Shown here: piece after piece, positions 1 to 64,000 of the stretch
How the letters are laid out: every line of letters begins with the position of its first letter
Numbering within the stretch: the stretch's first letter is position 1
Origin: a virus
Taxonomy: Duplodnaviria > Caudoviricetes
IMG/VR virus record: IMGVR_UViG_3300023275_000004
Coordinates: 61,619-125,618 of that record
Reading direction: 5' to 3' (one strand)
Length of the DNA: 64,000 nt
Program-made: the position numbers and the translations under genes
The notes under the pieces: model-generated
The model's input: the letters and a program-made list of their open reading frames with translations, nothing else
What the model was told of the DNA's origin: nothing
The model's database searches: none

Positions 1-148
1 GTGAAAGTTTGACCGCGCATCCAACAGAAAAACTCTTTCTTCAACTCAGGACTAAAAATATCTCCGAGTTGACTGTAGGGGTAGCCAAGCTTACAAATTG
101 GTGCCTGCATACTTCCTCCAAAGTAAAACGCCCTTACCGATAAGTCAA

Positions 149-177
149 AGACTATCAGGAAGGGCGCTACATGTCAA
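149..177 (-). promoter_or_regulatory. sigma70/HrdB-type promoter
   Basis: TTGACA-17bp-TAGTCT on minus strand. Confidence 0.65.
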
Positions 178-186
178 ACTGGAAAG

Positions 187-262
187 GGTGACTGACGAGA
201 TTTGAACTCGCGGTCTCTAGGGTCACAACCTAGCGCTTTAACCAGACTAAGCTACAGCCACC
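187..262 (-). tRNA. tRNA-His (GTG)
   Basis: cloverleaf, encoded G-1, anticodon arm CTAGG-TTGTGAC-CCTAG, C73. Confidence 0.93.
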
Positions 263-355
263 ATTCGGAAATTCCTCGGTGCCAGTTCACCATAGGAGAA
301 ATTTCCTTTGTCTCTGGTCTTCTACTAGAGGATGTGAAACCTCCAACCAGCTACG

Positions 356-429
356 CTGCCCGACTAGGACTCGAACCTAGAAACACCGGAGTCAAAGGCC
401 GGGGACTTTGCCAATTCGTCTACCGGGCA
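356..429 (-). tRNA. tRNA-Gln (TTG)
   Basis: acceptor TGCCCGG/TCGGGCA, loop CT-TTG-AC, GGTTCGAGTCC T arm. Confidence 0.9.
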
Positions 430-587
430 TAGTGTCCGACCATCGAAATAATCCAGTATCAAGCTAGCCTCACTTGACTTAAATCATTCGGAGGGGGCAT
501 GTCGTCTCGCACCTATTCCCTCATTTTATATGAAATTAGCTGTGCGCTAAGCACATTTAAGAGATTGCCTTTCCCACTACTTTCAAG

Positions 588-659
588 CTCTCCGACCTGG
601 ACTCGAACCAAGATTAAGGGATTCAGAGTCCCTTGTGCTACCCATTACACTATCGGAGA
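588..659 (-). tRNA. tRNA-Gln (CTG)
   Basis: acceptor TCTCCGA/TCGGAGA, loop CT-CTG-AA. Confidence 0.92.
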
Positions 660-946
660 ATAAAGACTTTAAGGCTTTCATCTGTGCGGTGGCTGCTGTG
701 CGAAGCTTTGGACACTTCGTTACCAGAATGACGTTTAATGAAGGGCTGCTATCCTTCAGAAAACCAGCCTAATGCGAGCAGTTGACGGCTACCCATGTGC
801 TAATCGCCTTGTAGTCCTAGCTGCTATCCAGTGACTCCATCTAAATGAGAATGAGTTTGCTAGCAGGCTAAATAATAAGCGCCTTGTAAGCCCACCGAAG
901 GGTAGCTAATCCTCCTGTACTTACATCCCCTCTTATTATTATCGCG

Positions 947-1019
947 TCGGGTATGAAGGACTCGAACCTTCCGCCTCCGGACTCCAAGACCGGCCGTCTT
1001 CCCCATGACCTAATACCCG
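947..1019 (-). tRNA. tRNA-Pro (TGG), atypical anticodon arm
   Basis: C1-G72/A73 Pro acceptor; loop CT-TGG-AG (A37), U31-U39 mismatch. Confidence 0.8.
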
Positions 1020-1037
1020 GTAAACCTTATAAGTACG

Positions 1038-1111
1038 TCGGGATGACAGGATTTGAACCTGCGACATCTTGCTCCCAAAGCAAGCGCGCTACCAAACTGC
1101 GCCACATCCCG
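1038..1111 (-). tRNA. tRNA-Pro (TGG)
   Basis: canonical cloverleaf, CTTGC-TTTGGGA-GCAAG. Confidence 0.95.
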
Positions 1112-1113
1112 AT

Positions 1114-1197
1114 TGTAAGCAATCAGTAGGACTCGAACCTACAACCCCCGGCTTACCATGCCCGGCGCTCTGCCTTTGAGGCGTACAACTGCTTACA
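1114..1197 (-). ncRNA. tRNA-like RNA (Thr-GGT-like) with 12-bp extended acceptor helix
   Basis: T arm GTAGG-TTCGAGT-CCTAC; loop AT-GGT-AA on a bulged stem; TGTAAGCAGTTG/TGATTGCTTACA. Confidence 0.6.
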
Positions 1198-1203
1198 TGC
1201 TTA

Positions 1204-1233
1204 ATACTACTCTTACTCTGTACCTTCTGTCAA
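1204..1233 (-). promoter_or_regulatory. sigma70-type promoter
   Basis: TTGACA-18bp-TAGTAT directly upstream of tRNA cluster. Confidence 0.7.
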
Positions 1234-1512
1234 CTCTTCATCCGTAAGAAGCTTTGGACTCAGAATGTTTGTGTACTCATGCCAAGCCTGCGAGATAGCA
1301 AAATATGTTAGCAGGATGTCAATAACTATCCAAAATTCTCGGGTCAGAACAAAATATCTAGTTGGAGGAAAAAACACATCCCACACTAACGAAAGTGTCC
1401 AACACACAGTCCAGAAGATATTCCACTTGATAGCTCTACGCTGTTTCGGAGAAATAAACTTCCATTGAATCTTAGCCCGAGCTAGATTCCATTCGACTGC
1501 GGTCTTTACCAT
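1213..1512 (-). CDS. hypothetical membrane protein (2 TM)
   Basis: 99-aa ORF, two hydrophobic segments, overlaps stop of upstream gene. Confidence 0.7.
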   Translation of the reverse strand: MVKTAVEWNLARAKIQWKFISPKQRRAIKWNIFWTVCWTLSLVWDVFFPPTRYFVLTREFWIVIDILLTYFAISQAWHEYTNILSPKLLTDEELTEGTE

Positions 1513-2150
1513 GGCAGGCAGACTCCCTTAGTAGTGCAAGTGAGTAGACCCATGTGAGTATAGTAGTTCAAGCAAGAAAACACTAGGAAGAAAACTCCAA
1601 CTGTATTCCAACCATATCTAACTAACTTAATAAGTGTTCCATCGGTTACTGTAAAAGGAAGAGCCAGACAAGATAGTGCTGCAATTAGGTAGATAATTCC
1701 AAAGGTTGTATTTTCCCAGCCATGGAACTGTCCAGAAATTGGCTCCATCGAAGGAGCGTCACCAACTACATTAAATCTGAAAATTGCTGCGGAGCAAGAT
1801 AACAACATTAGACCAACTGCTGCGACTATCCAAATGAAAACTCTACCATTGATTTTAATCCTTCTAGTGGAATTTACTACTAGGAAGGTACCACCAGTGA
1901 TTGCTAACATCCCAAGAATCAAACTTGGTTCCGCAAAAAGAATGTTGATCGGTAGATTTACCTTAAGGGGCCAAGTTGTTGCCATAAGAAAAGATAACAC
2001 CGTTAGTGGCACTCCAGCAACAAGTAGTCCGTATCCATGAACTGTAGAAGAAAGCCTTTCAAAAGATCCTTGCGAAAGCTTTAGAATGTTTGATGTGATT
2101 AGTAGCACAAGCGCTGCGCAAAATCCCATCATGGTATTGTAAAGAATCAT
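1506..2150 (-). CDS. DUF981-family polytopic membrane protein
   Basis: YNTMMG...TWPL...NILFAEPSL motifs, about 6 TM segments. Confidence 0.7.
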   Translation of the reverse strand: MILYNTMMGFCAALVLLITSNILKLSQGSFERLSSTVHGYGLLVAGVPLTVLSFLMATTWPLKVNLPINILFAEPSLILGMLAITGGTFLVVNSTRRIKINGRVFIWIVAAVGLMLLSCSAAIFRFNVVGDAPSMEPISGQFHGWENTTFGIIYLIAALSCLALPFTVTDGTLIKLVRYGWNTVGVFFLVFSCLNYYTHMGLLTCTTKGVCLPW

Positions 2151-2181
2151 AGTTTTCTGCTCTCTTTCAATTTTACTAACG

Positions 2182-2257
2182 TGGTGAGTACAGGAATCGA
2201 ACCTGTGAACCTCTCGGGTTTCAACCGAGCGCTCTGACCAGTCTGAGCTAACTCACC
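2182..2257 (-). tRNA. tRNA-Phe (GAA)
   Basis: CTCGG-TTGAAAC-CCGAG. Confidence 0.93.
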
Positions 2258-2348
2258 ATTACTGGTAGTTGTAGCGGTCCGCCTTCCTATCTACCAGTAT
2301 CCCTTAACTCAAGTCGATAAGCGGACATGTGAACTTGAGCTTACAGCG

Positions 2349-2420
2349 TAGAGCTAGAGGGAATTGAACCCTCACTACGAGATTGAAAGCCTCGCGTCCT
2401 AGCCATTAAACGATAGCTCC
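2349..2420 (-). tRNA. tRNA-Glu (TTC)
   Basis: CGAGG-CTTTCAA-TCTCG. Confidence 0.92.
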
Positions 2421-2456
2421 AAGGCTGTGCGGAAACTTACCCGCACATTTTTATTA

Positions 2457-2579
2457 CTAGCAGAAAGCTAGAAAGATAGTCACAGCAACAAAAACAATAA
2501 ATATTACTGTAAACCAATTGAAAGGAGATGGGTACTCGCCGTCCCTTTTTTTCTTCTCTTCTTCCCACTCGTTACTCAT
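2457..2579 (-). CDS. small membrane peptide (40 aa)
   Basis: MSNEWEEEKKKRDGEYPSPFNWFTVIFIVFVAVTIFLAFC; TGATG overlap with upstream ORF; below ORF-track cutoff. Confidence 0.6.
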   Translation of the reverse strand: MSNEWEEEKKKRDGEYPSPFNWFTVIFIVFVAVTIFLAFC

Positions 2580-2707
2580 CAGAATAGCCCTAGAAATCTA
2601 GCACCGTGCTCATGCATCTGCCAGAAAAACCAGGCTGCAAAGAGCATCCAAAGTACAAAAAGAACGGTGCCCAGCTTAGTTCCACCCTTTTTTGCTTCTC
2701 GCGCCAT
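2579..2707 (-). CDS. small membrane peptide (42 aa)
   Basis: MAREAKKGGTKLGTVLFVLWMLFAAWFFWQ...; RBS AGGAGG. Confidence 0.65.
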   Translation of the reverse strand: MAREAKKGGTKLGTVLFVLWMLFAAWFFWQMHEHGARFLGLF

Positions 2708-2745
2708 ATTTCCTCCTAAGATAGATTCCTGAAAGTATTCTTACC

Positions 2746-2832
2746 TCAGCCAGGAAAACCGGGCTGCGACATCATCGCAACGACGAAGAGGACGAGCATG
2801 ATGATAAAGATTGCAAACAGTACATTCTTCAT
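2746..2832 (-). CDS. small membrane peptide (28 aa)
   Basis: MKNVLFAIFIIMLVLFVVAMMSQPGFPG; RBS AAGGAG; first ORF after promoter. Confidence 0.6.
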   Translation of the reverse strand: MKNVLFAIFIIMLVLFVVAMMSQPGFPG

Positions 2833-2873
2833 TTTGTTCTCCTTGGATCGATGTGTGTTTTGCTTATGTAATA

Positions 2874-2903
2874 ACTCTAGCATAGCCTAATTCATGATCG
2901 CAA
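2874..2903 (-). promoter_or_regulatory. sigma70-type promoter
   Basis: TTGCGA-18bp-TAGAGT with extended TG. Confidence 0.5.
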
Positions 2904-3004
2904 GTCCTGATTTTGAGTATAAAAAAGCGCAGTATTGGCACGGCACTGCGCAGCCGCTCAGGAATCTAAAAATAGGGAGGAGTACCTATTCTTAAACTTT
3001 ACCG

Positions 3005-3078
3005 TACTCCATGAGGGATTTGAACCCTCGATCTCCTGATTGAGAATCAGACGTGTTCGGCCACTACACTAATGGAGC
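3005..3078 (-). tRNA. tRNA-Glu (CTC)
   Basis: loop TT-CTC-AA. Confidence 0.92.
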
Positions 3079-3092
3079 ATAAATTTATTGCG

Positions 3093-3174
3093 TGCTGGTA
3101 ACGAGACTCGAACTCGTACGTCACTAGGACGGGAGATTTTAAGGCTCCTGTGTCTGCCATTCCACCATACCAGC
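3093..3174 (-). tRNA. tRNA-Leu (TAA)
   Basis: loop CT-TAA-AA, long variable arm, A73. Confidence 0.9.
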
Positions 3175-3276
3175 TTGTCGACGGTTTTCCAGAGCGACCA
3201 TAGAGGCGTACCTCACAGGTTGCAGCTACATTATGCTCTGAGGGAACCGTCGTGAAACCCAGGTAAGTAAATTGTA

Positions 3277-3468
3277 TTAAATATCCATAGCGTACTCATG
3301 TTCGCACTCGTCACATAACCACATCGGAGTGCTATCTCCATGGATCTCTTCCTCGAAAGGATCTGATCTCCACTCGATCATGTTACCTTCTGTGAAGTCA
3401 TTCCAGCCCTTACGAACCGGATAAATTTTATCACAGAAGCCAGCACACTTACGGTGTAGATATTTCAT
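3277..3468 (-). CDS. hypothetical Cys-rich protein
   Basis: 63 aa, CxxxC and CxxC, RBS GAGGAGG. Confidence 0.65.
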   Translation of the reverse strand: MKYLHRKCAGFCDKIYPVRKGWNDFTEGNMIEWRSDPFEEEIHGDSTPMWLCDECEHEYAMDI

Positions 3469-3602
3469 TTTTCCTCCTCAGATTAGAGACAATCTGAGTC
3501 AACAACTTGAGAAGGAAAAGTTGGTCTGAAGGTATGGACATAACCCCATACGTTTCCGCCCCCAACGGGCGGCGGTAATTGTATCTCTAGCCTACTTCAG
3601 AG

Positions 3603-3684
3603 TGCTCCTAACAGGACTCGAACCTGCACGCCTCTCGGCATGGCGTTCTAAGCGCCACGTGTATGCCAATTTCACCACAGGAGC
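3603..3684 (-). tRNA. tRNA-Leu (TAG)
   Basis: TGGCG-CTTAGAA-CGCCA, long variable arm. Confidence 0.92.
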
Positions 3685-3743
3685 TTGGTAGGAGAGGTCT
3701 TTCAACCTCTCGCTACAACTATCTTACACTATTACTGCCTAAC

Positions 3744-4778
3744 TTAGCAACTACCAGGACCACCATAGCGGATTGTGCGAGTGCTTTGAACAGGCGGAGT
3801 AGCCGTACTGTTCTGACGGAATCCCTGATACCAAGTTGGCTGAGTAGCAAAAGCATTCAGCACAACATTAGTTGATGGCTGCCCCGAATACGTAACGTTC
3901 GATAGACGCGCGCCAGCAGTAGGAGTAGCCATTACAGGTGTAGGACCAAGACCCATATCAGCACAGGTAGCTGGTGTTCCAGCGGCAACCTCACCAAAGG
4001 TCTGGAAAAAGTCTACCTGCTTGAACGTAGTTACACTAGGAGTAGCACCTGTCCAGATAGTATCTGGAAAATTACCAATCCAGTCAGCTGTGCCATCGTT
4101 TGGACCAAAACCAATCCACCAAGCTGTAGCAGTGCGCTCAATCTGGAAGACCATCTCAGTGTTAGCGTTGGCATAAGCAGTAAGATCAGCGCCAGCGTTG
4201 AACGTAGTATTGGCAGCGTTATCAACCCAACCACAACCATTGTAGCATGTTTCCTGACCATTTACCCAATGATAAACAAAAAGACGAACTTTGTTGTCAC
4301 CATTAGTTGACTGATCACGGGTTACACCAACCTCAACAGCTTGCTGCTCGTCTGCTGACTGCACAGCATCTTCGTTAAGAGTATGATAATCCCAAGTTGG
4401 ATTGATATACGGTGTACTTACTGTGTTCAGTGAGGACACTCCTGTGGGAGGAGTAGTTGGCCTCTGCTTTCCACCAGCGTAAATATAACTTACTGCCCCA
4501 GGAGTCCTCTTTGCACGTAAATGTGAAGGTGGCACAGGAGGTCTTCCCTTTGCCCCAGACCCTGTAGTTTTTGCAAATGCGGCGCTAGGATCTCCACTGA
4601 TGACCTTTCCGGCCTTAGCTGGATCTCCCTTTGGGATAGGGATAGAAATCCCGACCCTAGTAGTGTCACTAGCCGCTGCTTGAGCTGCTGTGGGTACTGC
4701 CTGTGCCGGGGATACCCCGATAGTAAGCGAAGCTAGCAAAGTAAGTCCTGCTAGTGCTCCCATAAAACGATTTTTCAT
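3744..4778 (-). CDS. secreted neprosin-like (DUF239) glutamic peptidase
   Basis: signal peptide ending PAQA; AVEVG...LFVYHWVNGQETCYNGCGW...FGEV...CADMG motifs; start moved to ATG 4778 because the longer ORF overlaps a tRNA. Confidence 0.8.
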   Translation of the reverse strand: MKNRFMGALAGLTLLASLTIGVSPAQAVPTAAQAAASDTTRVGISIPIPKGDPAKAGKVISGDPSAAFAKTTGSGAKGRPPVPPSHLRAKRTPGAVSYIYAGGKQRPTTPPTGVSSLNTVSTPYINPTWDYHTLNEDAVQSADEQQAVEVGVTRDQSTNGDNKVRLFVYHWVNGQETCYNGCGWVDNAANTTFNAGADLTAYANANTEMVFQIERTATAWWIGFGPNDGTADWIGNFPDTIWTGATPSVTTFKQVDFFQTFGEVAAGTPATCADMGLGPTPVMATPTAGARLSNVTYSGQPSTNVVLNAFATQPTWYQGFRQNSTATPPVQSTRTIRYGGPGSC

Positions 4779-4807
4779 ATCGTTCCCTTTCGACGCCGTT
4801 GTTGGCG

Positions 4808-4890
4808 TGCCGATGACAGGAGTCGAACCTGCACTTCCTTTCGGAAACAACGTTCTTAGCGTTGCGTGTCTACCATTTCACCACATCGGC
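4808..4890 (-). tRNA. tRNA-Leu (AAG)
   Basis: perfect CAACG-CTAAGAA-CGTTG arm, Leu-type variable arm, A73. Confidence 0.88.
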
Positions 4891-5160
4891 GTTTCCCGGT
4901 TAACTTTGACCTTAATCCAGCACCGGACCGACTGGGATCAACTATTTTACTAACTATGAAATAAAAGTTGAGGCTCAGTATGCATCTTTACCTCACTACG
5001 CCTGTCAGTACTCTTGCAGATCTCGTAGACTTTTAAAACAAAATTAGCGCCGAGAAAGAGGGTTGCAACTTCCCTAGCCTGCATTGCACAGCATAGAGAC
5101 CTTTTTCTCTGAAAAAAAGCCAGTGCTCAGCCCTAACCTGTTAGATACACTCTTTTCTTG

Positions 5161-5236
5161 TTGCGGAGGGAGGATTTGAACCTCCGATTTCCAGCTCATG
5201 ACGCTGGCGAGAACGACCGAACTTCTCTACCCCGCT
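5161..5236 (-). tRNA. tRNA-Met (CAT), initiator-like body with atypical anticodon arm
   Basis: A1/A72 mismatch, GCGGGGTAGAG 5' end; arm CCAGC-GTCATGA-GCTGG lacks the three consecutive G-C pairs. Confidence 0.8.
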
Positions 5237-5246
5237 AAGACCTTTA

Positions 5247-5275
5247 ATACTATCGGACTAACCTTACTCTGTCAA
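5247..5275 (-). promoter_or_regulatory. sigma70-type promoter overlapping a CCGAT motif
   Basis: TTGACA-17bp-TAGTAT; CCGAT at 5252-5256. Confidence 0.7.
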
Positions 5276-5405
5276 CTGCTTCAGACGCTCTACCTCAGCT
5301 AGAAGAACTCTAACATGATAGACAGCAGTATTTTTGTCAAGCTTGTCTGTCTGTGAGTAGTAAGCGTATTTTTGACTGATTTTTTCTAGCTCTTCATTAG
5401 TCACG

Positions 5406-5477
5406 TCCTGATGAGTGGAATCGAACCACCTCATGCCGGGATATGAATCCGGGGCTCTACCAGTGAGCTACATCAGG
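5406..5477 (-). tRNA. tRNA-Met (CAT), elongator type
   Basis: paired 1-72, CCGGA-TTCATAT-CCCGG. Confidence 0.88.
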
Positions 5478-5714
5478 TAAAAGAGAGATAAACCACCAAC
5501 CTAACATCTCTCTCAATGTCTGCTCCGCGCTAGATATCAGCTTAGCAGACGTTCCCTCATATTACTACTCTCCTAAGTTTTTCTTAGGCATCTGCGTCAA
5601 GTATAACGCGGTTTGAGCGGGACCGCAAACCCGACCTGAGCTTCACCCTAGGCAAGTGCTTGACAAATTTCCAGGTCTCTTCGCCAAGACAGTAACTTTT
5701 TCACCTTCGTTACG

Positions 5715-5792
5715 TGGACTATACGGGACTCGAACCCGTGAACCTCCTGCAAAATCAGGTGTTGTTCGCCGACCTTCTCAACTTTATTGCCC
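5715..5792 (-). ncRNA. tRNA-Ala-like RNA with shortened anticodon arm
   Basis: G3.U70 and A73, canonical T arm, 14-nt D loop, arm CCTG-ATTTTG-CAGG. Confidence 0.65.
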
Positions 5793-5793
5793 G

Positions 5794-5874
5794 TGGAGCT
5801 GTAGGGAGTCGAACCCTAGTCCTTCACCGTTCCGACGTGCGGCTTTCTAGTGAAGTCGAATACCGTCCAGCCCC
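5794..5874 (-). ncRNA. minimal tmRNA: tRNA-like domain only, no mRNA-like domain
   Basis: 5' GGGGCTG-GACGGTATTCGAC and 3' GGAC-TAGGGTTCGACTCCCTA-CAGCTCCA joined by a short CTTCAC/GTGAAG hairpin. Confidence 0.8.
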
Positions 5875-6085
5875 TCAGCTACAGCAGGAACCTTATTCCC
5901 TACGGTACTGTAGCACTACCGATCCACCCGATGCTAGCTGCCCTGCCCTTAGGCTCTGGTGGATAGGGCACTAAAACCTAGATAGTCTCGGAAGACATCT
6001 AGGAACTAGTGTGAATGAGAAAACAGGCCCTACCTGCATTTAATCCTAAGTTTTGGAGGCTTAGACTTCCTCGCTCACAAGAACT

Positions 6086-6114
6086 ACTTTACACTAACTG
6101 CCTAGCTCTGTCAA
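6086..6114 (-). promoter_or_regulatory. sigma70-type promoter for mini-tmRNA/tRNA transcript
   Basis: TTGACA-17bp-TAAAGT. Confidence 0.7.
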
Positions 6115-6995
6115 GCTACCGAAAGCTTAGTAGAAGCTAGGGCAGACTTCACGGCAGCAAGAACATCTTCCTTAGAAGCTGCCTTGTCTACTGGAAGCTT
6201 AGCTACTACCGCAGAAGCTAGCGCGCTAACAAATGCTGGGTTATTAGCGATTGCTGCTCCCAATGCTACCTCATCAACATCTACGCCACTAAGTGCAGCT
6301 ACGGCTGTCTTGAGAGTAGCAACGTCGGTTGCTAGCGCACTCAAGGCTGCTGGTAGTGCATTAAGACGATAGCTGATCAAGGTCTTAGCCTGCCACTCAG
6401 GATTAGCTGGATCTCCTGAAGGCATGTAGTCAATATCCCATACTGCCTTTGCAATGTCCTGTGCTGATGGCATATCCTCATCTCCCAAATACTCTTCTAG
6501 CGTCTGACCCTTTAGAACTGACAGAATGGCATCCATTGCTTTTCTATCATTTACGTACCTTCTACGAACTTCTAGGTGTACGTGCCATTTATGGTCATCG
6601 CTAGCTGTGCCTACTGTTCCAGTAACTACGTCGTAGCGCCCCGGACTTCCATTTCCGTCCCAGCCATTCCAAGCGTTAATGTACTTCATACGCTCATCTG
6701 TGGCTCTGTTCTGCCAAGCTGCTTTCAATCTTGCGTGACACTTTTTCATGTCCGTCAAGTTAAGCGTCATATCTACGGCCGAGGCCATATTTCTAGGCCA
6801 GTCACCAGGAGGAGCCTTGTCATCTTTTCTGGTTACTGAGTAGTTATCAGAAGGCTGATCCTGAATTGAGATATGATAGCCGCCTCTAGCGGCATGAGCT
6901 GCGTCTCCTACGATTCCAGAGATCGCGGCAGAGGGATAAAGTTTCTCCCATTCATTTGACAGATAAACTAATTGTGCTGGTGCTGCTGTTGACAT
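6111..6995 (-). CDS. probable endolysin (M15-like Zn peptidase domain plus helical C-terminus)
   Basis: SGIVGDAAH..GGYH, ASAVD and HKWHVHLE motifs typical of actinomycete phage lysins. Confidence 0.6.
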   Translation of the reverse strand: MSTAAPAQLVYLSNEWEKLYPSAAISGIVGDAAHAARGGYHISIQDQPSDNYSVTRKDDKAPPGDWPRNMASAVDMTLNLTDMKKCHARLKAAWQNRATDERMKYINAWNGWDGNGSPGRYDVVTGTVGTASDDHKWHVHLEVRRRYVNDRKAMDAILSVLKGQTLEEYLGDEDMPSAQDIAKAVWDIDYMPSGDPANPEWQAKTLISYRLNALPAALSALATDVATLKTAVAALSGVDVDEVALGAAIANNPAFVSALASAVVAKLPVDKAASKEDVLAAVKSALASTKLSVA

Positions 6996-7282
6996 CAGTA
7001 ATCCTCCCCCGCTCTAGGATGCGAACGCACTTCATAGTTGTTCTCTTCCATGGCACGACGGATGTTGTACTGCTCTTCCTGACTCCACTGAAGTACCTGA
7101 GGCTCAGAACCTCTTACTGAGAAATTTTTCTTCTCAAGATCCCAATCGTAGATCCACATCTGTCCTCTTGGCCTGTCAATAATGACAATGCCCTTTGGGT
7201 AGTCAGTAGTTAAAACTTCTCCTGCCATCGGTCCACCTACGGCTAGGCCGGTGTAGAGACTCTTGGATGGAAAAACGGTCAT
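6995..7282 (-). CDS. hypothetical protein coupled to lysin
   Basis: TGATG overlap with lysin start; start moved to ATG 7282. Confidence 0.6.
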   Translation of the reverse strand: MTVFPSKSLYTGLAVGGPMAGEVLTTDYPKGIVIIDRPRGQMWIYDWDLEKKNFSVRGSEPQVLQWSQEEQYNIRRAMEENNYEVRSHPRAGEDY

Positions 7283-7338
7283 AACTATCACCCAATCTTG
7301 GTTAATTTCTACGCTATTTATTACTAGACGATAGACAC

Positions 7339-7386
7339 AAAAAAAGCGCAGGACTCCAACCATAAATACAATCGGGTCCTGCGCTT
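7339..7386 (-). terminator. intrinsic terminator with CCGAT motif in loop
   Basis: 11-bp stem AAGCGCAGGAC/GTCCTGCGCTT followed by T run. Confidence 0.75.
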
Positions 7387-7395
7387 GCCATGTTC

Positions 7396-7746
7396 TTAGT
7401 CTTCGTCAGTACTTCCCTCGTCCTTGAAAGTTATGAGCATCCACTCGTGCTCTAACCCCTCTACTGCCTCAGGCTCTTCATACTGAGCCCTGAATGAGTA
7501 GCCCGCAGCCTCAGCCATACGAATAACCATCTCAGTGTTAGAGACATAGACAGGAACTTCAAACTCATGAACTCCTCCATGAAGGAGCTGCCAAATCATT
7601 CCTACCTGTACGCCCCTAGCAAACTCTGGACTATCCGTGTCGTACTGAAGCATCATGTACGGCTGATCACCAGTATCATCCCAAATACCTCCACTCGGAG
7701 CTTCTTGGGAGTTATTTCCAGGCTCAAGAAAATTTTCATCTAGCAT
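7396..7746 (-). CDS. hypothetical acidic protein
   Basis: ORF track; start trimmed to ATG behind AAGGA. Confidence 0.65.
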   Translation of the reverse strand: MLDENFLEPGNNSQEAPSGGIWDDTGDQPYMMLQYDTDSPEFARGVQVGMIWQLLHGGVHEFEVPVYVSNTEMVIRMAEAAGYSFRAQYEEPEAVEGLEHEWMLITFKDEGSTDED

Positions 7747-8440
7747 TAGCATCCTTAAATGGTATTGGCAGTGACTCCCATACGAAGTAAATGGTATCTC
7801 CAGAATCAAGAACTCTTACCATCTCTTTAGAGAGACTGAAATTACTAGCAAAGGCAGTCTCCTCAGCTTTACGTTGAATAGTTTCCTTGGATAGGCCCGT
7901 AGCTAGAACTAATGGCAGGGACATACGAAGTGTTGGGGTACCCCCAAACTCTGAGGCTGGAAGCCACTTAAATACAATTTTATGCCCGTGTTCTTCCAAC
8001 AGCTTTTCATCCCTCAAAGCTATTTCATTCATTGAACTGGAAGCATCTTTATCAGTAGCAGAGTAGTCACGCATAATTTTTCCTGCGCCAACATAGACTG
8101 ACACTGGAGCGGTAATTAGTCCACCAGTTGCATACTTAGTCTGCTCGGCCTTCTGCTGCTCAGAAACTTCTCTTCCTAGAGCACCGTAGCCAGAAATATC
8201 AATCCAGCTATCTGCCTTGTCAGGAGTCTGAACGAGACGGCTAAGTTTAGTAACTATTTGTATAACTGGTAAATCGTGAGGAGTAAGTAAACGTCCACCA
8301 GGACCGCGATATCCAAGCGCGTTAAGTGCCTCAACAACTTTCGTAAAATTATCAATTGGTTCGCCGTACTCTGTGTTTCTATCATTAGACACTAGGCGCT
8401 TGGCCTCGTCCAAGGCTTGATCTCTTAGGCTGTCAGTCAA
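7736..8440 (-). CDS. DUF6378-like domain protein
   Basis: DRNTEYGEPIDNF...KLSRL...DSWIDISGYG. Confidence 0.75.
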   Translation of the reverse strand: MTDSLRDQALDEAKRLVSNDRNTEYGEPIDNFTKVVEALNALGYRGPGGRLLTPHDLPVIQIVTKLSRLVQTPDKADSWIDISGYGALGREVSEQQKAEQTKYATGGLITAPVSVYVGAGKIMRDYSATDKDASSSMNEIALRDEKLLEEHGHKIVFKWLPASEFGGTPTLRMSLPLVLATGLSKETIQRKAEETAFASNFSLSKEMVRVLDSGDTIYFVWESLPIPFKDANAR

Positions 8441-8442
8441 TT

Positions 8443-9387
8443 TTAACTCCTCGAAATAGTCTGATTACATGTTGGGCATTTTCCTAGCTCTTGAAGCCTA
8501 GTATGCAACTGATCGTGACTTTCTTTTTCTAGCAAACTAGCCTGCTCTAGCGCTTCGTTAGCCTCCTTCTCCGCTTTCAACGCCTTTGCCCAAGCAACTA
8601 CTGAATTCTTAAACTTCACATAATCTAATTGTAGCGCTTCAAGTTCGTCCAAAGAAGGTAGCTCAGGAAGCTCTACCAGAGACGCCAGCACGCCCTCTGA
8701 GTCGATCAGAGACGAGAGAACGCTCCGGAGCTGTCGCTGCCTAGCCTGAAGCTCGGTAGCTTCCTCTAGCGCCTTCTCAGCCTCTTCTAGAGCCTTTTTA
8801 CGGGCGGCTAACTGAGCAAACTTTTTAGCTTCTTCCTTCAACTGATTTAAGTCAGCTTGTCTGGTTTTCAACAAAGAGTTAATAGCTAGCTTTTTCTTAT
8901 TGGCTACTCGAACAGCCTCAAAAATTGAAGAGACGTTAGTAAGATCTCCGAGCACCTTTGCTACCTGCGAAGCAGACTCTCCGAGCAAGTAAGGCTTATC
9001 AAACTGCCCAGCAAAATTTATACTGGCTTCCGTTGTGGTTACCGGCTGAATATTAAGAGTCTCAGTTACTCCCTCAGGAACCTTCTGAGCCAGCTTAGTG
9101 AAAGGCTTCTCTTCTCCAGTAGAGCGATCCACAACGATATATTTCCCAGTCGTAGCCGTCTTCTTCAGAGTAATTATATCATTCTCGATATATAACGAAA
9201 TAGCTAAAGACTTTTCACCAGAAGTTATAACCGATGATCCTCTAATATTGGAAGCCAGCCCCCGCATAGCTCTAAGAAACGCTGACTTACCTGAACTAGA
9301 GGGACCAACGATTACCGTGAATTTCCCTAGCTCAAGATCCAGCTTCTTTAGACTCTGGAAGTTCTGGATCACTACACGTTCTAACAT
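8443..9387 (-). CDS. SbcC/Rad50-like ATPase, N-terminal half ending at Zn hook
   Basis: IQNFQS, Walker A GPSSSGKS, Q-loop, coiled coil, terminal CPTC. Confidence 0.85.
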   Translation of the reverse strand: MLERVVIQNFQSLKKLDLELGKFTVIVGPSSSGKSAFLRAMRGLASNIRGSSVITSGEKSLAISLYIENDIITLKKTATTGKYIVVDRSTGEEKPFTKLAQKVPEGVTETLNIQPVTTTEASINFAGQFDKPYLLGESASQVAKVLGDLTNVSSIFEAVRVANKKKLAINSLLKTRQADLNQLKEEAKKFAQLAARKKALEEAEKALEEATELQARQRQLRSVLSSLIDSEGVLASLVELPELPSLDELEALQLDYVKFKNSVVAWAKALKAEKEANEALEQASLLEKESHDQLHTRLQELGKCPTCNQTISRS

Positions 9388-9469
9388 GAAATCTCCTGGA
9401 AATAAATTTAAGCTAGTAGGATCTCTCCTACTAGCTTAACATTCAACTATGTGCTGAACCTACTTACGA

Positions 9470-9643
9470 TCAGGCATCTTCCTCTGCGTACTGAGTAAAG
9501 TCTCCCAGATCCGCTACGTTGCCCCTACCAGCGTCATCCAATGCCTTAGCGAGCTTCACTCGAAGTTCTGCCTCCTGACGCTTCTGCTCACGAACCTTTC
9601 GAGCTGCGCCCTTACCCATCTTACCTACGAATCGATTTGCCAT
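9470..9643 (-). CDS. hypothetical basic protein (57 aa)
   Basis: MANRFVGKMGKGAARK...; RBS AAGGAG. Confidence 0.6.
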   Translation of the reverse strand: MANRFVGKMGKGAARKVREQKRQEAELRVKLAKALDDAGRGNVADLGDFTQYAEEDA

Positions 9644-9670
9644 GTCAGCTCCTTAGTTAGTTTCCTGAAA

Positions 9671-9904
9671 TCACGTGTTGAGAGATCCACCGAACTGCTT
9701 CACAAAGACTGCTGGTCGCATATGCTTGGCAATCTCAATTTCTCGAAAATCATTACAGCGCCTACAGAAAATAAAATCTCCCTTAAAGCACTGGATCTCG
9801 AAGAGTGTGATATGCCCACACGTCCCTTTAGCCACCCAGTAGACTACTTCTTTACCATTAGTATCTAACTTGGTGTACTTGGGGAGTAACGTCTTGCTTG
9901 CCAT
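9671..9904 (-). CDS. hypothetical Zn-ribbon protein
   Basis: CGH...CRRC. Confidence 0.65.
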   Translation of the reverse strand: MASKTLLPKYTKLDTNGKEVVYWVAKGTCGHITLFEIQCFKGDFIFCRRCNDFREIEIAKHMRPAVFVKQFGGSLNT

Positions 9905-9953
9905 ATGTTCTTCTCTCCTAGTTTAGCATGTGTGTAACTGAGTTTCTAGTGTT

Positions 9954-10145
9954 TTACCAACCTTTTCGCATGGCCGATGCCGCTAAGGTGTTCAAGATAT
10001 TTTCTCTCATCCTAGCGTGAAGTCGAAGCCTTCTCTTAGCGTCAGCAACCGTATTCTGGTCTGCCTCAATTACAGAGTCTAGGCTTTCTAATTCTTCTGC
10101 CAACTCTTCCGCTGTCATACCTTCAAGCGACTTAGCCATAACCAT
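9954..10145 (-). CDS. hypothetical coiled-coil protein
   Basis: 63-aa ORF after promoter, RBS AGGAG. Confidence 0.65.
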   Translation of the reverse strand: MVMAKSLEGMTAEELAEELESLDSVIEADQNTVADAKRRLRLHARMRENILNTLAASAMRKGW

Positions 10146-10174
10146 TCTCCTGTCGGAAGTTGTTCCGTAAGAAG

Positions 10175-10204
10175 ATCATATACTTCTGTAAGTTGAGTTG
10201 TCAA
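10175..10204 (-). promoter_or_regulatory. sigma70-type promoter
   Basis: TTGACA-18bp-TATGAT. Confidence 0.7.
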
Positions 10205-10250
10205 CTACCCGACCCTCTTACGTCTGACATATGAGAAATCGGTTGAGACG

Positions 10251-10287
10251 GAAGGAGGGCCTCCCTAATCTCGGAAGACCCTCCTTC
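10251..10287. terminator. hairpin, probable terminator
   Basis: GAAGGAGGG/CCCTCCTTC stem after the 10301 gene. Confidence 0.5.
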
Positions 10288-10300
10288 TTAAATTTTTATT

Positions 10301-11173
10301 TCAGCCGATCGTAGTTCCGACTCGTCGCTGAGTGTGCTTACGAGCAACACGACGCCAACGCGCACGGCAGCGTTTCTTAGCTGACTTACTAGGTCCGTGG
10401 TCGCAATACTCATGATCGATGTTGCCCGTAGCCGTAAGTACCGGCTTATCGTTCGGGTCCATGTCAATCAGATTATCCATAAGGCTAGCAAAGTCATCAA
10501 CATCACTAGGAGCCATAGCACCGCGACGAAGGGAAGCCATAATGGCATCACCCTCAATATAGTCGGAGTATCGACCCAGACCTAGCTCCGAACCGTCACC
10601 GTCTTCCCACCAAGTCTCATTGGTGCCCTCAGCGTCTGCCCACCAGGGCTGCCTGCGCCCCGCAGGAGTGTAATCGTCACCGTACCGGCGCGTTCCTGCC
10701 TTACGGCCCTTGCCCTTCTTGACAGAAAAGGCTCCGGTCCCAGGATAGGTAGAGCCGTACTTGCCCACCGAACCAGAGATGCCAGTACTGGAAGTCCAGT
10801 AAGAATCTTGGTGATCTGGAGTCGAAAGCTGTGAGAAGACCGTTGCCCAAATGGAGTTATACAGAGAGTGAAGCTCGTTATCCTTGTACTTTGTCTCCGT
10901 AGTAGGCTTGAACTTCACGAAGTCAATATCCATCGTGATCTTGGCAAGAGCCTTGCCAAAAGCCTCGTGCGTGCAGTAGGCACGGTACTCATAGTCAGTA
11001 TTGGGGATAGCGATGATCTCTCCGAGGTCGTCTCCCATGTACTCCTTACGAAGAATCTCAAGATCCTTCCTACGGCGAGTACGAATCTGGAGAGTACGGT
11101 CGTCACCCTCAGGAACAGTGCCCTCTGGACGGAGACTCGGCATCAGAATTCCAAAGCTCGTCATAACCCACAT
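10301..11173 (-). CDS. hypothetical phage protein, probably early
   Basis: 290 aa, DYEYRA and IDFVKFK motifs; strong RBS GAGGAGG; own promoter. Confidence 0.8.
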   Translation of the reverse strand: MWVMTSFGILMPSLRPEGTVPEGDDRTLQIRTRRRKDLEILRKEYMGDDLGEIIAIPNTDYEYRAYCTHEAFGKALAKITMDIDFVKFKPTTETKYKDNELHSLYNSIWATVFSQLSTPDHQDSYWTSSTGISGSVGKYGSTYPGTGAFSVKKGKGRKAGTRRYGDDYTPAGRRQPWWADAEGTNETWWEDGDGSELGLGRYSDYIEGDAIMASLRRGAMAPSDVDDFASLMDNLIDMDPNDKPVLTATGNIDHEYCDHGPSKSAKKRCRARWRRVARKHTQRRVGTTIG

Positions 11174-11215
11174 TTAGTGCCTCCTCATGTTAAACGTTCT
11201 TCGCTTATGTGTCTT

Positions 11216-11244
11216 ACTGTACACCTACTTGGAGAGACTGTCAA
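11216..11244 (-). promoter_or_regulatory. sigma70-type promoter
   Basis: TTGACA-17bp-TACAGT. Confidence 0.7.
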
Positions 11245-11465
11245 GTGCCTGTATCATCTCGAACATCTTTCCAAGAAAGCTTCACTGCTTGACCTAGCTT
11301 GTCTGGATAATCTATCACTATATCTGTCTCATGTCCAGCTAGCGCCAGATTGATTTTGATTTTGTCTCCTTGAGCGACAAATTTTCTCAAAACCGCCGCT
11401 AATACCTGCTCAAGCAAAAGAGCCCGGTCTAAACCGGACTCCTCTACCGACTGCTCCTCAGTCAC
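11241..11465 (-). CDS. hypothetical protein
   Basis: GTGA overlap with upstream gene. Confidence 0.6.
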   Translation of the reverse strand: MTEEQSVEESGLDRALLLEQVLAAVLRKFVAQGDKIKINLALAGHETDIVIDYPDKLGQAVKLSWKDVRDDTGT

Positions 11466-11917
11466 TTTTTTTCGCCCGCCTTAACCACATTCCAGATAAT
11501 TTCTCCGAGAGTGTAGTCTCGGAGAATCCAATTAATTTTACGGTGGTTGAACTTGCTGTCAGGATACTTATCACAGTTGCACACAACATACCCACGAACA
11601 ACAGTAACCATAGCACCATGACTTGCGAAAGTGCCTGCAAACTCTCCTACCGTATCCATCTCTGGAGTACTCATGACATCAAGTTTCAAGCCACACTTAG
11701 AAATGTGGCTACGAATTTCCTTGGAGTTGTGCCCATAACCGCCGTAGTACTCATACGTACCGCCCTTATCAATAAGGAACTTCCATACAGCTTCCTTGTA
11801 AGGAAGCATGTCGACACGCTTTTCAATGTGAGCGCCACCGTCAGCAGGCATTCCACACTCGTCACAAACCTCAGGAGCAAGCTCGAAGGGTTTGAACACA
11901 GTACAAGACTTAGACAT
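11462..11917 (-). CDS. hypothetical Cys-containing protein
   Basis: 151 aa, RBS GAGGAGG. Confidence 0.75.
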   Translation of the reverse strand: MSKSCTVFKPFELAPEVCDECGMPADGGAHIEKRVDMLPYKEAVWKFLIDKGGTYEYYGGYGHNSKEIRSHISKCGLKLDVMSTPEMDTVGEFAGTFASHGAMVTVVRGYVVCNCDKYPDSKFNHRKINWILRDYTLGEIIWNVVKAGEKK

Positions 11918-11949
11918 TCTACCCTCCTCGGGTTTATTTAAAGATTAAG

Positions 11950-12064
11950 TGCCTCGGCTAAGGAGTTGAACCCTGCAAACCGCTATCACAAGTTTCTAGA
12001 ATCTTGTGCTTAAGCACCGGCCGGATACTTAAGACTAGCTGCTCTTCCATTGAGCTATCGAGGC
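11950..12064 (-). ncRNA. tRNA-like RNA with two hairpins replacing the anticodon loop
   Basis: acceptor GCCTCG/CGAGGC-A, D arm GCTC-AATGGAA-GAGC, T loop GGTTCAACTCC, insert hairpins CTTAAG../..CTTAAG and CACAAG../..CTTGTG. Confidence 0.7.
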
Positions 12065-12154
12065 GTGCGAGGTAAATTTTCTCCGTGAACAGTAAGGAAC
12101 TCTGCCTTAGCCACCCACAGTGCGTGGTCTACCTCGGGTATTTCTATTAAATCG

Positions 12155-12355
12155 TCACTTCATTGTAGCAAGACGAGCCAGGCCAATCAAGATCACAATC
12201 AAGCCCAAGATTAGAATTGGGTTGATCCTGAAGCCTTTACGAGCAGGCTTTGCCACCTTTGGCTTTTCCCACCTACGCCTAGTTGCGATCAGTGGTGAAG
12301 GTGGACGCCTGCCGTTAGGTGGCGGAACGTACCTACCGTCTTTCATAATTGGCAT
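12155..12355 (-). CDS. small membrane protein
   Basis: basic N-terminus, C-terminal TM, RBS GGAGG. Confidence 0.7.
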   Translation of the reverse strand: MPIMKDGRYVPPPNGRRPPSPLIATRRRWEKPKVAKPARKGFRINPILILGLIVILIGLARLATMK

Positions 12356-12385
12356 TTTTACCTCCGTTGTTTTCCTGATAGCTAA

Positions 12386-12414
12386 AGACTACACCCGTCT
12401 AGAAAAGATGTCAA
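12386..12414 (-). promoter_or_regulatory. sigma70-type promoter
   Basis: TTGACA-17bp-TAGTCT. Confidence 0.7.
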
Positions 12415-12419
12415 GAGAC

Positions 12420-12447
12420 AGAAACGCCCCGACCGAAGCCGGGGCGA
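12420..12447 (-). terminator. intrinsic terminator
   Basis: CGCCCCGGC-TTCG-GTCGGGGCG-TTTCT. Confidence 0.75.
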
Positions 12448-12463
12448 ACCTTAAAAACTTTGT

Positions 12464-12784
12464 TCAGGAAGTAGTTGTACGTGGAGTATGTGCCCAAACG
12501 GCAGTAGCAATGTCATTCTGTACTTGACTTGGCTCATCCTGCGCGTCAGCGTTGAACTGCAAGATAACTGACTTGATTGAGTCCATGTCTAGACTCAAGA
12601 CAGTAACATCTTCCTGTAGAGAAGTCAGCATTGCGTACAGCTTCTCATAAACAGTGTTAAATACTGCCTCAAAGTTCCAATAGATATCAGTCTGGTTAGT
12701 ACGCCAAGATGGAGCACGGAATACGTTGTCACGTGTGGCAGCAGTATCCCAGATTAGATTGGCATCTGTCTGTGTAATAGCCAT
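12464..12784 (-). CDS. hypothetical protein
   Basis: 106 aa, RBS AAGGAG, DIATAVW motif similar to lysin DIAKAVW. Confidence 0.75.
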   Translation of the reverse strand: MAITQTDANLIWDTAATRDNVFRAPSWRTNQTDIYWNFEAVFNTVYEKLYAMLTSLQEDVTVLSLDMDSIKSVILQFNADAQDEPSQVQNDIATAVWAHTPRTTTS

Positions 12785-12873
12785 AAGCTACTCCTTGATA
12801 GTTAACCTTAGTCAAAGATTTGTCTCTGACCCACATTAAATATCGGATACTAGGAGGTGCTTTTGGACCTTTA

Positions 12874-13182
12874 TTACTCAGTTTTCATGTCAGTTGCAAG
12901 AATTGCACCTTGATCCCAAGACTCTTCGGTAAGGCTGATAAAATAACCCGTAAACCATCTTGCCTCATCAAGAGCCGCTGATTGAAGCATCAGCATCCAT
13001 CTCTTAAGGTTCTTATCATAATGCCAAGAAAGTCTGTTTGGTAACGAATCAGGGTCCTGTGAGACCTTCTCAGCTGCCTGTATGAACAAGTTTAGCAACA
13101 TGTCTTTCAATGCGTCTAAAGACATGAAGCCTTCGGTTGAATTTACTCTGAATGATGCTCTATACATCTTCTCTTTATCCAT
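12874..13182 (-). CDS. hypothetical protein
   Basis: start moved to ATG 13182, outside tRNA-Cys. Confidence 0.65.
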   Translation of the reverse strand: MDKEKMYRASFRVNSTEGFMSLDALKDMLLNLFIQAAEKVSQDPDSLPNRLSWHYDKNLKRWMLMLQSAALDEARWFTGYFISLTEESWDQGAILATDMKTE

Positions 13183-13183
13183 G

Positions 13184-13265
13184 AGCACTTAGAGGGAATC
13201 GAACCCTTGACCGTAAGGACAGGTTTTGCAGACCTGCGGCAGCCCACCAGCTACCTGCTAAGCGC
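13184..13265 (-). tRNA. tRNA-Cys (GCA), 8/4 fold with Sec-like 6-bp D stem
   Basis: 8-bp acceptor GCGCTTAG/CTAAGTGC plus U73, 4-bp T stem, D stem GGTAGC/GCTGCC, loop CT-GCA-AA. Confidence 0.8.
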
Positions 13266-13302
13266 AAAAGGGATCACTATCTTGCAAGATAGGTTCCCTA
13301 AG

Positions 13303-13375
13303 AGCCCCCTGAAGGAATCGAACCCTCGTCTGCTGTTTACAAGACAGCGGCTCTGTGCCATTGAGCTAAGGGGGC
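13303..13375 (-). tRNA. tRNA-Thr (TGT)
   Basis: GCTGT-CTTGTAA-ACAGC. Confidence 0.94.
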
Positions 13376-13426
13376 AAATAGTGGGATTTCTTAAAAAGGG
13401 ACTACCAAGTACCCACTTCCCTACGG

Positions 13427-13497
13427 AGCGACTAGCCGGGATCGAACCGGCGACAAATGGTTGGAAACCACTTATGTTACCGCTACACCATAGTCGC
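13427..13497 (-). tRNA. tRNA-Gly (TCC)
   Basis: loop TT-TCC-AA, U73. Confidence 0.93.
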
Positions 13498-13507
13498 ATT
13501 ACTTACG

Positions 13508-13580
13508 AGCGGTGAACCGGACTTGAACCGGCGACCTAGACGTTGGCAACGTCTCGCTCTACCAACTGAGCTACCACCGC
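13508..13580 (-). tRNA. tRNA-Gly (GCC)
   Basis: AGACG-TTGCCAA-CGTCT. Confidence 0.93.
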
Positions 13581-13586
13581 AATTTC

Positions 13587-13907
13587 TTACAGTTGACTCT
13601 CAACTACGTTCTTAATACTACTCTTACTAGCTGCACCTGTCAACTCAATAACTCTCACACCCTGCTTGAAGACTGCAATAGTTGGAAGGCTCATAATCTT
13701 TTGAGTCAGTCCTGTCTGAACAGCCTCATCAACATTAACCTTCACTACCAGAACTTCGTCGCCCCACTCACCAGCTAGTTCTTCAACTACCGGAGAAATT
13801 TTACGGCATGGACCACACCAGTCAGCCCAAAAATCCACTACTACAGGAACCCGACTTTCAGAAACAACTTTCTCAAAGTCTTCGTCAGTCAACTCACGCA
13901 AACTCAT
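13587..13907 (-). CDS. trxA: thioredoxin
   Basis: VDFWADWCGPC motif, 106 aa. Confidence 0.95.
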   Translation of the reverse strand: MSLRELTDEDFEKVVSESRVPVVVDFWADWCGPCRKISPVVEELAGEWGDEVLVVKVNVDEAVQTGLTQKIMSLPTIAVFKQGVRVIELTGAASKSSIKNVVESQL

Positions 13908-14140
13908 TTAGAGTACCCTTCTGGCATTATTTTCTTAAATAACTCTTCAGCTTCTTTGTAAGGAACTGGCCTGCCATCGTACAGAGTTTTTCTATCTGCT
14001 CTGATGAGGTTATCAGCAACCTGTATGTCGTTTTCTCTCGAAAACCAGTGAATAAGATTGCGAAGTAGTCCTGTGTTTGAAATATGAGGATTTGTATTTT
14101 CGACTGGCTCTTCTACCCGAATAAGAAGATAGTGATGCAT
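13904..14140 (-). CDS. hypothetical protein
   Basis: ORF trimmed to ATG 14140 because the longer frame runs through tRNAs; ATGA overlap with trxA. Confidence 0.6.
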   Translation of the reverse strand: MHHYLLIRVEEPVENTNPHISNTGLLRNLIHWFSRENDIQVADNLIRADRKTLYDGRPVPYKEAEELFKKIMPEGYSK

Positions 14141-14165
14141 ATATACCCCCAACGTTATAAATACG

Positions 14166-14239
14166 CGCGGAAGACGGGACTCGAACCCGCGACTTCTACA
14201 TTGACAATGTAGCGCTCTAACCGACTGAGCTACAACCGC
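14166..14239 (-). tRNA. tRNA-Asp (GTC)
   Basis: CTACA-TTGTCAA-TGTAG, G73. Confidence 0.92.
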
Positions 14240-14334
14240 AAGGCCCAGCTCTACGAGAGATACTAGGCGGTATAAACTTTGGAGCCGGAGGCAAGGGCTT
14301 ACTGTCATATCCCTTGATAAACAGACCTCCAACG

Positions 14335-14408
14335 CACGGATAAAGGGACTCGAACCCCCAACCTTCACGTTCGTAGCGTGACGCTCTGTCCAATTGAGCT
14401 ATACCCGT
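14335..14408 (-). tRNA. tRNA-Arg (ACG)
   Basis: TCACG-CTACGAA-CGTGA. Confidence 0.92.
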
Positions 14409-14461
14409 AAGTGTAAGCGATTCACTTCGGAACTAACCTGCGTTTCTCGCTTACAAGAAAT

Positions 14462-14491
14462 ACTCTACACCATCTCTTACTATCTTGTCAA
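14462..14491 (-). promoter_or_regulatory. sigma70-type promoter
   Basis: TTGACA-18bp-TAGAGT. Confidence 0.7.
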
Positions 14492-14499
14492 CCCTAGCC

Positions 14500-16509
14500 T
14501 CAAGCTACCTTCTCAGCAGTGAAGTGTGAACCAATATCCAAGATCGCTGTACCTGATGCTCCACTTCTAGCCCATTTTACAGCAAACGTTCCAGCAGTGG
14601 TAACAGTGTAAATAAGTCGTTCCATTATCATTTCACCGTTAGTTCCGTTAGTTCCATAAACTAGAGCTGTGCCAGGACCGTATCCGGAATTCATCAAAAT
14701 TACCTTGTCAGCAGTTCCTGTTACGGCAGAAAGAGATGCGTTAGGACCAATATTAATTCTATTCAAAGTTGTTCCTGTTGGAACAGTATAAGCTACCTGG
14801 AAATCACAGGTTACATCTGAAGCCGTATTGGTCTTGAATGCCAAAGCTACTTCAATTACCCACGTTCCCAAGCTTAACGTAGTTGTCAGCATATCATCAT
14901 CTGACAAGGTTGTACTAGTTCTACCCGCGTGAGCGGATGTCCTCCACAAAGTAATTCTAGACCCTATGCCCGCTACTGACAAGTTTCCTGTCAGAGTAGC
15001 ATTCGGAGCCGTAACTGTTCCTGTGAAGGTTGGACTCGCCAAAGGAGCTTTAAGATCCAACGCGGCCTGAGTCAGAGTAGAAATAGGCTTTGCTGTATCC
15101 GCTGTATTATCAACGTTACCCAATCCTACCATACTCTTAGAGATACCTGCTACCGTACCTGTAAAGGTCGGAGAAGCAAGGTTAGCCTTAAGGTCTAAAG
15201 CAGTTTGCTGAGCTGTGCTTACTGGCTTAGCTGTGTCGGCAGTATTATCCACACTACCCAAGCCAACCATTGATTTAGTTATTCCCGATACTGTACCAGA
15301 AAAGGTTGGTGACGCAAGATTAGCCTTCAAGTTCAAGGCTGTCTGCTGAGCAGTTGACACCGGCTTAGCTGTATCTGCCGTATTGTCAACATTAGCTAGA
15401 CCAACATCACTCTTAGTAAGAGCCAGATCAGATTTGAACTGAGTGACTGATCTGTTAGTCCAAACTCCCGCCTTACGCTGAATAATATCATCGTTAGTTG
15501 GAGCAATAGCAGCAATTGCTGTCAAATCAGAATCTAGAGCTTGCTTACCATCTAAAGCAGTCTGGGTAGCCGTAGAAATAGGCTTAGCTGTATCAGCAGT
15601 GTTATCAACATTACCTAAACTGACATCGCTCTTGGTAAGTACAACATCACCTGTACGGCCCGCAACGCTACTTACTGCCCCTCCTCCACCACCAGTATTA
15701 TCTGTTCCCCAAATAAGTCCTGTGGCCTGGGTGCTATCAGCCTTCAAGACAGAACCATTAGAGCCAACAGAAATTTTTGAAACTGAGCCTGCGCCAGTAG
15801 CTACTAAAATATCTCCTTTAGCAGCAGCTACGGTTAGCGGAACATAAGTAGTGTCATGGTTGTGAGTAGTGGCTGACTTGCCATTCAAGGCTGTCTGAGT
15901 AGCTGTAGAAATAGGCTTGTCTAGGTCCGCTGTATTGTCAACGTTAGCTAGACCCACCATGCTCTTCGTGATACCTGTAACGGTGCCTGTAAAGGCAGGA
16001 GAAGCCTTAGGAGCATAGCTTGACAGTGAGCTGGCTAGAGCATCATCTACAGCAGCATCAATAGCTGGTCCGGCTACATCTTCAATAGCTCCCGCTACAG
16101 CCTCGTTAAGATCGGCCTCACTAACATACCCTGCATGAGTGTGATTATAAGGTGCGTAAGAAATTCCTATTGATGCAGCTACAGGAAGAATATCTGACAG
16201 TGAAATAGATCCACCTGGAGCATTGTAAGGAATTCTAATACTAAAGGTACTGACACTCTCAGAGAGATTTACGCTTACCTTGTAAGTCCAGTCAACCGGA
16301 GTCCAAGCTGGGTCATCCGTAGCGGGCACTTGAATAGTGAAGTGCCCTGCTCCGTTTAGCTCAGCAGAAATTTCGCTAGGTGCCATGATGTCTGAGCTGC
16401 TGTTATGTTGAACAAACTGCTTAGACCTAAAAATTATCGTGCCGCTTTCGGGCGTACCATCCAGCTTTAAGTACGTCCCTACTACGGTAATCAGTGTTGG
16501 AAGTGCCAT
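14500..16509 (-). CDS. tail fibre-like protein with VGLGNVDNTADTAKP repeats
   Basis: five repeats of about 45 aa; C-terminal domain shared with minor tail proteins. Confidence 0.75.
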   Translation of the reverse strand: MALPTLITVVGTYLKLDGTPESGTIIFRSKQFVQHNSSSDIMAPSEISAELNGAGHFTIQVPATDDPAWTPVDWTYKVSVNLSESVSTFSIRIPYNAPGGSISLSDILPVAASIGISYAPYNHTHAGYVSEADLNEAVAGAIEDVAGPAIDAAVDDALASSLSSYAPKASPAFTGTVTGITKSMVGLANVDNTADLDKPISTATQTALNGKSATTHNHDTTYVPLTVAAAKGDILVATGAGSVSKISVGSNGSVLKADSTQATGLIWGTDNTGGGGGAVSSVAGRTGDVVLTKSDVSLGNVDNTADTAKPISTATQTALDGKQALDSDLTAIAAIAPTNDDIIQRKAGVWTNRSVTQFKSDLALTKSDVGLANVDNTADTAKPVSTAQQTALNLKANLASPTFSGTVSGITKSMVGLGSVDNTADTAKPVSTAQQTALDLKANLASPTFTGTVAGISKSMVGLGNVDNTADTAKPISTLTQAALDLKAPLASPTFTGTVTAPNATLTGNLSVAGIGSRITLWRTSAHAGRTSTTLSDDDMLTTTLSLGTWVIEVALAFKTNTASDVTCDFQVAYTVPTGTTLNRINIGPNASLSAVTGTADKVILMNSGYGPGTALVYGTNGTNGEMIMERLIYTVTTAGTFAVKWARSGASGTAILDIGSHFTAEKVA

Positions 16510-16557
16510 GCTAGATTCCTACCTGTCTCCGGGAACTTGAGTCCTTCTTATTACTGG

Positions 16558-17181
16558 TCAAACAACTGAGTCAATTATGGCAGGAACCTCCGAAGTACCA
16601 TTCCAAACCGAGATATTACCAACCGGAAGTTCAGCAGAACCATTCCATACACTAACAAGTTGACCAGAACTCTCTGGTATAAAATCAATGTCCAGGAAAT
16701 ATCCTCCAGAATTATATTGATCCGTTGGCATTATAGGAGTTACCAATCCAACAGACTGATTATAATCATGAAAGCGACCAGCTTGCGCAATAGCTGTAAT
16801 GTGTCCGTTAGTATAGTTTACTGGAAAATAACCCGGAGAAGCTGTATACCTATCAGTTACTACAGAGAAAATATAGTCTTCGTCAGCATTAATGTTCCAT
16901 CCTGTAACTGCATAGTGATTCCATTCACCTAAGAATAAATCATCAAACTGAGCTGTTGCAATAACAGTAGAAGTAGCTACTCGCCATAACTGAGCTTTAA
17001 TAGGAATAACATCATGATTTAATGTACCTGGATAATTATTGGGCATACGCCAATGTACCTGAGGTATACTCCCTGCAACATCAGAACGAAACCGTGTTCC
17101 TATACAATAAGTTGTATTATCCGAGGCGTCATCTGATACTGGCTGGTCAGCGCCAAAAATTAACCCGCCTACATTAGCCAT
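16558..17181 (-). CDS. DUF4082-like domain protein (probable virion accessory)
   Basis: IGTRFRSDVAG...YFLDIDF motifs. Confidence 0.65.
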   Translation of the reverse strand: MANVGGLIFGADQPVSDDASDNTTYCIGTRFRSDVAGSIPQVHWRMPNNYPGTLNHDVIPIKAQLWRVATSTVIATAQFDDLFLGEWNHYAVTGWNINADEDYIFSVVTDRYTASPGYFPVNYTNGHITAIAQAGRFHDYNQSVGLVTPIMPTDQYNSGGYFLDIDFIPESSGQLVSVWNGSAELPVGNISVWNGTSEVPAIIDSVV

Positions 17182-18176
17182 TACGACAACCTCACAATTA
17201 CAGTGCCTGCGCGTGTTCCTCCTGGAACTGGAGCACCCGAGGCTAACACTAGAACGTCAACCTTAGCATCCAGGGCTGCTTGTTGAGCCGTACTTACAGG
17301 CTTAGCGGAATCCGCAGTATTATCTACATTTCCTAGCCCAACGTGAGCCTTAGTAATACCTGTTGGCGTTCCAGTAAAGATTGGACTCACTAAAGTTTTA
17401 TTTGACAGTGTAGCTGAAGCAGAATTTTTTGTGCTATCACTAGTGTTGTCAACATTTCCCAGACCTACGTGAGTTTTTGTTACGCCAACTACCGTGCCGG
17501 TAAACGTTGGATTAGCTAGCGGAGCTTTCAAAGAAACTGCTGTGGTCATAGAAGCTAAATCCTCAGTAAGGTCCACGATCTGATTCTGATTAAGAGTCAC
17601 CGTATCAGTACCACCACTAGAATGGGTAGCTGCGTGAGTTGTAGACGCTGCCCCTATAGCTGCGGCAGTAGGTAGTGCAGGAGTACCGTGTGAGTGGTCA
17701 TTTCTGGCGTACTTAGTTCCTACTCCTACAACACTCGACTGACCATAAGAAGTTCCTGAAACCACTGTAGTAGCTGGATCTGCTCCACTGCCTCCGCCTT
17801 CGTGAGTATGATTGTAGGGCGCATAGAGATTGCCGCTTGAAGGCCCTACAGGGAGCAAGTGAGAAAGCTCTAGAATGCCCTCTGAAACGTCATAAGGCAC
17901 CATCGCTGAAAAGGTATAGACACTTTCAGAAAGGCGTAGATGAACTTCATAGGTCCAAGTTGAAGGAGACCATTCAGGATCATTGGTAGCTGGTACCTGA
18001 ATAGCCACTGATCCATCGGGGCCAAGAGTTGCCTTGAGTAAGCTAGGAACCATCACAGTCGCATCTTCAGAAGACAACGAAAAAACTTTTGAACGAAAAT
18101 AGACGGTACCCTCTTCAGGAGTACCGTCAAGCTTTAGATATGTGCCCTGAACTGTGATTAAGGTAGGACGAGTCAT
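17181..18176 (-). CDS. tail fibre-like protein, paralogue of 14500..16509
   Basis: closely similar N-terminus PTLITVxGTYLKLDGTPE, same repeats. Confidence 0.75.
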   Translation of the reverse strand: MTRPTLITVQGTYLKLDGTPEEGTVYFRSKVFSLSSEDATVMVPSLLKATLGPDGSVAIQVPATNDPEWSPSTWTYEVHLRLSESVYTFSAMVPYDVSEGILELSHLLPVGPSSGNLYAPYNHTHEGGGSGADPATTVVSGTSYGQSSVVGVGTKYARNDHSHGTPALPTAAAIGAASTTHAATHSSGGTDTVTLNQNQIVDLTEDLASMTTAVSLKAPLANPTFTGTVVGVTKTHVGLGNVDNTSDSTKNSASATLSNKTLVSPIFTGTPTGITKAHVGLGNVDNTADSAKPVSTAQQAALDAKVDVLVLASGAPVPGGTRAGTVIVRLS

Positions 18177-18188
18177 GGCAAAAGCCTA

Positions 18189-18233
18189 TCTTCTGGAGCT
18201 GACTGTATCCTTAATACTATCGGCTCCAGAAGA
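18189..18233 (-). promoter_or_regulatory. hairpin containing CCGAT motif upstream of fibre operon
   Basis: TCTTCTGGAGC/GCTCCAGAAGA 11-bp stem, GCCGATAG at start of loop. Confidence 0.65.
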
Positions 18234-18235
18234 CA

Positions 18236-18673
18236 TCACTTTCTGAGATCGTCCCACTTAGGTGTGTATGGCTTCCATAGAAGTTTCATACCCGCCTCAG
18301 CAGGAGTCTTGTTATCTTTCTTACTGTTGCACTTATGGCAAGCAGCAACAGTGTTCTTCCAAGCATTCTTTCCACCACGCGAACGTGGAAGTACGTGGTC
18401 GATCGTTGTAGCTTTTGACTCACAGTACGCACACAGGTTATTATCCCTGCGCATTACTCCACCTTTGGTCCACTTAGGGGAGCGGTTGTAACGCCACGAT
18501 GTTACAACGTACTGAATTAGGCGAAGAACCCTAGGCTTCGGGAACACACCCATTAAGTCATCCTCCGCTTCGTGAATAACCGCAACCTTACGTACGATCA
18601 TCCGGATAGCGTGCTTGAGATCGACTGAATGGAGTGGCACGAAGTCTGCGTTTAAAACCATTACAGAAGTCAT
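18236..18673 (-). CDS. HNH endonuclease
   Basis: RDNNLCAYC, TIDHVLPRSRGG, CHKCNSKK. Confidence 0.9.
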   Translation of the reverse strand: MTSVMVLNADFVPLHSVDLKHAIRMIVRKVAVIHEAEDDLMGVFPKPRVLRLIQYVVTSWRYNRSPKWTKGGVMRRDNNLCAYCESKATTIDHVLPRSRGGKNAWKNTVAACHKCNSKKDNKTPAEAGMKLLWKPYTPKWDDLRK

Positions 18674-18906
18674 TCTACCCTCCATCTTTTATAATTATTG
18701 AAATTTTGTGAGCTACTAAGATAGTATCCTGAATCTTAGTAGGGTCTGACTATAACTTAGGACCGCTTCGCCTATCAGTCTCGGCTAGGCTGCCGCTATT
18801 ACACCATCGTTGAGTGGGGGCATTGAGCATATAATCATCACATCAGTAGGTCCAGCCGTCACCGCTAGGTGTTTAGGAAATTTTCCTAAGATCACGACCT
18901 ACTACG

Positions 18907-18976
18907 TGGACAAGGTCGGAATCGAACCGACTTCAACTTCCTTGCAAAAGAAGTCCGCTACCTCAGCGTCAAGCCC
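18907..18976 (-). tRNA. tRNA-Ala (TGC), short D arm
   Basis: G3.U70, loop TT-TGC-AA, two U-U mismatches in acceptor, 70 nt. Confidence 0.75.
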
Positions 18977-18989
18977 ATTATTTAATTTG

Positions 18990-19162
18990 TCGCGTGTAGA
19001 AGGATTTTAACCCCCGACCACTATTGGCGATTTCGCTACTTACCTGTAATCCTTAAACGTTGTCAGACTCAGGAGTTTTCACTAATAACGTTATCCAATA
19101 GCCGCTCTGTTACATCCGCAGATAATTCAGATTTTCCTTCTGACTTCGGGCGCATACACACG
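18990..19162 (-). ncRNA. enlarged (about 170 nt) tRNA-like RNA
   Basis: terminal helix CGTGTGTA/TACACGCG-A, T-like arm GGGGG-TTAAAAT-CCTTC, central stem CTATTGG/CCAATAG with large insert. Confidence 0.5.
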
Positions 19163-19235
19163 TGGAGAATAAGGGATTTGAACCCTTGACCTTCGGCATG
19201 CCATACCGACGCTCTACCAACTGAGCTAAGACCCC
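19163..19235 (-). tRNA. tRNA-Ala (GGC)
   Basis: G3.U70, TCGGT-ATGGCAT-GCCGA. Confidence 0.92.
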
Positions 19236-19306
19236 ATGGGAAAGATACATCTAGCAACAAATCAAATTCAGCCCACATGGACAAGTAATTTACTGTGTAT
19301 CTAACG

Positions 19307-19379
19307 TACCCCCGACAGGATTTGAACCTGCGACATTCGGTTTAGAAGACCGACGTTCTATCCGCTGAACTACGGGGGC
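19307..19379 (-). tRNA. tRNA-Arg (TCT)
   Basis: TCGGT-CTTCTAA-ACCGA. Confidence 0.94.
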
Positions 19380-19484
19380 AAGCAGCAGTTTTACGGATCT
19401 GCCAACCTAGTAAATTTTAGGACTTGCCACCCGGCTTGTCAAGTGACTTCCGGCCTACCTAAGGCTTACCAACCTGTATGCTCA

Positions 19485-19682
19485 TCAAGCGTCGTCATCG
19501 TGCCTAGCGGTAATATCCCAATAGTTTCTGAAGCGATCTGTGAAGATAACTCCATCCGCAATCTTCTTCTTACCTTCCTTGGTACGAAGGAACTTCTCTG
19601 TAACCTGAGCCGCACCTGAAAGATCAGGACGCTTATCAGGTTCCAAGTCCATGTAGTTGACTACATCACTAATGTCAGCCAT
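19485..19682 (-). CDS. hypothetical protein
   Basis: 65 aa, RBS AAGGAGG. Confidence 0.7.
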   Translation of the reverse strand: MADISDVVNYMDLEPDKRPDLSGAAQVTEKFLRTKEGKKKIADGVIFTDRFRNYWDITARHDDDA

Positions 19683-19703
19683 TGTGGCCTCCTTACCTAG
19701 ACT

Positions 19704-19732
19704 ATATTACTAGATAAATCGGCCCGTGTCAA
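19704..19732 (-). promoter_or_regulatory. sigma70-type promoter with nested GCCGAT motif
   Basis: TTGACA-17bp-TAATAT; CCGAT at 19718-19722. Confidence 0.6.
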
Positions 19733-19921
19733 GCACTACCGTCTCATGATCGCAGTAGTTAGATCTAGGTTCATCGCTCTCTTGAACAAATCCAGCTCTT
19801 TTTTGCGGCAGGCAGCAGACCTAACCTCGTGCCAGCCGTTAGCTTCTGTGCCTGGCTTACAACCACAAGTCAGAGTCTTCACTGCCTACCTCCTAGATCT
19901 TCTTTTTAGGCTTCCAGTCTT

Positions 19922-20101
19922 TCACTGAAAGTCCTCCAGGTATTCTTTCCAGTCTGCCCTAAGTTCTTCAAGGCTCTTGGCGGAATCCAGTCTAGCTGTT
20001 CTAAGAAACCTTAGAATAATTCCCTCAAGCCTCTCAACTTTGTACTCAGCCTGGTCAGCCCGCTCTTCGTAAGTTTCAGCCTTCACAAGCGATACACTCA
20101 T
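19922..20101 (-). CDS. hypothetical protein
   Basis: ORF trimmed to ATG 20101 behind AAAGG; short overlap with nrdA end. Confidence 0.5.
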   Translation of the reverse strand: MSVSLVKAETYEERADQAEYKVERLEGIILRFLRTARLDSAKSLEELRADWKEYLEDFQ

Positions 20102-21782
20102 CCTTTGCTGCCTGAACTCCTGCCTGACTACGCATGTAGTATAGACCCTTGATCCTTGGGTCCTCGGCAGCAGCTCTGTGAATCTGCGAAATATACTTAG
20201 GATCTTCGTCAGCAGCAAAGAACAGGTTCAACGACTGACTCTGATCGATGTACTTTTGGCGAGCCGAAGCTAGCCTAAGCAACGCCATCTGATCAATCTC
20301 AAAAGCTGTCCTGAAAACCAACTTCTCTTCATCATTCAACCAGTCTACACCAAGAATACTGCCCTTGGCATCTACTAAGGCGTTGATCGTCTCCTTATTG
20401 TAAACTCCACGCTCCTTCATCACCTTTAGAAGCGAAGGATTAATTCTCTGAATCTCACCAGCAGCCGTGTTCTGATTGAAAACATTAGCTACGACTGGCT
20501 CAATTCCCTGAGAAACACCACCACAGATTAGCGCAGTAGACATATTTGGAGCAATAGCCAGTAGGTGCGTGTTCCTACGTCCATAACCCTTGCACCACTC
20601 AGGCTCGCCAGCAGCACTTGCCATCCACTCAGAAGCCTTCTCAGCCTGAGCACGGATGTCACTGTAGATAGCGTTATTGATAGCGTGCGCCTGCATAGAC
20701 TCGATAGAAATCATTCTGTCCTGAAGGTAGGTATGGAATCCCATAGTTCCTAGTCCAAGAGCGCGAGACTTCTCAGTAAATCTAACAGCTCTCTCAAATC
20801 CAGGAATGTCCTTAGCCTGCCTCATAAAGGCTTCCGCAACACAATCAAGGAAAATTATGGACAAGTTTACAGCGTCCGTATCCTTCCAGTCATCGTAGTA
20901 GCGCAGATTCATCGAAGATAGTACGCAGGTGAAGGTGTGGTCCTCATCTGAGTACAGAGAAATTTCTGAGCAAAGGTTACTGGCCTTTACCTTCATGTCA
21001 CGATCCTTATACATGTCAGGATTCTGCGCGTTCACCTTATCGATGAACAACATATAACCCTTACCTGTAATCTTACGAATCTTCATGATCTTCTGGTAAC
21101 GCTGGATGGCATCCTTGTCACCCTTGTTTAGACGCTCAATAAAAGAATTTGGAATGATCCACCCAATATTGAAGTCATCAGGATTATTGAGTAGGTGATC
21201 CGAAACCTCAAAAAAATCTCCGTGATCTATCTCAAGGTACCCTGCCCACGAGCCGCGACGGACGTTTCCCTGAGAAACATCTCGCATATCCTGCACGAAG
21301 CCCAAGAAAACTGGCAGCGATCCTGAAGCCTTACCTCCAGCAGAAATTTCTGAGCCTCGTGGACGAATGTCTCCCATATAGGCTGAACTACCGAAACCAT
21401 ACTTGGTGAGCATCGCTGTCTCTAGTCGAGACGAGTAGAACCCGTATACAGAGTCCTCCACAACGCCACCAGAGCACGAAACTGGCATGCCCCTAGTCGT
21501 ACCAAGGTTAGCTAGCGCAGGAGTGCTAGGAGACAACCAGCCCTTCCACATAATATCGAAGAACGCTAGCGTCCAATAATCCGAGGTATTTCCATACAGC
21601 TCAGCAGCAATGTCTCCTGCTGTTCTTGCGACTTGCTGATAACGCTGCTTTAGGCTCTGCCCTGGCAACGTGTACTTCTCCATGAACATCTGATAGCCGC
21701 CAGTAGTGTACCAATCTGGTACCTCTCCCTTGGCCTGAAGTTCTTTACGCTCCTCAGAGAGCTTGCTGTATAGGGATGCCAT
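20076..21782 (-). CDS. nrdA: class I ribonucleotide reductase large subunit
   Basis: SPSTP, VSC, ASNLCSEI, AIAPN, LYY, C-terminal CxxC; no ATP cone. Confidence 0.95.
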   Translation of the reverse strand: MASLYSKLSEERKELQAKGEVPDWYTTGGYQMFMEKYTLPGQSLKQRYQQVARTAGDIAAELYGNTSDYWTLAFFDIMWKGWLSPSTPALANLGTTRGMPVSCSGGVVEDSVYGFYSSRLETAMLTKYGFGSSAYMGDIRPRGSEISAGGKASGSLPVFLGFVQDMRDVSQGNVRRGSWAGYLEIDHGDFFEVSDHLLNNPDDFNIGWIIPNSFIERLNKGDKDAIQRYQKIMKIRKITGKGYMLFIDKVNAQNPDMYKDRDMKVKASNLCSEISLYSDEDHTFTCVLSSMNLRYYDDWKDTDAVNLSIIFLDCVAEAFMRQAKDIPGFERAVRFTEKSRALGLGTMGFHTYLQDRMISIESMQAHAINNAIYSDIRAQAEKASEWMASAAGEPEWCKGYGRRNTHLLAIAPNMSTALICGGVSQGIEPVVANVFNQNTAAGEIQRINPSLLKVMKERGVYNKETINALVDAKGSILGVDWLNDEEKLVFRTAFEIDQMALLRLASARQKYIDQSQSLNLFFAADEDPKYISQIHRAAAEDPRIKGLYYMRSQAGVQAAKDECIACEG

Positions 21783-21794
21783 TATTTTATTTCC

Positions 21795-22769
21795 TCACCA
21801 ATTGAAATCTGACTCTTCCGCACCAGCGCGGTTGTACTCCGACCCGACTCCGGTAAAGAAGTCGTGAAGTTGATACATGTTAATTCCCTTGTAGAACCAA
21901 TCAGCGATCGGGTTTTCGCCAATCTCGAACGGCTTATCTACACCCAGATTTTCTAGGCAAGCGTTAAGCCTGGAACGTACAAACATACGAAGATCGTCAG
22001 CGTTGATACCTTCAATCTCACCCTTCTCAAAGATCATATCAATAATTCTGTCCTCGTGAAGAGCGATCCTGTGAGCTGTAGCTACTAGCTGGGCATCCAG
22101 CTCTGCTCTTGCGTCTGGAAGCATCTCCATCTCTGAAACTAGAGTGTTAAAGAGCCAGGCTCCAGCAGTAGCATGCAAATTTTCATCACGCACGCTGAAA
22201 TTAATTCCACGACAAACGTTGACCAACTTGTTCTTTCCATCTGACTGGAAGTGCTTCAGGAAGGCGAAGCTGCTGTATAGAACCGCTCCCTCAAGCATTG
22301 AGAAGGCTCCTACAGCCAGAGGAAGGTTACTCGTGTCATCAGCAACAGAGTTGACAAAGTCGATCCTCTCAGAGAGCACAGGATCACTAATGTACGAGTT
22401 ATAAAACTCCTCTGTGTTGAGCATCATGGCCTCATTGATTCGGTTATAGAAACGAGCGTGAATGCCGATCTCTACGAATCCGAACGTTGTGGACATAAAC
22501 TCAATATCAGGACGAGGGAAGGCTTTCTTAATTTTCTCCCCCCAATACTCATTACCTACGATAAGCTCATAAAGCGTAAATAGCTTAAGAACAGTAATGA
22601 CCCCGTGCGCTTCGGCAGGAGTCATATTAGCGCGTAGATCCTGAACGTCCTTTTCTACGGCAATTTCGGTGGGAAGCCAGTAAATATCCATCTGAGTTTC
22701 AGCGAACTTTGCGGCCTCTGGGTAATCGAATACGTACGCGGTCTTCTTTTCTGTGATACGGGGAGACAT
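21795..22769 (-). CDS. nrdB: class I ribonucleotide reductase small subunit
   Basis: WLPTE, E..H...Y, EG...YSSF, RDENLH, DFF. Confidence 0.95.
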   Translation of the reverse strand: MSPRITEKKTAYVFDYPEAAKFAETQMDIYWLPTEIAVEKDVQDLRANMTPAEAHGVITVLKLFTLYELIVGNEYWGEKIKKAFPRPDIEFMSTTFGFVEIGIHARFYNRINEAMMLNTEEFYNSYISDPVLSERIDFVNSVADDTSNLPLAVGAFSMLEGAVLYSSFAFLKHFQSDGKNKLVNVCRGINFSVRDENLHATAGAWLFNTLVSEMEMLPDARAELDAQLVATAHRIALHEDRIIDMIFEKGEIEGINADDLRMFVRSRLNACLENLGVDKPFEIGENPIADWFYKGINMYQLHDFFTGVGSEYNRAGAEESDFNW

Positions 22770-22920
22770 AAATTTCCTTCCGGCTTTTAGAGTTGCCTAT
22801 GAGTTATCGGCAAGAAACAAACCTTACAATCTTAAGCCTAGCAGAGAAAAATAAGCCCTCAAACTCTCTGATTTACAGAGAATTCAAAGGCTTGTTTATG
22901 CTGCTTAGAGGCTCATTACG

Positions 22921-22993
22921 TGCCCCCGACAGGACTCGAACCTGCAACCTACGGTTTAGGAAACCGGCGCTCTATCCATTGAGCTACGAAGGC
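22921..22993 (-). tRNA. tRNA-Arg (CCT)
   Basis: loop TT-CCT-AA. Confidence 0.9.
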
Positions 22994-22997
22994 AATG

Positions 22998-23270
22998 TTA
23001 CTTTCTTCTAATCCCGTACAAAGTCTTAGCATCAGATAAAGATTTCGGCATTCTCCTCGGTCTGTGACAAGAACAGTATCCAAATCTTTCATCGTGATTA
23101 ATGATCATAGCAACCTTACGCCACTGATTATCATTAGTCTTCCTGGGAGGCTTAAATGCTTTTCCCATATAAAGCATTTCAGTTTGACATAGTGGGCACA
23201 GAGTAGTTCTTTTAGCAGAAAACCTACAAGAGATACAAGTATAAGTTCCATTACTAGTAAGCAATGACAT
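22998..23270 (-). CDS. hypothetical Zn-finger protein
   Basis: CISC..CPLC..MGKAFKPPRK..W. Confidence 0.75.
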   Translation of the reverse strand: MSLLTSNGTYTCISCRFSAKRTTLCPLCQTEMLYMGKAFKPPRKTNDNQWRKVAMIINHDERFGYCSCHRPRRMPKSLSDAKTLYGIRRK

Positions 23271-23403
23271 TGCTACCTCCTGTAGGAATTTGCTCGTGGC
23301 TGGTCTGACTAGTCCTTGGGCTTATCCTGATCAGGGAGACCTGTTACCTCACCAGACAGTATTTTGGCATTAGCAGTCACTTCTACTGTTATAACAGACA
23401 GCG

Positions 23404-23475
23404 TCCCCCGAGAGAATTACGATATCTCGACCCGCCGATTAAAAGTCGGCTGCTCTTCCTCTGAGCTACCGGGGG
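23404..23475 (-). tRNA. tRNA-Lys (TTT), atypical T arm
   Basis: GCCGA-CTTTTAA-TCGGC; T arm GAGAT-ATCGTAA-TTCTC. Confidence 0.85.
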
Positions 23476-23537
23476 CTAAAAAGTGAGTACGCCCAACATC
23501 TTGCATGGCCTAGGCTCGGGCACTGTACTCACTTTAG

Positions 23538-23608
23538 TACGACGACAGGACTCGAACCTGCAACACCGGCTTATATGCCAGGGCTTTACCCACTTAAGCT
23601 ACGCCGCT
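23538..23608 (-). ncRNA. tRNA-like RNA with 6-nt anticodon loop (ATATAA), possibly Ile-related
   Basis: normal D and T arms, CTGGC-ATATAA-GCCGG, 6-bp acceptor. Confidence 0.6.
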
Positions 23609-23731
23609 AACAGGGTGCCAGCCCTGCTTTTTACATTTCGAGAGACCCGGACGGTTATCCACACTTTATGCTGGCACACAAGCTGATCTTGCTCGAACGT
23701 CTAGTAGTTAAATTTACTGTTATTTGTTAAG

Positions 23732-23803
23732 TACGCCGAGAGAATTACGATATCTCGCCCCCCTGATTAAGAGTCAGGTGCTCTTCCTCTGAGCTACCGG
23801 CGC
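23732..23803 (-). tRNA. tRNA-Lys (CTT), atypical T arm
   Basis: CCTGA-CTCTTAA-TCAGG; same T arm as Lys-TTT. Confidence 0.85.
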
Positions 23804-23851
23804 TTGATGAGAGTTCCAGATACAAAGTCAGTCACTCACAACCACCCAGCG

Positions 23852-23923
23852 TACGGGTAGAGAATTTTGAAATCCCGCCCTGCTGTGTGTAAGACAGCCG
23901 CTCTTCCTCTGAGCTATACCCGC
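23852..23923 (-). tRNA. tRNA-Val (TAC), atypical T arm
   Basis: GCTGT-CTTACAC-ACAGC; T arm GGGAT-TTCAAAA-TTCTC. Confidence 0.85.
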
Positions 23924-24055
23924 TTGTAGAGGTAGACCGGAGGATTGGTTACCTCATTCGGTCGCTAACGGGCTACCTCTTCTTATCACTGACTTGACAG
24001 ACCGTCTCCATATTACAAGCCGTTTTCTAAAACGGTGTTACCTTAATATTATACG

Positions 24056-24126
24056 CTCTCCCACCAGGACTCGAACCTAGATTAAGGCGTTAACAGCGCC
24101 CCGTCCTGCCATTGAACGATAGGAGA
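24056..24126 (-). tRNA. tRNA-Asn (GTT)
   Basis: loop CT-GTT-AA, G73. Confidence 0.9.
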
Positions 24127-24199
24127 TTAACCGGGGGTCAAGTATCAACAGAGCGTGATTCAGGAGCCCCGGCATCGTAAAGCTATGTAATTATCAACG

Positions 24200-24270
24200 C
24201 AGGGGTAGAGGGAGTCGAACCCCCGCTAACGGTTTTGGAGACCGTTGTGCTTCCGTAACACTTTACCCCT
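24200..24270 (-). tRNA. tRNA-Trp (CCA)
   Basis: ACGGT-CTCCAAA-ACCGT. Confidence 0.93.
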
Positions 24271-24345
24271 ATCAAACGAAAAGTCAGGCACTCGGTAAAC
24301 CTGATGTGGCAGCCCCTATATCTGCGCTCTCTTCGTTCTTTTATT

Positions 24346-24374
24346 ACTCTATCAAAACCTAACTCTCAAGTCAA
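24346..24374 (-). promoter_or_regulatory. sigma70-type promoter
   Basis: TTGACT-17bp-TAGAGT upstream of tRNA cluster. Confidence 0.6.
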
Positions 24375-24641
24375 GTCCTGAAGTTCTTTCTTGGCTTGAT
24401 TAACGCCTTCACGAATCATGGCTAGGAACTTCTCCATGTCATCAAAGCTTAGCATAATCGGCCCGTTCATTGCAAGGTGAACATTCTTACCAATCGTACT
24501 AGACCACTTAGCATCTCTAGTGTAGTGCCTGTAATCGTATCCGTCAAGCCCTACGACTACAAGAACGTTAGCGTACCTGGAGTCTATACTGAACGTAGCC
24601 TGTGGAGGCTTACCCTTTTTACGAACAATCTTGATGTCCAT
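24366..24641 (-). CDS. hypothetical protein
   Basis: 91 aa, RBS GGAGG. Confidence 0.7.
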   Translation of the reverse strand: MDIKIVRKKGKPPQATFSIDSRYANVLVVVGLDGYDYRHYTRDAKWSSTIGKNVHLAMNGPIMLSFDDMEKFLAMIREGVNQAKKELQDLT

Positions 24642-24671
24642 TATATTTCAACCTCCACAGGCTAGGAATGA

Positions 24672-25784
24672 TCAGTGACGGTGACGGAAACCACGGTGGC
24701 AAGAGTCACAGCGATCATTAGAGCTAGCTACAATGTCTCCACCAACGCGCATCAGACGAGAAACTTGATCCGGGTCCATATCCGAATCGTTCGCTACCTG
24801 AGTGAACGCCTGCATCAAACTATACATGGTCAGCGTGTCTTCGTCAACCAGGGCATCCGTAATAGTTCCCTGAAGATTCCTAGGAATCTTGTACTTGTCA
24901 AAGTAGTCCTCCAGTACGTCTACTGTGTGACCCTGAAGGTTGATACTCGTCATAGCCTGAATGCTGTCCAGAGAGCCCTCAAGGCCACCCAGAACCTCAT
25001 CTACAGCCTCACGAGCCCACTCGTAGACTTCCTCAGACTGACCAGCCTGTCCACGACGCGACCAAGGCTCAACCTCGTTTGCCACATCGATAGAACCGTT
25101 AGTGCACCACCAACGGAACTGATAGCCCTTGATAGAAGTCTGACCCTTACCGATCAGCGAGTTACGGAAGTCAACACCAACCGACCACGTATCATTCTCC
25201 GTACCCGAATTCTCGATGTCCCTGCGGTACTCAGGGATGATAAATCGAGCGTGTGTGCCAGCCATCGTGTGACTGAACTTGTAGTCTACAAGAACCTCAC
25301 CCTGACCGTACTTAGCCTCGATACCGTCGAGAATCTTCTCAACCAGCAGAACATTCGAGTAAGGCTTGATCGACGCACGAACAATAGCGCCGCCAACGCC
25401 GTTAACCGACATGAGCTTGTGAGCCTTCTCTTCACCGAATCCCGAACGGAACCAGTAGTTGAGCAGAGGCTCAACCAGCTCCGGAGGAGTGTCAGAGGCA
25501 AAGCCCTTAGGGAGGCGAATCAGAGACATAGCCTCAAAAAGCGCATCCTGAGTGAGCTGTACTTCCGTGCCGTTAACCGACACGGAAGCATCAATTACCT
25601 CTGTACCCTGACGAGATTCAGCTCCGTGGTTCCAGCCTGGATTCAGGCGGAAACGTACATCAGTAGTGTTGTCAAACGTAAGGCTGTCGATAGGTTCAGT
25701 TGCCGCAAGACGATTACGAACATCATCGAGCGAAAGCAGCTTGCCTCGCATCTGATCAACAGTCACAGTCGATGCATGTGTCAC
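24672..25784 (-). CDS. DUF932-like domain protein
   Basis: FRNSLIG...FRWWCTNG motif. Confidence 0.65.
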   Translation of the reverse strand: MTHASTVTVDQMRGKLLSLDDVRNRLAATEPIDSLTFDNTTDVRFRLNPGWNHGAESRQGTEVIDASVSVNGTEVQLTQDALFEAMSLIRLPKGFASDTPPELVEPLLNYWFRSGFGEEKAHKLMSVNGVGGAIVRASIKPYSNVLLVEKILDGIEAKYGQGEVLVDYKFSHTMAGTHARFIIPEYRRDIENSGTENDTWSVGVDFRNSLIGKGQTSIKGYQFRWWCTNGSIDVANEVEPWSRRGQAGQSEEVYEWAREAVDEVLGGLEGSLDSIQAMTSINLQGHTVDVLEDYFDKYKIPRNLQGTITDALVDEDTLTMYSLMQAFTQVANDSDMDPDQVSRLMRVGGDIVASSNDRCDSCHRGFRHRH

Positions 25785-25835
25785 GTTGCTTACCTCCTAG
25801 AAGTTTTCCTTTGTTGAGCTAATTCTAACAGAATT

Positions 25836-27002
25836 TCAGTCTGCTAGCAAATCCTCATCTACCAGCGACGGAAGATCACTATCTTCCTCACCCTCAACTA
25901 CCGGGCTCTCTGTCACCACTGAGGCTACCAGAGTACGACACAGATCCACAACCAGCTTACGCCACTCTGGGTGCTCGTCGGCAAACTTCATCAACGTAGA
26001 TTCTCCGTGAATGTAAGCGTTACCTTCCTTGGAGATGTCCATGTCTGGATGAATCAGCTCTGGCGACTTGTCAAAGTAGAAATATCCTGAGGTGCCATAA
26101 ATTTTCTTATTAGCAGCTAGAACATTCTTAGCGGTCCACATGTCATCGAAGCCCTTACCGAAGCGGACTCGCACGATAGCCTCCTTGTACGGAGGAGCGA
26201 CCTTATTCTTAACAATCTTCACCTTGACGTTGGAAGCGATTGTTTCTGGCTTCTTGAGTCCAGTAAGAGGGTCCTTTACTTCTCCCTTGATCTGAGAGAC
26301 TGGCGCGTACTCAATCCTCATAGAGGCATAGAACTTCAGAGAAACGCCGCCAGGGGTCGTCTTAACGGGACCAGCAGGGCCTCCTATACCAACCTTTTCC
26401 TTCAAGTGATTGATGAAGATAGCTAACGTGCCTGTTTCCATAAGGATCGGGTTAAGTTGCTGCATCAGAACTGACATCAGCCTGGCCTGTGGAGCGACTT
26501 GCACCTTTCCAACTTCATTATCACGAAGCGCGGCAGGAATCATGGAAGCCACAGAGTCAAAAATAACTACTCGAACTTTCCCAGTCTTGATCAGACTGAC
26601 CGCAAAGTTAGCTCCATCCTCGAACAGGTTTGGCTGCGCGAAAATAAAACTGTCGTGGTCCGTGTCCAAGCCAAGATTCTTGGCGTAAACCGGGTCCATA
26701 GCCTGCTCATAGTCCAAATAAAGAATGTACTCATCTAGACCATTGGCAATGATGTCCTTCTGGTGGTTAGCTGCAACCATCAGAGCAGTAGTTGTCTTGC
26801 TTGACGCTGGCGGTCCAAAAAGTTCAACGCTACGACCTAGAGGAAGTCCTCCTACACCAGTGATGTAATCAATAGCAATACTGCCAGTGCTAATAGTAGG
26901 GTGATTCTCCGCTACCTTATTCATTGGCCCAGCATCGATATCGTACTTCTTCTTAGCGTCCTTTAGCAGGGCGTTAATATCCATCTTAGCTTTACCTGGC
27001 AT
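25836..27002 (-). CDS. recA: RecA-like recombinase
   Basis: ISTGS, GLPLGR, GPPASSKTT, DSVASM, QARLMS, IFINH, TPGG.SLKFYAS, KNKVAPP. Confidence 0.95.
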   Translation of the reverse strand: MPGKAKMDINALLKDAKKKYDIDAGPMNKVAENHPTISTGSIAIDYITGVGGLPLGRSVELFGPPASSKTTTALMVAANHQKDIIANGLDEYILYLDYEQAMDPVYAKNLGLDTDHDSFIFAQPNLFEDGANFAVSLIKTGKVRVVIFDSVASMIPAALRDNEVGKVQVAPQARLMSVLMQQLNPILMETGTLAIFINHLKEKVGIGGPAGPVKTTPGGVSLKFYASMRIEYAPVSQIKGEVKDPLTGLKKPETIASNVKVKIVKNKVAPPYKEAIVRVRFGKGFDDMWTAKNVLAANKKIYGTSGYFYFDKSPELIHPDMDISKEGNAYIHGESTLMKFADEHPEWRKLVVDLCRTLVASVVTESPVVEGEEDSDLPSLVDEDLLAD

Positions 27003-27613
27003 CAGACCTTCTTCTTTCTCTCAGGCGTCACTTTATCTGTGTATCTTTGTGTTCCATCAACGTCAAATGTACCGTGCTTTTCCAGCTGATCCAAACCCCA
27101 AATGCCAATTAAGTAGGCTGCACAATAGTCAGTCATTACTTTCTTAGCTAGATTCCTTTCTACTGCCTTCATTCCCTCTTCTACCAAATTGGGAGGCGTG
27201 TAGAAATTTCTTTGAGCTACTGGAACAACTGCGTCAGGCCACTTCTCATCGGCTACTCGTTTATAGGATCTCTGCCACAGTGCAGGAGGCACGAATAAAA
27301 TTTTATCTCGCTGTCCATACTGCTCCATAACTTCTGCGATCCTGCCTTGGATACGACACACTCTCTTTACAAGCGCGGCAAACTTCAATCCATGAGGCAG
27401 ATCTTCAATCAACATAACTTGCGGAGGAGTATCAACGTAGTTGGCTGGATCAAAGGGACTACAGATCTGATGAACAAATTCCATCTCTGTCGGATGCCAT
27501 GAATCCCAACCACTCACTACCTTTGCCTCTGATGGGTATGGTGGTAGCGAATAATTTATTTTTAACGCTGCTGAATATCTAGCAGCAAGATCAACACTTA
27601 CTAGGCTTGCCAT
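27002..27613 (-). CDS. RuvC-like Holliday junction resolvase (putative)
   Basis: VSVD near N-terminus, IED, P..W, D..AA..IG pattern; next to recA. Confidence 0.55.
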   Translation of the reverse strand: MASLVSVDLAARYSAALKINYSLPPYPSEAKVVSGWDSWHPTEMEFVHQICSPFDPANYVDTPPQVMLIEDLPHGLKFAALVKRVCRIQGRIAEVMEQYGQRDKILFVPPALWQRSYKRVADEKWPDAVVPVAQRNFYTPPNLVEEGMKAVERNLAKKVMTDYCAAYLIGIWGLDQLEKHGTFDVDGTQRYTDKVTPERKKKV

Positions 27614-27666
27614 TCGTTCTCCTCAAATAAAGAAGGCCCCCTCAATAGAAGGAGCCTTCCTAAAAT

Positions 27667-27855
27667 TTACTTCGGATCATTCTCGTCTGCATGCCCACAG
27701 TTTCTAATGATCTTAACTACCTTCCAAGTTCCGTCAGTTTGACGTTCCTCGGTGTAAAAGGTCATCATTGCTGCCCTACAGACGAGACAAGTTGATAACT
27801 TGCTAGACTTTCTAACGTCCAGATCATCCATCAGACATCCAGAAGGTCTTCCCAA
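27667..27855 (-). CDS. small Cys-containing hypothetical protein
   Basis: CLVC...CGH. Confidence 0.55.
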   Translation of the reverse strand: MGRPSGCLMDDLDVRKSSKLSTCLVCRAAMMTFYTEERQTDGTWKVVKIIRNCGHADENDPK

Positions 27856-28730
27856 GTGGCAGCCTTAGGCTCTGTCTTGTCAGCAGGCTTAGTGGTAACC
27901 GCAGGAGTCTCAGCAGGCTTCTCGTCCAGCAGGTTGTTCAGGCTGTCAGTCAGACCCGGAAGTTCCTTAGCAGCCAGCGTAGGCTCAGCGCCCTTGCCAT
28001 TCACTGTACGGTGAGCTTCACGAATCTTCTCGATGTCCTGGTCAATCCAACGCTGCTCTGTGTTCCTACCAACCAAGCTCAGAAGGTCGCCAGCACGGTT
28101 AGCCTTAAGCGTTGCGAGAGTAGTCTCACGGTACTCAGGGCTGCTGTTCCAAAGAGCCTTTACATCATAATTAATGTCAAACTTCTGGAACTGAGGATCG
28201 GTGCAAGGACCAAGCAGAAGGTCATGCTCCTGAAGGGAGCCAACAATTGACGCAATATCAACCAACTTGTTGAAAATAACGTCAGTGAACTGCCACACCA
28301 AAATGTTAACTCCGTACGGAGCATCAGTCAGGTTGAAGTTGGCAGGGTTGGTGTTGTACTTAACAACGTGAACAGCGAACCTACGCTTCGGAGCCTCAGC
28401 CATAGCTGAATTCTCCTTAGCCAGAGCACAGACGGCACAGTTCTTTGGATCGATACCAACCTCGCCCAGCGTGTCCTCATCGCCCTTACAGCGTGAACGG
28501 CTCAGCCAATCAGTGACTAGCGCCTGGAAAGTAGTTCCATCCTTGCGGTCTACACTCTTGTAGACTGGCTTACCATCTACGATCTTAGGAGCGCGAAGAT
28601 CGTGAACGTAAGCAAACTCAGGATTCTCCAGAATCGCAACGCGGACGCGCTGGTTCTTGTCAAGCTTCAGCTTAGGAAAGTCTGAAACTGCCTGAGTCTT
28701 GTTCTTGGTCTCGAACGTAATCTTAGCCAT
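27831..28730 (-). CDS. single-stranded DNA-binding protein (gp32-like, putative)
   Basis: Zn-binding cysteines, acidic C-terminal tail WEDLLDV, position in recombination module. Confidence 0.6.
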   Translation of the reverse strand: MAKITFETKNKTQAVSDFPKLKLDKNQRVRVAILENPEFAYVHDLRAPKIVDGKPVYKSVDRKDGTTFQALVTDWLSRSRCKGDEDTLGEVGIDPKNCAVCALAKENSAMAEAPKRRFAVHVVKYNTNPANFNLTDAPYGVNILVWQFTDVIFNKLVDIASIVGSLQEHDLLLGPCTDPQFQKFDINYDVKALWNSSPEYRETTLATLKANRAGDLLSLVGRNTEQRWIDQDIEKIREAHRTVNGKGAEPTLAAKELPGLTDSLNNLLDEKPAETPAVTTKPADKTEPKAATWEDLLDV

Positions 28731-28818
28731 TATTTTAATTCCTGTTCTCTGTTTTTACGGCGACCGTTGTTCGGCCAGCTCTACAATATATTACCAGTTC
28801 AGAGTGCCTTGTTCCAAC

Positions 28819-29349
28819 TTATGAAGTTGTGTATTCCATAGCATTTACCATTGGTACAGCCTTGATTCTAGCAAGCAAATCCTGTCGTGCTGAATCTAGA
28901 CCTCGATACATCTTCTGCAAAGCATCTACTGTCTCCTCTGTCCAAGAAAGAACTTCTTCAGCCTTTCTGGCAGCTTGGCGCTCTTCAATAGATGCCATGT
29001 TAGCCGTAGCATACTTCTCCCTAGGAGCCGTAAACTCCTGAGCCGCTACCAAGCTAACAGTTTTCTTTTCCTTTATCTGAGACAGACTTTCATCCCATTT
29101 ATCACTAGCATCATTTTGAGCTGCCTTGAATGTTCTAGAGGCATCACCTTTGCGAATAATGGCTCTAACCATTAGGTACTCAATTCTATCCAGCCTAGCT
29201 CTGTAGTCTTGGAGAACTGCCAACATAATTGAGGTATCATCATCTGCTTTCGCAATTGGTGCGTTATACCTCAGTTCCACAGCTTCCTTAAGATACTCAG
29301 ACATTAGCTGTGGAATTGATTTAGACGGGCTTGTGCTCGAATCTGTCAC
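28819..29349 (-). CDS. helical hypothetical protein (possible recombination mediator)
   Basis: 176-aa coiled-coil ORF upstream of SSB. Confidence 0.6.
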   Translation of the reverse strand: MTDSSTSPSKSIPQLMSEYLKEAVELRYNAPIAKADDDTSIMLAVLQDYRARLDRIEYLMVRAIIRKGDASRTFKAAQNDASDKWDESLSQIKEKKTVSLVAAQEFTAPREKYATANMASIEERQAARKAEEVLSWTEETVDALQKMYRGLDSARQDLLARIKAVPMVNAMEYTTS

Positions 29350-29722
29350 CTAGAACCTCCTTGTTAATGGCTAGAAGCCAACCAGGAATATTTCCTTCTG
29401 TCCTGATAATGACTTGATCAGCCTTCTCAGGATAGACCTGATCATGAAGTTGAACAAAGCCAGTAAGCAAGCCCTTGAAGAAAACTGACACCTTCTCCTG
29501 CTCTTCCAAGGCTCCACGGGTATACACAATAGCATCCTGAAGCTCTTCATAAAGGTCCTGAAGAAAATTTCTTCCGTTGTATGCCTGAAGCAGCGAATCG
29601 TACTTCTTCAGACCGAAATCCTTGCGCTCAGTAATATCTGAGATAACGAGATCGTGCATGGAAGCCCCGCTAGTAGAAATAGGCTTCGGCTCGCCATGCT
29701 CATAGTCTGGCGTGTTACCCAT
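29321..29722 (-). CDS. all-alpha NTP pyrophosphatase (MazG-like) domain protein, putative
   Basis: R..FG.KKY...LYEELQDAIVY. Confidence 0.5.
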   Translation of the reverse strand: MGNTPDYEHGEPKPISTSGASMHDLVISDITERKDFGLKKYDSLLQAYNGRNFLQDLYEELQDAIVYTRGALEEQEKVSVFFKGLLTGFVQLHDQVYPEKADQVIIRTEGNIPGWLLAINKEVLGDRFEHKPV

Positions 29723-29930
29723 ATGTAATAATCACTTCCTCTAAGGTACCTGGAGCGGTTCCTGTGCCTGAAAAATCTGATTCTTGATAGTCGTTAATCT
29801 CTGCGCCTAGTTCTTTGATTACGGACATAAAATCCTCATCACGAATACTATGGCCTTGGAAACGGCATACTCCGTCAACATAGAGAGCCGCCCAATCACC
29901 GTTCTGATCATAAATCAGATCAACTTTCAT
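29715..29930 (-). CDS. hypothetical protein
   Basis: ORF trimmed to ATG 29930. Confidence 0.6.
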   Translation of the reverse strand: MKVDLIYDQNGDWAALYVDGVCRFQGHSIRDEDFMSVIKELGAEINDYQESDFSGTGTAPGTLEEVIITYG

Positions 29931-30234
29931 CGGAGGCTGAGATTTCACGTAGCTTGTTAATAACATTTTCCTTAGTCTTCTTCATCCTGTCCAAATCTTC
30001 CTGGACATCTTCTCGGGGCATGTTAAAGGCAAGGATCATAGAGTTGAACAGGTGAATCTCTGCCTCTGCTGTAAGAAGCAAAAAGGCCAGCCTTGAGCCT
30101 ACCTGCTTACGCTCAATGTCTAGCTCAGCCTCATAAAGAATGCTGGCAAGATCATTCTCGTCAACCTCTACTTCAACCTTTTTCCAGTCTTGGCTTCCGA
30201 CTACTGTGCCGGAATACATGCGTACAACCCTCAT
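29920..30234 (-). CDS. hypothetical protein
   Basis: 104 aa, RBS AGGAG. Confidence 0.7.
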   Translation of the reverse strand: MRVVRMYSGTVVGSQDWKKVEVEVDENDLASILYEAELDIERKQVGSRLAFLLLTAEAEIHLFNSMILAFNMPREDVQEDLDRMKKTKENVINKLREISASDES

Positions 30235-30284
30235 GTCATCTCCTGTTCGCTTTTCTCAAGTTTACTGTAGTTAGGGCGTCGGCC

Positions 30285-32720
30285 CTAGAGCGCTAGTCCT
30301 GCAAAGACATCTGAGGGATCAACCTCATCTACCGGGCAGTATACTCTAGCGCCACCTAGAGCCAACGAAATCTTTGCTTGTGCTGCTGCTCCTAGGGAGG
30401 TACCCAAAGGAAGCTCTACATCGCCCTCAGGAGTCTTGAGGGATACCTTGGTGCTACCAGGGTTAGCCTTCAGTAGAGCTACGAACCTCTTATAAGACTC
30501 CAACTCTGGCATATGATCCAACTCCACCACCAAAGCACTATCACTACTTACCGGTTCAAAAACTTCAGGTTCTGAAATTTCTGTCTCAGGCTCTTCGGGA
30601 GTAGCCAAAGGTTCAATAACTGGCTCATCATCAGGAGGAGCAAGCATCTCGCCCTTCTTAATCCAGATAGATCCGTCATCCTTCAAGATGATGTCCTTAA
30701 CTGAGCCCCACTTCTGACCAATGTGCCAGTCAGCAACCATGTTGGGCCATCCATCGATAGGAAATACTACGGCTGGTCGAATGATGTTGATAGCTGTCTT
30801 CAAATCAATAGACCTATGTACGTAGAATTCCAGCGCGTCATGCACATTCATAACTAGCTTAATTTTGTCAGCTAATCCTGCTGCTGCAATTGCCTTGTGG
30901 GCACGCACCATAGCAATACGAGGATAGTCCCCAGTAGCCGCACCCTGAATTGGATAGTTGAAGGCGTTCCTGTCTCCACCTGATCTAATCCAGTGCTTGT
31001 CACTTTCATATGCCCAGATCGGGCACTTACGACCGAAACGAGTAAGTACGTAGTGATGCTTACGACCAAACTCAATCTGCCTATCAACCCAAACCTTGAT
31101 GTTCGAGTAAGCCGAGAAGTACATAGCAAACAGCTCTTCAGCTTCCTCAACGGAGATAGCCAGACGATCAGCCAAAGATTTAGCGCCCATACCGTAAAGA
31201 AGAGCGAAATTACAAGTTTTTCCAATTGCTCGGTCTTCCTTGGTAACTTCAGAAATATCCTTACGCAACATAAGGGCAGCCGTAGCTGAGTGAACATCCA
31301 CTCCTGACTCGAAGGCGTCTAGTAGAGCCTTCTCACCAGCCTCGCCTGCAATAGCTCGTAGTTCGGCCTGGCTGAGGTCGAATCCGAGGATGTAGTAGTC
31401 GTCGGGAGCAATAATTGCGTCGCGGAAATTGAATTTGAACGTCTCACCAGATCTGAGTTCATACCAGTGACTAAACGTCCTACCAGTCTTTTCACCATTT
31501 TTACGGTTCAGCACTCCATTCTCGTCTACGAATTCTTCAATGCCGTCTTTGGGAGCCTGTTGGTAGTTAGGATCTGAGGCTGAGAATCGCCCAGTAACTA
31601 CGAAAGCCTGGTTAAGACCAGGATGCACCCTGCCATCAGGAGCATAGCCATATTCCTTCTCGTACTTAACGAGATAGGAAGTAAGCAGCTTCTTTAAGCC
31701 CTTCCACTCATGGATTTTCTTAACTACTGGGTACTGCCTGGAAAGTGCCTCAAGCGCAATAGCGTCCGTCGACATTTTCTTTTCGTCAGAATCCTTACTG
31801 CCCTTCGTATATCTAGTAGTACTCATTCCTAGCTTATTGTAAAGAATGTTAGCTAATTGAGGAGATGAGCCTAGGTTGATGTTGACTGGTTCACCAACCA
31901 TTTCAGAAAGATCTTCTTGGATCTCCGCATTAATTTTCTCTACGAAACTTTCTGCCTGCTCACGAGTCTTACGGAAAAGCTCCCAGTCAAACTTAAGACC
32001 AAAGTCTTCCATATCACAGAGAACATACATGAGTTCCATATCTACCTTGTAGAGGAACTTATCTACAACCATAGGATGATACAACTCGTGAACTGCTAGA
32101 CACCAAAGGGCATCCTCACAAGCATAATCGATTACTTTAGGCTCTAGTTCCAGCTCATTGAATCGCAGAGTATTCATCTTGTTAGCTGGAAGGTCGAACA
32201 GCTCTTCGATTTTGATCATCTTATGACCGAATAGAGACTCAACCAGAGCTTTAAGACCGTGAGCCTTTTCCTCACCTACTAAGAAGGACTCAATCCAAGT
32301 ATCACTTCTGACCTTAAAATATCCATTGGTCTTTCTTACAGCCTCACCAAAGATAGGATCATCCCAAAGCTGCTCACGAAAGAATCTAGACATGTTCCTA
32401 AGCTCGAAGCCAGCGTTGTGTGCAACGATAAGCCCTGAATTCATCAGGGGCCAAAGTAACTTAGCTGCCTCAAGGTTATCCAGGTTATCAGCCATGTCAT
32501 GATTCAAGGCAGCATACCTAGCCCACTGCTGAGAGTTAGTAAAGCTAAATCCAGCAATAAGGTTAGTTTCAATATGCACTGAGCCCTTTTTTACAGGTGG
32601 TCCAACGTAGCCTGTCTCAAGGTCATAACCTACAGGCTTTTGCTCCTCGATAAGCTTCTCGAAGTATTCGCCTAGCTCTTTGATGGACTCTACGCGACCG
32701 TAGTTTTTTACAGACATCAA
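30285..32720 (-). CDS. polA: family A DNA polymerase with 3'-5' exonuclease and extra C-terminal domain
   Basis: DLETG, HNAGFE, YACEDA, TGRFS, DLSQAELR, R...K..NFALLYG, VHD. Confidence 0.95.
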   Translation of the reverse strand: MMSVKNYGRVESIKELGEYFEKLIEEQKPVGYDLETGYVGPPVKKGSVHIETNLIAGFSFTNSQQWARYAALNHDMADNLDNLEAAKLLWPLMNSGLIVAHNAGFELRNMSRFFREQLWDDPIFGEAVRKTNGYFKVRSDTWIESFLVGEEKAHGLKALVESLFGHKMIKIEELFDLPANKMNTLRFNELELEPKVIDYACEDALWCLAVHELYHPMVVDKFLYKVDMELMYVLCDMEDFGLKFDWELFRKTREQAESFVEKINAEIQEDLSEMVGEPVNINLGSSPQLANILYNKLGMSTTRYTKGSKDSDEKKMSTDAIALEALSRQYPVVKKIHEWKGLKKLLTSYLVKYEKEYGYAPDGRVHPGLNQAFVVTGRFSASDPNYQQAPKDGIEEFVDENGVLNRKNGEKTGRTFSHWYELRSGETFKFNFRDAIIAPDDYYILGFDLSQAELRAIAGEAGEKALLDAFESGVDVHSATAALMLRKDISEVTKEDRAIGKTCNFALLYGMGAKSLADRLAISVEEAEELFAMYFSAYSNIKVWVDRQIEFGRKHHYVLTRFGRKCPIWAYESDKHWIRSGGDRNAFNYPIQGAATGDYPRIAMVRAHKAIAAAGLADKIKLVMNVHDALEFYVHRSIDLKTAINIIRPAVVFPIDGWPNMVADWHIGQKWGSVKDIILKDDGSIWIKKGEMLAPPDDEPVIEPLATPEEPETEISEPEVFEPVSSDSALVVELDHMPELESYKRFVALLKANPGSTKVSLKTPEGDVELPLGTSLGAAAQAKISLALGGARVYCPVDEVDPSDVFAGLAL

Positions 32721-33184
32721 ACCTCCGTCTCAAGCTCTCCATCGGCAAACTTCACGATGTTTTCCGTTACTGAGATCGTAACAGGCTTGATAGGTTCCTT
32801 CCTAGTCTCCACATAATCGTGAAAAACGGTAGGAACGTATTCAAACTTTTGACGGGTACGTTCTTTCCAATGGAGATTACGGTGCTCTTCCATGGAGTAT
32901 CTTGTTCCGTCTTCTGCAACATAGTAAGAGCCATCTTTGATGTGCGTCCCGCTAGCTGCCCAGGGGTTTATTCTTTTCCCTGTTCTAGTGTCAACACTGT
33001 ATGAGTTGGGCGTATGACTTGTCCAACGTGATCCAGCGAGAGGCTGAATCTTTACCTTGCCCTTATCAGTAATTTCCACTACCTGACCCTTGACAAGGTT
33101 AATACATCTACCTGCCGACTGAGCGTAAATTACGTAATCACCTGGCTTGTATTCATTTCCTAGGAAGTCTGTTTTGGTTTGCAC
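32717..33184 (-). CDS. hypothetical protein
   Basis: 155-aa ORF coupled to polymerase. Confidence 0.7.
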   Translation of the reverse strand: MQTKTDFLGNEYKPGDYVIYAQSAGRCINLVKGQVVEITDKGKVKIQPLAGSRWTSHTPNSYSVDTRTGKRINPWAASGTHIKDGSYYVAEDGTRYSMEEHRNLHWKERTRQKFEYVPTVFHDYVETRKEPIKPVTISVTENIVKFADGELETEV

Positions 33185-33629
33185 AGCGTCGTCTCATCTC
33201 TGGATACATAATTTTTTGTAGGTTTGTTTCTGCTTGGTGACATGTAGTGCATAGCATTTCTAGATTATCGTGATGATGCATACACGAAAAAGAGCTTTTG
33301 TCTCCTAATCGTGGAATTATATGGTTACATTCTAGTGCCAAGCCATTCTTAATCAGAACTGGCTCGCATGTTCCGCAGTGAGCACAAACAGGATGTCTAT
33401 GCTCACCCTTAAATCTAGGACAAGGACAGACACCCTTAGATGTACGTACACACCAACGTCTTGCTTGCGTGTACCTGTGCTGATCCCTGAACATCTTCAT
33501 ACAGGAACCATCATGCCAGACGCGACGCCTCGGCCCTAGTGTCAAATTACACCAGCGACACTTACTCTCGTCACCGTCCCACTGAGAGAGTGGGCACAGT
33601 CTAGGATCTACTAGCACAACATCGGACAA
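33153..33629 (-). CDS. HNH endonuclease-like protein
   Basis: LECNHIIP...HHDNLEMLCTTCH. Confidence 0.75.
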   Translation of the reverse strand: MSDVVLVDPRLCPLSQWDGDESKCRWCNLTLGPRRRVWHDGSCMKMFRDQHRYTQARRWCVRTSKGVCPCPRFKGEHRHPVCAHCGTCEPVLIKNGLALECNHIIPRLGDKSSFSCMHHHDNLEMLCTTCHQAETNLQKIMYPEMRRRCANQNRLPRK

Positions 33630-33651
33630 TCGCTCTTTTCTTACAATATTG

Positions 33652-33733
33652 TAGGGGTGAAGGGACTTGAACCCTCACGCCTTTCGGCACTGGGTTTTGA
33701 ATCCAGCATGTCTGCCAATTCCATCACACCCCC
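33652..33733 (-). tRNA. tRNA-Leu (CAA)
   Basis: CTGGA-TTCAAAA-CCCAG, long variable arm; isolated within replication module. Confidence 0.92.
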
Positions 33734-33748
33734 AGGTCTACGTACATA

Positions 33749-34714
33749 TTACCATAGACCGACCAGTAATTCCATAGCTCCAGCAGTAGCGTGCCTCTGT
33801 ATAGCATCATCAACCACTGTTAATACATTCCTACACTTAGTTAACCTAGTCGGATCATAATTCTTGGCAATAGCTCCATATTTATGGACCAAGAATAACT
33901 TAATTCCTGTAGCTTCTGCAAGCTCTCTAGACGTATTGAAGTTTGGAACAGCCTTCCAAAGCGTGTGCAAAACATCTAGTCTGGAGTAAAGCTGTCCAAC
34001 TACTCTGGCATACTCTGATTCTGGAAGAGCATTAAGCTCTAGCAAAGCTGATTTCTTATTGTTAAAAATAAGACAATCAGAAAAAGACTGCTTAGCAAAC
34101 TCCTGTGTCAACTGAGCCGTAACCTGAGGCCCTGGATCTCCCCTAAACATAAGCGACTTTTTACAAACATTCATAACTGTAGGCAGGTCACTACCAGCTC
34201 GCTCGATAAGAAACTTAGCCGTCATGTCGCTGAAGTTAGAATTTCGCTTGACCCAAGCTATTAACTCTTCATCGTTAGGGAGAGAACATTTGACAGTCTT
34301 GCCCTTGCTTCTAATTAACTCAACATGAGCAGCAAGTTCTGGCTTCTTAGTGTCAGGAACATAAGGATAATCTGCATCATTTGATACAAACATCAGATAC
34401 GTACCTACTAGATTTTTGGAATCTACGAACCACCTTGTCAGAGAACCCCACTCAGTTATGAACTCAGCATCTCTAACGAGTATGAACCTATTTGCATCAG
34501 GCTCAAGTGCATACTGATAGGCTGAGTCCCATATAGCTAGTAGAGAATCTGTCTCTCCTGAGAAAGAAAAGTAGTCAAACTCAGAAACATTAAGAAACTT
34601 CCTTGTCTCTGATATCACTTCCTCTACCAAAACTCTCTGATCTCCGCAGAGCCAGGTAACCTTAGCTACCTGGCCCTTATCAATAGAATTTCTCCACTGA
34701 GCATACGATGGCAT
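33749..34714 (-). CDS. DNA polymerase III delta (HolA)-like clamp-loader subunit
   Basis: size about 320 aa; WLCGD..LVEE, RFILVRDAE, L..WVK, AKFLIERAGSDL pattern of HolA. Confidence 0.65.
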   Translation of the reverse strand: MPSYAQWRNSIDKGQVAKVTWLCGDQRVLVEEVISETRKFLNVSEFDYFSFSGETDSLLAIWDSAYQYALEPDANRFILVRDAEFITEWGSLTRWFVDSKNLVGTYLMFVSNDADYPYVPDTKKPELAAHVELIRSKGKTVKCSLPNDEELIAWVKRNSNFSDMTAKFLIERAGSDLPTVMNVCKKSLMFRGDPGPQVTAQLTQEFAKQSFSDCLIFNNKKSALLELNALPESEYARVVGQLYSRLDVLHTLWKAVPNFNTSRELAEATGIKLFLVHKYGAIAKNYDPTRLTKCRNVLTVVDDAIQRHATAGAMELLVGLW

Positions 34715-34715
34715 A

Positions 34716-35045
34716 TCAGCCCCTGCCAGGAACAATCAGCTTAGGATTCTGCGCAACAGCGTTACTTACTCCCTGTGTAAGGGCGTGGGCACGAGCCTGC
34801 GCAAGAACCTTGTCTAGTTGCTCACTCATACGAGTCTCAAAAGCAAACTCGAACTGAATTCTCTGCTCGTCATTAAGAGCAAGGTCTAAATACGTATCCA
34901 GCCTGATAGCTGCGACACTGTTTGTATCAATAGCTGCTCCGAACTGGCCTACTGCCTGAAGCTTCTGCATGTTCCTGTTACGAAGCTTATCAAGGTCTTC
35001 CATAGAGACCTGAGTTAGGTCAACTATCCTCTGTTCGTCACTCAC
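34716..35045 (-). CDS. hypothetical protein
   Basis: 109 aa, ends KLIVPG. Confidence 0.7.
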   Translation of the reverse strand: MSDEQRIVDLTQVSMEDLDKLRNRNMQKLQAVGQFGAAIDTNSVAAIRLDTYLDLALNDEQRIQFEFAFETRMSEQLDKVLAQARAHALTQGVSNAVAQNPKLIVPGRG

Positions 35046-35356
35046 TTATTTCTCCTTGGTGTAGAAATCGCTGAATCAAAAGCCATTCTAGCAGCCATTT
35101 TGCCTCTGGCGCTACCTACACGCCTCCAGGCCATAAGTATGGCTCTTGCGAAGTTTGGGTTGTTATGAAAATGTGGTCCATCTTCTCTACGAAAGATTTC
35201 ATATCTACCCGTTACTACTTCGACAAGAAACTTTTCTAGATAAGCTGATCCTTCATCATCAATGGCCTTAAACGCTTGGTCAAATTTTTCTATGTCTCTA
35301 TCTTCTACTGCGGTAATTACAGATAATGCTGCTGCCTTAGCTGAAAGCTCAGACAC
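35042..35356 (-). CDS. hypothetical protein
   Basis: 104 aa, overlaps both neighbours. Confidence 0.65.
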   Translation of the reverse strand: MSELSAKAAALSVITAVEDRDIEKFDQAFKAIDDEGSAYLEKFLVEVVTGRYEIFRREDGPHFHNNPNFARAILMAWRRVGSARGKMAARMAFDSAISTPRRNK

Positions 35357-35999
35357 TCCCCGACTCCAATGCTTCTGTAATATTCTGTCGTAACCATCCC
35401 AACCAAGAATGAATAGCAGTAGGACTTACTCCAAAGATAATCTGCAATTCCTTGACAGAATATTTTCCATTTCTTCTAACTTGTTCTACAACCGCATCAA
35501 ACAACTTTAGTAGATCACATTGATCTTGCCTACTCTTTCTAGGAACTGTCTTCAAATACTCTCTCAGCTTAACTACTAACTCTTCTTCATACAAGGCAGA
35601 ATAATCGTCCTCATGTGGCTCAATAGCCAGATGTCCTGGTGATCCAAAAGAAGATTCTGAGCCTACTAGAGGACCATCAATAATAAGCGGTTCACGACGC
35701 ATCCTCAAATTCTGTCTGTCTCTGTGACTGCGCACATAGTTCACCACAAAGGCTGACAAGAAGCTCTTGAACCGTGCTCGCACTACCCTTCCCTTAACCT
35801 CGAAAGTTAGCTCAGGATTAAATTCGTTAAGAAAGTCTCTCTCGTAAAATCTAAGCAGGATCTCGCTAGCGACATCTTCTCTATTATCAGGAGCGATACC
35901 CTGCTTTCCTACCAACCCGACAACAAATGAGTAGTAGTTCCTAAAAAGCTCGTCATAACTAGACGGAGCTACTGTGTAATCGATTGCAGTCTTAGCCAC
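35349..35999 (-). CDS. ECF-like sigma factor / sigma-domain protein
   Basis: YDELFRNY...REDVASEILL...FKSFL (region 2) and C-terminal HTH. Confidence 0.6.
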   Translation of the reverse strand: MAKTAIDYTVAPSSYDELFRNYYSFVVGLVGKQGIAPDNREDVASEILLRFYERDFLNEFNPELTFEVKGRVVRARFKSFLSAFVVNYVRSHRDRQNLRMRREPLIIDGPLVGSESSFGSPGHLAIEPHEDDYSALYEEELVVKLREYLKTVPRKSRQDQCDLLKLFDAVVEQVRRNGKYSVKELQIIFGVSPTAIHSWLGWLRQNITEALESGSV

Positions 36000-36140
36000 G
36001 TATCTATCCTTATCTTCTTGAGGTGCTTAGATCAACTCCTCTCTAGAAACAATACTAACAAGAAATTTCTGCCTCTACAAATTTTCAGCACAAACTGGAG
36101 ATCTACCGTAAGTAGATCTCCTGCATATGCCCTATTTAGG

Positions 36141-36305
36141 CTAAATAGAATGGCGAAGTCGCTGTAAAGCCTTAAAATTAATATGAGCTAAATGAAGATT
36201 CCTTTTACGGGTATCTTCTGATTCAGCAGCAAGAGCCTGATTTACATGGTGTAAATATCTCTCGACCTCTATGCTAATCGCTTGCTTGAGTGTCAACCCT
36301 GTCAC
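36141..36305 (-). CDS. small hypothetical protein (54 aa)
   Basis: open frame from GTG, MTGLTLKQAISIEVERY... Confidence 0.4.
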   Translation of the reverse strand: MTGLTLKQAISIEVERYLHHVNQALAAESEDTRKRNLHLAHINFKALQRLRHSI

Positions 36306-36411
36306 CCCTTCAGGTAACTCTGACCCGGTAATACTTCTACTCTAGACCTTCGGGTTACTTTAAGCAAGCTTACAGGTTTCCCCGCGATCACTAAATAAAT
36401 CGGGTTGTTAA

Positions 36412-36816
36412 CTACTCCTCTTCAACCGCTGAGCCATAGCTTTGTAGATAGTTATAAACTTCCTTGAAGTCCCATCCTGCGACACGACAAGTCGTCTTAA
36501 AAAGCTCTTCGCCAACATAAGATAGATCTTCTCGACCAGTTCCGTCACCTACAGCGGCAATGGAAGTTGATAGATCAACCCAATGGGCCATACAAGCTCC
36601 AAAAGCTCCTCTGCCATCTCTCGTTTCAGAAATGAAGGTATTGGAAAATTCGTCTGCTAGCCCCATAGCTGCTGAGCCTTCTAGCATCTTCTCCGCTGCC
36701 ACCGTGTTCAACTTCAGGTAGACTAACGGTCCTCGACACGCATGCTGGCACTCCCTATCTGTTAAAGATAGGTAAAAGTCTAGCGCTGTGATTCCTTGAT
36801 GGCCTGTGCAGATCAT
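36412..36816 (-). CDS. hypothetical protein
   Basis: 134 aa, ATGA overlap. Confidence 0.65.
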   Translation of the reverse strand: MICTGHQGITALDFYLSLTDRECQHACRGPLVYLKLNTVAAEKMLEGSAAMGLADEFSNTFISETRDGRGAFGACMAHWVDLSTSIAAVGDGTGREDLSYVGEELFKTTCRVAGWDFKEVYNYLQSYGSAVEEE

Positions 36817-37385
36817 ACCGTCACCCTCTGGTCTAAAAATTTCTTCATGGCTAATTTACAAGTTGTTAGCCATGCCTCTGCTTCCTCTCCCGTATGCACT
36901 TGATCCAAAAGGCTCAAACACCTGTCTAAGTAGCTTCCTACGTCAGGCTCAAATTGCGTCTTCTGCCAGTCAGGATCAATCCTAAGACAGTAAGTCTTCA
37001 GAGCCATGGACAGCATAGAGGTGTCGGGCTCTGGCTCCTTAGGTTGGACACCAGCCCACATCTCGGCGGCAGTCAGTGGCTTGTAGCCAACCCTGTCGAG
37101 AAGTTCCTTAGCAGCCTGCTTTTTGGAGATGTCAAAAGCGTCAGATATTAAGGTAGTGGGAGAAAAGAACTTTTTGCAGGAAAAACAGTAAGCTGAATTT
37201 GATTCGGGATAAATTCTGAAGGCTGGCTCTTTTCCTCCGTCAGAATGAAAGAAGCGGCCAAACGGACAGTAAGTTTTCATCGAACCGCCCGTTAAGCCGT
37301 CTTCAACTTCAATGCCAGCCAAACGACAAGCCATGACGATTGATACACGCTCATTAGCTTCTACGATCAGTGACTTATTCTTCAT
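36813..37385 (-). CDS. primase-type CHC2 zinc-binding domain protein (no TOPRIM domain)
   Basis: CPF...H.D...PAF.IY......YCFSC. Confidence 0.75.
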   Translation of the reverse strand: MKNKSLIVEANERVSIVMACRLAGIEVEDGLTGGSMKTYCPFGRFFHSDGGKEPAFRIYPESNSAYCFSCKKFFSPTTLISDAFDISKKQAAKELLDRVGYKPLTAAEMWAGVQPKEPEPDTSMLSMALKTYCLRIDPDWQKTQFEPDVGSYLDRCLSLLDQVHTGEEAEAWLTTCKLAMKKFLDQRVTV

Positions 37386-37402
37386 GAATCTATCCTAGCA
37401 GA

Positions 37403-37603
37403 TCAATGAACGTCTGCACCAGTCTTAGCTAGCAGACTATCAAAGTCTGTAATAATAACTTCCCAACCTTCAGCTAGGAGCCTAATCGAATACTTCTGGT
37501 AGTGATGATAGCAAAACATCAATCGCAAGTCACCCTTACCTACAAGTGCCCTAGCCTGAGCGGGGCAGCAATCTCCTCGGTCGGCAACTGTAAGACTATC
37601 CAT
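37403..37603 (-). CDS. small Zn-binding actinobacterial-type protein
   Basis: LTVADRGDCCPAQA...LMFCYHH. Confidence 0.7.
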   Translation of the reverse strand: MDSLTVADRGDCCPAQARALVGKGDLRLMFCYHHYQKYSIRLLAEGWEVIITDFDSLLAKTGADVH

Positions 37604-37652
37604 CGTACTCTCCTAACTGTTGTAACTACTATCTAAATGATCGGTTTTGAGT

Positions 37653-37719
37653 AAAGAAGAACGCTCTGTTCAACCCTAACATAGAAGATTACCTTCCGCT
37701 AGGGGGAACAGAGCGTTCT
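37653..37719 (-). terminator. long hairpin after dnaB, terminator-like
   Basis: 14-bp perfect stem AGAACGCTCTGTTC/GAACAGAGCGTTCT followed by TCTTT. Confidence 0.55.
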
Positions 37720-37727
37720 ACGTCACA

Positions 37728-39182
37728 TCAAATGAGTGAGAAGTTTGTATCTAGATTGCTCATGTTAACACTAGCTACCACCGAAGTAAAGTAGCTGGTT
37801 GCGTAGTCAACATGAATCTGAAGATCCATATCCTTTTCACCATCACGGTTTTTTAGAATCTGACTCTTCAAGTTTACCTCACGATCATCATTTACCCTTG
37901 GCTCAAGGATAGAAATAATCACGTCAGGACTATTGGTAGCTTCAGCAGTGTCCGCTAGCGCAGCAGTAGTGTAATAACCCACCTCACTAGCCTTCTCCCA
38001 CCAAGTACGGTTAACCTGCCACGGACTAATAAGAGGCACCCCTTGACCATCGTTAAAGGTCGTAGAAAGATGCTTAGCGCCCTTAAGAATAGAGCTAAGT
38101 TCTTCCCTATCCTGCTGACGCTTACGCTCTGCTCTTAGAAGACCAAAGTAGTCAACTACTGCCAGGTCAATATTAAACTCTCGCTGAGCTGCGTACATAC
38201 GTGACTCTACAAAGTCCAAGCCAGCACCCTTAGGTACCTGAACCACATGAATCTTTCCGTAGCCAGGATTAGTAGTGAAATCTCTTACTACATCCTGAAA
38301 AATTTCTTCTTCTTCAATAGTGAACGTAGCATCTCGCGCATCTCTGGAGTTAAGCCCTTGTGGGCAGCACTCAGCAAATAATTCATGACGGGAGTGGCGG
38401 CAATATAGCTTTCGCCTAACTACCGGCCTGATAGTTTCAGAAGTGGCAATGAAAACATTCTTACCCTGCATAACAGCTGCATGCCAAGGAAGCTGAATAG
38501 TTGCAAGACTCGTCTTTCCAGACGAAGACCCACCAACTACCAAAGCCAGCTCTCCTCTATTTAGCCCGCCACCAAGCTTTGCATCGAGACTTGGGATACC
38601 AAACTTGATGCCGCCAACAGACTTATTTTCTTTGCGCTCCAGATACTCACGCAAAATTTCATCTTGTTCAGTCCTAACATCACCCTCTGGGGAAGCTTGC
38701 TTATGAAGTTCCTTGTCAATTTCTGACAGCCTAGCCATCAGATGAGCGCGAGCATCGTCATGACCTATAAGCTCATTACCCTTATCGTCAGTGGCCCCTC
38801 TAGTGAGGATTTCCATAGATTGAGTTAAAGCCTGCTGAGTTTCCCGCTCTGCCTTCAGTTCCTTAAGCTGCTCCATGCTCCACTTAAAGTCTGCCTCATC
38901 TGTATGAGTGTCATTAAGTAACTGTAGAGCCTCAGTGTAATAAGCAACCTTGCCAGCATCCGCCTTAGACTTAGCCAGAAGATCCTTCAACGCTATTGGA
39001 GATAACACTGAGCCTGTAATACGAAAGTACTTCTCAGCCATCGTAAAGAGATTGCTTTGAAGTGAATCCGTGAAGTGCTCAGGAGTCAAGTGAAGCATTG
39101 CCTTGTCAAGCAAATCTCTACGGTCTGGAATGATTGCCGAGAGTACGATGTTGCCATGTTCTACCGCAGAAGTGGATGACAA
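37728..39182 (-). CDS. dnaB: DnaB-like replicative helicase
   Basis: GGSSSGKT, VVDYFGLL, Q.NR, KNRDG. Confidence 0.92.
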   Translation of the reverse strand: MSSTSAVEHGNIVLSAIIPDRRDLLDKAMLHLTPEHFTDSLQSNLFTMAEKYFRITGSVLSPIALKDLLAKSKADAGKVAYYTEALQLLNDTHTDEADFKWSMEQLKELKAERETQQALTQSMEILTRGATDDKGNELIGHDDARAHLMARLSEIDKELHKQASPEGDVRTEQDEILREYLERKENKSVGGIKFGIPSLDAKLGGGLNRGELALVVGGSSSGKTSLATIQLPWHAAVMQGKNVFIATSETIRPVVRRKLYCRHSRHELFAECCPQGLNSRDARDATFTIEEEEIFQDVVRDFTTNPGYGKIHVVQVPKGAGLDFVESRMYAAQREFNIDLAVVDYFGLLRAERKRQQDREELSSILKGAKHLSTTFNDGQGVPLISPWQVNRTWWEKASEVGYYTTAALADTAEATNSPDVIISILEPRVNDDREVNLKSQILKNRDGEKDMDLQIHVDYATSYFTSVVASVNMSNLDTNFSLI

Positions 39183-39196
39183 TTCAATTCCTCCAA

Positions 39197-39523
39197 TTAG
39201 TCGCTAATCTTCTTCTCAGTTGTGAAAGTGTAATACTTTTTCCATGCGTCTATGACTGTACCATGCTCAATCTTAGCTGTACGAAGGTAAATTCTCCATT
39301 CAGAACCTTCTTGGAACTGAGTTCTGACTTCAAGAACTATACCTTCATTAGCAATGATATCGCCCTCTTTTAGCTCAAAGGCGCTAACCCAAAACCAATC
39401 CTTCTTGGCTCTAGTTCCGCCACCAATTTCAATCCTTGGTCTGCTGAACGGCGTTGGCATCTTCTTAGAAGGTCTACCCTTTGGGGGAGTATACGCTTCT
39501 CCAGTTTGAAACGGATTAGACAT
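39197..39523 (-). CDS. hypothetical protein
   Basis: 108 aa, TGATG overlap. Confidence 0.7.
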   Translation of the reverse strand: MSNPFQTGEAYTPPKGRPSKKMPTPFSRPRIEIGGGTRAKKDWFWVSAFELKEGDIIANEGIVLEVRTQFQEGSEWRIYLRTAKIEHGTVIDAWKKYYTFTTEKKISD

Positions 39524-39951
39524 CAGTTAACTCCTGTAGATCCGTGCCCACCAGTTCCACGCTCAGTGGAAACTAGGGTCTCTGCTTTCACGAATTTAGC
39601 TCTAATAACCTCTTGAATTACTAACTGTGCAATTCTATCGCCAGCCAAAACTGTAAAAGACTCTTCTCCATGGTTGATCAAGTTGATTTTAACTTCTCCC
39701 CGGTACCCAGAGTCTATAGTTCCAGGAGCATTCAACACAGTAATACCACTCTTAGCAGCTAACCCTGATCTAGGATGAATTAGACCCACAAAACCCACAG
39801 GAATTGCTAAAGCAATTCCCGTTCCAATTAATTTACGCTCACCTGGAAAGATAATTACATTTTCCACAGAATACAAATCAGCTCCAGCATCACCAAAGTG
39901 AGCGTAACTAGGTAGCTTAGCCTCACTGGTAAGTAACTCAACCTCAACCAT
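39523..39951 (-). CDS. dut: dUTPase
   Basis: AGADL, PRSGLA, GTIDSGYRGE, DRIAQ, RGTGGHGSTG. Confidence 0.97.
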   Translation of the reverse strand: MVEVELLTSEAKLPSYAHFGDAGADLYSVENVIIFPGERKLIGTGIALAIPVGFVGLIHPRSGLAAKSGITVLNAPGTIDSGYRGEVKINLINHGEESFTVLAGDRIAQLVIQEVIRAKFVKAETLVSTERGTGGHGSTGVN

Positions 39952-40645
39952 CTACTTGCTCCTTAGCGATTACAACCATTGCTTCCCGAATAGCTAGCAC
40001 TGCCTTAGTATGCAAATGAGAAGCACGAGCATCCGTGATATTCAGCTCGGCTGCGATCACCTTTAACTCTTTTTTCTCAAAATAATGCATAGCTAAGACT
40101 AATTGATACTCAAACGGAAGCTCTCTTATAGCTTCAACTGTAGCAGCCCGTACGTCTTGCTCAAAGATCGTACCCTCAAGAGACTGATCATCTTCGCAAT
40201 CGATGCTGGCAGCCTGCAAACTTACCGGCTTAGCTGCCATACGAGCCATAGTCTTAGTGACCTCCTGCTCAGACATTCCTGTACGCTCTGCCATCTCAGA
40301 AACCGAAGCTCCATTATCCTGGCCAGCATCCTTTAGCTGACGAGACTTACCTCTCATAGTACGAGTAGTCCAGTCATTCTGCCTAATAGCATCAAAAATA
40401 GCGCCTCTAATCCTATTAGAGGCGTAGACCTTAAAATAGTTATAAGCTTTAGAGTCATAGCCATTTTTGTCACAATAGGGACGCCAACGAGCTGCGGCCT
40501 GAGTAAGCCCAAGGTAGGCTAAAGATCGCAGCTCGTCAATTTCTAAAGCATGAGGAGCTGTCTTCCACACATTAACAGAGATGGCTTCAGCCATCCCAAT
40601 ATTGTCTTGGATGAGGGTGACTAGCTCTTTATCCATTGTTTCCAT
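39944..40645 (-). CDS. FliA/WhiG (sigma28)-family RNA polymerase sigma factor
   Basis: YASNRIRGAIFDAIRQNDW..R..R (region 2.3-2.4), region 4 LKVIAAELNITDARASHLHTKA. Confidence 0.85.
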   Translation of the reverse strand: METMDKELVTLIQDNIGMAEAISVNVWKTAPHALEIDELRSLAYLGLTQAAARWRPYCDKNGYDSKAYNYFKVYASNRIRGAIFDAIRQNDWTTRTMRGKSRQLKDAGQDNGASVSEMAERTGMSEQEVTKTMARMAAKPVSLQAASIDCEDDQSLEGTIFEQDVRAATVEAIRELPFEYQLVLAMHYFEKKELKVIAAELNITDARASHLHTKAVLAIREAMVVIAKEQVDG

Positions 40646-42276
40646 TAGTAACTTACACTCCTAGTGTTGCCGATTAGCTGAAGCAACGCCAGTGGTGAAA
40701 GCTGCTCGAACAGCTCACTCCTACCATCCCATACATGGTCGATAAGAGCTTGCTCTCTTTCCAAAGCAGGAAGGTATCCTTCCTCCTGTGTTCCTGACGT
40801 TAGCAAATTATGAACATATACAGTCTTGTAAGAAGATCCATCACGACGGATACGACCGGCAAGCTGTTCCATGCGGGCTGGATTGAGGATCATGTCTACA
40901 TTCACAAGATGCCTCGCAATCTGTAGATTAAGAGACTGCTCGATAGCAGTTGTTCCGATTAGAACTTTTTTATTCGGATTTCTCCAGAACCTATCCTGAG
41001 CCTCAAACCTAGCCTGCTTATTTGAAACTTCTCCCCAGATAGTCTCGTACTGTACTCCTTGACGATCCAGTCTCTCCTGTAAGGCTCTAATAGTGTTCTT
41101 GAAATTAATAAACACTACGACTTTCTCGTCAGAAAGATCTCCTTCTACCAGCTTATCTTCAAGCCAGTCTAGTTTAACGCTAGTACCAGGAAGATCAGCC
41201 TCTCCCAAAGCGCACAAGCCCGTGCAAATTTGTGCTCCGTAGAGGAACTTAGCAATAGCTGTTGCTCTCTTAACCTTCTCTCCCTCTTCAGAGACAATTC
41301 TTAAAACTCCGCTCCTCAATTCACGGTACTTAACCATCTGGGCTTCGTACGGATCTAGAAAAATATTTGATGGCTGAATAGCTGGAAGTTCTACGTCATC
41401 AATATCATCAGCCGTTCTACGAAGAACTAACGGAGCAATTCTTTCCTTGAATTCGTCAAGGTACTGGTAGCCTTTGACCTTCTTAGACCTACTAATTTTG
41501 CCATTATCCGAGATCATGTCTACAGCTTCTTCTCGGATGTACCTACGACGAAAAACATTCCTAGACCCAAGAACTTCTCGCCCACCTACTGGCTCCAAGT
41601 AGCTGTGCATGTCATCCAACTTCTTCTGAAGTGGAGTACCTGACATCACAACTGCACGGTTAGCATTACGAGCGATGCGCTTAATAGCTACAGCAGTCTG
41701 ATTCTCAAAATTTCTCAGTGCATCAACGTCATCAACAATAATTGTCTGAATGTTGAAGTGGGTATCCAACTTATCAATATCACGAACAAGCATCTGGTAC
41801 CCCATAAGCATAACTTCCCATGGAGCCAAGTAACGCTCGGTTCTCTTCTGCTTAGGACCAGCCGCGACTGTAATATTGATGCCAGAGAGGAATCTGTTTA
41901 ACTGAGAATACCATTGAGGTACCGCACCTGGACGACAAACTACTAAGCACCTAGAGTCCTCTAGCTCTCCAGATTCTTTCAGCGCTGCTATAAGACCAGC
42001 AGCCTGAACAGTCTTACCTGTACCAACAGAGTCACCGATTAGGCCCTTTTTAGCTAAATAAAGCCAACCAATACCTACCCTCTGGTGCTTACGCGGCTTG
42101 ACTCCACAGTTCAAACAAGTAATGACAAGCTCATCATGCTTGTCACAGGGATCGTAGTTGAAATATTCAAGACGAGGAAGATTGAAATCCTTAGAATTTT
42201 TCAACTTCCATGCGGCAGCTTCACGCTTTTCGTCTGTAATTGTATTCAGATCTAACAGCAACTTACCCTCCCTCAA
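40645..42276 (-). CDS. SNF2-family helicase
   Basis: DSVGTGKT, SGTPLQ, LRRT, KVVVF, SLNLQ, Q..GRI.R.G. Confidence 0.88.
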   Translation of the reverse strand: MREGKLLLDLNTITDEKREAAAWKLKNSKDFNLPRLEYFNYDPCDKHDELVITCLNCGVKPRKHQRVGIGWLYLAKKGLIGDSVGTGKTVQAAGLIAALKESGELEDSRCLVVCRPGAVPQWYSQLNRFLSGINITVAAGPKQKRTERYLAPWEVMLMGYQMLVRDIDKLDTHFNIQTIIVDDVDALRNFENQTAVAIKRIARNANRAVVMSGTPLQKKLDDMHSYLEPVGGREVLGSRNVFRRRYIREEAVDMISDNGKISRSKKVKGYQYLDEFKERIAPLVLRRTADDIDDVELPAIQPSNIFLDPYEAQMVKYRELRSGVLRIVSEEGEKVKRATAIAKFLYGAQICTGLCALGEADLPGTSVKLDWLEDKLVEGDLSDEKVVVFINFKNTIRALQERLDRQGVQYETIWGEVSNKQARFEAQDRFWRNPNKKVLIGTTAIEQSLNLQIARHLVNVDMILNPARMEQLAGRIRRDGSSYKTVYVHNLLTSGTQEEGYLPALEREQALIDHVWDGRSELFEQLSPLALLQLIGNTRSVSY

Positions 42277-42291
42277 TGTGTGCGCCTAATA

Positions 42292-42552
42292 CTACGCAAG
42301 GGAAGGGTCTAGCCCTAACGAGAAGGAGACTTCAGCTTCTTCTTCTGCCTTGCGAGCTTCCAAGCGTGTACGCCAAACGCGACGCTTAGACTCGATTGTA
42401 GCAGCCGCACGTGCCATATCAATAGAGTACGCTGTGTCACGACTAAACGCTACCAACGCCTCACTGACTAGATCAGTATAGGCTACCAAATCAACTGCTG
42501 CAAGAACATCTCCCCGACGACTGGATCGTCTCCCTCTCGTTTTGGCTTCCAT
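42292..42552 (-). CDS. hypothetical protein
   Basis: 86-aa ORF. Confidence 0.55.
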   Translation of the reverse strand: MEAKTRGRRSSRRGDVLAAVDLVAYTDLVSEALVAFSRDTAYSIDMARAAATIESKRRVWRTRLEARKAEEEAEVSFSLGLDPSLA

Positions 42553-42556
42553 GCTT

Positions 42557-42820
42557 TCAGACCACCGGCTTCTTAACGGTAGCTGCTAGCCATGGTGCGT
42601 ACTTCTGGAGGAACGCCTCTACCTTAGGATCAGCCATAAGCCTAGTAACTACAGCCAAAACTGCAATAACCTGAGCGGCCTTACCTTCAGCATTTACATG
42701 AAAATTGCTAAGGATGTACGGAAGCAAAGTAGCTAGGGCAATAGATCCCTGAACTACTGTACGGAACGTTGCACGCCAAGGACGCTTAACCTGTGTTGGC
42801 GTATTTGTTAGCTCGGGCAT
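42557..42820 (-). CDS. holin (putative)
   Basis: 2 TM, PWRAT.RT..Q and TRLMA.P.V..FL...PWL motifs; end of tail operon. Confidence 0.7.
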   Translation of the reverse strand: MPELTNTPTQVKRPWRATFRTVVQGSIALATLLPYILSNFHVNAEGKAAQVIAVLAVVTRLMADPKVEAFLQKYAPWLAATVKKPVV

Positions 42821-42856
42821 TATACCCTACCTTTCTCTCTTTATTTAATACCAAAC

Positions 42857-43936
42857 TCAGCCGATACGGATAACCTCTAGATGAGAACTTTGACCCAATA
42901 CAGTTCCAGTAGAACTGGATGTTTGCTGAGCCCACTTAATAGAAATGTTTCCGGCATTAACCGTAGTTACAACTCCTTGCTCCAAAATTCCTGACAGCAG
43001 AGAAGTGCTAGAAATACCATAAGCTACATCAGTAGAGAACTGATGAACACCTACACGCATAGAAACTGTGTCTCGGCTAGTAGCAGCAGCTTCAGGACCG
43101 AGACAGAATCTAAGACCTGTACTTGAAGTAGGTACCCCCCACTGCACTCTAACATCACCAGCAGTAGAGGCACCAACCATTCCCACAAAACGAACTAGGT
43201 ATACAGCGCCAGCTACTACAGGAATAATAAGATCAGGATCGTCTGTGGAAGTTATGGTGCTAATACGAGTTGTATCAGCAGCCTTGTAGGCACGAGTAGC
43301 CCCGTTAATTCCTGAGGCATAAACGCCGCCAGTAATTTCCAAATCACCTGAGACATTATTAATTGTCAAATCACCAGAAATATCCAAATCAGCTACAGAA
43401 GCATTACCACTAACGTTAAGATCTCCGTTTACAGAGAGATCTGTATCCATAGTTAGTTCACCAGTACCACTACGATATACGTTTACATCTTGTATTCCTG
43501 ATCCTGGTCCTAGAGAGAACCCGGAAGAGTCTACGGTATGCCTAGCATATGACTCCCCAGAAACTTTAAAATTAACAATGTCATCTGTAAAGTTTCCATG
43601 CAAAATATCTAACACAGCCGAAGGAGTAGTTGTTCCGATTCCAACTTTTTTACCTTGAACCATCTTCAAATCAGCATTGTACGTTCCTCCTGCTGAAAGA
43701 ATCTGAATCCATGAAGAGTTGGCTCCGTCACGGTAAAAAGTTCTGCCAGTATCGGTATCCTGACGACCCATACCCGCAAAGGTACTGGATGGAGGGGAAC
43801 CAGTAGTTGCAGGAATAAAACCTATGGCAGCGTCGAGCTTGTCTAGGTTTGCATTAAGGTCTGTTGAGACATCTACGTACTCAGACCCATCGTCAGCAGG
43901 CTTATATAGCGATAGTCTGCTAGTAGTTGATGACAT
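42857..43936 (-). CDS. minor tail protein
   Basis: TSRLSLYKP...LNANLDKLD N-terminus; beta-rich shaft; shared C-terminal domain. Confidence 0.75.
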   Translation of the reverse strand: MSSTTSRLSLYKPADDGSEYVDVSTDLNANLDKLDAAIGFIPATTGSPPSSTFAGMGRQDTDTGRTFYRDGANSSWIQILSAGGTYNADLKMVQGKKVGIGTTTPSAVLDILHGNFTDDIVNFKVSGESYARHTVDSSGFSLGPGSGIQDVNVYRSGTGELTMDTDLSVNGDLNVSGNASVADLDISGDLTINNVSGDLEITGGVYASGINGATRAYKAADTTRISTITSTDDPDLIIPVVAGAVYLVRFVGMVGASTAGDVRVQWGVPTSSTGLRFCLGPEAAATSRDTVSMRVGVHQFSTDVAYGISSTSLLSGILEQGVVTTVNAGNISIKWAQQTSSSTGTVLGQSSHLEVIRIG

Positions 43937-44247
43937 TACTGCCCCTCCGTCACTTCTGGCTGTTCTAGCTGAACTGCTGCCAAGTTCTCCATAGTTACAA
44001 ACACGTATGCTGACCTTCCTGCTAGACCAGCAGTTATAAATCTAAATCCTACTACTCCAGCAGCAGTTACCTTCTGAGTAACAACGTCAACAAAATTAAT
44101 TTGACACAACTCAAAGGAGCCTGGCTGAATGGGCGTCCACTCGCAGCCCTTAATATGGACAGCAGTGACATACTGCTTAGGCACAGTACCCTGAGCAGTA
44201 TATGTCTGGACAAGAGCCTGAATCTGATCTGGCGTCATAGTTGGCAT
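43936..44247 (-). CDS. hypothetical protein in tail operon
   Basis: 103 aa, TAATG overlap. Confidence 0.7.
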   Translation of the reverse strand: MPTMTPDQIQALVQTYTAQGTVPKQYVTAVHIKGCEWTPIQPGSFELCQINFVDVVTQKVTAAGVVGFRFITAGLAGRSAYVFVTMENLAAVQLEQPEVTEGQ

Positions 44248-44261
44248 CGTTAGTCTCCTAC

Positions 44262-47200
44262 TTACTTCACATAAACAATCGTCAGTACAGGTTCGCTAGA
44301 CTGACCATTTCCATTGAACTTTCCATACTGGTCGTGCGAATCATTAGTAGGTCCAACAATGATTCCTCTAGATGCTCCAGATTTAAACTCATTACCAATT
44401 GTGGTACCAAGGCTTACTTTCCTCTTACCAGGCTTAGGCCATCCACCAGAAGATACTCTTTGTACGTGCAAATTTCCGCTGCTGATAGAACTTGGGCGAC
44501 TTGAATACTTATGAGTACCAATCCTTGCGGTACCACCATTATTATCCCACCAGTGATTCGCATAAAGAGTGATATAGCAAGACTTTATAGTAGCTCCTGA
44601 CAGATCCTTACGAATTTGAGCATCGTTAAATCCTACTAGTCCACGGGCATCTCCTAGGTAACCATCTCCAGAATTACCTTGTGTCATAGTTGCACCATGA
44701 GATGACGAGTATGCTCCGTTAGATCTATACGAACCAGACCACGTAGCTGAATAATTCTTAGTATAAGTAACCTTAGGCTTTGGCTTAGAAGGAGTAGGAG
44801 TATCAACGCTTGGCGGTGGAGCTAGATACTCTGAGACACCAGCGTCATTAAGAATAAGCGTGTCAGTCACTGGCATACCAATATCTTCAACCCACATCAA
44901 AGAAACTGACTCTGGACCAGCTCCACCAGGAGCCTGCACAGAAGCATTTCCATTAATTCCGAAGAAAGACACAAGAATTCTATGAAGCCCCGGCGTGAAG
45001 GTTCCAGCGTAAGTGATAATGGCTGCGGAGTTTCCTCCTGAATTAGCTACGTCACTACAAATAGCTTGCTGAAGCCAAGTTCCAGAAATTGTTGGATCTT
45101 GGTCTCCAGAATCTCGAAGTCTCAGCACGATACGGTCCTGGCTAGCTGTAGACTCCCACTCAGTCATAGCTACGATCATGTAGCTTCTTGACTCTTCCGC
45201 AATGAAGCTGATTTCCATGAATCCGCGCTCACCAGCGACAGTAGGACCTCCTCCAATGATGGCATCACCATCATATGTCCCTAGGGCGATAACACCTTTA
45301 GCCCTAGGATTAATGATATCGTCTAGAAGACTATCTCCTCCAATAGTGATATCATCTACTACATAAAGATTCTGGAATGATCCTCTTCCGCTACCATCAA
45401 TTCCGGCAAGGGTCTTAGTACTGTCTTCAGGGTCCTTGATAAGGAGGAAGTTTCCCTCAAGCCCTGGTGAACCTACAAGGCTCACTGTTGGGTCGCCGTC
45501 ATCAGTGTAGATTCTGAACCCTTCAGAATCCATTTCAGCACGTGCACCATGCTCAGCGGTACGAATGATTCCAGCAAGAACAATAGCTGAACTAATAGTT
45601 CCAGCAGTAATCTTCGTAGCTGTTAGATCACTAATATGTGCATCGTCAATAAGATTAACTGAAGCTGTCACTGGAGGAGAGCCTGCTGAACGATTTCCTG
45701 TACGATCAACAGCAACTACGCTAACCCATACACCCTCAGTATCTTCAATCTGAAAGGTACCAATGGCAGGAATCTGACCACGCATCATGCTCAAGTTGGC
45801 AGGAAGCTTTCCAACACGAGTTTCTTCGCTTGGGAAAAATTCTGGTCCTCCAACGTGTACCTCAAAGTGGTCCATATCCTCAGGAAGATTAAAGGTTCCT
45901 CCTGAAAGCCTTCCCATACTGTGTGTGATCTGAATAGCCAGACGACTTGAGGCAATCAAGGGAGGCGCTGGCGTTGGTGGAGCAATAGTATCCTGCGCAG
46001 CAGTCACTAGAACTGACTCTGACCACTCTGACCAGTGCTGAGGAGTCGAAGAATCTACAGCCCTCACTTGGAATTCGTAAGTAACACCAGGAGTCAATTC
46101 TTGGATAAGAGTCGAATTGTCATCAAAACCAACGTACATTGTCTGCCAACCAGCATTTGTGATAGGCGGAATCGTAGGCTGAGCCCAAGTCTGTAGCTCA
46201 TCCCAAGTTAGTTGTGAAGCCTGTAGCCAAGTGGCCTTGTACGGAGAAGTAGTATCAGCACGAAATCTTACTTCAAAGTGGTGACCATCAGAAATTGTAG
46301 ATCCGTCAACATTTGTAGGGGTTGTCCAAGTAAGCTGAATCTGAGCCTTAGTCCAGATATCTTCGCCTGACTGATAGGTGGTAGTGAAACTATCAGTAAT
46401 TTCAGGAACACCAGGAATAGACTTGTCTCCTGGCTGAACTGCTGACCAGAATCCTCCAGCTGCATTGTAAGTAAGAACGTCTCCGTCTTGTGGCTGGCTA
46501 AGAGTCACATCCAGTAGAGATGATAGTCGTGCCTGCTGAAGGACCGTCGCGGCGGTTACAGGGTTGTTAATGGCTACACCAGCAGAGTTAGACGAACCAC
46601 CAAGCTTTTCAATCTGAAACTTTAGACGCTCCGCAAGTAGTTGTAGGCGTGACTGAAGAGTCAGTTCAAGATCAGTGTTTCCTTCATCGTCCACACTGAT
46701 AGCAATACCTACTACCTTCCAAGCATCAATATTTCCTGTTTCTGGATTCTCAATGCCAATCCAGTCCCCTACCCCATAGTCAATAAACACTCTACGACCA
46801 GGCTGATCTGGATCTACCTTGATTCTCCAGGAACTTGTTTCATCCTTAACTGATTCAAGAGTAGCACCAATAATAGAACCAGTAGCTCCTAGATCCCCGG
46901 TTTGCCCCGCGCTAACAAAAAGCTCTCTCCTTTGAAATTTCTCAATTGAGACATCATCTTTAACTACGGCATAGTCTCCAACAGCATTCTTTCCCACAAT
47001 AAAGTTCGCCACGTCTTCTCGGGTACGTGTACGTTCTCTAAAGAGCTGAGATCCAAATTCATGAAACACTACAGAGGATTCTCTATGGAACTGAAGTGTA
47101 GGGTCAGCATCCTCTTCCAGCCACACTTTCTGTCGAATATCAAGTGAAAAGTCTGGGTTCATGTGCCAACTAGCTTGCTGTGCATCAGCAAAAGCCTGAA

Positions 47201-48785
47201 CAACCTTAAGAAGATCTGTACCTTCAGTAACTACTGAAGTGGGCATAGATGACCACTTAGCTCCAGCAGAATCTGTTGTGTTAGTCCAACTAGTAGTTAC
47301 ATAAGGAATAGTTCCTCTACTCTTAGCTTGAGTAAGGTACTTATTGAACTCAACAAATAGTGGCTCTGAAGCTGGAAGGTCGTTCATGTTCACATTACCT
47401 ACATGAGCCGACACTGGAAGATTAATTCCTACATTGCCTTCTACTAAAGCAGAAAATTTAAGAGTAACTTCGCCAGGATTCCAGGTGTATGTATGACGAT
47501 AATGCTCTATCCAAGTTAAACCGTCAGTAGAAGTTTCAAAAATTACTTCGCCAAGTACCTCTCTAATCCTCCAGTTAACATCTACTTTGAGATCATAATC
47601 CCAGTCGTTTCTGTAGATATTATCTAGATCGCGAACCTCTGCTACCAATCTACGACGCCCACCAATAAGCAGGGTGTAAATTTTTGCATAGTTAAGCGCG
47701 TCTACCTCTACAGACATTGTAGTAATAGCCTGTCCTGTAGACGAGGTTGTTTGAGGAAGAGGGTCTACCCAAGCAGAAATTCCAGAGCTTTCAAAGTCAA
47801 ACGGCCCAGCAGCTAAGACTCGCTCAGAGCTGGAACTTGTCACACTTAGCTTAATGCTCGGAGTCTGATTAGGCTCTACCGGAGTAGGATAAGCAGCTTT
47901 CCAATCATTAGCTCTAGAGATAGCATCACTTTTTGCGGTAACAGCTAGAACAGCCTTCCTGTACTTATCCCTAGTTGTATTTACTTCCTTAAGAGCTGTC
48001 TGCTTCTCTTTCTCAGTATAAGAATTGCTCTTAGCAATAGAATTATAATAGTTCTGAGCTGCGGTTACATCCTGCTGAGCTGAAGTTTTATCAGATGTTA
48101 ACACAGCTAGATCTTGAGTAAAGATATCAATCTGTGCCTGAGCTTCTTCTCTACCTCCACCACGAGCCATAGAAAGACCTGTGCTGTTTGTCTTATTCCA
48201 GACAGTAGTGTCTACAAGCTCCGATCCCATCGGATCTAAAAGAGATTCTAGTTTGGGAATTACGATTGGGAACTTACTTGGAAGTACAGCGGCCCACTCA
48301 AGTACTTGAGCTGGTCCTGGACCAGCAATAGTTACCTGTCTAGACTCAGAATCTTGAAGTTGTGTTTCTTTAACATTAGTTCCCAACCACACCGCACGAC
48401 GCACTCCATCAAAATACGCCTCCCACAAATTTTCATTCTCGTAAAGATCTGAGGCTGGACGACCATTAACTAGATCCTTCTTGAACAGGTCATCATCAAG
48501 ATCGAACGTTACACTTCCACCACCGACAGAATCTTCCTCATCTGAGAAAAGCAAGCCATTGTAGTCAGAAGTTACAAGAATAATCTTGTCAAAATCGTCG
48601 TGTTGGCGTACTACAACTTCCCATCCAATACTTCCGTAAGTAATTTCCTCTGGTGCTGGAAGAGCACTAATTGTGAAAGGAATTCTCTTAGGCAGCACAA
48701 AGGTACCCTGCGCACGAATGTCATCAGGGCGATGAAGGCTACCAAATTCAAACGGTAGCTTTGTGGGAAGTTTAAGCAGGGCCAT
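44262..48785 (-). CDS. large minor tail protein (hub/central fibre) with FN3-like domains
   Basis: 1507 aa after Dit; LTPGVTYEFQVRAVD FN3 motif; ATKITAGTI repeat. Confidence 0.85.
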   Translation of the reverse strand: MALLKLPTKLPFEFGSLHRPDDIRAQGTFVLPKRIPFTISALPAPEEITYGSIGWEVVVRQHDDFDKIILVTSDYNGLLFSDEEDSVGGGSVTFDLDDDLFKKDLVNGRPASDLYENENLWEAYFDGVRRAVWLGTNVKETQLQDSESRQVTIAGPGPAQVLEWAAVLPSKFPIVIPKLESLLDPMGSELVDTTVWNKTNSTGLSMARGGGREEAQAQIDIFTQDLAVLTSDKTSAQQDVTAAQNYYNSIAKSNSYTEKEKQTALKEVNTTRDKYRKAVLAVTAKSDAISRANDWKAAYPTPVEPNQTPSIKLSVTSSSSERVLAAGPFDFESSGISAWVDPLPQTTSSTGQAITTMSVEVDALNYAKIYTLLIGGRRRLVAEVRDLDNIYRNDWDYDLKVDVNWRIREVLGEVIFETSTDGLTWIEHYRHTYTWNPGEVTLKFSALVEGNVGINLPVSAHVGNVNMNDLPASEPLFVEFNKYLTQAKSRGTIPYVTTSWTNTTDSAGAKWSSMPTSVVTEGTDLLKVVQAFADAQQASWHMNPDFSLDIRQKVWLEEDADPTLQFHRESSVVFHEFGSQLFRERTRTREDVANFIVGKNAVGDYAVVKDDVSIEKFQRRELFVSAGQTGDLGATGSIIGATLESVKDETSSWRIKVDPDQPGRRVFIDYGVGDWIGIENPETGNIDAWKVVGIAISVDDEGNTDLELTLQSRLQLLAERLKFQIEKLGGSSNSAGVAINNPVTAATVLQQARLSSLLDVTLSQPQDGDVLTYNAAGGFWSAVQPGDKSIPGVPEITDSFTTTYQSGEDIWTKAQIQLTWTTPTNVDGSTISDGHHFEVRFRADTTSPYKATWLQASQLTWDELQTWAQPTIPPITNAGWQTMYVGFDDNSTLIQELTPGVTYEFQVRAVDSSTPQHWSEWSESVLVTAAQDTIAPPTPAPPLIASSRLAIQITHSMGRLSGGTFNLPEDMDHFEVHVGGPEFFPSEETRVGKLPANLSMMRGQIPAIGTFQIEDTEGVWVSVVAVDRTGNRSAGSPPVTASVNLIDDAHISDLTATKITAGTISSAIVLAGIIRTAEHGARAEMDSEGFRIYTDDGDPTVSLVGSPGLEGNFLLIKDPEDSTKTLAGIDGSGRGSFQNLYVVDDITIGGDSLLDDIINPRAKGVIALGTYDGDAIIGGGPTVAGERGFMEISFIAEESRSYMIVAMTEWESTASQDRIVLRLRDSGDQDPTISGTWLQQAICSDVANSGGNSAAIITYAGTFTPGLHRILVSFFGINGNASVQAPGGAGPESVSLMWVEDIGMPVTDTLILNDAGVSEYLAPPPSVDTPTPSKPKPKVTYTKNYSATWSGSYRSNGAYSSSHGATMTQGNSGDGYLGDARGLVGFNDAQIRKDLSGATIKSCYITLYANHWWDNNGGTARIGTHKYSSRPSSISSGNLHVQRVSSGGWPKPGKRKVSLGTTIGNEFKSGASRGIIVGPTNDSHDQYGKFNGNGQSSEPVLTIVYVK

Positions 48786-48793
48786 GTCAGTCC

Positions 48794-49603
48794 TCAGATA
48801 CTAACTTTAGTAACAACCATGTAAGAAGATGCTCGCATTGTTGTAACATCTGCATGAGAAGTTGCTTGTGCGTGCTGAATTACCAACTCGCCAGCGGTTG
48901 AGCCTACGCGAACAATTGCCCTCTCCTGAATTCCAGAATAAAGAGTCAAACTACCTAGGCCATACTTAACCTCAGTGTCAAACATATGAGAGCCTGTACG
49001 CATTAAGGCAGAATCACGGTTATTAGCTGCTTCAGCTGGACCAAGAACGTTTCTAAGACCTGTGCAGCCCGTAGGAACCTTCCAAGCAATCTTAATGTTT
49101 CCACCTACTCCTGAACAAATAGCAAATAGAGAAACTTCATAATCTGAATTAGCTGCCATGGTATATCTAAGATCAAGATCATCGTTCAAGGTTACATCAT
49201 TGTTGTAACCCTGCTCAACACTTTTATAAATAGTCTTACGACTATACCAAGCCGATACTGGTAGACCATGAACTCCGCCAGGGGTTACATTCGCCATATG
49301 CTCTTGAGGCTCACGAAAATCAATAGCTGAGCCGCTATGAACAACTGGAGCACCAAAGGAATGAGCTTTGGCTGAGGTGCCGTCAAATCCTCTTGAAATA
49401 ACATATGGAGTACCTACTGTACCTGCACCACTTGTAACAGAGACTAGCTCTTCAGTGGCCGTATCAGGATCTAGACGAAGGGTAAAAGGGAACGATGTTG
49501 GCAAGCCGTTAGTAGTCGACAAAACTAGCGTGGTCGTACCCGTAGAAATGCCGCCAGCGTTAGCCAGCGTGGCTGCGGCTGCGATGTTAGAGTAATACCT
49601 CAT
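48794..49603 (-). CDS. minor tail protein
   Basis: RGFDGTSAKAH motif; shared C-terminal domain. Confidence 0.8.
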   Translation of the reverse strand: MRYYSNIAAAATLANAGGISTGTTTLVLSTTNGLPTSFPFTLRLDPDTATEELVSVTSGAGTVGTPYVISRGFDGTSAKAHSFGAPVVHSGSAIDFREPQEHMANVTPGGVHGLPVSAWYSRKTIYKSVEQGYNNDVTLNDDLDLRYTMAANSDYEVSLFAICSGVGGNIKIAWKVPTGCTGLRNVLGPAEAANNRDSALMRTGSHMFDTEVKYGLGSLTLYSGIQERAIVRVGSTAGELVIQHAQATSHADVTTMRASSYMVVTKVSI

Positions 49604-49613
49604 TTAAAATACC

Positions 49614-50456
49614 TCACAAATAAGCGGGTCTGAATTTAAGCGTTGCTGATCCTGTAGCTACGCCAGCACTTGACATGGTTACCTGATTAGTACCAGGCCA
49701 TAAAACAAACCAAGGCTTTGCCCCTGCATGCTGGACAGCTCCCGTAATGTTCGTATTATCGTAGGATCTGTAGGCATCGAATGAAGTTACATTGAGATCA
49801 ACATAAGTTGATGGCTGTACCAAAGTATTTGCCTTAACCCAAACTTCTAAATCACGAGTTGTATTAGTTAGTTTCGGTCCCCAAAGTTCACCATCTAATC
49901 TAATACTCATCTTTTCATAAGCTGCCACGTCTCCAGGATTAAAAATTTCTATTTCCTCTCCTGGCTCAATCTCTACGGTAATCTCATCGCCGTAAAAAAA
50001 TGGATCAGCTAGAAGTAAATCTACTGAAAACGTTCCTCTAGTTCTTCCTGTCATTGACAGATCTAGAGTACTGGCTAGTTCACACTTAGCACTAGCCTCT
50101 ACGATAGTAGGAATTCCATTCACAGTTAGCCTCCATCGCCTTGTTAGAGTCATTTGCTCTTCAAGGTTAAATAGAAGCGTCCTTAGAGCCTGCCAGTTAT
50201 CATTAAATTGCAATTCCTGATCAGACAAGTATTCATCATCTGGCGAAATACCAATAGCCCACATCTGAAGAGTAATTACTCTAGAATCAGCCTTCTTGGG
50301 TCTGAACGAACGTCCATGACGGTTAGGATATTTCTGGTTATCACCACGAGTAGGAGGAACTGAGTAACGTGATCCACCAAACGTGGTGATATTCCAGCAA
50401 TACTGATTCAGAGATACACCGTCGATCTCCCAGAATTCCTCGGTGCTATTACTCAC
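49614..50456 (-). CDS. distal tail protein (Dit-like)
   Basis: directly after tape measure; DPFFYG, NPGD, LWPGTN motifs. Confidence 0.8.
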   Translation of the reverse strand: MSNSTEEFWEIDGVSLNQYCWNITTFGGSRYSVPPTRGDNQKYPNRHGRSFRPKKADSRVITLQMWAIGISPDDEYLSDQELQFNDNWQALRTLLFNLEEQMTLTRRWRLTVNGIPTIVEASAKCELASTLDLSMTGRTRGTFSVDLLLADPFFYGDEITVEIEPGEEIEIFNPGDVAAYEKMSIRLDGELWGPKLTNTTRDLEVWVKANTLVQPSTYVDLNVTSFDAYRSYDNTNITGAVQHAGAKPWFVLWPGTNQVTMSSAGVATGSATLKFRPAYL

Positions 50457-50467
50457 TGCTCATCCTC

Positions 50468-53400
50468 TCAGAGATCGCCTAGAACTGCGAGCTTAGTTAC
50501 CTGACGAGAAAGCGAGTCACTTGCACGCTCAGGTACCGGGTTATTCACATTCAAGTTCTCTACTGTGATTCCACGGTTCTGATTTATTACTGACTGAGCT
50601 GCCTGCGACAACTGCCTACTTGTAGCTCCTGGCATAGCAGCAGCACTCAACATTCCACCAGTAGCCATAGCTGGGAATCCAAACTGAGGCATTCCTGCAC
50701 CATCTCCTACTAGACCACCATTCTTATAGGCCCAGTGATCGTGCGCATTTCCACCTGCAAAGTTGTGCTGATTCCATACAGCTCCATGGTAGTGGTGAGG
50801 CTTACCATTCCAAAGGTTAAGATCCTGGTAAGGAGTGATAAGTTCCTTAGTGTTCTTACCATAATTATCATGAATCCACTGCGCTACGTCTCTACGTGGA
50901 GGAAGGTCGACAGCTCTTCCTAGAGCGTGATAAGACCTATTTCCAGAAAGGGTAACAGCATTCTTACGGAATCCTGAAATAATGCTAAGTCCAGGGAAAG
51001 CCTTGTGCAATACCGAAGCCTGCCACTGCCAACCTCCCCCGCCAGATCCATTACCTAGCGGACCAGCAGCGCCTCCACCATAAACCCAATTCTCGTCTCG
51101 CTTAGTCTTATTTACATCAACCACAATAGGAACAGTTACAGATCCACCATTGGCAAACATAGGCTGCACTTTGCCGCCACGGTTAAATCCACCTGTAGAA
51201 TCTGGGAGTGCTTCCTGGATAGCCTGCTTGTCTAGCTTCCTCGAACGAAGAGCTTCCATAATTGGCATTCCGTAGTGCTCTACCACATCTGTTGGCTGTA
51301 CGAACTCACCATTAGAAAGCCATGCACGAATAGAGTCAGAATTTCTTGTACCTTCTCCGTATACTGGTCCACCAGTTGCATACCCGTGAGCAGCAGCTCG
51401 GTTGGCATCAGAAATTCTTACCTTTTCAGCCTGCTTCCACTCCTTCTCAGCCGCCTCTGGTGAGAGACCACGACGAAGCGCGTCCTGCATGTACTGCAAT
51501 CTACGCAGGTCGTTATAAACATTCTGGAAGCCTTTTTCGTCCGTCTTAATCTTAGTCTGAAGATCCTTAGGAACTTCTCCATACTTCCTGATCAGCTTTT
51601 CAGTCTGATCCTTATTAAGACCTAGATTACGAGCCTCTTCCTTAAGCTTATCAATTCTTTCCTTGTGCCTCTTGGTTGCTTCATCCATTGGCACCTTAGA
51701 AGCAATGTCCTGTAGGAATAGGTCACGAGCAGCTGTAGCGGCAGCCTCAAGCGCATCACGATTGTTAAGACCCTGACGAGTATGATCCTTAAGACTCTTT
51801 CCATTCGACTTTACAGAATCATCAAGGTCAAGAAGTTTTCTATTAAAGTTTTCGGTAGCCTCATTAGCATCAATCATCTGACCTGTCTCAGATTGAATGA
51901 TTGTGTTAAGGGCCTCGCTTCTATCCTTAGCTGTAGAAGTTGAACTGGCTAGCGTGTCTAGAGCATCTGACAAAGCACGAATCTGAACATCATAATCTCC
52001 AGACAGCGCGATACTCTCTGCCTGCTGCTGACTTAGACCATAAAGCCTGTCACTATAAGTTCTTGATAGCCTAGCTGAATCAGATAGAATGTTATTACTT
52101 GCGTTCTGAGCAGCAGCAACATCATTAACCTGATTCTTATACTTTTCAGCAGCCTTGATCTGATCATCAAGGGCTGTGATTCCATCCTGGAATGCTCCAG
52201 TAGTATCACCCTGCGACTGAGCATAAGCTACCTGAACGTCTCTAGCTGCCTTAAGCTGAGCAATCTGAGTGTCAATTTGATTATTTACTCTACCCAAATC
52301 TTGCTGCTGGTTGTTAAGCGCTCCAGAGAGATCTCTAAGGCTCAAACCATAAAGGCGGGCCTGATCAGTAATATCCTTAAATTTTTCGTTGGTCTGCTGA
52401 AGATTATCTACTCCGGAAGTATCTCCCTTTGAAAGATCGCCATAAGCATTCTTTAGCGCAAGGAAAGCATCCTTGGTCTGGTTTGCCTCTTCTTTCTGAT
52501 TAGCTAGCTTACTAGCAACTACACCAATAAGAGCTGTAGCCGCAATAAGTGCAATTCCCCAAGGTCCACCAAGGAACGCTGTAAGTCCGCCTAGTCCAGA
52601 AACAGCTTGCCCTCCAGCAGACTTCAACCCTGCAACCGTACGAGAGAAAATTCCTACTTTACCACTAGCGTTTCTAGAAGCTTCAGCTACCTTATCTGTA
52701 GCCTTTGCCTGCTCAACAAGAACATCTGATCCAATAGGACCAATGCTTGAAGTGCTAACAACTGGAACAGTAGCGTTCTTATCTCCAGTTGATCTCTGGA
52801 TTCCAACCATTCCACGAGCAGCGTCACCAAGGGCACCAGTCAGGTTTCCACGGTTAGCAACGAACCAACGGAAAGCATCAACAATCTTGAACAGACCACT
52901 GAACCTAGCCACGATCGATACAGCAGCTACAGCAGCAAGTGAAGTAGCAATCGCGCCAAGGATCTGACTTACTCCAGGAAGAGAAGCAATTTCAGCAAGA
53001 ATAGATACGAATCCTGCTAGAACGCCAACGAAGGTGCTAAGAGCGTGCCCACCTCCGCTATCTAGGAATGAAGCAATAGCATCAAGAATCTCAGCCAAAG
53101 CAGTAGCTAGCGCCTGGTCAATTCCAGACTCACCTAGCTCATTAAGAATTCTTCCAAGGGCAGGAAGAATCTGAGTCCTAAGAGTCTGCAATAGATCAAT
53201 AGCGCGCTCAATATTGCTGGTATCACTAGCTGACTTAGCAAAGGCCCTGCCCACATCACCAAATAGAATAGCAATTTCGTGAAGTAGTGGCTTAACGTTC
53301 TGAAGGTACGTCTGTAGAGGAGACGTTGCCGACTCCTGTGCCTTAGCTACTTCTCGCCAATTCCTAGTGATGTCCTGTAGGCGTCCATTAATCCAATCAG

Positions 53401-55549
53401 TGAACGGCTCTGCTGCCTTTGCCCATGAAAGTAGGGACAAGGCTACATTCTTTGTGATGTCCCAAACTTCTTGAAGTCTCTTCTTAGTTACCTCAAGGAA
53501 TCTTTCAATAGAACCTGAGTCACGAGCTGACTTAGCCCAGTCAGCAAAGTTCGCCGCGCCCTGCTTTAGAGCACTTGTCAACCAAGTAGTGAACGGATCG
53601 GCGGCTCTCATAATGTTTCTAAGAGCATCTAATAGAGATAAGCCAGCGTCGCCCATGTTCTCAATATAGACAGCGTTAGACTTTGCCTGGTCTCCGAAGT
53701 CCTTTGTCCAAGGACCAGAAGAGATCATTGCAATACCCTTGGCAGCAATATTTCCGATGGCTGCGCCAGACTTTGCTAGCAAATTTTCAACCACTGGAAG
53801 CAAGCTCTTCAAATTTCCGAGCTGAGAAACTACGGGCTGGAATACTGCTTCCTGAACAGTTTTAGATACGCCTTCCCAACCTTCCTTAAGGTTAATTACA
53901 GCCTTAAGAACTTCCCTAGCTGAAGGACTCAACTTTTCTAGGGCAGCCTGATACTTAGCCTGAGCTGTAGCTGCGGCATTAGCCCCGCCAGCTCCTCCGT
54001 GCTGAGCGTCATAAAGTCTATTAGTAGCGTCTTCTACATTCCTATGTGCTTCAGAAAGTCTGTACTCAGCATCAGCGACACGTTGCTGAGAATCAGCAAC
54101 CGTCTGCTGCGCGTCAGCTACTTTACGGTTGGCGTCTACAAGACTCTGCTGTGCGTCAGCTAGTGACTGTTCGGCATCCTTCTGGTTACGAGTAGCCTGA
54201 ACAGCATTTTCCTTCGCCTTTACTACCTTGTCAGAACCTTCAACGCCCTTTGCTTCAGCCTTAGCTAGCTCCTGAGCATTTTCTGTATTCTTACGACGAG
54301 TATCAGCTAGGTCAGCTTCCGCCTCGTTGACACGCAAAAGGGCCTCTCTACGATCAAGTAGAGAAGCTGTTGGGTCATTAGCGACCTTGGCATAATCTTG
54401 CTGCGCACGAACAAGATTAAGAACTGCACGCTCTTCTGTAAGATTAGAACGATCTACTTCACGACGAAGATCTTGTAGATCTCTAAGTGCATCTTGACGA
54501 GCCTCATTAACATCAAGCTGTGCCTGCTTAGCAGCTTTTTGTGCTTGGGCTAGGTTATACTCAGCATCTTCTACGCCACGAGCTGCGGCTGCTACACCTC
54601 TATGGGCTTCCTCTACCCCTCGGGAAGCATCTACAACCGCTCTACGGGCCTCTGCGACCCCTCTTTCGGCGTCTGCTACTCCATGGTTAGCCTGCTCTAC
54701 CGCGCGGGCGGCCGAACGTACTTGCTCAGCCTGCTGACGAGCACTAGTGCCAGACTTAGTTGAAGCTGCTGAAGAAGCTTCCTGTGCAGCTGTGTATGCC
54801 TTAAGCGCACCACCTAGAGGAGAAATTGCTGCAATAAGAGCACCAATTCCTGTGATGGCTGCAAAAATTCCACCTGGAAGGGCCGCTACTGATCCTGCCA
54901 AGGATACGATAGTACTCGCTGCACTAAGAGCCACTGCTCCTAGTGAGCCAAGAATAGCTACAAGCGGACCAGCAGCGGCGGCTGCGGCTGCAATAACGGC
55001 AGGCCAAAAAGAAAATTTTCCAAGTACTCCAGTAACAGACCTACCTAAAGCGTCAGCTCCACCTGCAAGTGTAGTGAAGAAATTTGTACCTCCTCCACCT
55101 CCGCCACCAGCGGACGACATAGCTCTACGAAGCTTCTGGAAAGCCGACTCTCCATTTTCAGCTTCCTTCCATGCCTTACGCATGTCAGTAGAAAGTTGAC
55201 CTAGAGCCTTGCTAAACTCATTACCAAAGTTCTTTCCAATGCTCTGAATTGAGCGGAACTTTGTAGCTGTTCTATCAGTTTCAGTTCCAAGCTTCTTAGT
55301 CTCTTCAGATGCGCTTCTGCTAGCCTTAGCTGCTTGCTCCGTAACCCTAGCATTTTCAGAGGTTGCTTGAGTTAATTTACGCTGAGACTGTTCTGCTTGC
55401 TGAGATCCTGTAGAGCTACTTCTATTAAGACCCTCTTGTTCAGTCTTAAGAGCACGAAGCTCATCACGAAACTCTCTAGCCTTCTTACGGGCGTCATCGA
55501 ACTCCGCAATGGCACGGTAAACGACGCTGTGTTCGCGTTCTGCCATCAC
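50468..55549 (-). CDS. tape measure protein
   Basis: 1693 aa, Ala-rich helical, TM segments, C-terminal Zn-peptidase-like motif; follows tail chaperones. Confidence 0.92.
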   Translation of the reverse strand: MMAEREHSVVYRAIAEFDDARKKAREFRDELRALKTEQEGLNRSSSTGSQQAEQSQRKLTQATSENARVTEQAAKASRSASEETKKLGTETDRTATKFRSIQSIGKNFGNEFSKALGQLSTDMRKAWKEAENGESAFQKLRRAMSSAGGGGGGGTNFFTTLAGGADALGRSVTGVLGKFSFWPAVIAAAAAAAGPLVAILGSLGAVALSAASTIVSLAGSVAALPGGIFAAITGIGALIAAISPLGGALKAYTAAQEASSAASTKSGTSARQQAEQVRSAARAVEQANHGVADAERGVAEARRAVVDASRGVEEAHRGVAAAARGVEDAEYNLAQAQKAAKQAQLDVNEARQDALRDLQDLRREVDRSNLTEERAVLNLVRAQQDYAKVANDPTASLLDRREALLRVNEAEADLADTRRKNTENAQELAKAEAKGVEGSDKVVKAKENAVQATRNQKDAEQSLADAQQSLVDANRKVADAQQTVADSQQRVADAEYRLSEAHRNVEDATNRLYDAQHGGAGGANAAATAQAKYQAALEKLSPSAREVLKAVINLKEGWEGVSKTVQEAVFQPVVSQLGNLKSLLPVVENLLAKSGAAIGNIAAKGIAMISSGPWTKDFGDQAKSNAVYIENMGDAGLSLLDALRNIMRAADPFTTWLTSALKQGAANFADWAKSARDSGSIERFLEVTKKRLQEVWDITKNVALSLLSWAKAAEPFTDWINGRLQDITRNWREVAKAQESATSPLQTYLQNVKPLLHEIAILFGDVGRAFAKSASDTSNIERAIDLLQTLRTQILPALGRILNELGESGIDQALATALAEILDAIASFLDSGGGHALSTFVGVLAGFVSILAEIASLPGVSQILGAIATSLAAVAAVSIVARFSGLFKIVDAFRWFVANRGNLTGALGDAARGMVGIQRSTGDKNATVPVVSTSSIGPIGSDVLVEQAKATDKVAEASRNASGKVGIFSRTVAGLKSAGGQAVSGLGGLTAFLGGPWGIALIAATALIGVVASKLANQKEEANQTKDAFLALKNAYGDLSKGDTSGVDNLQQTNEKFKDITDQARLYGLSLRDLSGALNNQQQDLGRVNNQIDTQIAQLKAARDVQVAYAQSQGDTTGAFQDGITALDDQIKAAEKYKNQVNDVAAAQNASNNILSDSARLSRTYSDRLYGLSQQQAESIALSGDYDVQIRALSDALDTLASSTSTAKDRSEALNTIIQSETGQMIDANEATENFNRKLLDLDDSVKSNGKSLKDHTRQGLNNRDALEAAATAARDLFLQDIASKVPMDEATKRHKERIDKLKEEARNLGLNKDQTEKLIRKYGEVPKDLQTKIKTDEKGFQNVYNDLRRLQYMQDALRRGLSPEAAEKEWKQAEKVRISDANRAAAHGYATGGPVYGEGTRNSDSIRAWLSNGEFVQPTDVVEHYGMPIMEALRSRKLDKQAIQEALPDSTGGFNRGGKVQPMFANGGSVTVPIVVDVNKTKRDENWVYGGGAAGPLGNGSGGGGWQWQASVLHKAFPGLSIISGFRKNAVTLSGNRSYHALGRAVDLPPRRDVAQWIHDNYGKNTKELITPYQDLNLWNGKPHHYHGAVWNQHNFAGGNAHDHWAYKNGGLVGDGAGMPQFGFPAMATGGMLSAAAMPGATSRQLSQAAQSVINQNRGITVENLNVNNPVPERASDSLSRQVTKLAVLGDL

Positions 55550-55566
55550 GTGCCTCCAAGGCTAAT

Positions 55567-55607
55567 AAAAAAAGAAAGTCGAGACGGAGATTAAACTCTG
55601 TCTCGAC
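55567..55607 (-). terminator. intrinsic terminator between tail chaperones and tape measure
   Basis: GTCGAGACAGAG/CTCCGTCTCGAC stem plus TTTCTTTTTTT. Confidence 0.8.
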
Positions 55608-55619
55608 CTCCGTATGTCA

Positions 55620-56174
55620 CTAAATAGGTCGGCTAAAACGTCGTCCAAGTGATCCCATTAGGGCTTCAAACGAACCTTCTCCATTATCTGCCTGACCAAG
55701 ATTCTTCTCAATATCTTGTTCTGACATCTTATAGAAATCGTTTTTCGTCGGCTTAGCGCTAGTTGGCTGCGAAACGGCTCTGCTTTGAGTGCCATTTCCT
55801 TCATTTGAAGGGTTCAAACCATCTAGCGAAATTCCTTGAGCTTCTTCAAGCAGCTGCTTTGCTGTCTCTTCTGACATATCAGGAGTAAGCTTTACCAGCC
55901 AAGAACAAATCATTCTTGTCTGCCAAGCTACGAGTTGCCTGTTGTTAAATCTGTCAGTCCACACAGCTTCATCAATTGCGGCAGAAATTTGCCTCATCCT
56001 ACGAATGGTAAGATTCTTGATGCGCTTATCGCTCCAGCCATAAGCAGCAGAAATTTTATGAAAGACTCTACTGAAGCTGCCTAGTAACTCCTGTCCAGGA
56101 ATTTCTGGAGGAGTTATTAGCTGAGCTGCCCGGTTTTCTTCGCCAGGTCGAACATCGACATTAGGCGTTTTCCC
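55620..56174 (-). CDS. tail assembly chaperone, -1 frameshift extension (gpGT-like)
   Basis: frame open from slippery site at 56174 through ATG 55997 to stop; encodes YGWSD..I.NLT motif. Confidence 0.8.
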   Translation of the reverse strand, partial: GKTPNVDVRPGEENRAAQLITPPEIPGQELLGSFSRVFHKISAAYGWSDKRIKNLTIRRMRQISAAIDEAVWTDRFNNRQLVAWQTRMICSWLVKLTPDMSEETAKQLLEEAQGISLDGLNPSNEGNGTQSRAVSQPTSAKPTKNDFYKMSEQDIEKNLGQADNGEGSFEALMGSLGRRFSRPI

Positions 56175-56614
56175 AGGGCCTTCAAGTCTTCGCCCTCGTT
56201 ATGGACGATCGCCTCAATAATAGTCACAAGGTCCTCAAGCTCAGGATTTCCAAGGTCACCCTCTACAGCATCCCAAAGAGTGTCATTACGCTCCTTGTCC
56301 TGCTTATTAAGCTGACGACCTTCAATCAAACCATAAGGCTTGATCATAGAAGCGATAAACTCTAACGTCTCCTGCTCAGATTCCGGAATAGCCATCATAA
56401 TGACTGCTAGGAACTTCTGAACCCACTGCTCTGTAGTGTCGTCAGAACTAAACTGAAGAGAAGGAAGAATTGGACCAGCGCCACGAGTAACAATCTTCAA
56501 CAACTTGAAAAACTGACGAGCCTTAAGAGGCTGTAGAACAAGCACAGTACCCGTAGACAGGGTAATAGTTCCATCTGCTGCGGGTACTGGCTCGATAGCG
56601 TCAATATCAGACAT
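56117..56614 (-). CDS. tail assembly chaperone (gpG-like)
   Basis: between major tail and tape measure; contains G-GGA-AAA. Confidence 0.85.
   Translation of the reverse strand: MSDIDAIEPVPAADGTITLSTGTVLVLQPLKARQFFKLLKIVTRGAGPILPSLQFSSDDTTEQWVQKFLAVIMMAIPESEQETLEFIASMIKPYGLIEGRQLNKQDKERNDTLWDAVEGDLGNPELEDLVTIIEAIVHNEGEDLKALGKRLMSMFDLAKKTGQLS
56168..56174 (-). other. programmed -1 frameshift slippery heptamer GGGAAAA
   Basis: CTG GGA AAA in frame 0; -1 frame open for 59 codons into the downstream ORF. Confidence 0.85.
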
Positions 56615-56670
56615 AACTTAGCCTCCAAGGCTTCTTTAAAGTTGGTAGTCTTTTACGTTTGTATTACTGA

Positions 56671-57228
56671 TCAGCCTGGCTTGTTTACAAGACGACCAAT
56701 GGCCTGCTCAGAAAGAGTCACGCCCTTTTCGTCCTTGCTCGAAAGCAGCGCACGGCCTGTGTAGTTAAGAAGCAGACCGGACTTGTAAGAAGGACCAGTG
56801 AAGTTAATAGGACCAAACTGAACCTTATAAAGGATGATGTCCAAGGTACGAACTAGACCATCAGAGTCCTTGGAAGGTACACGAATCAGCACTGGACGAG
56901 GAGGCGTGTTTAGCGCACCAACGTTCCAGAGAGGAGTCGAGTAGTGAATATTTGCGCCTGCGCCCGAAGATGTTACTGTCGAGCCCTGAAGCATGGCGAT
57001 TGTCTCGAATGGGACATAGCCAGCTTCAACTGTCAGGGTTGCAAAGTTGATCCAGAACCATGACGAAAGAACGGTGTCATCACCGGTGTTGTCATAGTTA
57101 CCTGTATCAGCAGCGATCGTACCTGTACGAACGCCATAAATGTCGCCATTAACCTCTTCGGCACCTGTGGTACCGTTCAGAATGGCGGCGTGGCTTACTG
57201 AAAAGCCCTCGAAGATTGAACCTGCCAC
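56671..57228 (-). CDS. major tail protein
   Basis: position between terminator protein and chaperones; start moved to GTG 57228 behind GAGGTG. Confidence 0.75.
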   Translation of the reverse strand: MAGSIFEGFSVSHAAILNGTTGAEEVNGDIYGVRTGTIAADTGNYDNTGDDTVLSSWFWINFATLTVEAGYVPFETIAMLQGSTVTSSGAGANIHYSTPLWNVGALNTPPRPVLIRVPSKDSDGLVRTLDIILYKVQFGPINFTGPSYKSGLLLNYTGRALLSSKDEKGVTLSEQAIGRLVNKPG

Positions 57229-57319
57229 CGCGATACACCTCAAATAAGTCGTGCCGATAAGTCATTAATCATATCGGCGTTTGATGACGATTACTCTATT
57301 TTTACCAGCTAATCGAGAC

Positions 57320-57538
57320 TTACATTATCTCGACAGTCTGGACATGCTCACCCAGAATGTTATATCTGTGCAAAACTCTGCGTACTGATCGGCCCTGCTG
57401 TCTAGCCTCACGGGCACAATCACTGCACGCAAGCTCCATCAATACGCCTTCAACATAATTTATCGGCTGACCTTGCAAACGCAGAAATAATTTTCTGAAT
57501 CCAACTGGACAGCGAATCTCAGTTACCTGATCCACCAC
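57320..57538 (-). CDS. small Cys-containing hypothetical protein
   Basis: RCP...CSDC; RBS GAGGAGG. Confidence 0.6.
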   Translation of the reverse strand: MVDQVTEIRCPVGFRKLFLRLQGQPINYVEGVLMELACSDCAREARQQGRSVRRVLHRYNILGEHVQTVEIM

Positions 57539-58646
57539 TAACCTCCTCACACATACGAGCCTTAGCCAGCAGGTTCTCTCCCTTTTCGGGAACAGCTTTT
57601 GCAAGCTTCAGGAAAAGTTTTTCCACTACTGAATCCCAGCTACACATCTGTGGAAGAGTCTTAGAAGCAAGTAATGCCTTTTCCTTCACTTCTGTGCGAT
57701 TCTTATATGTGTGCATCAGCAATTCTTTAAGGTGATCCTTGCTAGCTCTAGCCTGCTTGCAATTTGGCAAGCTCGGACTAAGAGGCATCAACGTATAATC
57801 CAGCGGATATGCATACGAAGGAGAGAGCCAGTTCGCCATTCCTCCCCAGTTCGTTGCAATGACAGCCCCACCCGTGGTCTGGAACTCTAACGCTGGCATA
57901 TTCTTTCCCTCCCCCCTGCTCGGAGCTAGAAGAACATGCTGCATACCGTAAAATTTCCTGAGAATTTCCACGGGCCACACCGAAGAATGAACTCTTAGTT
58001 TGGGACACCACTGCTCCATGGCTGGATGAAGACCTGGAATATTAGTTTTAAGATGAAGTTCTGCTCCATCAAAATCCTTTGGATACTCAGTTTTTAGTTC
58101 ATGAAAAGCCTGGATAGCTACAAATGGATCTTTTCTATCGTGAAGTTGGCCCACCATACAAAAGCCGAACCTGTCGCTGTACCAATCACGCTCCATATAC
58201 TTCCAGTCAGAAGGCTCATATCCTCCTTGAAGTACAAAAGAAGCAGTCTTCTTTGGAAGGTATTTTTCAAAAGCCTCAGTAGTTACAGCATCGTAGCCAA
58301 TGAAAGCATCAAAATCCTGCAAATTACCTTTTAGTCTCGACCTTCCCTTTAAATTATCAAGGGAAGAATACTCCCACATGGACATTGAAACTGTCAGATC
58401 CGAAGCAGCTCTAAGTTCCTTATCAATACCTATCTGTCCAGGATCAACGTGCTGGATAGTTAGATCAAAGGGAGCTTCCAGCTGCTTAGTGAAAAGCATC
58501 GCAATATCTTTAGGGAGTGGAGCTGCTACGTGAGTAGCTTGCAAATAAACATCTGCACCCATACGCATAAGCGCACGAGTAAGCCCAATACCATCATTTC
58601 CGTACCCTGAGAATTTACTCATGGGCGCAGATAGTAAAACTTTCAT
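57519..58646 (-). CDS. GT-B (family 4-like) glycosyltransferase
   Basis: SGYG, RKD, PSRGEGKNMPALE...G..VIAT.WGG. Confidence 0.88.
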   Translation of the reverse strand: MKVLLSAPMSKFSGYGNDGIGLTRALMRMGADVYLQATHVAAPLPKDIAMLFTKQLEAPFDLTIQHVDPGQIGIDKELRAASDLTVSMSMWEYSSLDNLKGRSRLKGNLQDFDAFIGYDAVTTEAFEKYLPKKTASFVLQGGYEPSDWKYMERDWYSDRFGFCMVGQLHDRKDPFVAIQAFHELKTEYPKDFDGAELHLKTNIPGLHPAMEQWCPKLRVHSSVWPVEILRKFYGMQHVLLAPSRGEGKNMPALEFQTTGGAVIATNWGGMANWLSPSYAYPLDYTLMPLSPSLPNCKQARASKDHLKELLMHTYKNRTEVKEKALLASKTLPQMCSWDSVVEKLFLKLAKAVPEKGENLLAKARMCEEVSGGSGN

Positions 58647-58670
58647 TTGGCCTCCAAGGCTCTAAAAAGC

Positions 58671-59159
58671 TTATCCGATCTCTACGCCATAAATTTGCGT
58701 TCCTATGACTACACCATTTCCATCAGGAGTTTTATAATCGTCATAACCACCAAATCTACGGCTCGTTACGGATCTAATACTGCCCCACCACTGCTCGCCG
58801 CCGCGCACTCTGTGCAGGTATTTATCTACCACTCGATAAACAGCCCTGGCTCTACGAAAAGTCTCAGAATCCTCGACAATAGTTACCCCATCTGCTCTTC
58901 TAATAGGCCCCGCCCAAATTTGGATGCCTAATCTTTCAAACGATGCAGTATTGTAGTCGTTAGGTGATCCCCATGGCCCGGCAGAAGTAACTACGATAGC
59001 TACTTTATCTGTCTTTTCCATGTTGAAAGGCATATCTCTCTGAAAAATCCAGGGAACATCATCATCAAATTTTCCTACTAGAGCAACAATCTCTGGAATG
59101 CTTAGAAGATATCCTGCGGCACCCGATACTAGGTCGTCATCTGTCACTGGCGTTGTCAT
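58671..59159 (-). CDS. tail terminator protein (putative)
   Basis: size and synteny. Confidence 0.6.
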   Translation of the reverse strand: MTTPVTDDDLVSGAAGYLLSIPEIVALVGKFDDDVPWIFQRDMPFNMEKTDKVAIVVTSAGPWGSPNDYNTASFERLGIQIWAGPIRRADGVTIVEDSETFRRARAVYRVVDKYLHRVRGGEQWWGSIRSVTSRRFGGYDDYKTPDGNGVVIGTQIYGVEIG

Positions 59160-59533
59160 GCGTACTTTCCTTTCAGCCAGGACTCCAGAGCGTCGCCATA
59201 GCGAGAATCAAGAGTATAGATAGGCTCCATATAATCATGAAGTCCGTCACGTTCCTGTTCGTAGTGAGCGTACTTAACTGGATCGTGAATAGCGGCAGGA
59301 GCTACACCACCATAGGTAATTTCCCCTTGCCACTTATTTAGATCGATAGTGCTTTTCAACTTTCCTGAAAGTTTTAGCGAACCTGTACGAATGTGAACTA
59401 TCTGCTGAGTAATTTGAAACTGGGAGGCCAGCACAGACTCAAACTCCATAACGTCTGGAATACTTGGCCCATCAATTAGCCTATCTAGTTCCTTCTCTAC
59501 ATCAGAGATATCCACTTCAATGTAAACAGCCAT
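59156..59533 (-). CDS. neck/tail completion protein (HK97 gp10-like)
   Basis: VHIRTGSLKLS and YAHYE motifs. Confidence 0.65.
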   Translation of the reverse strand: MAVYIEVDISDVEKELDRLIDGPSIPDVMEFESVLASQFQITQQIVHIRTGSLKLSGKLKSTIDLNKWQGEITYGGVAPAAIHDPVKYAHYEQERDGLHDYMEPIYTLDSRYGDALESWLKGKYA

Positions 59534-59961
59534 CAGGCACCTTCTACAACTGAGCTGGGAAATCTAACTGCGGAGGGAGCAACTTCAACTACTTGTACTT
59601 CTAGGTGATGAACAGCAGAAAAATCTACTGCTCCGTCAGGAGTTGCTTTAAGTTCAAAAGTTCCTGTGATTGGACCAGAAATCATCTTGATCCTGTCCCC
59701 GGCAAGTAGATATGGAGTAGCATCGCAAAAAAGTACGCCTACTCGGTCAATCGCTCTACCAGCTACCAATGCCGAAGGCTGATCTTTTCCAGGACGTACA
59801 AAGTTAAGGTCCAGACGGCACATCATTTCACCGACAACGCCTAGCCTAGTGTCTACAATTTCGTTCAACTTGAACCAGTCAGTAATAGCTGATCCTTTTA
59901 CGAAAGAGACAGAAAGCCTCTGAACCTCTGCACGCGAACTGTAAAGATGCCTGATTGACAT
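59533..59961 (-). CDS. head-to-tail stopper (putative)
   Basis: AGDRI and HHLEV motifs, synteny. Confidence 0.65.
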   Translation of the reverse strand: MSIRHLYSSRAEVQRLSVSFVKGSAITDWFKLNEIVDTRLGVVGEMMCRLDLNFVRPGKDQPSALVAGRAIDRVGVLFCDATPYLLAGDRIKMISGPITGTFELKATPDGAVDFSAVHHLEVQVVEVAPSAVRFPSSVVEGA

Positions 59962-60482
59962 TAGCCTCTCTTTTCAGTATTTGCGTAATAATAGTCGTTC
60001 AGAGGATCGTTCATTGGGAAGTCCTTAGGACCAAGAACAAAGCGGTCGCCTTCAGAGTTCTGGTAGTAATTCTCTCTCTCAAATAGAGAGATAGAAGATG
60101 AGTTAACATCAAATACACCATCAGATGCACTCAGCTGTTCAACTGCTAGATCAAACCACATGCTTCCTGTCGACTCGCCATTTCTAGCCGCAGAAGCACT
60201 CTTGCTGTAAGAATACGAACCAATCGTCTCGGAACTAAAAGGCTTAGCCAAAATTTCATCGTAAGGTGACTCAAGATAAATTTTATTAGCCAAGTCCATA
60301 ATCGCATATTTAGCAAGGCTGGCGTCTGGATCGTCTGTGGGCATCTCTGACAGTCCTGTGCGGATAGCCAGTAGAAGCGCAGCCTGCATCAAAGCCTGCT
60401 CTGCAAAAGAAGAGTAGAAACTCTCAGGCTTGCCTGTAAATGTGGCAAGTTCAGCCACAGACGGAACCAGAAGCATTGTCAT
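59961..60482 (-). CDS. head-to-tail adaptor
   Basis: SETIGSYSYS motif. Confidence 0.75.
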   Translation of the reverse strand: MTMLLVPSVAELATFTGKPESFYSSFAEQALMQAALLLAIRTGLSEMPTDDPDASLAKYAIMDLANKIYLESPYDEILAKPFSSETIGSYSYSKSASAARNGESTGSMWFDLAVEQLSASDGVFDVNSSSISLFERENYYQNSEGDRFVLGPKDFPMNDPLNDYYYANTEKRG

Positions 60483-60489
60483 TTCCTAA

Positions 60490-60966
60490 TCAGCTAGAAA
60501 TTCTTGGAGCTGCACGCCCGCGACGACGCTCAGCCTTAGCGGCCTGCTCTTCTTCCCACTCCTTGCCCTTCCAAGGTCCCTGACGGTAGTAGTGAGCTCC
60601 GTAGAACTCTTCCTGCTCAGTGGAATCCAGAAGTGCCCACTTCTTTGCTGCATCGTACTGTGGAGTGCCTGGCTCAAGCTCAAGCTCCTGGCCCTTATAC
60701 CAAACCGTACCTAGTTCGCAGAATCCATCACGGATGAAGTGGATGAGAATATTCTTTTCGTCGCCAGGATTGGCAACTACGTCATGCTCAAGCTCTGGGT
60801 CCTTAGCGCCTAGAGACTTAGCTAGCTGATCCTTAAGATCTCTAATCTCTCTTTGCTCTGGAGTAAGCTCCTCTTCAGGAGTTACAACAGTTTCCTCGGG
60901 TGCGCTCGTAGCGGGAGCTGCTACCCTTGGAGCGACCTTTTTTGCTGGTGGACGACCGGTAGTCAT
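60490..60966 (-). CDS. hypothetical protein, first gene of connector operon
   Basis: ORF downstream of CCGAT motif at 61014-61018. Confidence 0.7.
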   Translation of the reverse strand: MTTGRPPAKKVAPRVAAPATSAPEETVVTPEEELTPEQREIRDLKDQLAKSLGAKDPELEHDVVANPGDEKNILIHFIRDGFCELGTVWYKGQELELEPGTPQYDAAKKWALLDSTEQEEFYGAHYYRQGPWKGKEWEEEQAAKAERRRGRAAPRISS

Positions 60967-61045
60967 GTGACTCACCGTACCTTTCACAATAGTAGATTAT
61001 CCCTACTATTACCATCGGTCGTGCCACTAGCTAAGGCCCGAAATG

Positions 61046-61498
61046 TTACTTGTCTTCGTGACGAAGTGCTCTCAATTGATCAGCTACCTTAGTAAGCTCC
61101 TGCTCTAGTATACGAAGCTTATCCTCAAGCTCATCAATCTTTTCATCACGAACTCTGATCTTTTCCTTAAGAACATCGTTATCTGTTCTCACCCTATCCA
61201 GATCAGCTCTATATCTATCCGCTTCCTCACGAGCCGCTTTTGCTGCCTGTTCCATCATCAAAACGGCTGATTGAGCACCGGTTACAATAATTACATCTTT
61301 TTCCGCTGGTGCCTTAATAGCTGCTACATCCTTAACTTCCTTTGCGTCTCTACGCTCTTTTATAAATTTCAAAAGAGTTACAAGACCTAGAGTTACACTA
61401 AGAATGAATCCACCTACGGTTAAGTATCTTTCAACACTCCAACCTTCAGGCTTCTTTGCTACTTCAGCCGCCCAGAAGTATAGCTCAGGAGCGATCAT
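61046..61498 (-). CDS. membrane-anchored coiled-coil protein
   Basis: single N-terminal TM then heptad repeats. Confidence 0.75.
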   Translation of the reverse strand: MIAPELYFWAAEVAKKPEGWSVERYLTVGGFILSVTLGLVTLLKFIKERRDAKEVKDVAAIKAPAEKDVIIVTGAQSAVLMMEQAAKAAREEADRYRADLDRVRTDNDVLKEKIRVRDEKIDELEDKLRILEQELTKVADQLRALRHEDK

Positions 61499-61949
61499 CG
61501 TCTATCCCCTCCTGAGTCCTGCTCAATGTCTGAGCATAGCTATACGCCTTTGCAAGCTTGCCCAGCTCCCTGTATCTCACTGCACAAGAAATACTAAACA
61601 ATGCAAAAGTAAGCACTGTTAAATATCTACCACTACCGGCTCCGTTTGTTGCTAGCGCAAGTGCGTAAGTTCCTGTGCCGAAAGATAAAAATAGAAGACC
61701 GATCTGCTCGATCCTCATCGAATACCACATAGGCCACACAAGACCTACCAGAGTTGTCAAACCCCCGAATACCAATGAAATTCCCCACCACATAATTACT
61801 ATGACAGGAAATGCCTGCTTAACCGACTCTGGTGCAAACTCATCAGGATTGATCAGAATTGGTAAACCTGTAATAACAGCCAGGTAGGCCAGGAAAGCAG
61901 TTGTGGATTCGAGGCTCAGCGCTCTCAAAGTTCTTGTAAACTTGCGCAT
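61485..61949 (-). CDS. 4-TM membrane protein (holin-like)
   Basis: four hydrophobic segments; start at ATG 61949. Confidence 0.7.
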   Translation of the reverse strand: MRKFTRTLRALSLESTTAFLAYLAVITGLPILINPDEFAPESVKQAFPVIVIMWWGISLVFGGLTTLVGLVWPMWYSMRIEQIGLLFLSFGTGTYALALATNGAGSGRYLTVLTFALFSISCAVRYRELGKLAKAYSYAQTLSRTQEGIDDDRS

Positions 61950-61955
61950 AGCAAA

Positions 61956-62026
61956 ACCCACCTATCCAGACGTAAATGACACTTAAAACATCGGCATTGT
62001 TTGCCGTAGTGTCTGGATAGGTGGGT
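61956..62026 (-). promoter_or_regulatory. 16-bp RBS-sequestering hairpin with GCCGAT motif in loop
   Basis: ACCCACCTATCCAGAC/GTCTGGATAGGTGGGT; 3' arm ends 6 nt before ATG. Confidence 0.75.
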
Positions 62027-62039
62027 CCATTGCTACTTA

Positions 62040-63398
62040 TCACATAACTGCTGATTCACTCCAGCCGCGATCACCGAAGCGCTTACCTACCAAGAACCCT
62101 AGCATTCCTGGTTTAGACCAAACGCCGTTCTTTTGGTAAAACCACTTACTAGACTTTTCTGCTTCAAGAGCAGGACATCCAATATAAGTTCTTCCTCTGT
62201 CTTCTACGAGGCTGTGGTGATGATAGTGAGCACTAACAAACAAACTCACGTCACCAAGTTCATCTGTCCTACCTAGAATTTGCTTCTCGTAAGCGGCCTT
62301 GGTGCGGAACTCAGAACTCTTGCCAGAACCAGAAGCGATGTGCCCATGAGTGAACAGGGTTTTGACTCCACTCAGTGTCAGAACTACATCGGGATCATCG
62401 CCAGCGATATTCCACTCAACATCTAGAGCAGTCTCGTCAAAAAGTTTCTTAACCATACGAGCAATCATTGTTGACGAGTTGTCATACAAACTAGTTGCTG
62501 GCTTGCCATTCTGACGAGTGAACTCACCATGATTAGACACTACAGAAATTACACTTACAGGAAGTCCTGTAGCTAGCGCTTGCTTGATAGTCCACACGCG
62601 CATATCAAAATCCAACTCAAGCTGGCGAGAGAGATCTAGCTCAACTTCATACGCCTGATTAGCGTAATGACCCGCTACTCCCTCATGCTCATCACCCATG
62701 AAGGCTACAACCACCCTTTCAACGCTCTCTAAGGCCCGTACAGCGCCTAAACGTGCTAGATGGTTACTCACCCCCGACTTCCAGCTCTCAAGGGCTTCCT
62801 GAGTCCCTGGCTTGCCTAGCTGAGGGTCAGCCACGCAGATGACGTAGCTGGAAGGATCAACACTTCCGACAGGAACCATTGCACTTACGACATCGTTCTG
62901 AAGCGCAGACTTCCAACCACTAAAGTCGAAGTTTGCTTCAAACTCAGACTCAGAAATTTTCTGAACTCTAGCCTTGTAGGAGTACATACGCTTGGCTTGA
63001 ATCTCACCGTTAGCGTCCTTGGCTCCCATATCCCAAGCCTTGAAAGTAACTGGCTCTACAACCTCAAAAATCTCAGGGTCAAGACCCCAGAGCTTGAGAA
63101 GATTCTGCCAATCACTTATCGGCTCCGAAACAGGACCAGAAGTGATAACTCCTTCATCACCATTAAGCTCTACTCCTGCTGCCCATCCCTTAGGGGAATC
63201 CATAGCAACATCAGTCATCACTCGCTGAGTACTGGTGTTATCCGCTGCCTCAAGAGCCATATTCGCCTGACGGAACCTACGCTTAGAGCGCTTCAGCGTC
63301 TCTATGCTCTTGCCAGGGAAAGCATTCATAAAGTCTGCGTCGGTTTCACAGGCAAGAAGCTTGTCAATATCTTCGCTAGACCATCTAAACGTAGCCAT
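62040..63398 (-). CDS. calcineurin-like metallophosphoesterase
   Basis: ADPQ, GD, SNH, THGH, AHYHH motifs. Confidence 0.85.
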   Translation of the reverse strand: MATFRWSSEDIDKLLACETDADFMNAFPGKSIETLKRSKRRFRQANMALEAADNTSTQRVMTDVAMDSPKGWAAGVELNGDEGVITSGPVSEPISDWQNLLKLWGLDPEIFEVVEPVTFKAWDMGAKDANGEIQAKRMYSYKARVQKISESEFEANFDFSGWKSALQNDVVSAMVPVGSVDPSSYVICVADPQLGKPGTQEALESWKSGVSNHLARLGAVRALESVERVVVAFMGDEHEGVAGHYANQAYEVELDLSRQLELDFDMRVWTIKQALATGLPVSVISVVSNHGEFTRQNGKPATSLYDNSSTMIARMVKKLFDETALDVEWNIAGDDPDVVLTLSGVKTLFTHGHIASGSGKSSEFRTKAAYEKQILGRTDELGDVSLFVSAHYHHHSLVEDRGRTYIGCPALEAEKSSKWFYQKNGVWSKPGMLGFLVGKRFGDRGWSESAVM

Positions 63399-63421
63399 AT
63401 AGTATTCCTTAGTTTGTAGTT

Positions 63422-63703
63422 TCAGTCCTTAATGCGTACGTAAGTTACCGTTGTAACTTCCTTCGCTTCGACTGGATAAAACTCAACAGTGCCCAAGTCT
63501 TCAAACTCGTGATGATAGTTATCACCAGACTGAACACGATAGCTGACTTCCCAGAGCTTACCCTCAGAGTCCTTGATAACTGACTGGTAAATATTTCCCC
63601 AACGCCACTCATCGATTATCTCATTATGTACCAGCTCGTAATCTTGGTGATCTCCACCAACAGCAAGCTGTGCATCGTCAGCCGACAGAACCAAATTAGC
63701 CAT
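63422..63703 (-). CDS. hypothetical acidic protein
   Basis: RBS GGAGG before ATG 63703. Confidence 0.7.
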   Translation of the reverse strand: MANLVLSADDAQLAVGGDHQDYELVHNEIIDEWRWGNIYQSVIKDSEGKLWEVSYRVQSGDNYHHEFEDLGTVEFYPVEAKEVTTVTYVRIKD

Positions 63704-63735
63704 TATTTCCTCCACTTAATACTATTCTTGGTATG

Positions 63736-63765
63736 ATCATAGCAGGTCAACGCCTACTCTGGCAA
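63736..63765 (-). promoter_or_regulatory. sigma70-type promoter
   Basis: TTGCCA-18bp-TATGAT with extended TG. Confidence 0.55.
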
Positions 63766-64000
63766 GATATTTTCTTCGTTGAGCTTCCTGATAGCGGCTA
63801 AAGCCTTCTCCAGAAACGGCTCAATAAGGTCAATAGTGACTCCTCCAACAAGGTCAATGTCAAACCCTAAGCCATTTTCTACGGAATGAGCCGTAAGCAG
63901 AATGCCTGGCCTTCCATCTGTCATCGCTAGGAGAATCTTTTCCTTGTCGGCTGACTGTACTCGCTCAAAGTACGTTACGTTCTCAAAAGTATTATCTGTC
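63754..64000 (-). CDS. hypothetical protein, 5' end outside window
   Basis: open frame ...TDNTFENVTYFERVQSADKEK...ENILPE-stop. Confidence 0.55.
   Translation of the reverse strand, partial: TDNTFENVTYFERVQSADKEKILLAMTDGRPGILLTAHSVENGLGFDIDLVGGVTIDLIEPFLEKALAAIRKLNEENILPE

Follow-up and report, generated by a model that had tools for sequence, protein, structure and literature searches.

Identification of a TLD-only tmRNA gene in the phage

The window analysed here, a 64,000-nt stretch making up the second half of an IMG/VR virus record with a length of 125.6 kb and a completeness rating of 98%, carries on its minus strand what is very probably a genuine phage gene for a tmRNA consisting of the tRNA-like domain (TLD) only, called mini-tmRNA below (Table 1). 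An RNA of this kind has already been published from one phage, Mycobacterium phage DS6A, and the window copy is a further member; judged by sequence and predicted fold, it belongs to the DS6A mini-tmRNA family. When the window was searched with Infernal, the Rfam tmRNA model RF00023 aligned 5791-5874(-) to its model positions 1-374 with a score of 54.8 bits (E 1e-20) against a gathering score of 47 bits, about 300 internal model positions being deleted and 11 inserted. This is the outcome that the earlier note on this DNA had expected, a match of both termini to RF00023 with a large internal deletion. The mt-tmRNA model was compared in the Rfam scan at E up to 1, and the clan match reported was RF00023 and not mt-tmRNA, lower-scoring overlapping clan matches being suppressed in such a scan. 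The family covariance model R1, which is described below, found a single copy in the window at 70.7 bits. No second mini-tmRNA and no full-length tmRNA was found above noise elsewhere in the phage record with Rfam or R1.

The earlier note had read 5794-5874 on the minus strand as a complete tRNA-like domain from which the tag-coding part has been removed. The reading was exact to the base, and it is backed by Rfam, by the family covariance model and by covariation. Every TLD part that had been named (acceptor, D-loop analogue, helix 2a, GAC linker and T arm) was found, and the proposed closure of helix 2 by about 22 nt in an RNA of 81 nt agrees with the 20–22 nt counted between the helix-2a strands and a confirmed length of 81 nt.

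The features that mark membership of the TLD are all present in the window copy, namely the D-loop analogue GG..UUCGA, the GAC/GGAC junction, helix 2a and the T arm GGGUUCGANUCCC. The alanine identity pair G3.U70 is formed by 5872 and 5797, helix 2a has 6–7 bp, and in the Rfam structure the G and A of the GAC linker make non-canonical pairs with A19 and G18. CCA is not encoded, the base after the discriminator being C at 5793. The mRNA-like domain is absent from the window copy, as no in-frame stop follows the first GCN. Pseudoknots PK1–PK4 and the distal helix 2 / helix 5 are absent as well, with the approximately 300 RF00023 positions that are deleted.

ARAGORN labels 5793-5882 as tRNA-Pyl(cta), which would make the RNA an amber-suppressor or pyrrolysine-type tRNA with anticodon CUA. 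This reading is hardly conceivable. The RNA has no D stem, and the place of U33 is taken by an A; the CUA is not kept in relatives, which read GUGAAAG, CUGUAAAG and others there; the tmRNA model scores above any tRNA model here; and TAG recoding is not indicated, as long ORFs (811, 1507 and 1693 aa) stay open when read with code 11. The alignment to RF00023 rules it out.

Table 1. Coordinates of the mini-tmRNA gene, its parts and surroundings in the window, and of tmRNA genes in cultured Streptomyces phages
Feature	Record	Coordinates	Strand	Description	Basis or score
Mini-tmRNA (TLD-only tmRNA) gene	Window	5794..5874	(-)	81 nt, G1 to discriminator A73-equivalent	RF00023, R1
Acceptor stem, 5' strand GGGGCUG	Window	5868..5874	(-)	Pairs with 5795-5801	Sequence
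Stemless D-loop analogue GACGGUAUUCGA	Window	5856..5867	(-)	tmRNA TLD motif GG..UUCGA	Aligned to Rfam consensus aucuGGaUUCGA
Helix 2a, 5' strand CUUCACU	Window	5849..5855	(-)	Pairs with 5822-5828	Covariation
Cap	Window	5829..5848	(-)	Stands in for the ~300-nt body; A-rich 5' bulge AGAAAG, stub hairpin, 3' bulge AAC	
Cap stub hairpin CCG-CACGU-CGG	Window	5832-5842	(-)	3 bp	
Helix 2a, 3' strand GGUGAAG	Window	5822..5828	(-)		Covariation
GAC linker	Window	5819..5821	(-)		RF00023 alignment
T arm UAGGG-UUCGACU-CCCUA	Window	5802..5818	(-)	5 bp	Alignment, covariation
Acceptor stem, 3' strand CAGCUCC, and discriminator A (5794)	Window	5794..5801	(-)		Sequence
tRNA array	Window	186..5477	(-)	14 genes, downstream of the mini-tmRNA	ARAGORN, Rfam
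Sigma-70-like match	Window	6086..6114	(-)	TTGACA, 17 nt spacer, TAAAGT	10/12 consensus positions
Terminator-like hairpin	Window	6023..6037	(-)	Between promoter match and RNA	
pSt2308 mini-tmRNA	PV588686	33356-33433		Streptomyces phage, unannotated	Rfam 61 bits
LuckySocke mini-tmRNA	OR725497	596-673 of retrieved piece		Streptomyces phage, unannotated	R1 69 bits
BRock mini-tmRNA	KX925554	592-669 of retrieved piece		Streptomyces phage, unannotated	R1 66 bits
Karimac mini-tmRNA	NC_048724	2486-2563 of retrieved piece		Streptomyces phage, unannotated	R1 54, Rfam 42 bits
Karimac full-length tmRNA	NC_048724	97752-98032		281 nt, tag-encoding	94.6 bits

A discrete and covarying family in IMG/VR

The TLD pattern with an insert of 20–50 nt was found at 20 IMG/VR loci in its strict form and at 73 in a looser form, and the 73 loci gave 54 distinct sequences of 74–95 nt, from which R1 was built, DS6A not being included. 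The strict pattern with an insert of 51–81 nt gave zero matches in IMG/VR, which sets the short form apart as a discrete class of its own. A search for covarying copies had been proposed in the earlier note, and it was borne out: a core pattern with the acceptor left free matched at least 120 loci of IMG/VR, and strong covariation is seen in helix 2a, the acceptor and the T arm.

When the 54 sequences had been aligned with MAFFT, RNAalifold recovered the acceptor, helix 2a and the T arm. Paired cells amounted to 96.8%, as compared to 69.8% in shuffles (0 of 500 reached the observed value) and 45–56% with slid partners. Compensatory changes were observed in this alignment at all seven helix-2a pairs, at two acceptor pairs and at two T-arm pairs. 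Across the family 93.9% of helix-2a cells are paired; in the T arm, where it is the outer two pairs that covary, the figure is 100%. The G12 and U15–A19 of the D-loop analogue are invariant in the 54 relatives, which is not independent evidence because the search pattern itself fixed those bases.

When the acceptor was left free, 96 of the 105 distinct sequences among the matches listed had at least 6 of 7 acceptor pairs, as judged by a simple register test. Among these listed members G3.U70 is present in 95/96 and A73 in 96/96. Acceptor pair 4 in the same 96 members varies (GC 71, CG 15, UA 5, AU 4, GU 1). Retention of G3.U70 and A73 while pair 4 varies argues that alanine identity is under selection. 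CCA is encoded in 24 of the 96 members among the matches listed. It was found that no consistent in-frame GCN...stop exists across 126 members: in 86 the frame that starts at the first GCN meets no stop, 10 lack a GCN, and the remaining members are scattered over 1–9 codons. A micro-tag of the kind carried by 2-aa-tag tmRNAs was ruled out by this lack of a consistent frame in the 126 members.

The cap, too, has a common form. Family caps begin N-A-A-A/G-G/A-C-C, followed by a hairpin of 3–5 bp with a loop of 4–5 nt and then by a 3' bulge of 2–3 nt, and 74% of them fold at -1 kcal/mol or below, as compared to 37% of shuffles (Wilcoxon p 2.5e-6). At the position of the cap, the Rfam consensus continues from helix 2a through a 'GAa' internal loop into helix 2b, and the cap therefore looks like a retained internal loop plus a helix-2b stub.

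Deletion during assembly, which the earlier note had named as a possible source of error, was ruled out, there being no sign of it: the same form recurs in more than 100 distinct sequences, which come from independent metagenomes as well as from cultured phages. It should be noted here that one IMG/VR contig with a mini-tmRNA has a weaker R1 match (35 bits, 4049-4116 of the retrieved piece) about 500 nt downstream, which may be a diverged second copy.

Distribution and accessory status

In bacterial and archaeal genomes totalling 596 Gb the same pattern was matched 10 times, on MAG contigs in nearly all cases, and the mini-tmRNA form appears to be essentially viral. Four other IMG/VR phages of 111–148 kb, each 99–100% complete, have the mini form and no full tmRNA. 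Some family copies lie within tRNA arrays and many are solitary.

The flanking ORF 6111-6995, for which no Pfam match was found, has homologues on 4 IMG/VR contigs (48–53% identity), one of which is 100% complete. Neither a mini nor a full tmRNA was found near these homologues or anywhere in the four records. As the nearest relatives found are without either form, the gene is accessory. It had been a concern of the earlier note that relatives might all carry a full-length tmRNA at this place; those examined have none there. The closest cultured relative of the phage DNA polymerase is that of Microbacterium phage Magritte (36.7% identity), in which no mini-tmRNA or full tmRNA was found, and the Mre11-like protein of the phage matches Streptomyces and Cutibacterium phages. 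These distant protein matches point to actinophages.

Absence from the nearest relatives would also fit a non-functional relic, be it a tmRNA gene in decay, a tmRNA fragment of attP type or a mere tRNA-like processing signal. Phages that integrate into ssrA carry 3' tmRNA fragments, and a 42-nt fragment of that sort is found in Pseudomonas phage PA_L9. A relic is nevertheless very unlikely here. Both halves of the TLD are present and paired, with compensatory changes throughout; the RNAs form a discrete size class with a conserved cap motif; and the mini form recurs in the four other large phage genomes of 99–100% completeness.

Published precedents and cultured carriers

Tag-less tmRNAs had been known to the earlier note only from some protist mitochondria. 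This was wrong, as forms from phage DS6A and from plastids have been published. Hudson, Lau and Williams list 'Mycobacterium phage DS6A (TLD only)' (PMC4131195, Table 2 and section 10), and DS6A stands in the tmRNA Website as tmID 11587 / Phage__Mycobacterium.9. In the relevant passages of PMC4131195 and PMC11915505, the TLD-only DS6A tmRNA is credited to Mao et al. 2009 (RNA Biol 6:355), and a TLD-only tmRNA is stated, again after Mao et al. 2009, to inhibit tmRNA, perhaps via SmpB titration. According to the same citing papers the inhibitor was active 'whether or not chargeable', and their passages differ slightly as to the RNA under test, which was either that of DS6A itself or 'a similar molecule'. 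Among organelles, CDS-less plastid tmRNAs of about 65 bp are described from Mallomonadaceae in a passage of PMC11915505, and CDS-less tmRNAs of jakobid mitochondria by Jacob et al. 2004 (PMC1370551). A search of the literature after 2015 on phage-encoded tmRNA/SmpB decoys found no further study of TLD-only phage forms, and a search for 'mini-tmRNA' by name found nothing. Among phages, DS6A is the only TLD-only carrier named in the literature found; the present survey shows an unannotated mini-tmRNA at no fewer than 120 loci of IMG/VR and in several cultured Streptomyces phages.

The DS6A gene was located at NC_023744 28478-28560, unannotated, between gp33 and gp34, and R1, although built without DS6A, scores it at 57.3 bits. 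The DS6A and window RNAs are both phage-encoded and have in common the architecture and size (about 80 nt), the acceptor with G3.U70/A73, the stemless D-loop analogue (of differing sequence, GGUAUUCGAC in the window copy and GGUGGUCGAC in DS6A), helix 2a, GAC and the T arm. Their caps are of the same type, GAAAACC-GCACG-CGG in DS6A and GAAAGCC-GCACGU-CGG in the window, whereas the sequences diverge at every variable pair. The DS6A gene is solitary in a 60-kb mycobacteriophage of temperate type, while the window copy stands at the head of a tRNA array in a 126-kb phage. With standard tmRNA (RF00023) the window RNA has the whole tRNA-like domain in common, including the base of helix 2 and the 'GAa' internal loop, but it is without helix 2c/d, PK1-4, resume codon, tag frame and stop codon, and in the absence of these mRNA-like parts it cannot perform the mRNA half of trans-translation. 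The CDS-less organellar tmRNAs likewise have little beyond the TLD and no tag frame, and they are presumed still to work with SmpB. However, they are vertically inherited remnants in reduced genomes; the window RNA is an accessory viral gene which, unlike them, would act in a cell having its own full tmRNA.

In addition to the Streptomyces phages of Table 1, BLAST gave near-identical matches in about 18–20 further Karimac-like (BE group) phages, these being BLAST matches only. The Streptomyces phage copies lie in the tRNA array after tRNA-Val(tac). They belong to the same family as the window copy (R1 54–70 bits) with the same cap motif and about 75–78% identity to it, and several have U4-A69 where the window has G4-C69. 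Karimac has both the mini form and a full-length tmRNA, the tag of which is ANSNVASAYALAA by our own reading of the sequence. The two genes are 11.5 kb apart and their TLDs are dissimilar; the mini form is, to judge from the sequences, not a recent derivative of the full-length tmRNA.

ARAGORN called none of 53 mini-tmRNA loci a tmRNA, and mini-tmRNAs are unannotated because this program misses or mislabels them. Rfam-based calling finds most copies, so the gap is one of annotation, and the cultured carriers make the function of the mini-tmRNA directly testable in laboratory systems that are non-pathogenic.

A shorter piece was observed in the Pseudomonas phage PA_L9 mentioned above (PP869205, 599-640 of the retrieved piece). 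In its 42 nt a GGGG start is almost directly joined to the 3' half of a tmRNA, comprising GGAC, the T arm, the acceptor 3' strand and A. It is either a still shorter form or an attP-type fragment.

Possible interference with host trans-translation

In bacteria, ribosome rescue and quality control run mainly through trans-translation. Should a small phage RNA block or redirect this pathway, the virus would have in it a compact means of acting on a core process of its host, and possibly of countering defences in which mRNA or tRNA is cut. No gene for SmpB, Pth, RF-1/ArfB or a CCA enzyme was found in the 98%-complete phage genome, and the RNA must thus work through host factors. We infer that it is expressed and matured like the neighbouring tRNAs. 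It is probably transcribed together with the tRNA array at whose head it stands; processing would be by host RNase P and by 3' trimming, as for a tRNA, the host CCA-adding enzyme would complete its 3' end, and host AlaRS would charge it on account of the alanine identity set G3.U70 and A73. The D-loop analogue, helix 2a flanked by G.A/A.G, and the T arm would be the part to which host SmpB binds. Having no resume codon, tag frame or pseudoknots, the RNA is unable to template a degradation tag. It would then act in a dominant-negative manner, as a competitor of host tmRNA for SmpB (and AlaRS/EF-Tu) of the host, with the outcome that proteins from stalled ribosomes escape SsrA tagging during infection. 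We lean towards this inhibitory mechanism as the probable one. The idea of SmpB titration, which the earlier note had raised, agrees with the published action of a comparable molecule (Mao et al. 2009, as reported in passages of PMC4131195 and PMC11915505).

Two observations speak against inhibition as the whole of the function. G3.U70 is near-universal in the family, though passive titration of SmpB needs no such pair; as it has been retained even though the published inhibitor reportedly did not need charging, the RNA could be something beyond a sponge. Karimac, moreover, has the mini form beside a full-length tag-encoding tmRNA, and this coexistence argues against a simple global shut-off. 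Retention of G3.U70 and conservation of the cap suggest more than passive titration. It is a tentative but serious possibility that charged Ala-TLD/SmpB/EF-Tu complexes enter stalled ribosomes, either as a phage-run tag-free rescue or as a lock on the ribosome against tagging. If such a lock exists, host tmRNA could not tag phage proteins that have been truncated by RNA-cleaving defences. If charged complexes are at work at all, coexistence of the Karimac type would represent two distinct and perhaps temporally separated activities.

Tag-free rescue in its full form, the second idea of the earlier note, is the main rival to inhibition. The alanylated RNA, together with host SmpB and EF-Tu, would enter the stalled ribosome, take over the nascent chain and add one Ala, and host drop-off plus Pth, or ArfB/RF-type hydrolysis, would resolve the complex, so that ribosomes are freed for the phage and the product is untagged. 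The constancy of G3.U70 and A73 among the matches listed, while neighbouring pairs vary, gives the appearance that charging is selected, and the gene lies among tRNA genes (31 ARAGORN calls including the mini-tmRNA itself), in a translation-oriented gene set. TLD-SmpB alone supports peptidyl transfer in vitro. A parallel exists in the CDS-less mitochondrial tmRNAs, which according to a passage of PMC11915505 co-occur with SmpB and are thought to aid with incomplete mRNAs. The phage, however, has neither a Pth nor an ArfB/RF-1-domain protein of its own to resolve peptidyl-mini-tmRNA. We know of no mechanism by which the ribosome could be released if the tmRNA offers no stop codon. What the single experimental study describes is inhibition and not rescue, as far as the citing papers relate it (Mao et al. 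2009), and we regard tag-free rescue as rather unlikely.

The same RNA could be a decoy for another host factor that binds tmRNA or tRNA, such as RNase R, a defence nuclease recognising tRNA shape, or AlaRS. One phage anti-CRISPR, AcrIIIA1, acts together with RNase R-binding t(m)RNA fragments about 90 nt in length, as stated in a passage of PMC11662646, and the cap, with its A-rich bulge and stub hairpin, is conserved beyond what a mere closing loop needs. We give little credence to this, as the conserved features are without exception those by which tmRNA engages AlaRS and SmpB, and the window offers no link between this locus and any nuclease or Acr gene, the ORF 6111-6995 being without a Pfam match. 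Inhibition of host tmRNA remains the preferred reading.

Genomic surroundings

The mini-tmRNA is the first RNA gene of the tRNA array in the direction of transcription. ARAGORN made 31 calls in 186-33733, all on the minus strand, 30 of which are tRNA genes and one the mini-tmRNA mislabelled tRNA-Pyl. None of the 30 window tRNA genes encodes CCA; the discriminator is followed by C in 29 of them and then by G in 21, and the resulting N73-C-G trailer is common to the mini-tmRNA and these 21 tRNA genes.

A sigma70-type promoter upstream at 6086-6114 had been part of the earlier note. The site exists, but its frequency is not above chance (1 sigma-70-like site was found in the region, as compared to 0.8 expected from shuffles) and a terminator-like hairpin intervenes, which makes the assignment weak; it is doubtful that the match is the promoter of the mini-tmRNA. 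The leader 5875-6022 (-), of 148 nt, folds at -53.9 kcal/mol (z -2.4; 1 of 200 shuffles was as good) into one long hairpin that ends 3 nt before G1. The false acceptor stem in the ARAGORN call drew on part of this hairpin.

On the other side of the gene, with its start two bases beyond the mini-tmRNA, lies a tRNA-like remnant of 79 nt at 5714-5792 (-). Its T arm, ACGGG-UUCGAGU-CCCGU, is perfect (R1 T-arm match 13.8 bits); it also has a possible acceptor GGGCAAU/AUAGUCC with G.U at pair 3 and discriminator A, and a cloverleaf-like fold (-23.5 kcal/mol, z -1.8), and it was called neither by ARAGORN nor by Rfam. Possible readings of this remnant are a tRNA-Ala in decay and a second TLD. At 5585-5699 (-), Rfam gives a weak match to the Yersinia sRNA Ysr224, with 23 bits against a cut-off of 70 and a terminator-like hairpin at its end; this match is probably due to chance. 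Further along, at 23537-23608 (-), ARAGORN gives a tRNA with a 2-nt 'anticodon' (at), which scores 34.8 bits with the Rfam tRNA model and is odd or degenerate.

Follow-up and report, generated by a model that had tools for sequence, protein, structure and literature searches.

Does a five-letter word that recurs between the genes of a phage mark a second class of promoters, and what is the role of the hairpins in which part of its copies are embedded? The question was raised by a preliminary description of the window, a stretch of 64,000 nucleotides from the 125-kb genome of an uncultured phage, in which CCGAT followed by an AT-rich run had been recorded at eleven places on the minus strand. 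This observation is confirmed: 11 of the 11 sites are present, all of them are situated in non-coding DNA and an A/T-rich run was found at each. The boxes were studied in this genome (G0) and in relatives, including three (G1, G2 and G3) with about 50% protein identity. ORF calls are our own, with the longest ORF taken. The features of the window are as follows.

5252..5256, minus strand: CCGAT roughly 20 nt upstream of tRNA-Met; it overlaps both spacer and -10 of a TTGACA-N17-TAGTAT promoter
7371..7375, minus strand: CCGAT box situated high in the 5' arm of an intrinsic terminator
7338..7386, minus strand: terminator composed of a 19-bp hairpin (7344-7386) and a U7 tract (7338-7343), directly 3' of a 137-aa gene
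12842..12846, minus strand: CCGAT box 58 nt ahead of a 106-aa gene
18219..18223, minus strand: CCGAT box between HNH endonuclease and tail-fibre genes; a long hairpin has it at the top of its 5' arm
18180..18243, minus strand: hairpin GAAAGU..GUCUUCUGGAGC...GCUCCAGAAGAU..GCUUUU (-32.0 kcal/mol, z -6.7)
19718..19722, minus strand: CCGAT within the spacer of a TTGACA-N17-TAATAT promoter, in a hairpin 5' arm
22806..22810, minus strand: GCCGATAA box 41 nt ahead of the ribonucleotide reductase small-subunit gene
36399..36403, minus strand: CCGAT box 9 nt past a 134-aa gene, with about 400 nt downstream that hold no long ORF
37640..37644, minus strand: CCGAT box 41 nt ahead of a 66-aa gene, after a DnaB-like helicase gene
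39944..40645, minus strand: phage sigma factor of 233 aa, group 3, FliA/WhiG-like by NCBIfam, Pfam and PDB matches
44278..44282, minus strand: one-mismatch variant GACGAT, a candidate only, 35 nt ahead of the ATG of a 103-aa gene
57273..57277, minus strand: GCCGAT box 34 nt ahead of a 190-aa gene (phrog_36442)
61014..61018, minus strand: CCGAT box 31 nt ahead of a 165-aa gene, without a straddling hairpin (z -0.9)
61990..61994, minus strand: CCGAT box 33 nt ahead of the ATG of a 158-aa gene, located in a hairpin loop of 39 nt above a 15-bp stem
61958..62024, minus strand: hairpin CCCACCUAUCCAGAC...GUCUGGAUAGGUGGG followed by UUUUGCU-AUG (-31.9 kcal/mol, z -5.9)

Over the whole window CCGAT is not enriched (62 copies seen, 65.2 expected). 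Within the complete genome, 19 of 73 minus-strand copies fall into the intergenic 12.4%, as against 6 of 48 plus-strand copies. Enrichment was assessed on intergenic DNA, where all 1024 pentamers were compared with an order-1 Markov expectation, and CCGAT was found to be enriched on the coding strand in G0 to G3. The G0 count is 19 versus 6.3 expected (rank 3 of 1024), the sense-strand ranks in G0, G1, G2 and G3 are 3, 3, 4 and 2, respectively, and in the pooled genomes (63 versus 20.2 expected) only TTGAC, the host-type -35 word, ranks higher. The distance from box to start codon is mostly 31-47 nt (47 nt to the tail-fibre ATG at 18219), and 33 of 62 intergenic boxes are located 28-60 nt ahead of a start codon, compared with an expected 20.7% (p 2e-8; since the relatives' sites are partly orthologous, p-values here overstate independence).

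Equivalent gene junctions carry boxes across these genomes of about 50% identity, with unrelated flanks. The 190-aa gene behind the box at 57273 is encoded upstream of the tape-measure gene, and its orthologues in G1, G2 and G3 (185-192 aa) are also preceded by a box, again in unrelated flanks; the position of the 37640 box is kept in G2 and G3; and a counterpart of 61990 is found just past the same 'exonuclease' gene in all relatives. At the junction of the 44278 variant, after a large tail protein gene, the relatives carry a CCGAT box. Taken together, these comparisons support CCGAT as a selected, strand-specific and position-constrained intergenic signal.

Strand specificity and a fixed distance to the start codon are also expected of an RNA-level signal, such as a 5'-leader site at which RNA is processed or bound by a phage or host RNA-binding protein. 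We regard this as very unlikely, because the structural context of CCGAU varies between loop, 5' arm, complete pairing and no structure, no Rfam family overlapping it was found and the flanks are promoter-like. In a frequency matrix of 34 sites, T occupies the equivalent of -7 in 19 and a purine the equivalent of +1 in 28, with an A/T-rich discriminator; position -1 is never C and is G in 16.

The promoters of bacterial sigma-28 factors (FliA/SigD/WhiG) have the form TAAA-N15-GCCGATAA, and the geometry of the box fits a sigma-28 element from -15 to -8. Both share the (G)CCGAT core with A/T behind it, A at the inferred -11 and T at the inferred -7, and, some 8 nt past the element, a purine. In the P. 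aeruginosa fliC promoter, GCCGATAA likewise extends from -15 to -8 (PMC12784957), and the 34-site matrix agrees with it. The phage boxes differ in that AA after GCCGAT is only weakly preferred and that a TAAA-type -35 is missing: like the preliminary description, our renewed search at the boxes found no consistent -35 and no TAAA-type element at any spacing, yet the sigma factor possesses region 4. Recognition by sigma-28 has been reported to be firm for the -10 and weak for the -35 (bioRxiv 10.1101/2020.01.02.893370).

That the phage encodes a sigma factor of the FliA/WhiG family, as had been proposed, is borne out by its best NCBIfam and PDB matches. TIGR02479 (FliA_WhiG) is matched over the full profile (E 7e-30) with 104 bits, a score below the curated cut-off of 189.6 bits; Pfam recognizes regions 3 and 4, and those PDB matches which are named as a sigma family are all FliA, the best being E. 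coli 6PMI (E 8e-16). The putative cognate sigma is closest to FliA proteins, and residues of regions 2.4/3.0 are largely retained. The segment YAxxRIRGAxxDxxRxxDWxxRxxR is conserved. Seven E. coli FliA residues which we took as -10-contacting were compared: equivalents of D81, R84, R91, R94 and R98 are retained (5/7), those of R34 and R95 are missing.

Since the box fits the bacterial sigma-28 consensus beyond a phage-specific word, and no clear host-type promoter was found upstream of the phage sigma gene, the boxes might be genuine sigma-28-type promoters read by a host FliA, SigD or WhiG, the phage sigma having another specificity or acting as a supplement. We consider this improbable. The sigma is encoded in nine of nine relatives searched with contigs at least 43% complete, the phage protein retains most of the FliA -10-contacting residues, and the bacterial TAAA is absent. 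Moreover, the motif of distant relatives shifts from CCGAT to nCGATAGTA together with the sigma sequence. On the sense strand, the related word CGATAG is enriched in three of five such relatives, and G6, with S at the R91 position, has boxes without C before CGAT. We therefore favour the phage FliA-like sigma as the reader of a second class of -10 elements, about a third of them nested in hairpins that locally begun RNAs would escape; on sequence evidence we hold this combined reading to be probable, with moderate confidence.

The hairpins were evaluated at ten window sites by folding the strand against 200 shuffles per site. The folds divide the sites just as the preliminary description had listed them, being strong at 7371, 18219, 61990 and 12842 (z -4.2 to -6.7) and marginal at 19718 and 57273; no significant structure was found at 22806, 37640, 61014 and 36399, four of the ten sites folded. 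At 7371 the fold (-27.6 kcal/mol, z -6.3) is followed by U7, and the real start of the gene behind this terminator is likely the ATG at 7282. In the 12842 hairpin (12785-12862; -25.3 kcal/mol, z -4.2) an upstream anti-Shine-Dalgarno CUCCU pairs with the Shine-Dalgarno (SD) AGGAG across the box. The 3' arm at 19718 holds the SD of a 65-aa gene (z -2.7), and the 61958..62024 hairpin is terminator-like with the SD (AGGUGG) in its 3' arm.

At 57273 the structure is a small GCCGAU/AUCGGC hairpin (z -2.05). Perfect CCGAT...ATCGG palindromes occur here, at the relatives' portal site, at G3 28420 and at G2 54535, as would suit operator half-sites for a phage DNA-binding regulator, for instance as inverted repeats CTCCTGCCGAT-N13-ATCGGCAGGAG. 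To this proposal we give the least credence of all, as most sites have a single box without a partner and the variable hairpin arms covary like RNA helices and present no fixed binding sequence.

In all strong hairpins the predicted start lies in the loop (as at +14 in 18180..18243) or at the very beginning of the 3' arm, so that RNA begun locally would lack the 5' arm. Folding across the predicted start averages -16.6 kcal/mol, compared with -11.3 in control leaders (p 4e-5), and 29% of boxes versus 10% of control leaders reach -20 kcal/mol or below. Two conserved hairpins of the relatives hide the SD or the start codon, and one of the two covaries. Before the portal gene, an anti-SD pairs with the SD; in the glycosyltransferase leader (eight relatives), the box region pairs with codons 1-6, compensatory changes occur in 6 of 16 pairs, 92% of cells are paired and none of 500 shuffles matches. 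When the relatives' leaders are cut at the predicted start, folding falls from -20 to -28 kcal/mol to -5 to -9 kcal/mol. G0 has no box before its own glycosyltransferase gene.

Some of these structures are plainly of another kind. The hairpins at 7371 and at G0 genome position 17588 are textbook stem and U-tract terminators, several boxes have a downstream hairpin or none, and leaders of the TTGAC type also fold (-13.7 kcal/mol on average, with 19% reaching -20 or lower). It is conceivable, albeit rather unlikely in our view, that the hairpins serve as ordinary terminators and as stabilizers of 5' leaders and overlap the boxes because the genome is compact, with no silencing and no timing role. 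The portal and glycosyltransferase hairpins, with anti-SD/SD pairing in the former and covariation in the latter, have no U-tract behind them, and the loops of box hairpins, at 13-39 nt, are unusually long for terminators and just fit the distance from -10 to start. For the preferred reading, in which read-through RNA is silenced and local starts escape, geometry and the relatives' covariation speak in favour, whereas its general form is overstated: with a classical terminator at 7371 and a terminator-like hairpin with SD at 61990, not all hairpins are pure RBS silencers. Furthermore, at G0 genome position 24414 and at some relatives' sites a hairpin (12 bp at 24414) is located wholly downstream of the box, and a complete terminator follows the box after the relatives' 'exonuclease' gene; at 24414 and the 'exonuclease' site, locally begun RNAs would carry both arms.

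The genes behind the boxes did not correspond to the proposed restriction to lysis and virion genes. Ribonucleotide reductase (small subunit, 22806), a 66-aa gene that precedes primase (37640) and tRNA-Met (5252) also have sites ahead of them, and behind none of the sites was a lysis gene identified. Near-consensus TTGACA-N17-TAnnnT promoters overlap two of the sites, 5252 and 19718; 5252 is probably of host type, which makes its promoter class ambiguous, and the class of 19718 is ambiguous as well. The structural and replication zone of G0 contains 10 CCGAT boxes and one sigma70-like promoter, the small-gene zone two boxes and 15 sigma70-like promoters (Fisher p 5e-5), and G1 to G3 show the same partition.

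The interpretation given in the preliminary description is hence partly supported, and we infer the following scheme of reader, start sites, timing and hairpin effect. Host-type TTGACA-N17-TAnnnT promoters would serve the small-gene and tRNA region, and (G)CCGAT -10 elements, read by host core RNA polymerase with the phage FliA/sigma-28-like sigma, the structural and replication modules, a class that would be middle-plus-late and not purely late. By sigma-28 geometry, transcription would start about 14 nt past the first C of the box and yield a leader of 20-35 nt with a Shine-Dalgarno. At the roughly one third of sites with a nested box, this start would lie in the loop or right where the 3' arm begins. 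Read-through RNA with both arms would be terminated at 7371, at genome position 17588 and probably at 61990; at 12842, 19718 and 61990, as in the portal and glycosyltransferase leaders of relatives, its SD or start codon would be locked. RNA begun at the box would lack the 5' arm and escape.

Phage sigma cascades are exemplified by gp28 and gp33/34 of SPO1 and by gp36 of phiEco32 and 7-11. There, as is proposed here, early promoters for the host sigma are followed by promoters for a phage sigma and two classes partition the genome; the sigma lineage and promoter consensus differ, and the class described here includes both replication and structural genes. From bacterial sigma-28 systems the phage is set apart by a phage-encoded sigma below the family cut-off and by putative virion and replication targets in place of flagellar genes.

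For the hairpins the closest parallel is T4, where the late promoters of genes e, soc, 49 and I-TevI, read by a phage-specified sigma, lie in DNA encoding the 5' strand of a hairpin that hides SD or AUG; folding keeps the long transcripts silent, and local ones lack the 5' strand (PMC3014915). This geometry recurs at 12842, 19718 and 61990 and, in relatives, ahead of the portal and glycosyltransferase genes. Here the sigma is FliA-like with regions 2-4, in contrast to the minimal gp55, the promoter word is CCGAT and not TATAAATA, and the design, known from sequence, appears at many junctions as against few. In addition, true terminators form part of it, and local starts would escape from termination as well as from a translational block. 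If the hairpin-nested boxes are promoters, they would represent a broader application of a device familiar from T4.

The record is a single-contig virus of 125,618 bp, of which the window forms the second half. The minus strand carries nearly all genes, and 37 tRNA genes are present in the genome. No near-identical phage DNA was found in the reference collection; the closest named phage by protein, Microbacterium phage Magritte, is yet distant. Genes were defined by simple longest-ORF calls. The blocks of the window, in the order of transcription, and three single features are as follows.

Block 1: "exonuclease"-like gene, small structural genes and group-1 glycosyltransferase
Block 2: tape-measure protein and a 1507-aa tail protein
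Block 3 (replication): SNF2 helicase, sigma factor, dUTPase, DnaB-like helicase, primase-like protein and DNA polymerase
Block 4: ribonucleotide reductase (RNR), HNH endonuclease, tail fibres and tRNA clusters
57519-58646, minus strand: group-1 glycosyltransferase gene within the structural module
18236-18685, minus strand: HNH homing-type endonuclease gene, directly upstream of the tail-fibre gene at 17181-18176, with the strong 18219 hairpin between them
5791-5874, minus strand, 84 nt: Rfam match to tmRNA (54.8 bits, cut-off 47); ARAGORN places a tRNA with anticodon CTA at the same position

The eleven minus-strand CCGAT sites which the preliminary description had listed were all recovered (5252, 7371, 12842, 18219, 19718, 22806, 36399, 37640, 57273, 61014 and 61990). 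Counted over the whole window the pentamer is not enriched, with 62 copies against 65 expected, and the signal becomes visible only after splitting by strand and coding status. Across the whole genome, in which intergenic DNA accounts for 12.4%, 19 of 73 coding-strand copies are intergenic compared with 6 of 48 on the other strand. Under an order-1 Markov background these 19 intergenic copies stand against 6.3 expected. A maximal-order background was dropped, because the sub-words CCGA and CGAT belong to the motif and the signal was thereby masked. A de novo search of intergenic DNA with our own EM motif finder returned nothing but the ribosome-binding site. The order-1 word count ranked CCGAT third of 1024 pentamers, after TTGAC and AAAAT. 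A position weight matrix built from the relatives was too weak beyond the core for a reliable detection of non-CCGAT sites and was set aside.

Homologues of the "exonuclease" with 48-52% identity were found in eleven IMG/VR contigs, ten of which contain repeated intergenic CCGAT. Three of these relatives were fetched, namely G1, which is complete (135,654 bp, with terminal repeats), and G2 and G3, which are large but partial. In the same pentamer test CCGAT ranked third, fourth and second in G1, G2 and G3, respectively. Pooled over the four genomes, CCGAT occurs 63 times against 20.2 expected and only TTGAC is ahead of it (116 against 40.5); the host-type -35 hexamer and CCGAT are therefore the two dominant words of the intergenic DNA of this clade. 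The boxes are also placed non-randomly, 33 of 62 lying 28-60 nt ahead of a start codon, mostly 31-47 nt (20.7% expected, p 2e-8), although such statistics overstate independence, since the sites of the relatives are partly orthologous and the genes are longest-ORF calls. Boxes recur at five junctions.

Before the portal-like gene
Before the 351-383-aa head gene
Immediately after the "exonuclease" gene
Ahead of the gene of 185-192 aa that lies upstream of the tape measure
Between the DnaB-like gene and the 66-68-aa gene

The portal gene is common to at least 98 related contigs. At shared junctions the flanking bases are unrelated, so that purifying selection acts on the box as such; the motif is genuine and selected.

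For the determination of its architecture we aligned 34 sites located 25-60 nt ahead of a gene; CCGAT is invariant in them by site selection. The base before the box is G in 16 sites, A in 12 and C in none, and an A/T-rich, G/C-poor stretch extends from the box out to +13, counted from its first C. T is preferred at +7 (19/34), and +14, the predicted start, is a purine in 28 of the 34 and never C. The fliC promoter of P. aeruginosa is numbered (-15)GCCGATAA(-8) (PMC12784957). Transferred to this numbering, the A of CCGAT becomes the flipped -11 base, +7 corresponds to -7 and +14 to the transcription start. The boxes agree with the sigma-28 -10 sequence GCCGATAA, as judged by the base preferences at the 34 sites and by pentamer ranks of 2-4 of 1024 in four genomes, and fit a sigma-28 -10 element in both sequence and geometry, transcription being predicted to begin at +14, about 8 nt beyond the element. 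A TAAA-type -35 element about 15 nt upstream is not seen, the information content between -45 and -5 never exceeding 0.26 bit at the 34 sites. Nor is any -35 word enriched, the best 4-mer (AGAA, 10/34) failing correction for multiple tests, so that word enrichment and per-position information both lead to the same outcome as the preliminary description, which had found no consistent -35 element. According to cryo-EM of E. coli sigma-28, recognition of the -10 element is firm and that of the -35 element weak (bioRxiv 10.1101/2020.01.02.893370).

The phage encodes a sigma factor of 233 aa (39944-40645, minus strand) whose top profile is TIGR02479 FliA_WhiG (E 6.9e-30; profile positions 7-223 of 224; 104.4 bits against a cut-off of 189.6). 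It possesses the sigma2-sigma3-sigma4 domain set without region 1.1 or the non-conserved region, and Pfam matches cover regions 3 and 4. Every PDB match that carries a sigma-family name is a FliA. Alignment with E. coli FliA (6PMI) covers residues 29-222, with regions 2.3 to 3.0 among them, and the segment of region 2.4/3.0 is almost intact. Among the equivalents of the contacts to the -10 or extended -10 element (E. coli numbering) D81, R84, R91, R94 and R98 are kept, whereas R34 is replaced by T and R95 by G. D81 is a -10-contacting residue, as Koo et al. reportedly described in 2009. Contact residues of E. coli FliA are R34, R84, R94, R95 and R98 (bioRxiv 10.1101/2020.01.02.893370); the role of the R91 equivalent is taken from R97 of the P. 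aeruginosa protein (PMC12784957), and we infer that these two residues correspond. In its simplest interpretation the box would be the -10 element of promoters read by this FliA-like sigma factor. Literature searches yielded no paper on phage FliA-like sigma factors with CCGAT promoters or on promoters in terminator loops, which does not prove that there is none.

Comparison with sigma70-like sites, defined as intergenic TTGACA with at most one mismatch, a spacer of 16-18 nt and TAnnnT, revealed a complementary distribution within the genome.

Structural plus replication zone: 3180 intergenic bp, 10 CCGAT boxes, 1 sigma70-like site
Small-gene zone: 8152 intergenic bp, 2 CCGAT boxes, 15 sigma70-like sites

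The zones differ significantly (Fisher p 5e-5) and the complementary pattern is repeated in G1-G3. The box class is therefore to be described as "everything but the early small genes" and not as "late only". Specificity for lysis and virion genes is not supported: boxes also precede the gene of the RNR small subunit, a small gene ahead of the primase and tRNA-Met. On the virion side the boxes of the window precede a tail-fibre gene and probable tail genes; no lysis gene was identified among the genes around the window sites. The word AGTAATA appears to be the preferred -10 of host-type promoters (TAGTAATAT); genome-wide it is strongly intergenic and strand-specific, intergenic DNA holding 12 of its 17 copies but only 1 from the opposite strand. 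Two boxes, those at 5252 and 19718, fall within near-consensus TTGACA-N17-TAnnnT promoters and may hence mark host-type or dual promoters. For the sigma gene no convincing host-type promoter was found, a consensus scan of 36-45 kb remaining at chance level with matches no commoner than in shuffled sequence. Upstream of the SNF2-sigma-dUTPase genes there is just one good sigma70-like site, a possible candidate for the entry point of first sigma expression.

42395-42422, minus strand: candidate promoter TTGATA-16-TACAAT with TG, inside an 86-aa ORF

According to the preliminary description, several boxes lie in the loop or 5' arm of inverted repeats. Folding against shuffled controls bore this out, with four strong hairpins, marginal ones at 19718 and 57273 and four other sites unstructured. 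The hairpins with assignable features, including one outside the window (numbered on the whole record), are the following.

7371, minus strand: 19-bp stem, -27.6 kcal/mol, z -6.3, followed by U7; box in the upper 5' arm; textbook terminator
12842, minus strand: upstream CUCCU pairs with the Shine-Dalgarno sequence (SD) AGGAG across the box; z -4.2
18219, minus strand: -32.0 kcal/mol, z -6.7; box at the top of the 5' arm; U-run paired, hence an atypical terminator
19718, minus strand: 3' arm UAAGGAGG sequesters the downstream SD; marginal
61990, minus strand: 15-bp stem, -31.9 kcal/mol, z -5.9; box in the 39-nt loop; downstream SD (AGGUGG) in the 3' arm, then UUUUGCU-AUG
Genome 17588, outside the window: 7-bp stem, 19-nt loop that opens with the box; UUUAU and SD follow

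A G+C-rich stem directly before a U-tract, as in intrinsic terminators, is found at 7371, genome 17588 and 61990. Sequestration of the SD or start codon is seen at 12842, 19718 and 61990 and in relatives, and thus not at all sites. A leaderless start at 7363 was set aside, because a better SD-plus-ATG is located at 7282. Rfam contains no known RNA family at any CCGAT site. Long-range duplex energies had a high background and discriminated weakly (p 0.04); a local-hairpin search was used instead. The best hairpin straddling the predicted start has a mean of -16.6 kcal/mol at the 34 sites versus -11.3 kcal/mol at box-free control leaders (p 4e-5), and the mean at TTGAC-type leaders is -13.7 kcal/mol. 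No strong hairpin has a 3' arm beginning before +13, so that an RNA started at the predicted +14 would be without the 5' arm. Loops of 13-39 nt, unusually long, would be expected if they needed to hold the distance from -10 element to start.

Two arrangements of this kind are conserved in relatives. The leader of the portal-like gene in seven distinct relatives consists of CTCCTGCCGAT, a loop of 13-14 nt and then ATCGGCAGGAG(G); the SD is locked by an anti-SD, the box lies in the 5' arm, and in one relative a C-G pair has become T-A by a compensating change. In the glycosyltransferase leader of eight relatives, CGAT and the next 12 nt form a 16-bp helix with the start codon and the first five or six codons. 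Both sides are changed in six of the 16 pairs; paired cells make up 92%, versus 28-47% when the partner is slid, and this covariation was reached in none of 500 shuffles. When the leader is cut at the predicted start, only -5 to -9 kcal/mol remain of a fold of -20 to -28 kcal/mol. Both leaders resemble T4 in the logic of the hairpin, promoters in hairpins being documented for the T4 genes e, soc, 49 and I-TevI (PMC3014915). In the phage under study the box before the glycosyltransferase gene is missing, and only the variant GACGAT is present at the junction that follows the large tail protein.

Some boxes do not conform to this scheme. In G1-G3 a complete terminator stands about 25 nt downstream of the box that comes after the "exonuclease" gene (G1 112942, G2 orig 94243, G3 orig 69285), and genome 24414 has a 12-bp stem (41-nt loop), likewise within about 25 nt, that lies wholly downstream of the box. 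RNAs started at such boxes would keep both arms, pointing to attenuation or to a short RNA. Boxes with a downstream terminator would give an RNA of about 50 nt or an attenuated leader, outside the explanation by escape from a hairpin.

Homologues of the sigma factor share 44-48% identity in G1-G4 and 29-33% in five more distant complete genomes of the portal clade. In three of these five (G6, G8 and G10) CCGAT is replaced by CGATAG(TA) as the enriched sense-strand word. The boxes of G6 have G in place of C before CGAT, and in its sigma factor the R91 position, the reader of the extended -10, is occupied by serine. As a single case this pair is no more than a hint, but it is what co-evolution of sigma factor and promoter would look like. 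G6 also contains GGCGTATACATAGACC, repeated exactly 16 nt ahead of several ATG codons. In G8, between 52.6 and 87.9 kb, a composite of about 45 nt (GGTTGCAATTGCAATCT..TAGACTCAAA..GTAAGGTCA) is repeated before a dozen genes and looks like an operator-plus-promoter cassette.

Judged from sequence and predicted folds, about a third of these putative promoters would be nested in terminators or translation-blocking helices. Such nesting would let locally started RNAs escape the terminator or the translational block. The design would be a variation of known ones, the sigma cascades of phages and the promoter-in-hairpin control of T4, here in an uncultured clade. More tentatively, and with the balance of probability somewhat against it, nesting may be a general wiring rule of this environmental clade of about 120-150-kb phages: promoters of both classes, for the host sigma and the phage FliA-like sigma, would be embedded, by loop or 5' arm, in terminators and in helices that sequester an SD or AUG, termination, silence or expression of the RNA at each junction would depend on nothing but which sigma is used, and a -10-only CGAT code would co-evolve with sigma region 3.0.

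If correct, the transcription programme of a widespread uncultured phage clade would become readable, with early genes under host-type promoters and with replication and virion genes under a sigma-28-like CGAT code that uses the -10 alone. The drift between CCGAT and nCGATAGTA alongside the changed residue that reads the extended -10 would offer a natural data set on the evolution of sigma specificity, and the small sigma factor, the 8-nt promoter core and the terminator-embedded promoters might serve as orthogonal expression tools. The T4 trick of a promoter inside a silencing hairpin would then hold for an unrelated sigma family and also cover terminators, and neighbouring transcription units would be compactly insulated, read-through RNA being kept unproductive.

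Follow-up and report, generated by a model that had tools for sequence, protein, structure and literature searches.

What is a tRNA gene for when two hairpins occupy the place of its anticodon loop? Most phage tRNA genes are now taken to supplement codon usage or to replace tRNAs that host defences have destroyed. We analysed a stretch of 64,000 nt of phage DNA (hereafter the window), the right half of a virus record of 125.6 kb that is 98% complete, where one element of 115 nt raises this question. The original prediction had offered two readings for it: a scaffold of tRNA shape on which a stable RNA cargo is displayed, or a small intervening sequence. Our analysis of the sequence appears to fit the first reading, in that body and insert are both conserved and covary, and the apices of the insert are conserved in the way that D and T loops are. 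Our preferred explanation, held with moderate confidence, is that the element encodes a stable, unspliced tRNA mimic that does not decode, whose body would serve processing and stability and whose forked domain would display two recognition loops.

Setting and structure of the element

The window carries 31 tRNA genes, every one on the minus strand, and the whole phage genome has 37 tRNAs, with all amino acids represented except cysteine. In the relative L046, a tRNA-Cys(GCA), the sole type absent from the window phage, lies about 560 nt upstream of the copy of the element. The large genes of the phage (family A DNA polymerase, DnaB-like helicase, UvsX-like recombinase and ribonucleotide reductase) form a set typical of a tailed phage of a bacterium. 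The host is bacterial, because the phage tRNA-Tyr carries a long variable arm, as bacterial tRNA-Tyr does. An intron-like tRNA-Gly in the related contig L043 prompted us to consider an archaeal virus, which we rejected given this tRNA-Tyr arm and the replication genes of phage or bacterial type. Blastn with words of 11 found no match to the region among 50,697 deposited phage genomes, and searches of Pfam and PHROGs with the flanking proteins of 151, 66 and 106 aa returned no family.

Other RNAs encoded nearby have peculiarities of their own. At window positions 5700-5900 (minus strand) there are two adjoining tRNA-like RNAs, one of which ARAGORN reads as a tRNA(CUA); it matches the tmRNA model end to end with 54.8 bits, in 84 nt only, and its odd loop includes CUAGAAA, as does hairpin 2 of the element. 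Two tRNA-Lys and one tRNA-Val (23403-23475, 23731-23803 and 23851-23923, minus strand) have unusual T arms without the GTTCRA motif, and the anticodon loop of the tRNA at 23537-23608 (minus strand) was unreadable to ARAGORN, which gave a 2-nt anticodon. Finally, serial T-arm-like hairpins directly follow a tRNA-Ile(GAT) at about 53,020-53,330 of the whole genome, G000 (window -8600 to -8290, minus strand).

The element folds into a tRNA body bearing a forked domain (Table 1). On the minus strand, its sequence and its MFE structure confirm the extent, D arm and T loop that had been predicted. The stem of GCTA and TAGC that opens into two hairpins is also part of the MFE structure, and the homologues in L045, L046 and L043 fold alike. 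The acceptor and T stems stack over 12 bp, as 6 + 6 bp with one bulged A in the window and as the canonical 7 + 5 bp in L046, and this stack, with the D and T arms, is what one expects of a canonical tRNA. The centre of the molecule is another matter: a 5-bp anticodon stem with a 7-nt loop, U33 and purine 37 is absent, and a 4-bp stem opens instead into a three-way junction, or fork, with linkers of 2, 0 and 1 nt. The insert has 47-49 nt and takes the place of positions 31-39. The acceptor had been called Thr-like, a resemblance that is not conserved, since the C-G of the window at pair 2-71 is replaced by G-C in L046.

Table 1. Parts of the forked tRNA-like RNA and of the sequence upstream of it, in window coordinates
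Feature	Positions	Strand	Basis and remarks
Whole tRNA-like RNA, 115 nt	11950..12064	-	G1 = 12064, discriminator A = 11950; C at 11949; CCA not encoded
Acceptor stem, 5' strand, 6 bp; A7 (12058) unpaired	12059..12064	-	MFE; L046 differs on both sides at pairs 2-71 and 6-67
D arm: 4-bp stem (GCUC/GAGC), 7-nt loop with GG	12041..12055	-	Invariant in 4/4 sequences
Basal stem, 5' strand GCUA, at anticodon-stem positions 27-30	12036..12039	-	Covaries: GCUA/UAGC to GCCA/UGGC to UCCC/GGGA
Conserved linker: G + pyrimidine (U in the window)	12035-12034	-	Directly after the 5' strand of the basal stem
Hairpin 1: 10-bp stem, apical loop CGGCC (12019-12023)	12009..12033	-	8/10 pairs change on both sides
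Hairpin 2: 6-bp stem, 10-nt loop (11993-12002) with 8-nt palindrome UUCUAGAA	11987..12008	-	MFE and alignment
Conserved A as linker (11986), then UAGC, the 3' strand of the basal stem	11982..11986	-	Alignment
T arm: 6-bp stem with one bulged A, loop UUCAACU	11957..11976	-	MFE; the T stem of L046 is the canonical 5 bp
Acceptor stem, 3' strand	11951..11956	-	MFE and alignment
Structured leader, ~75 nt	12065..12140	-	RNAalifold (window, L045, L046, L049): 9-bp closing stem, compensatory changes
Sigma-70-like promoter candidate: TTGATT, 17-nt spacer, TG, TACAAT	12162..12190	-	Consensus scan only

ARAGORN in its normal mode misses the element in the window. The window copy did not match the tRNA model of Rfam (RF00005, threshold 29 bits) at the gathering score or at E values up to 10, and none of the Rfam families, intron families included, reached its threshold on it.

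Conservation and covariation in other phages

Relatives of the downstream 151-aa protein were found in other assemblies, and the element occupies the same position relative to this gene in L045 (protein 75% identical) and in L046 (54% identical, on a contig of 127 kb). A covariance model built from the copies of the window and L045 (R1) recovers the copy of L046 with 70 bits. The same model recovers, with 46.9 bits, a full-length element of 111 nt in L043/L044, phage contigs of 61-69% GC that were reached via another neighbouring protein. The forked layout recurs in a third phage lineage, in L167, a complete phage of 54.7 kb and 63% GC. Each of the copies in the window, L045, L046, L043 and L167 folds alone into the forked architecture. 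A model built from four sequences (R2) was too general to be of use, as ordinary tRNAs score near 40 bits with it.

Other searches covered larger collections. A pattern made from the loop motif matched 38 stretches of metagenome contigs, of which only L059 (the window sequence) and L088 (the L045 sequence) are real; in 185,579 species genomes it gave 55 chance matches, among which R1 finds no family member. Pattern searches of IMG/VR with the exact 30-nt 5' half and with the loop motif had no matches, and blastn and nhmmer searches with the element against the first 44 loci returned the element itself only. When relatives of the L167 copy were sought via its D-arm sequence, only ordinary tRNAs appeared. 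There was also no clear donor of the body among the phage's own 37 tRNAs.

The structure is beyond chance because the homologues share it and covary, and not on account of single-sequence energy: the MFE of the window copy is unexceptional (z = -1.6), and 15 of 200 shuffles fold equally well. When the copies of the window, L045, L046 and L043 are aligned, 97.9% of the pair cells are paired and 22 of the 36 pairs have changed on both sides, counts that come from only four distinct sequences, two of them 92% alike, in an alignment fitted to the structure of the model. None of 500 shuffles reached the pairing of the alignment, and slid controls were 34-42% paired. Covariation among homologues, which the original prediction had suggested as a check, is seen as compensatory changes in the acceptor, the basal stem and both hairpins. 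Moreover, the stems contain several G-U pairs on the tRNA-sense strand, which would be A-C mismatches on the opposite strand. Since these pairs fit the sense strand only, the constraint acts on RNA.

The element is as conserved as the bona fide tRNAs beside it, and more so than the flanking genes. It is 92% identical between the window and L045 and 69% between the window and L046, compared with 95% and 67% for the neighbouring tRNA-Thr and with 75% and 61% for the flanking gene of the 151-aa protein. A lack of conservation of the insert in relatives had been named as grounds for abandoning the prediction; the insert is kept in both L045 and L046. Within it, conservation of the two apical loops matches that of the D and T loops. 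Across the window, L045 and L046, no base differs in the 12 nt at the apex of hairpin 1 (with CCGGCC) or in the UUCUAGA of the second loop, while compensatory changes separate the window from L046 in the basal stem and in both hairpin stems.

Both apical motifs, CCGGCC and UUCUAGA, are palindromic. The tips of hairpin 1 in L043 and L167 are palindromic as well. The second loop of L167 holds another 8-nt palindrome, UUGAUCAA, whose form UU-NNNN-AA parallels that of hairpin 2, and the second loop of L043 is the 4-nt GGCA. Duplex energies computed for the two loop palindromes (-8.6 and -11.3 kcal/mol) only suggest self-pairing or a dimeric partner, and palindromic hairpin tips can also come from inverted-repeat mutation, without function. 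We rejected a reading of the palindromes as restriction sites or other signals in DNA. The 8-nt CCGGCCGG occurs once in the genome, at the element, and CTAG, CCGG and TCTAGA are neither avoided nor in excess; with these words at their expected frequencies, a restriction story at the DNA level is unsupported. We also rejected hairpin 2 as an amber-suppressor anticodon arm with UUCUAGA as its loop: hairpin 2 sits atop the basal stem, which would make the arm some two times longer than a normal one, and the corresponding loop of L043 is GGCA.

Intervening sequences and the missing anticodon arm

The two hairpins might instead be an intervening sequence that a nuclease and a ligase of the host or the phage excise and re-join, leaving a working tRNA. 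We consider this unlikely, in spite of several observations in its favour. Short 'enigmatic introns' have been reported for phage tRNA genes (Devoto et al. 2019, PMC6784885). The tRNA model of Rfam gives the L046 orthologue 54.3 bits by skipping a stretch of 49 nt at the site of the anticodon loop. There are also other long tRNA-like genes in phages. We scanned IMG/VR with a narrow pattern, in which 55-85 nt separate a D arm from a T loop, and it matched more than 119 stretches of phage DNA (loci L091-L170). Among the matches listed, 54 of 83 have 6-7 acceptor pairs and so are tRNA bodies that carry 30-60 additional nt in the region of the insert, and such long bodies are missed by standard tRNA finders in bacterial mode. 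At L043 3404-3498 and in L108, L122, L146 and L153, the flanks rebuild a canonical anticodon stem with U33 and an anticodon, and the insert lies at or next to 37/38. By their sequences, these genes look like true split genes, as in Lak phages.

The inserts of these long genes are of several kinds. The one at L043 3404-3498 belongs to a tRNA-Gly(GCC)-like gene; its 20 nt lie exactly at 37/38 and pair with the anticodon. Among the matches listed, one type has an ACAGCAA motif after a hairpin (L096, L097, L103, L117, L123, L130, L155, L161 and L168), and another has inserts resembling a nested T arm plus D arm (L092, L125, L129, L148, L151, L152, L154 and L162). A tRNA-like RNA of 152 nt with several hairpins (L043/L044 4884-5035) adjoins the forked element there, and in the tRNA body at L041 1605-1709 the anticodon arm is a rod of about 19 bp.

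The forked family is a different case from the long tRNAs that look split. An exhaustive search of single excisions, asking for a 5-bp stem with at most one mismatch, a 7-nt loop, U33, purine 37 and a variable region of at most 24 nt, found no canonical arm common to the window, L045, L046 and L043. The flanks left by any single excision in this family give a C at position 33 or a loop of 3 nt, and if the covarying basal stem is taken as the anticodon stem, position 33 is C every time. The original prediction had pointed to an excision of the 41 nt between two CTT repeats; the arithmetic is right, but this excision would leave a loop of 9 nt with C33, and the repeats are absent from L046. In its intron mode, ARAGORN proposes a different amino acid for each of four homologues (Leu, Ile, Arg and Ala). 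The base that it reads as the middle of the window anticodon belongs to a compensatory stem pair (A-U to U-A), and the supposed anticodons of the window and L045 differ at one half of a compensatory stem pair. Hence, the element has no recoverable anticodon arm, and its best conserved part, the loops, would lie within the supposed intron.

The three-way junction, with its linkers of 2 and 1 nt, is no bulge-helix-bulge, as there are no two 3-nt bulges flanking a 4-bp helix. As had been predicted, a group I intron, whose catalytic core takes about 200 nt or more, would not nearly fit into the insert. The 98%-complete phage genome has no match to RtcB, to an Rnl2-type RNA ligase, to a tRNA-splicing endonuclease (tRNA_int_endo) or to a CCA-adding enzyme, though RtcB could come from the host. 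The bacterial host indicated by the tRNA-Tyr arm also counts against splicing. A small intervening sequence, with neither repeats in L046 nor an excised arm common to the homologues, is thus unsupported. Still, a splicing route of another kind may exist in such phages, since other long tRNAs look split.

Transcript context and possible roles

What we infer from here on concerns transcription, the processing of the RNA by RNase P and RNase Z, its accumulation, size and stability, and any partner that it may have. The element is closely preceded by a structured and conserved leader, whose 3' end sits 3-8 nt ahead of the tRNA-like RNA in the window, L045 (leader at 2172-2246), L046 (2768-2853) and L049 (2680-2761). 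The two probably share one transcript. A promoter candidate adjoins the leader upstream, one of a total of candidates that does not exceed the expectation from shuffles. Downstream, the ribosome-binding site of the next gene lies about 25 nt past the element, and we found no terminator in between. This context fits a single transcript cut by tRNA-end enzymes into the leader, the tRNA-like RNA and an mRNA, and the leader could be a small RNA freed through RNase P cleavage.

According to our preferred explanation, a non-decoding tRNA mimic, the element would be transcribed together with the leader and the downstream gene of the 151-aa protein, and the transcript would fold into a tRNA-shaped body. 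Because the acceptor/T stack keeps the standard 12 bp, RNase P of the host could release the 5' end, and RNase Z or exonucleases the 3' end, to free a stable RNA of about 115 nt. This RNA would stay unspliced and read no codons. Its tRNA body would supply processing and stability, and the forked domain would be the working part, with the apical loops as recognition surfaces. Since both loops are palindromic, their partner might be a dimeric protein or, by loop-loop kissing, a second copy of the RNA. Plausibly, the RNA would serve as a decoy or sponge and titrate some host factor whose targets are tRNA bodies.

The body might also act only in cis, as a processing handle by which RNase P and RNase Z are brought to the transcript and cut it between leader and mRNA, the released piece having no role. 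The arrangement just described suits this possibility: the leader with its covarying closing stem stands just ahead of the element in several phages, the next gene follows without an intervening terminator, and tRNA genes and small genes interleave throughout the region. In L049, the leader is retained and a tRNA-like RNA of another type occupies the position of the forked element (2755-2838, 84 nt); its acceptor has G3-U70 and A73, and its T arm is good, but a D stem is not clearly present. Because L049 keeps the leader with a different tRNA-like RNA, the forked domain seems dispensable in that context. Yet, the acceptor/T stack alone would suffice as a handle, and a roleless piece leaves unexplained both the identity of 12 and 7 apical nucleotides over diverged stems and the recurrence of a forked domain with palindromic loops in unrelated phages. 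We thus regard this possibility, too, as doubtful.

A dead tRNA gene with a palindromic insert, or a protein site in DNA, kept by chance, would agree with the near-perfect DNA palindromes of both hairpins, with the defects of the copies (in the window, the T stem is weakened and pair 7-66 is an A-C mismatch; in L045, pair 1-72 is a G-A mismatch) and with the score of the window copy below the tRNA threshold of Rfam, but it is very improbable and largely refuted by the compensatory changes throughout the structure and by a conservation equal to that of working tRNAs and above that of the flanking genes, to which one may add the G-U pairs that suit the sense strand only, the presence of the insert just once in the genome and the ordinary frequency of CTAG and CCGG.

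Relation to known tRNA-like RNAs

RNAs with a tRNA shape and no decoding anticodon arm exist elsewhere. The tRNA-like domain of tmRNA and mascRNA are of this kind and are recognised by tRNA-end enzymes; the body of mascRNA recruits RNase P and RNase Z for the cutting of the MALAT1 transcript. The mascRNA model gives the T arm and acceptor of L046 22.8 bits, a weak likeness below the threshold of 42.5. The tmRNA domain has G3-U70 and no D stem, whereas the element has C-G at 3-70 and a 4-bp D stem, and it does not qualify as such a domain. YrlA, a bacterial Y RNA whose tRNA-like module is bound by Ro/Rsr, likewise mimics the D and T arms of tRNA. It ends in a stem that stands for the anticodon stem, unlike the element, which ends in an acceptor stem. 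The YrlA model did not match the window and gave L046 16.6 bits against a threshold of 69, and the phage genome had no match to a TROVE/Ro gene.

The closest cases in print are the RNAs C and D of T4 and the 'enigmatic introns' of Lak megaphages. T4 RNA C and RNA D (species 1 and 2; rnaC and rnaD) are stable RNAs of 139 and 119 nt, made with the tRNAs from the tRNA cluster of the phage, and their role is still unknown (PMC3014915, PMC9697503). Like them, the element lies among phage tRNA genes, in its case 31 on the same strand, and has tRNA-like ends. The fold of T4 RNA C has a canonical T arm beside paired ends, with long hairpins replacing the other arms; unlike the element, it lacks both a D arm and a fork with palindromic loops. 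Model R1 had no match in the tRNA region of T4 and detects no homology to rnaC or rnaD. The Lak introns are short conserved inserts in tRNA genes, below the size of group I introns, and their route of removal is unknown (Devoto et al. 2019, PMC6784885). The element shares with them a short conserved insert in a tRNA body and a phage of a bacterium. The differences are that the tRNA type and anticodon of the Lak genes can be called once the insert is removed, whereas no arm can be rebuilt here, and that the Lak inserts interrupt the loop, whereas this one replaces positions 31-39.

If one goes further, forked tRNA mimics without an anticodon might be a distinct class of phage non-coding RNA, matured by host enzymes, whose palindromic loops pair with themselves or bind a dimer and which act as decoys or sponges of host factors attacking or processing tRNA bodies, for example defence nucleases directed at tRNAs. 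This is a speculation to which we give a low probability. Should the forks prove to be removed, a protein-driven route of tRNA splicing in bacteria would be equally new.

Overall, our results indicate that selection retains a tRNA body in which the decoding arm has been swapped for a forked display domain, and that this element recurs across phages of very different base composition. They also reveal that tRNA bodies with 30-60 extra nt are common among phage contigs. Some of these long tRNAs look spliced and others unspliceable, and separating the two would turn tRNA mimicry or tRNA splicing in bacteria and their phages into a testable question.

Follow-up and report, generated by a model that had tools for sequence, protein, structure and literature searches.

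A predicted 8/4 tRNA-Cys gene in a tailed phage, with relatives in other phages and in bacterial tRNA arrays

Here, we report an 82-nt tRNA-Cys(GCA) gene with an 8/4 cloverleaf (8-bp acceptor stem, 4-bp T stem) in the genome of a tailed phage. The gene lies at 13184..13265 on the minus strand of the window (the whole 64,000-nt stretch of DNA that was analysed), which is the right half (61619-125618) of a 125,618-bp (125.6-kb) IMG/VR virus record (IMGVR_UViG_3300023275_000004; CheckV completeness, 98%; G+C content, 46%). Comparison with homologues indicates that the gene is real and conserved and supports the 8/4 fold well. It is the only tRNA-Cys candidate of the whole 125.6-kb genome, beyond the window too, and it fills the sole gap in the phage tRNA set. 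It is conserved in a clade of related phages and has remoter relatives in actinobacterial tRNA arrays. We consider it likely, judging from its sequence, that the gene specifies a functional phage elongator tRNA-Cys(GCA) that would be charged by host CysRS.

Gene structure and genomic setting

In minus-strand order (13265..13184), the gene reads GCGCUUAG, CA, GGUAGC, UGGUGG, GCUGCC, GCAGGU, CUGCAAA, ACCUGU, CCUUACGGUCA, AGGG, UUCGAUU, CCCU, CUAAGUGC, U, with no encoded CCA. The 8-nt 5' acceptor strand (13258..13265) pairs with 13185-13192 to form an 8-bp stem that includes G3.U70 (positions 13263/13187) and in which position 8 is a paired G, not a free U8. A 2-nt linker (CA) leads to the D arm (13238..13255; 6-bp stem GGUAGC/GCUGCC including one U.G; loop UGGUGG, of 4 nt if U.G closes), which is followed by the anticodon arm (13219..13237), with a 6-bp stem (GCAGGU/ACCUGU) closed by G.U, a 7-nt loop CUGCAAA (U33, purine 37), and the anticodon GCA at 13229-13227. 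The variable region CCUUACGGUCA (11 nt, 13208..13218) forms at most a 2-bp hairpin, not kept in relatives. The T arm (13193..13207) has a 4-bp stem (AGGG/CCCU) without a bulge and the loop UUCGAUU, which fits UUCRANY, and the gene ends with the 3' acceptor strand CUAAGUGC and discriminator U73 (13184; together 13184..13192). All of these features are on the minus strand.

Both the MFE and the centroid fold are exactly this 8/4 cloverleaf (−32.7 kcal/mol; z = −2.24; 6/200 shuffles as good). The 12-bp acceptor/T branch is perfectly paired as 8+4, versus 7+4 with an A.C mismatch as the fifth T-stem pair in the 7/5 register. The four helices, the enlarged variable region, and the Cys elements GCA and U73 that the original prediction had read from the sequence are thus all present; G1:C72 completes the set of Cys identity elements.

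At this locus the general Rfam tRNA model (RF00005) does not reach its 29-bit gathering score, and ARAGORN makes no call. The best local Rfam match is tRNA-Sec (RF01852), end to end, at 38.3 bits (E = 1.7e-6 in the 221-nt stretch searched; gathering score, 47), so that the comparison of Sec and tRNA covariance models proposed with the original prediction came out on the Sec side. The copies in two related phages (L137 and L243) are likewise uncalled by ARAGORN, and the Rfam tRNA gathering-level matches include none of the four copies in related phages (L104, L121, L137, and L243). Six other homologues reach the 47-bit tRNA-Sec gathering score (L172, 53.8 bits; L181, 53.3; L156, 53.1; L049, 52.0; L081, 50.2; L122, 47.5) and share with the window copy the non-Sec features of a 12-bp branch, U73, and GCA. 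Family members that pass this score, on phage contigs and in Micromonosporaceae arrays, may be mis-annotated as selenocysteine tRNAs by automatic pipelines. On L156, a gene at 5758-5839 called tRNA-Ser(UGA) by ARAGORN also scores as tRNA-Sec (47.3 bits).

Other genes of the phage include a family A DNA polymerase, a ribonucleotide reductase, a UvsX-like recombinase, and tail-fibre-like genes. The ARAGORN calls amount to 31 tRNA-type genes for the window and 37 for the genome, with the gene at 13184-13265 in neither list; the 37 cover all amino acids except Cys. Our own covariance model, R1, has one strong match in the genome, at the tRNA-Cys gene (95.3 bits), the next being ≤33.5 bits genome-wide and ≤29.3 bits among the other window tRNAs. 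The single strong R1 match and the lack of Cys among the 37 ARAGORN tRNAs make this gene the sole tRNA-Cys candidate of the phage, and so the earlier claim that it was the only Cys tRNA in the window holds for the whole genome. Together, the 37 canonical tRNAs and the 8/4 tRNA-Cys provide at least one tRNA per amino acid. Cys codons (UGU/UGC) number 243 in the 83 longest ORFs (0.9% of codons); the phage genome encodes no CysRS.

The 8/4 register is required by the tRNA-Cys alone among the phage tRNAs (8+4 pairs, versus 7+4 in 7/5). For the others, 7/5 fits as well as or better than 8/4 by a simple pairing count, and nearly all carry U8. No phage tRNA gene encodes CCA (two CCA strings flagged by script lie downstream of the discriminator), and maturation therefore needs a CCA-adding enzyme. 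Across all 37 ARAGORN tRNAs of the genome, most carry C-G(-T) immediately 3' of the discriminator, perhaps as a common signal for 3' processing.

Directly upstream are tRNA-Thr(UGU), tRNA-Gly(UCC), and tRNA-Gly(GCC) (13302..13580, minus strand), canonical 7/5 tRNAs by ARAGORN, Rfam, and pairing count, and the wider neighbourhood holds tRNA genes, thioredoxin, and tail-fibre-like genes. Downstream lies an ORF of 102 aa without a family (12874..13182, minus strand), which is probably co-transcribed with the tRNA-Cys, since its ATG stands only 1 nt past the tRNA 3' end. The string CAUG follows the tRNA-Cys also in L137 and L243; no protein homologue of the ORF was found in the relatives' loci. 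The gene sits between a promoter-like site (14491-14462) and a terminator-like hairpin (12446-12425), both on its own strand and both consensus matches only, with no function implied.

The phage carries other irregular tRNA-like genes. At 1112-1196 (minus strand), a gene called tRNA-Thr(GGU) by ARAGORN scores only 32.6 bits with the Rfam tRNA model; its closing helix has 8 to 10 bp and its T stem 5 bp, and its anticodon arm is irregular. It may likewise be non-canonical, possibly 8/5-like. ARAGORN also reports a "tRNA-???" whose anticodon loop is shortened (two-base "anticodon"), at 23537-23608 (minus strand) between two Lys genes and again between Arg(UCU) and Lys(UUU) at L121:2981-3050 and L137:10448-10517; it is probably a conserved non-decoding tRNA-like gene. 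Finally, 5791-5882 (minus strand) is called tRNA-Pyl(CUA) by ARAGORN and matches Rfam tmRNA over only 84 nt (54.8 bits), and would be a tmRNA-like gene of very small size or else an amber-suppressor-like tRNA.

Covariation and relatives in phages and bacteria

Homologues were sought in IMG/VR with DNA patterns made of the anticodon loop, a gap, and the T loop, to which the D-loop motif UGGUG was added in some cases; these patterns are silent on the acceptor stem. Three of the loci found (L104, L121, and L137) are on contigs (G006, G007, and G008) whose DNA polymerases are 49 to 53% identical to that of the window. A fourth (L243, on contig G117), from a complete 135.6-kb relative with terminal repeats, was found by polymerase alignment (four sequences) and then the covariance model, with no tRNA pattern used; a single-protein polymerase query recovered no relatives. 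With the window copy, these four form a clade of five.

In this clade, which is free of any filter for 8/4 fit, although it has only five members and its alignment was fitted to the 8/4 model, standard pairs occupy 120/120 cells of the 8/4 structure, and 15 of the 24 pairs show compensatory (both-sided) changes. None of 500 shuffles reached any of the observed measures, and sliding the 3' partners by 1 to 3 columns lowered pairing to 32 to 53%. Four members have G-C, and one has A-U, as the eighth acceptor pair. The D stem is 6 bp rather than 4 bp long because of its two innermost pairs, and both covary (pair 5, GC in four and AU in one; pair 6, CG in two and AU, GC, and UA in one each). Three of the six anticodon-stem pairs have compensatory changes in the clade, and all six vary in the wider set. 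Invariant in the clade are G1:C72, C2:G71, GCA, U73, and the loop CUGCAAA.

The wider set holds 10 distinct sequences, in which 98.8% of cells pair, 20/24 pairs are compensatory, and the eighth acceptor pair takes five types (G-C, A-U, C-G, U.G, and U-A); U73 and GCA are invariant. The pair specific to 7/5 (49:65) forms in 0/5 clade members and in 1/9 of the wider set, where the contrast of 8/4 over 7/5 is partly built in, part of that set having been picked by a script that demanded a perfect 8/4 fit. Covariance-model alignments were used because MAFFT alone misaligned the 5' ends of the eight-sequence set; both alignments, being fitted to an 8/4 covariance model, lean to the modelled fold. 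Covariation of the D and anticodon stems played no part in any selection step. The compensatory changes among homologues place the fold beyond chance, and covariation in favour of a standard 7/5 fold with a 3- to 4-bp D stem, named in the original prediction as the observation that would count against it, was not seen; the data point the other way. The variable regions of the relatives are 7 to 11 nt long, differ in sequence without evident relation, and share no conserved helix, and this is therefore not a class II variable arm.

These comparisons bear on whether the gene is a decayed or non-decoding tRNA-like remnant (a pseudogene, a processing signal, or a mimic). Rejection by standard finders and the presence of other irregular tRNA-like genes on the same phage would fit such a reading, but we regard it as highly improbable in view of four perfect helices, compensatory changes across phages with about 50% identical polymerases, and the fact that the gene fills the only gap in the phage tRNA set. 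The anticodon loop, the T loop, and the discriminator are also given as invariant, with the qualification that the T loop of L243 is UCCGAUU instead of UUCGAUU.

In four of four related phages (about 50% DNA polymerase identity), the tRNA-Cys adjoins the same tRNA neighbours. The order Arg-Asp-Gly-Gly-Thr-Cys is common to the window, L104, and L137, and L121 and L243 agree as far as their loci reach; where long enough, the loci of L104, L121, and L137 read Arg-Asp-Gly-Gly-Thr-Cys ... Ala-Val-Lys. L104 and L137 also have a tail-fibre-like gene in common. Three polymerase relatives (G112, G113, and G116; 89 to 100% complete) have no R1 match at E ≤ 1e-4, and the gene is therefore not universal in the wider group.

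Unrelated phage contigs carry remoter 8/4 tRNA-Cys genes (L049, L129, L132, and L081), and in L122, L133, and L146 the register is ambiguous (8/4 or 7/5). An exact 27-mer of the tRNA had no match in IMG/VR, in a scan that may have left records of the window's own genome outside. When the tRNA, the GC-rich homologue L122, and a His-Tyr-Arg-Cys block from Actinoplanes were compared by BLAST with 50,697 GenBank phage records, nothing aligned over the Cys gene, and no cultured phage with this tRNA was identified among these records. The nearest cultured DNA polymerase is that of Microbacterium phage Magritte (37% identity), an actinobacteriophage that has no match to R1. Cluster C phage arrays have been reported to hold "selenocysteine" tRNAs (PMC5966550); Mycobacterium phage Cali (cluster C) was tried as a lead to the family and rejected, its annotated tRNA-Cys being an ordinary one.

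The phage contigs hold further unusual tRNA genes. A second phage group of 8/4 tRNA-Cys genes (L051:8584-8666, L149:11247-11329, and L152:12755-12838) stands out by an enlarged D region, with about 25 nt separating the acceptor and anticodon stems, and by an encoded CCA. Many phage tRNA-Cys(GCA) genes in IMG/VR (e.g., L027, L061, L091, L057, L074, L085, L016, L022, and L026) have a long class II-like variable arm on an apparently 7/5 body, as parsed by hand for L016 and L022 and judged from the listing for the others; this appears to be a different departure from the canonical tRNA-Cys. The L081 contig (IMGVR_UViG_3300009506_000002; 142 kb) packs 33 tRNA genes into 9 kb, including its 8/4 tRNA-Cys(GCA), a second "tRNA-Cys" with the anticodon ACA, and a suppressor-like tRNA with a UUA (ochre) anticodon.

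A scan of species-representative bacterial genomes, followed by R1, gave matches of 40 to 68 bits in two groups, Micromonosporaceae (Actinoplanes, Paractinoplanes, Plantactinospora, Rugosimonospora, and Actinocatenispora) and a Limnocylindrales MAG. At every locus inspected, 5 to 25 tRNA genes stand densely packed with the tRNA-Cys as the last of them, typically after Arg(CCG) and often in the order ...His-Tyr-Arg(CCG)-Cys. All five array-bearing genomes checked have a canonical tRNA-Cys elsewhere, and a strong R1 match is present in 4/101 sampled genomes of the family Micromonosporaceae; in bacteria the 8/4-type tRNA-Cys is therefore an extra copy of accessory character, carried in arrays. 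Each of the 16 array copies can pair as 8+4, and 11 of the 16 could form 7+5 too by pairing alone, so that on sequence the fold looks less clear-cut here than in the phage clade.

Relation to known 8/4 and selenocysteine tRNAs

Mukai et al. (2017, NAR 45:2776, PMC5389517) describe 8/4 and 9/3 allo-tRNAs, (8/4) tRNA-Ser and tRNA-His from phage clusters, and selC* tRNA-Cys. With all three groups the window gene has the 8/4 branch and the Sec-like core in common. Neither the main text of that paper nor a 2020 review (PMC7609411) mentions an 8/4 tRNA-Cys that lacks a variable arm from a phage or an actinobacterium. The window gene joins the published 8/4 class as a new member (Cys, class I, array-borne).

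Closest in setting are the phage (8/4) tRNA-Ser and tRNA-His (PMC5389517), which likewise sit in phage tRNA clusters, split a 12-bp branch as 8/4, carry sense anticodons, and are presumably ordinary elongators. The present gene differs in being Cys (GCA, U73), and the His and both Ser tRNAs of this phage are 7/5; moreover, the published cases come from alphaproteobacterial phages, whereas here the nearest cultured relative by polymerase is an actinobacteriophage. Allo-tRNAs (8/4 or 9/3; PMC5389517) are similar in the 8/4 branch, in a D stem that is long and bears a short loop, and in an anticodon stem of 6 bp, but they have a long variable arm and Ser identity, in contrast to a variable region of 7 to 11 nt without a helix and a fixed Cys identity in the present family. 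The suggestion that the gene is of allo type therefore fails in the strict sense.

[quoted passage not shown] The selC* tRNAs, however, have a long variable arm, an A51a bulge (in deltaproteobacteria), and often a UCA anticodon; they stand beside selB*/cysS* in anaerobes with full Sec machinery and are thought to use SelB. The window tRNA has no variable arm and a bulge-free 4-bp T stem, and it belongs to a plain tRNA cluster without Sec genes; neither SelA (PF03841) nor SelB (PF09107) has a match in the 98%-complete phage genome, with controls behaving as expected. The window tRNA accordingly does not fit the selC* class. Three loci tried as selC* genes, L202 (Smithella), L175 (Thermodesulfobacteriota), and L168 (Nitrospirae MAG), were rejected as chance pattern matches that are not tRNAs.

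The tRNA-Sec-like architecture named in the original prediction stands for the arms and the acceptor: bacterial tRNA-Sec (RF01852) has the same 8-bp acceptor, 6-bp D stem with a loop of about 4 nt, and 6-bp anticodon stem. It does not extend to the rest of the molecule, since bacterial tRNA-Sec has an 8/5 (13-bp) branch, where the window gene has 12 bp, as well as G73, UCA, a long variable arm, and dependence on SerRS, SelA, and SelB. A descent from tRNA-Sec, as put forward in the original prediction, is not supported here. The Sec-like D and anticodon arms, the best Rfam match being tRNA-Sec, and the six homologues that pass its 47-bit score could suggest a recoding tRNA of the selC*/tRNA-Sec type acting with SelB at special codons. 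We hold this to be extremely unlikely, because the branch length, U73 in place of G73, the anticodon GCA, and the missing long variable arm all speak against it, as do the lack of SelA and SelB in the phage and a position in a plain tRNA cluster and not beside selB*.

The canonical 7/5 tRNA-Cys (about 72 to 74 nt; it is exemplified by the 72-nt gene of Mycobacterium phage Cali and by the housekeeping copies in Micromonosporaceae genomes) shares with the window gene the loop CUGCAAA, U73, G1:C72, and the T loop UUCGAUU. The window gene departs from it in the 8/4 branch, a paired G8 versus a free U8, a 6-bp versus a 3- to 4-bp D stem, and an 11-nt versus a 4-nt variable region.

Proposed function and wider meaning

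As an elongator, the tRNA-Cys would be transcribed together with the neighbouring tRNA genes and downstream ORFs, excised by RNase P and 3' processing, and supplied with CCA by a CCA-adding enzyme. Charging by host CysRS would rely on U73, G34-C35-A36, and G1:C72. E. coli CysRS also uses a G15:G48 tertiary pair, which a Sec-like D arm cannot supply. The charged tRNA would be delivered by EF-Tu, not SelB, which is to be expected because its acceptor/T branch is of normal length (12 bp), and would read UGU and UGC. In the study of Mukai et al. (2017, PMC5389517), 8/4 tRNAs were shown to be functional in translation in E. coli, and an 8/4 tRNA-Cys was shown to be a substrate of CysRS.

Identity elements raise the question of mischarging. 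If AlaRS (via G3.U70) or SerRS loaded the tRNA, Cys codons would be read partly as Ala or Ser. G3.U70, the main AlaRS identity element, is found in the window copy and L137 and brings a small risk of mischarging with alanine. Yet L121 and L243 have A-U, and L104 has C-G, as the third pair, and the discriminator is U73, against the A73 of tRNA-Ala. Recognition by SerRS via a long variable arm is unlikely because the variable region varies between 7 and 11 nt with no conserved helix, which leaves SerRS without its determinant. GCA, U73, and G1:C72, the complete Cys set, are invariant in the clade, and the gene is the phage's sole Cys decoder. Although Mukai et al. report that in E. coli the amino acid inserted by 8/4 and 9/3 tRNAs (Ser, Ala, or Cys) depended on their identity elements (PMC5389517), we think dual identity very unlikely for this tRNA.

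Decoding of Cys codons by a host-charged elongator remains our preferred reading, and a further proposal concerns why its body is unusual. The original prediction had raised evasion of tRNA-Cys-cleaving toxins, and this is plausible because such toxins exist (Mycobacterium tuberculosis VapC4, PMC13096801). The odd body might decode and yet be a poor substrate for a host nuclease directed at tRNA-Cys (VapC4-like, Schlafen-like, or of some other tRNA-targeting defence) or for a host shut-off nuclease of the phage, so that Cys codons would still be read after loss of the host tRNA-Cys, a possibility that we rate as unlikely though worth setting out. In its favour, toxins that cleave only tRNA-Cys are described for Actinomycetota (VapC4, PMC13096801), and evasion of tRNA-targeting defences has been proposed or demonstrated for phage tRNAs (PMC10264068 and PMC11555353). 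The 8/4 form is limited to the Cys tRNA in the window's phage, and the extra copy in Micromonosporaceae arrays, next to a canonical tRNA-Cys in 5/5 genomes and present in only 4/101, has an accessory, mobile pattern. On the other side, no defence or toxin gene is linked to the 8/4 tRNA-Cys. Anticodon nucleases usually attack the anticodon loop, which here (CUGCAAA) is canonical and invariant; the published evasion cases (PMC10264068) depend on changes in that loop. Neutral inheritance of an odd but workable fold accounts for the same data.

Escape from nucleases would, on the slim chance that it applies, add a reason for the geometry to the elongator explanation and not replace it. A fuller version, which we put forward only tentatively and doubt to the same degree, is that of a nuclease-resistant spare tRNA-Cys travelling with tRNA arrays between phages and actinobacterial mobile elements, its Sec-like body selected for escape from tRNA-Cys-specific toxins or defence nucleases (VapC4-like), or from the phage's own host shut-off, without loss of acceptance by host CysRS and EF-Tu. 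The link to tRNA-directed toxins is testable; no new mechanism is demonstrated here.

For annotation, the finding means that the window's phage and at least two of its relatives would be reported without a tRNA-Cys by routine tools, because ARAGORN and the Rfam tRNA model miss the gene. Natural 8/4 scaffolds accepted by CysRS would be of interest for tRNA engineering. For the biology of these elements, the gene extends the published 8/4 class to a Cys elongator without a variable arm, carried by phages and accessory tRNA arrays, and it offers a testable case of whether odd tRNA bodies help mobile elements around tRNA-directed toxins.
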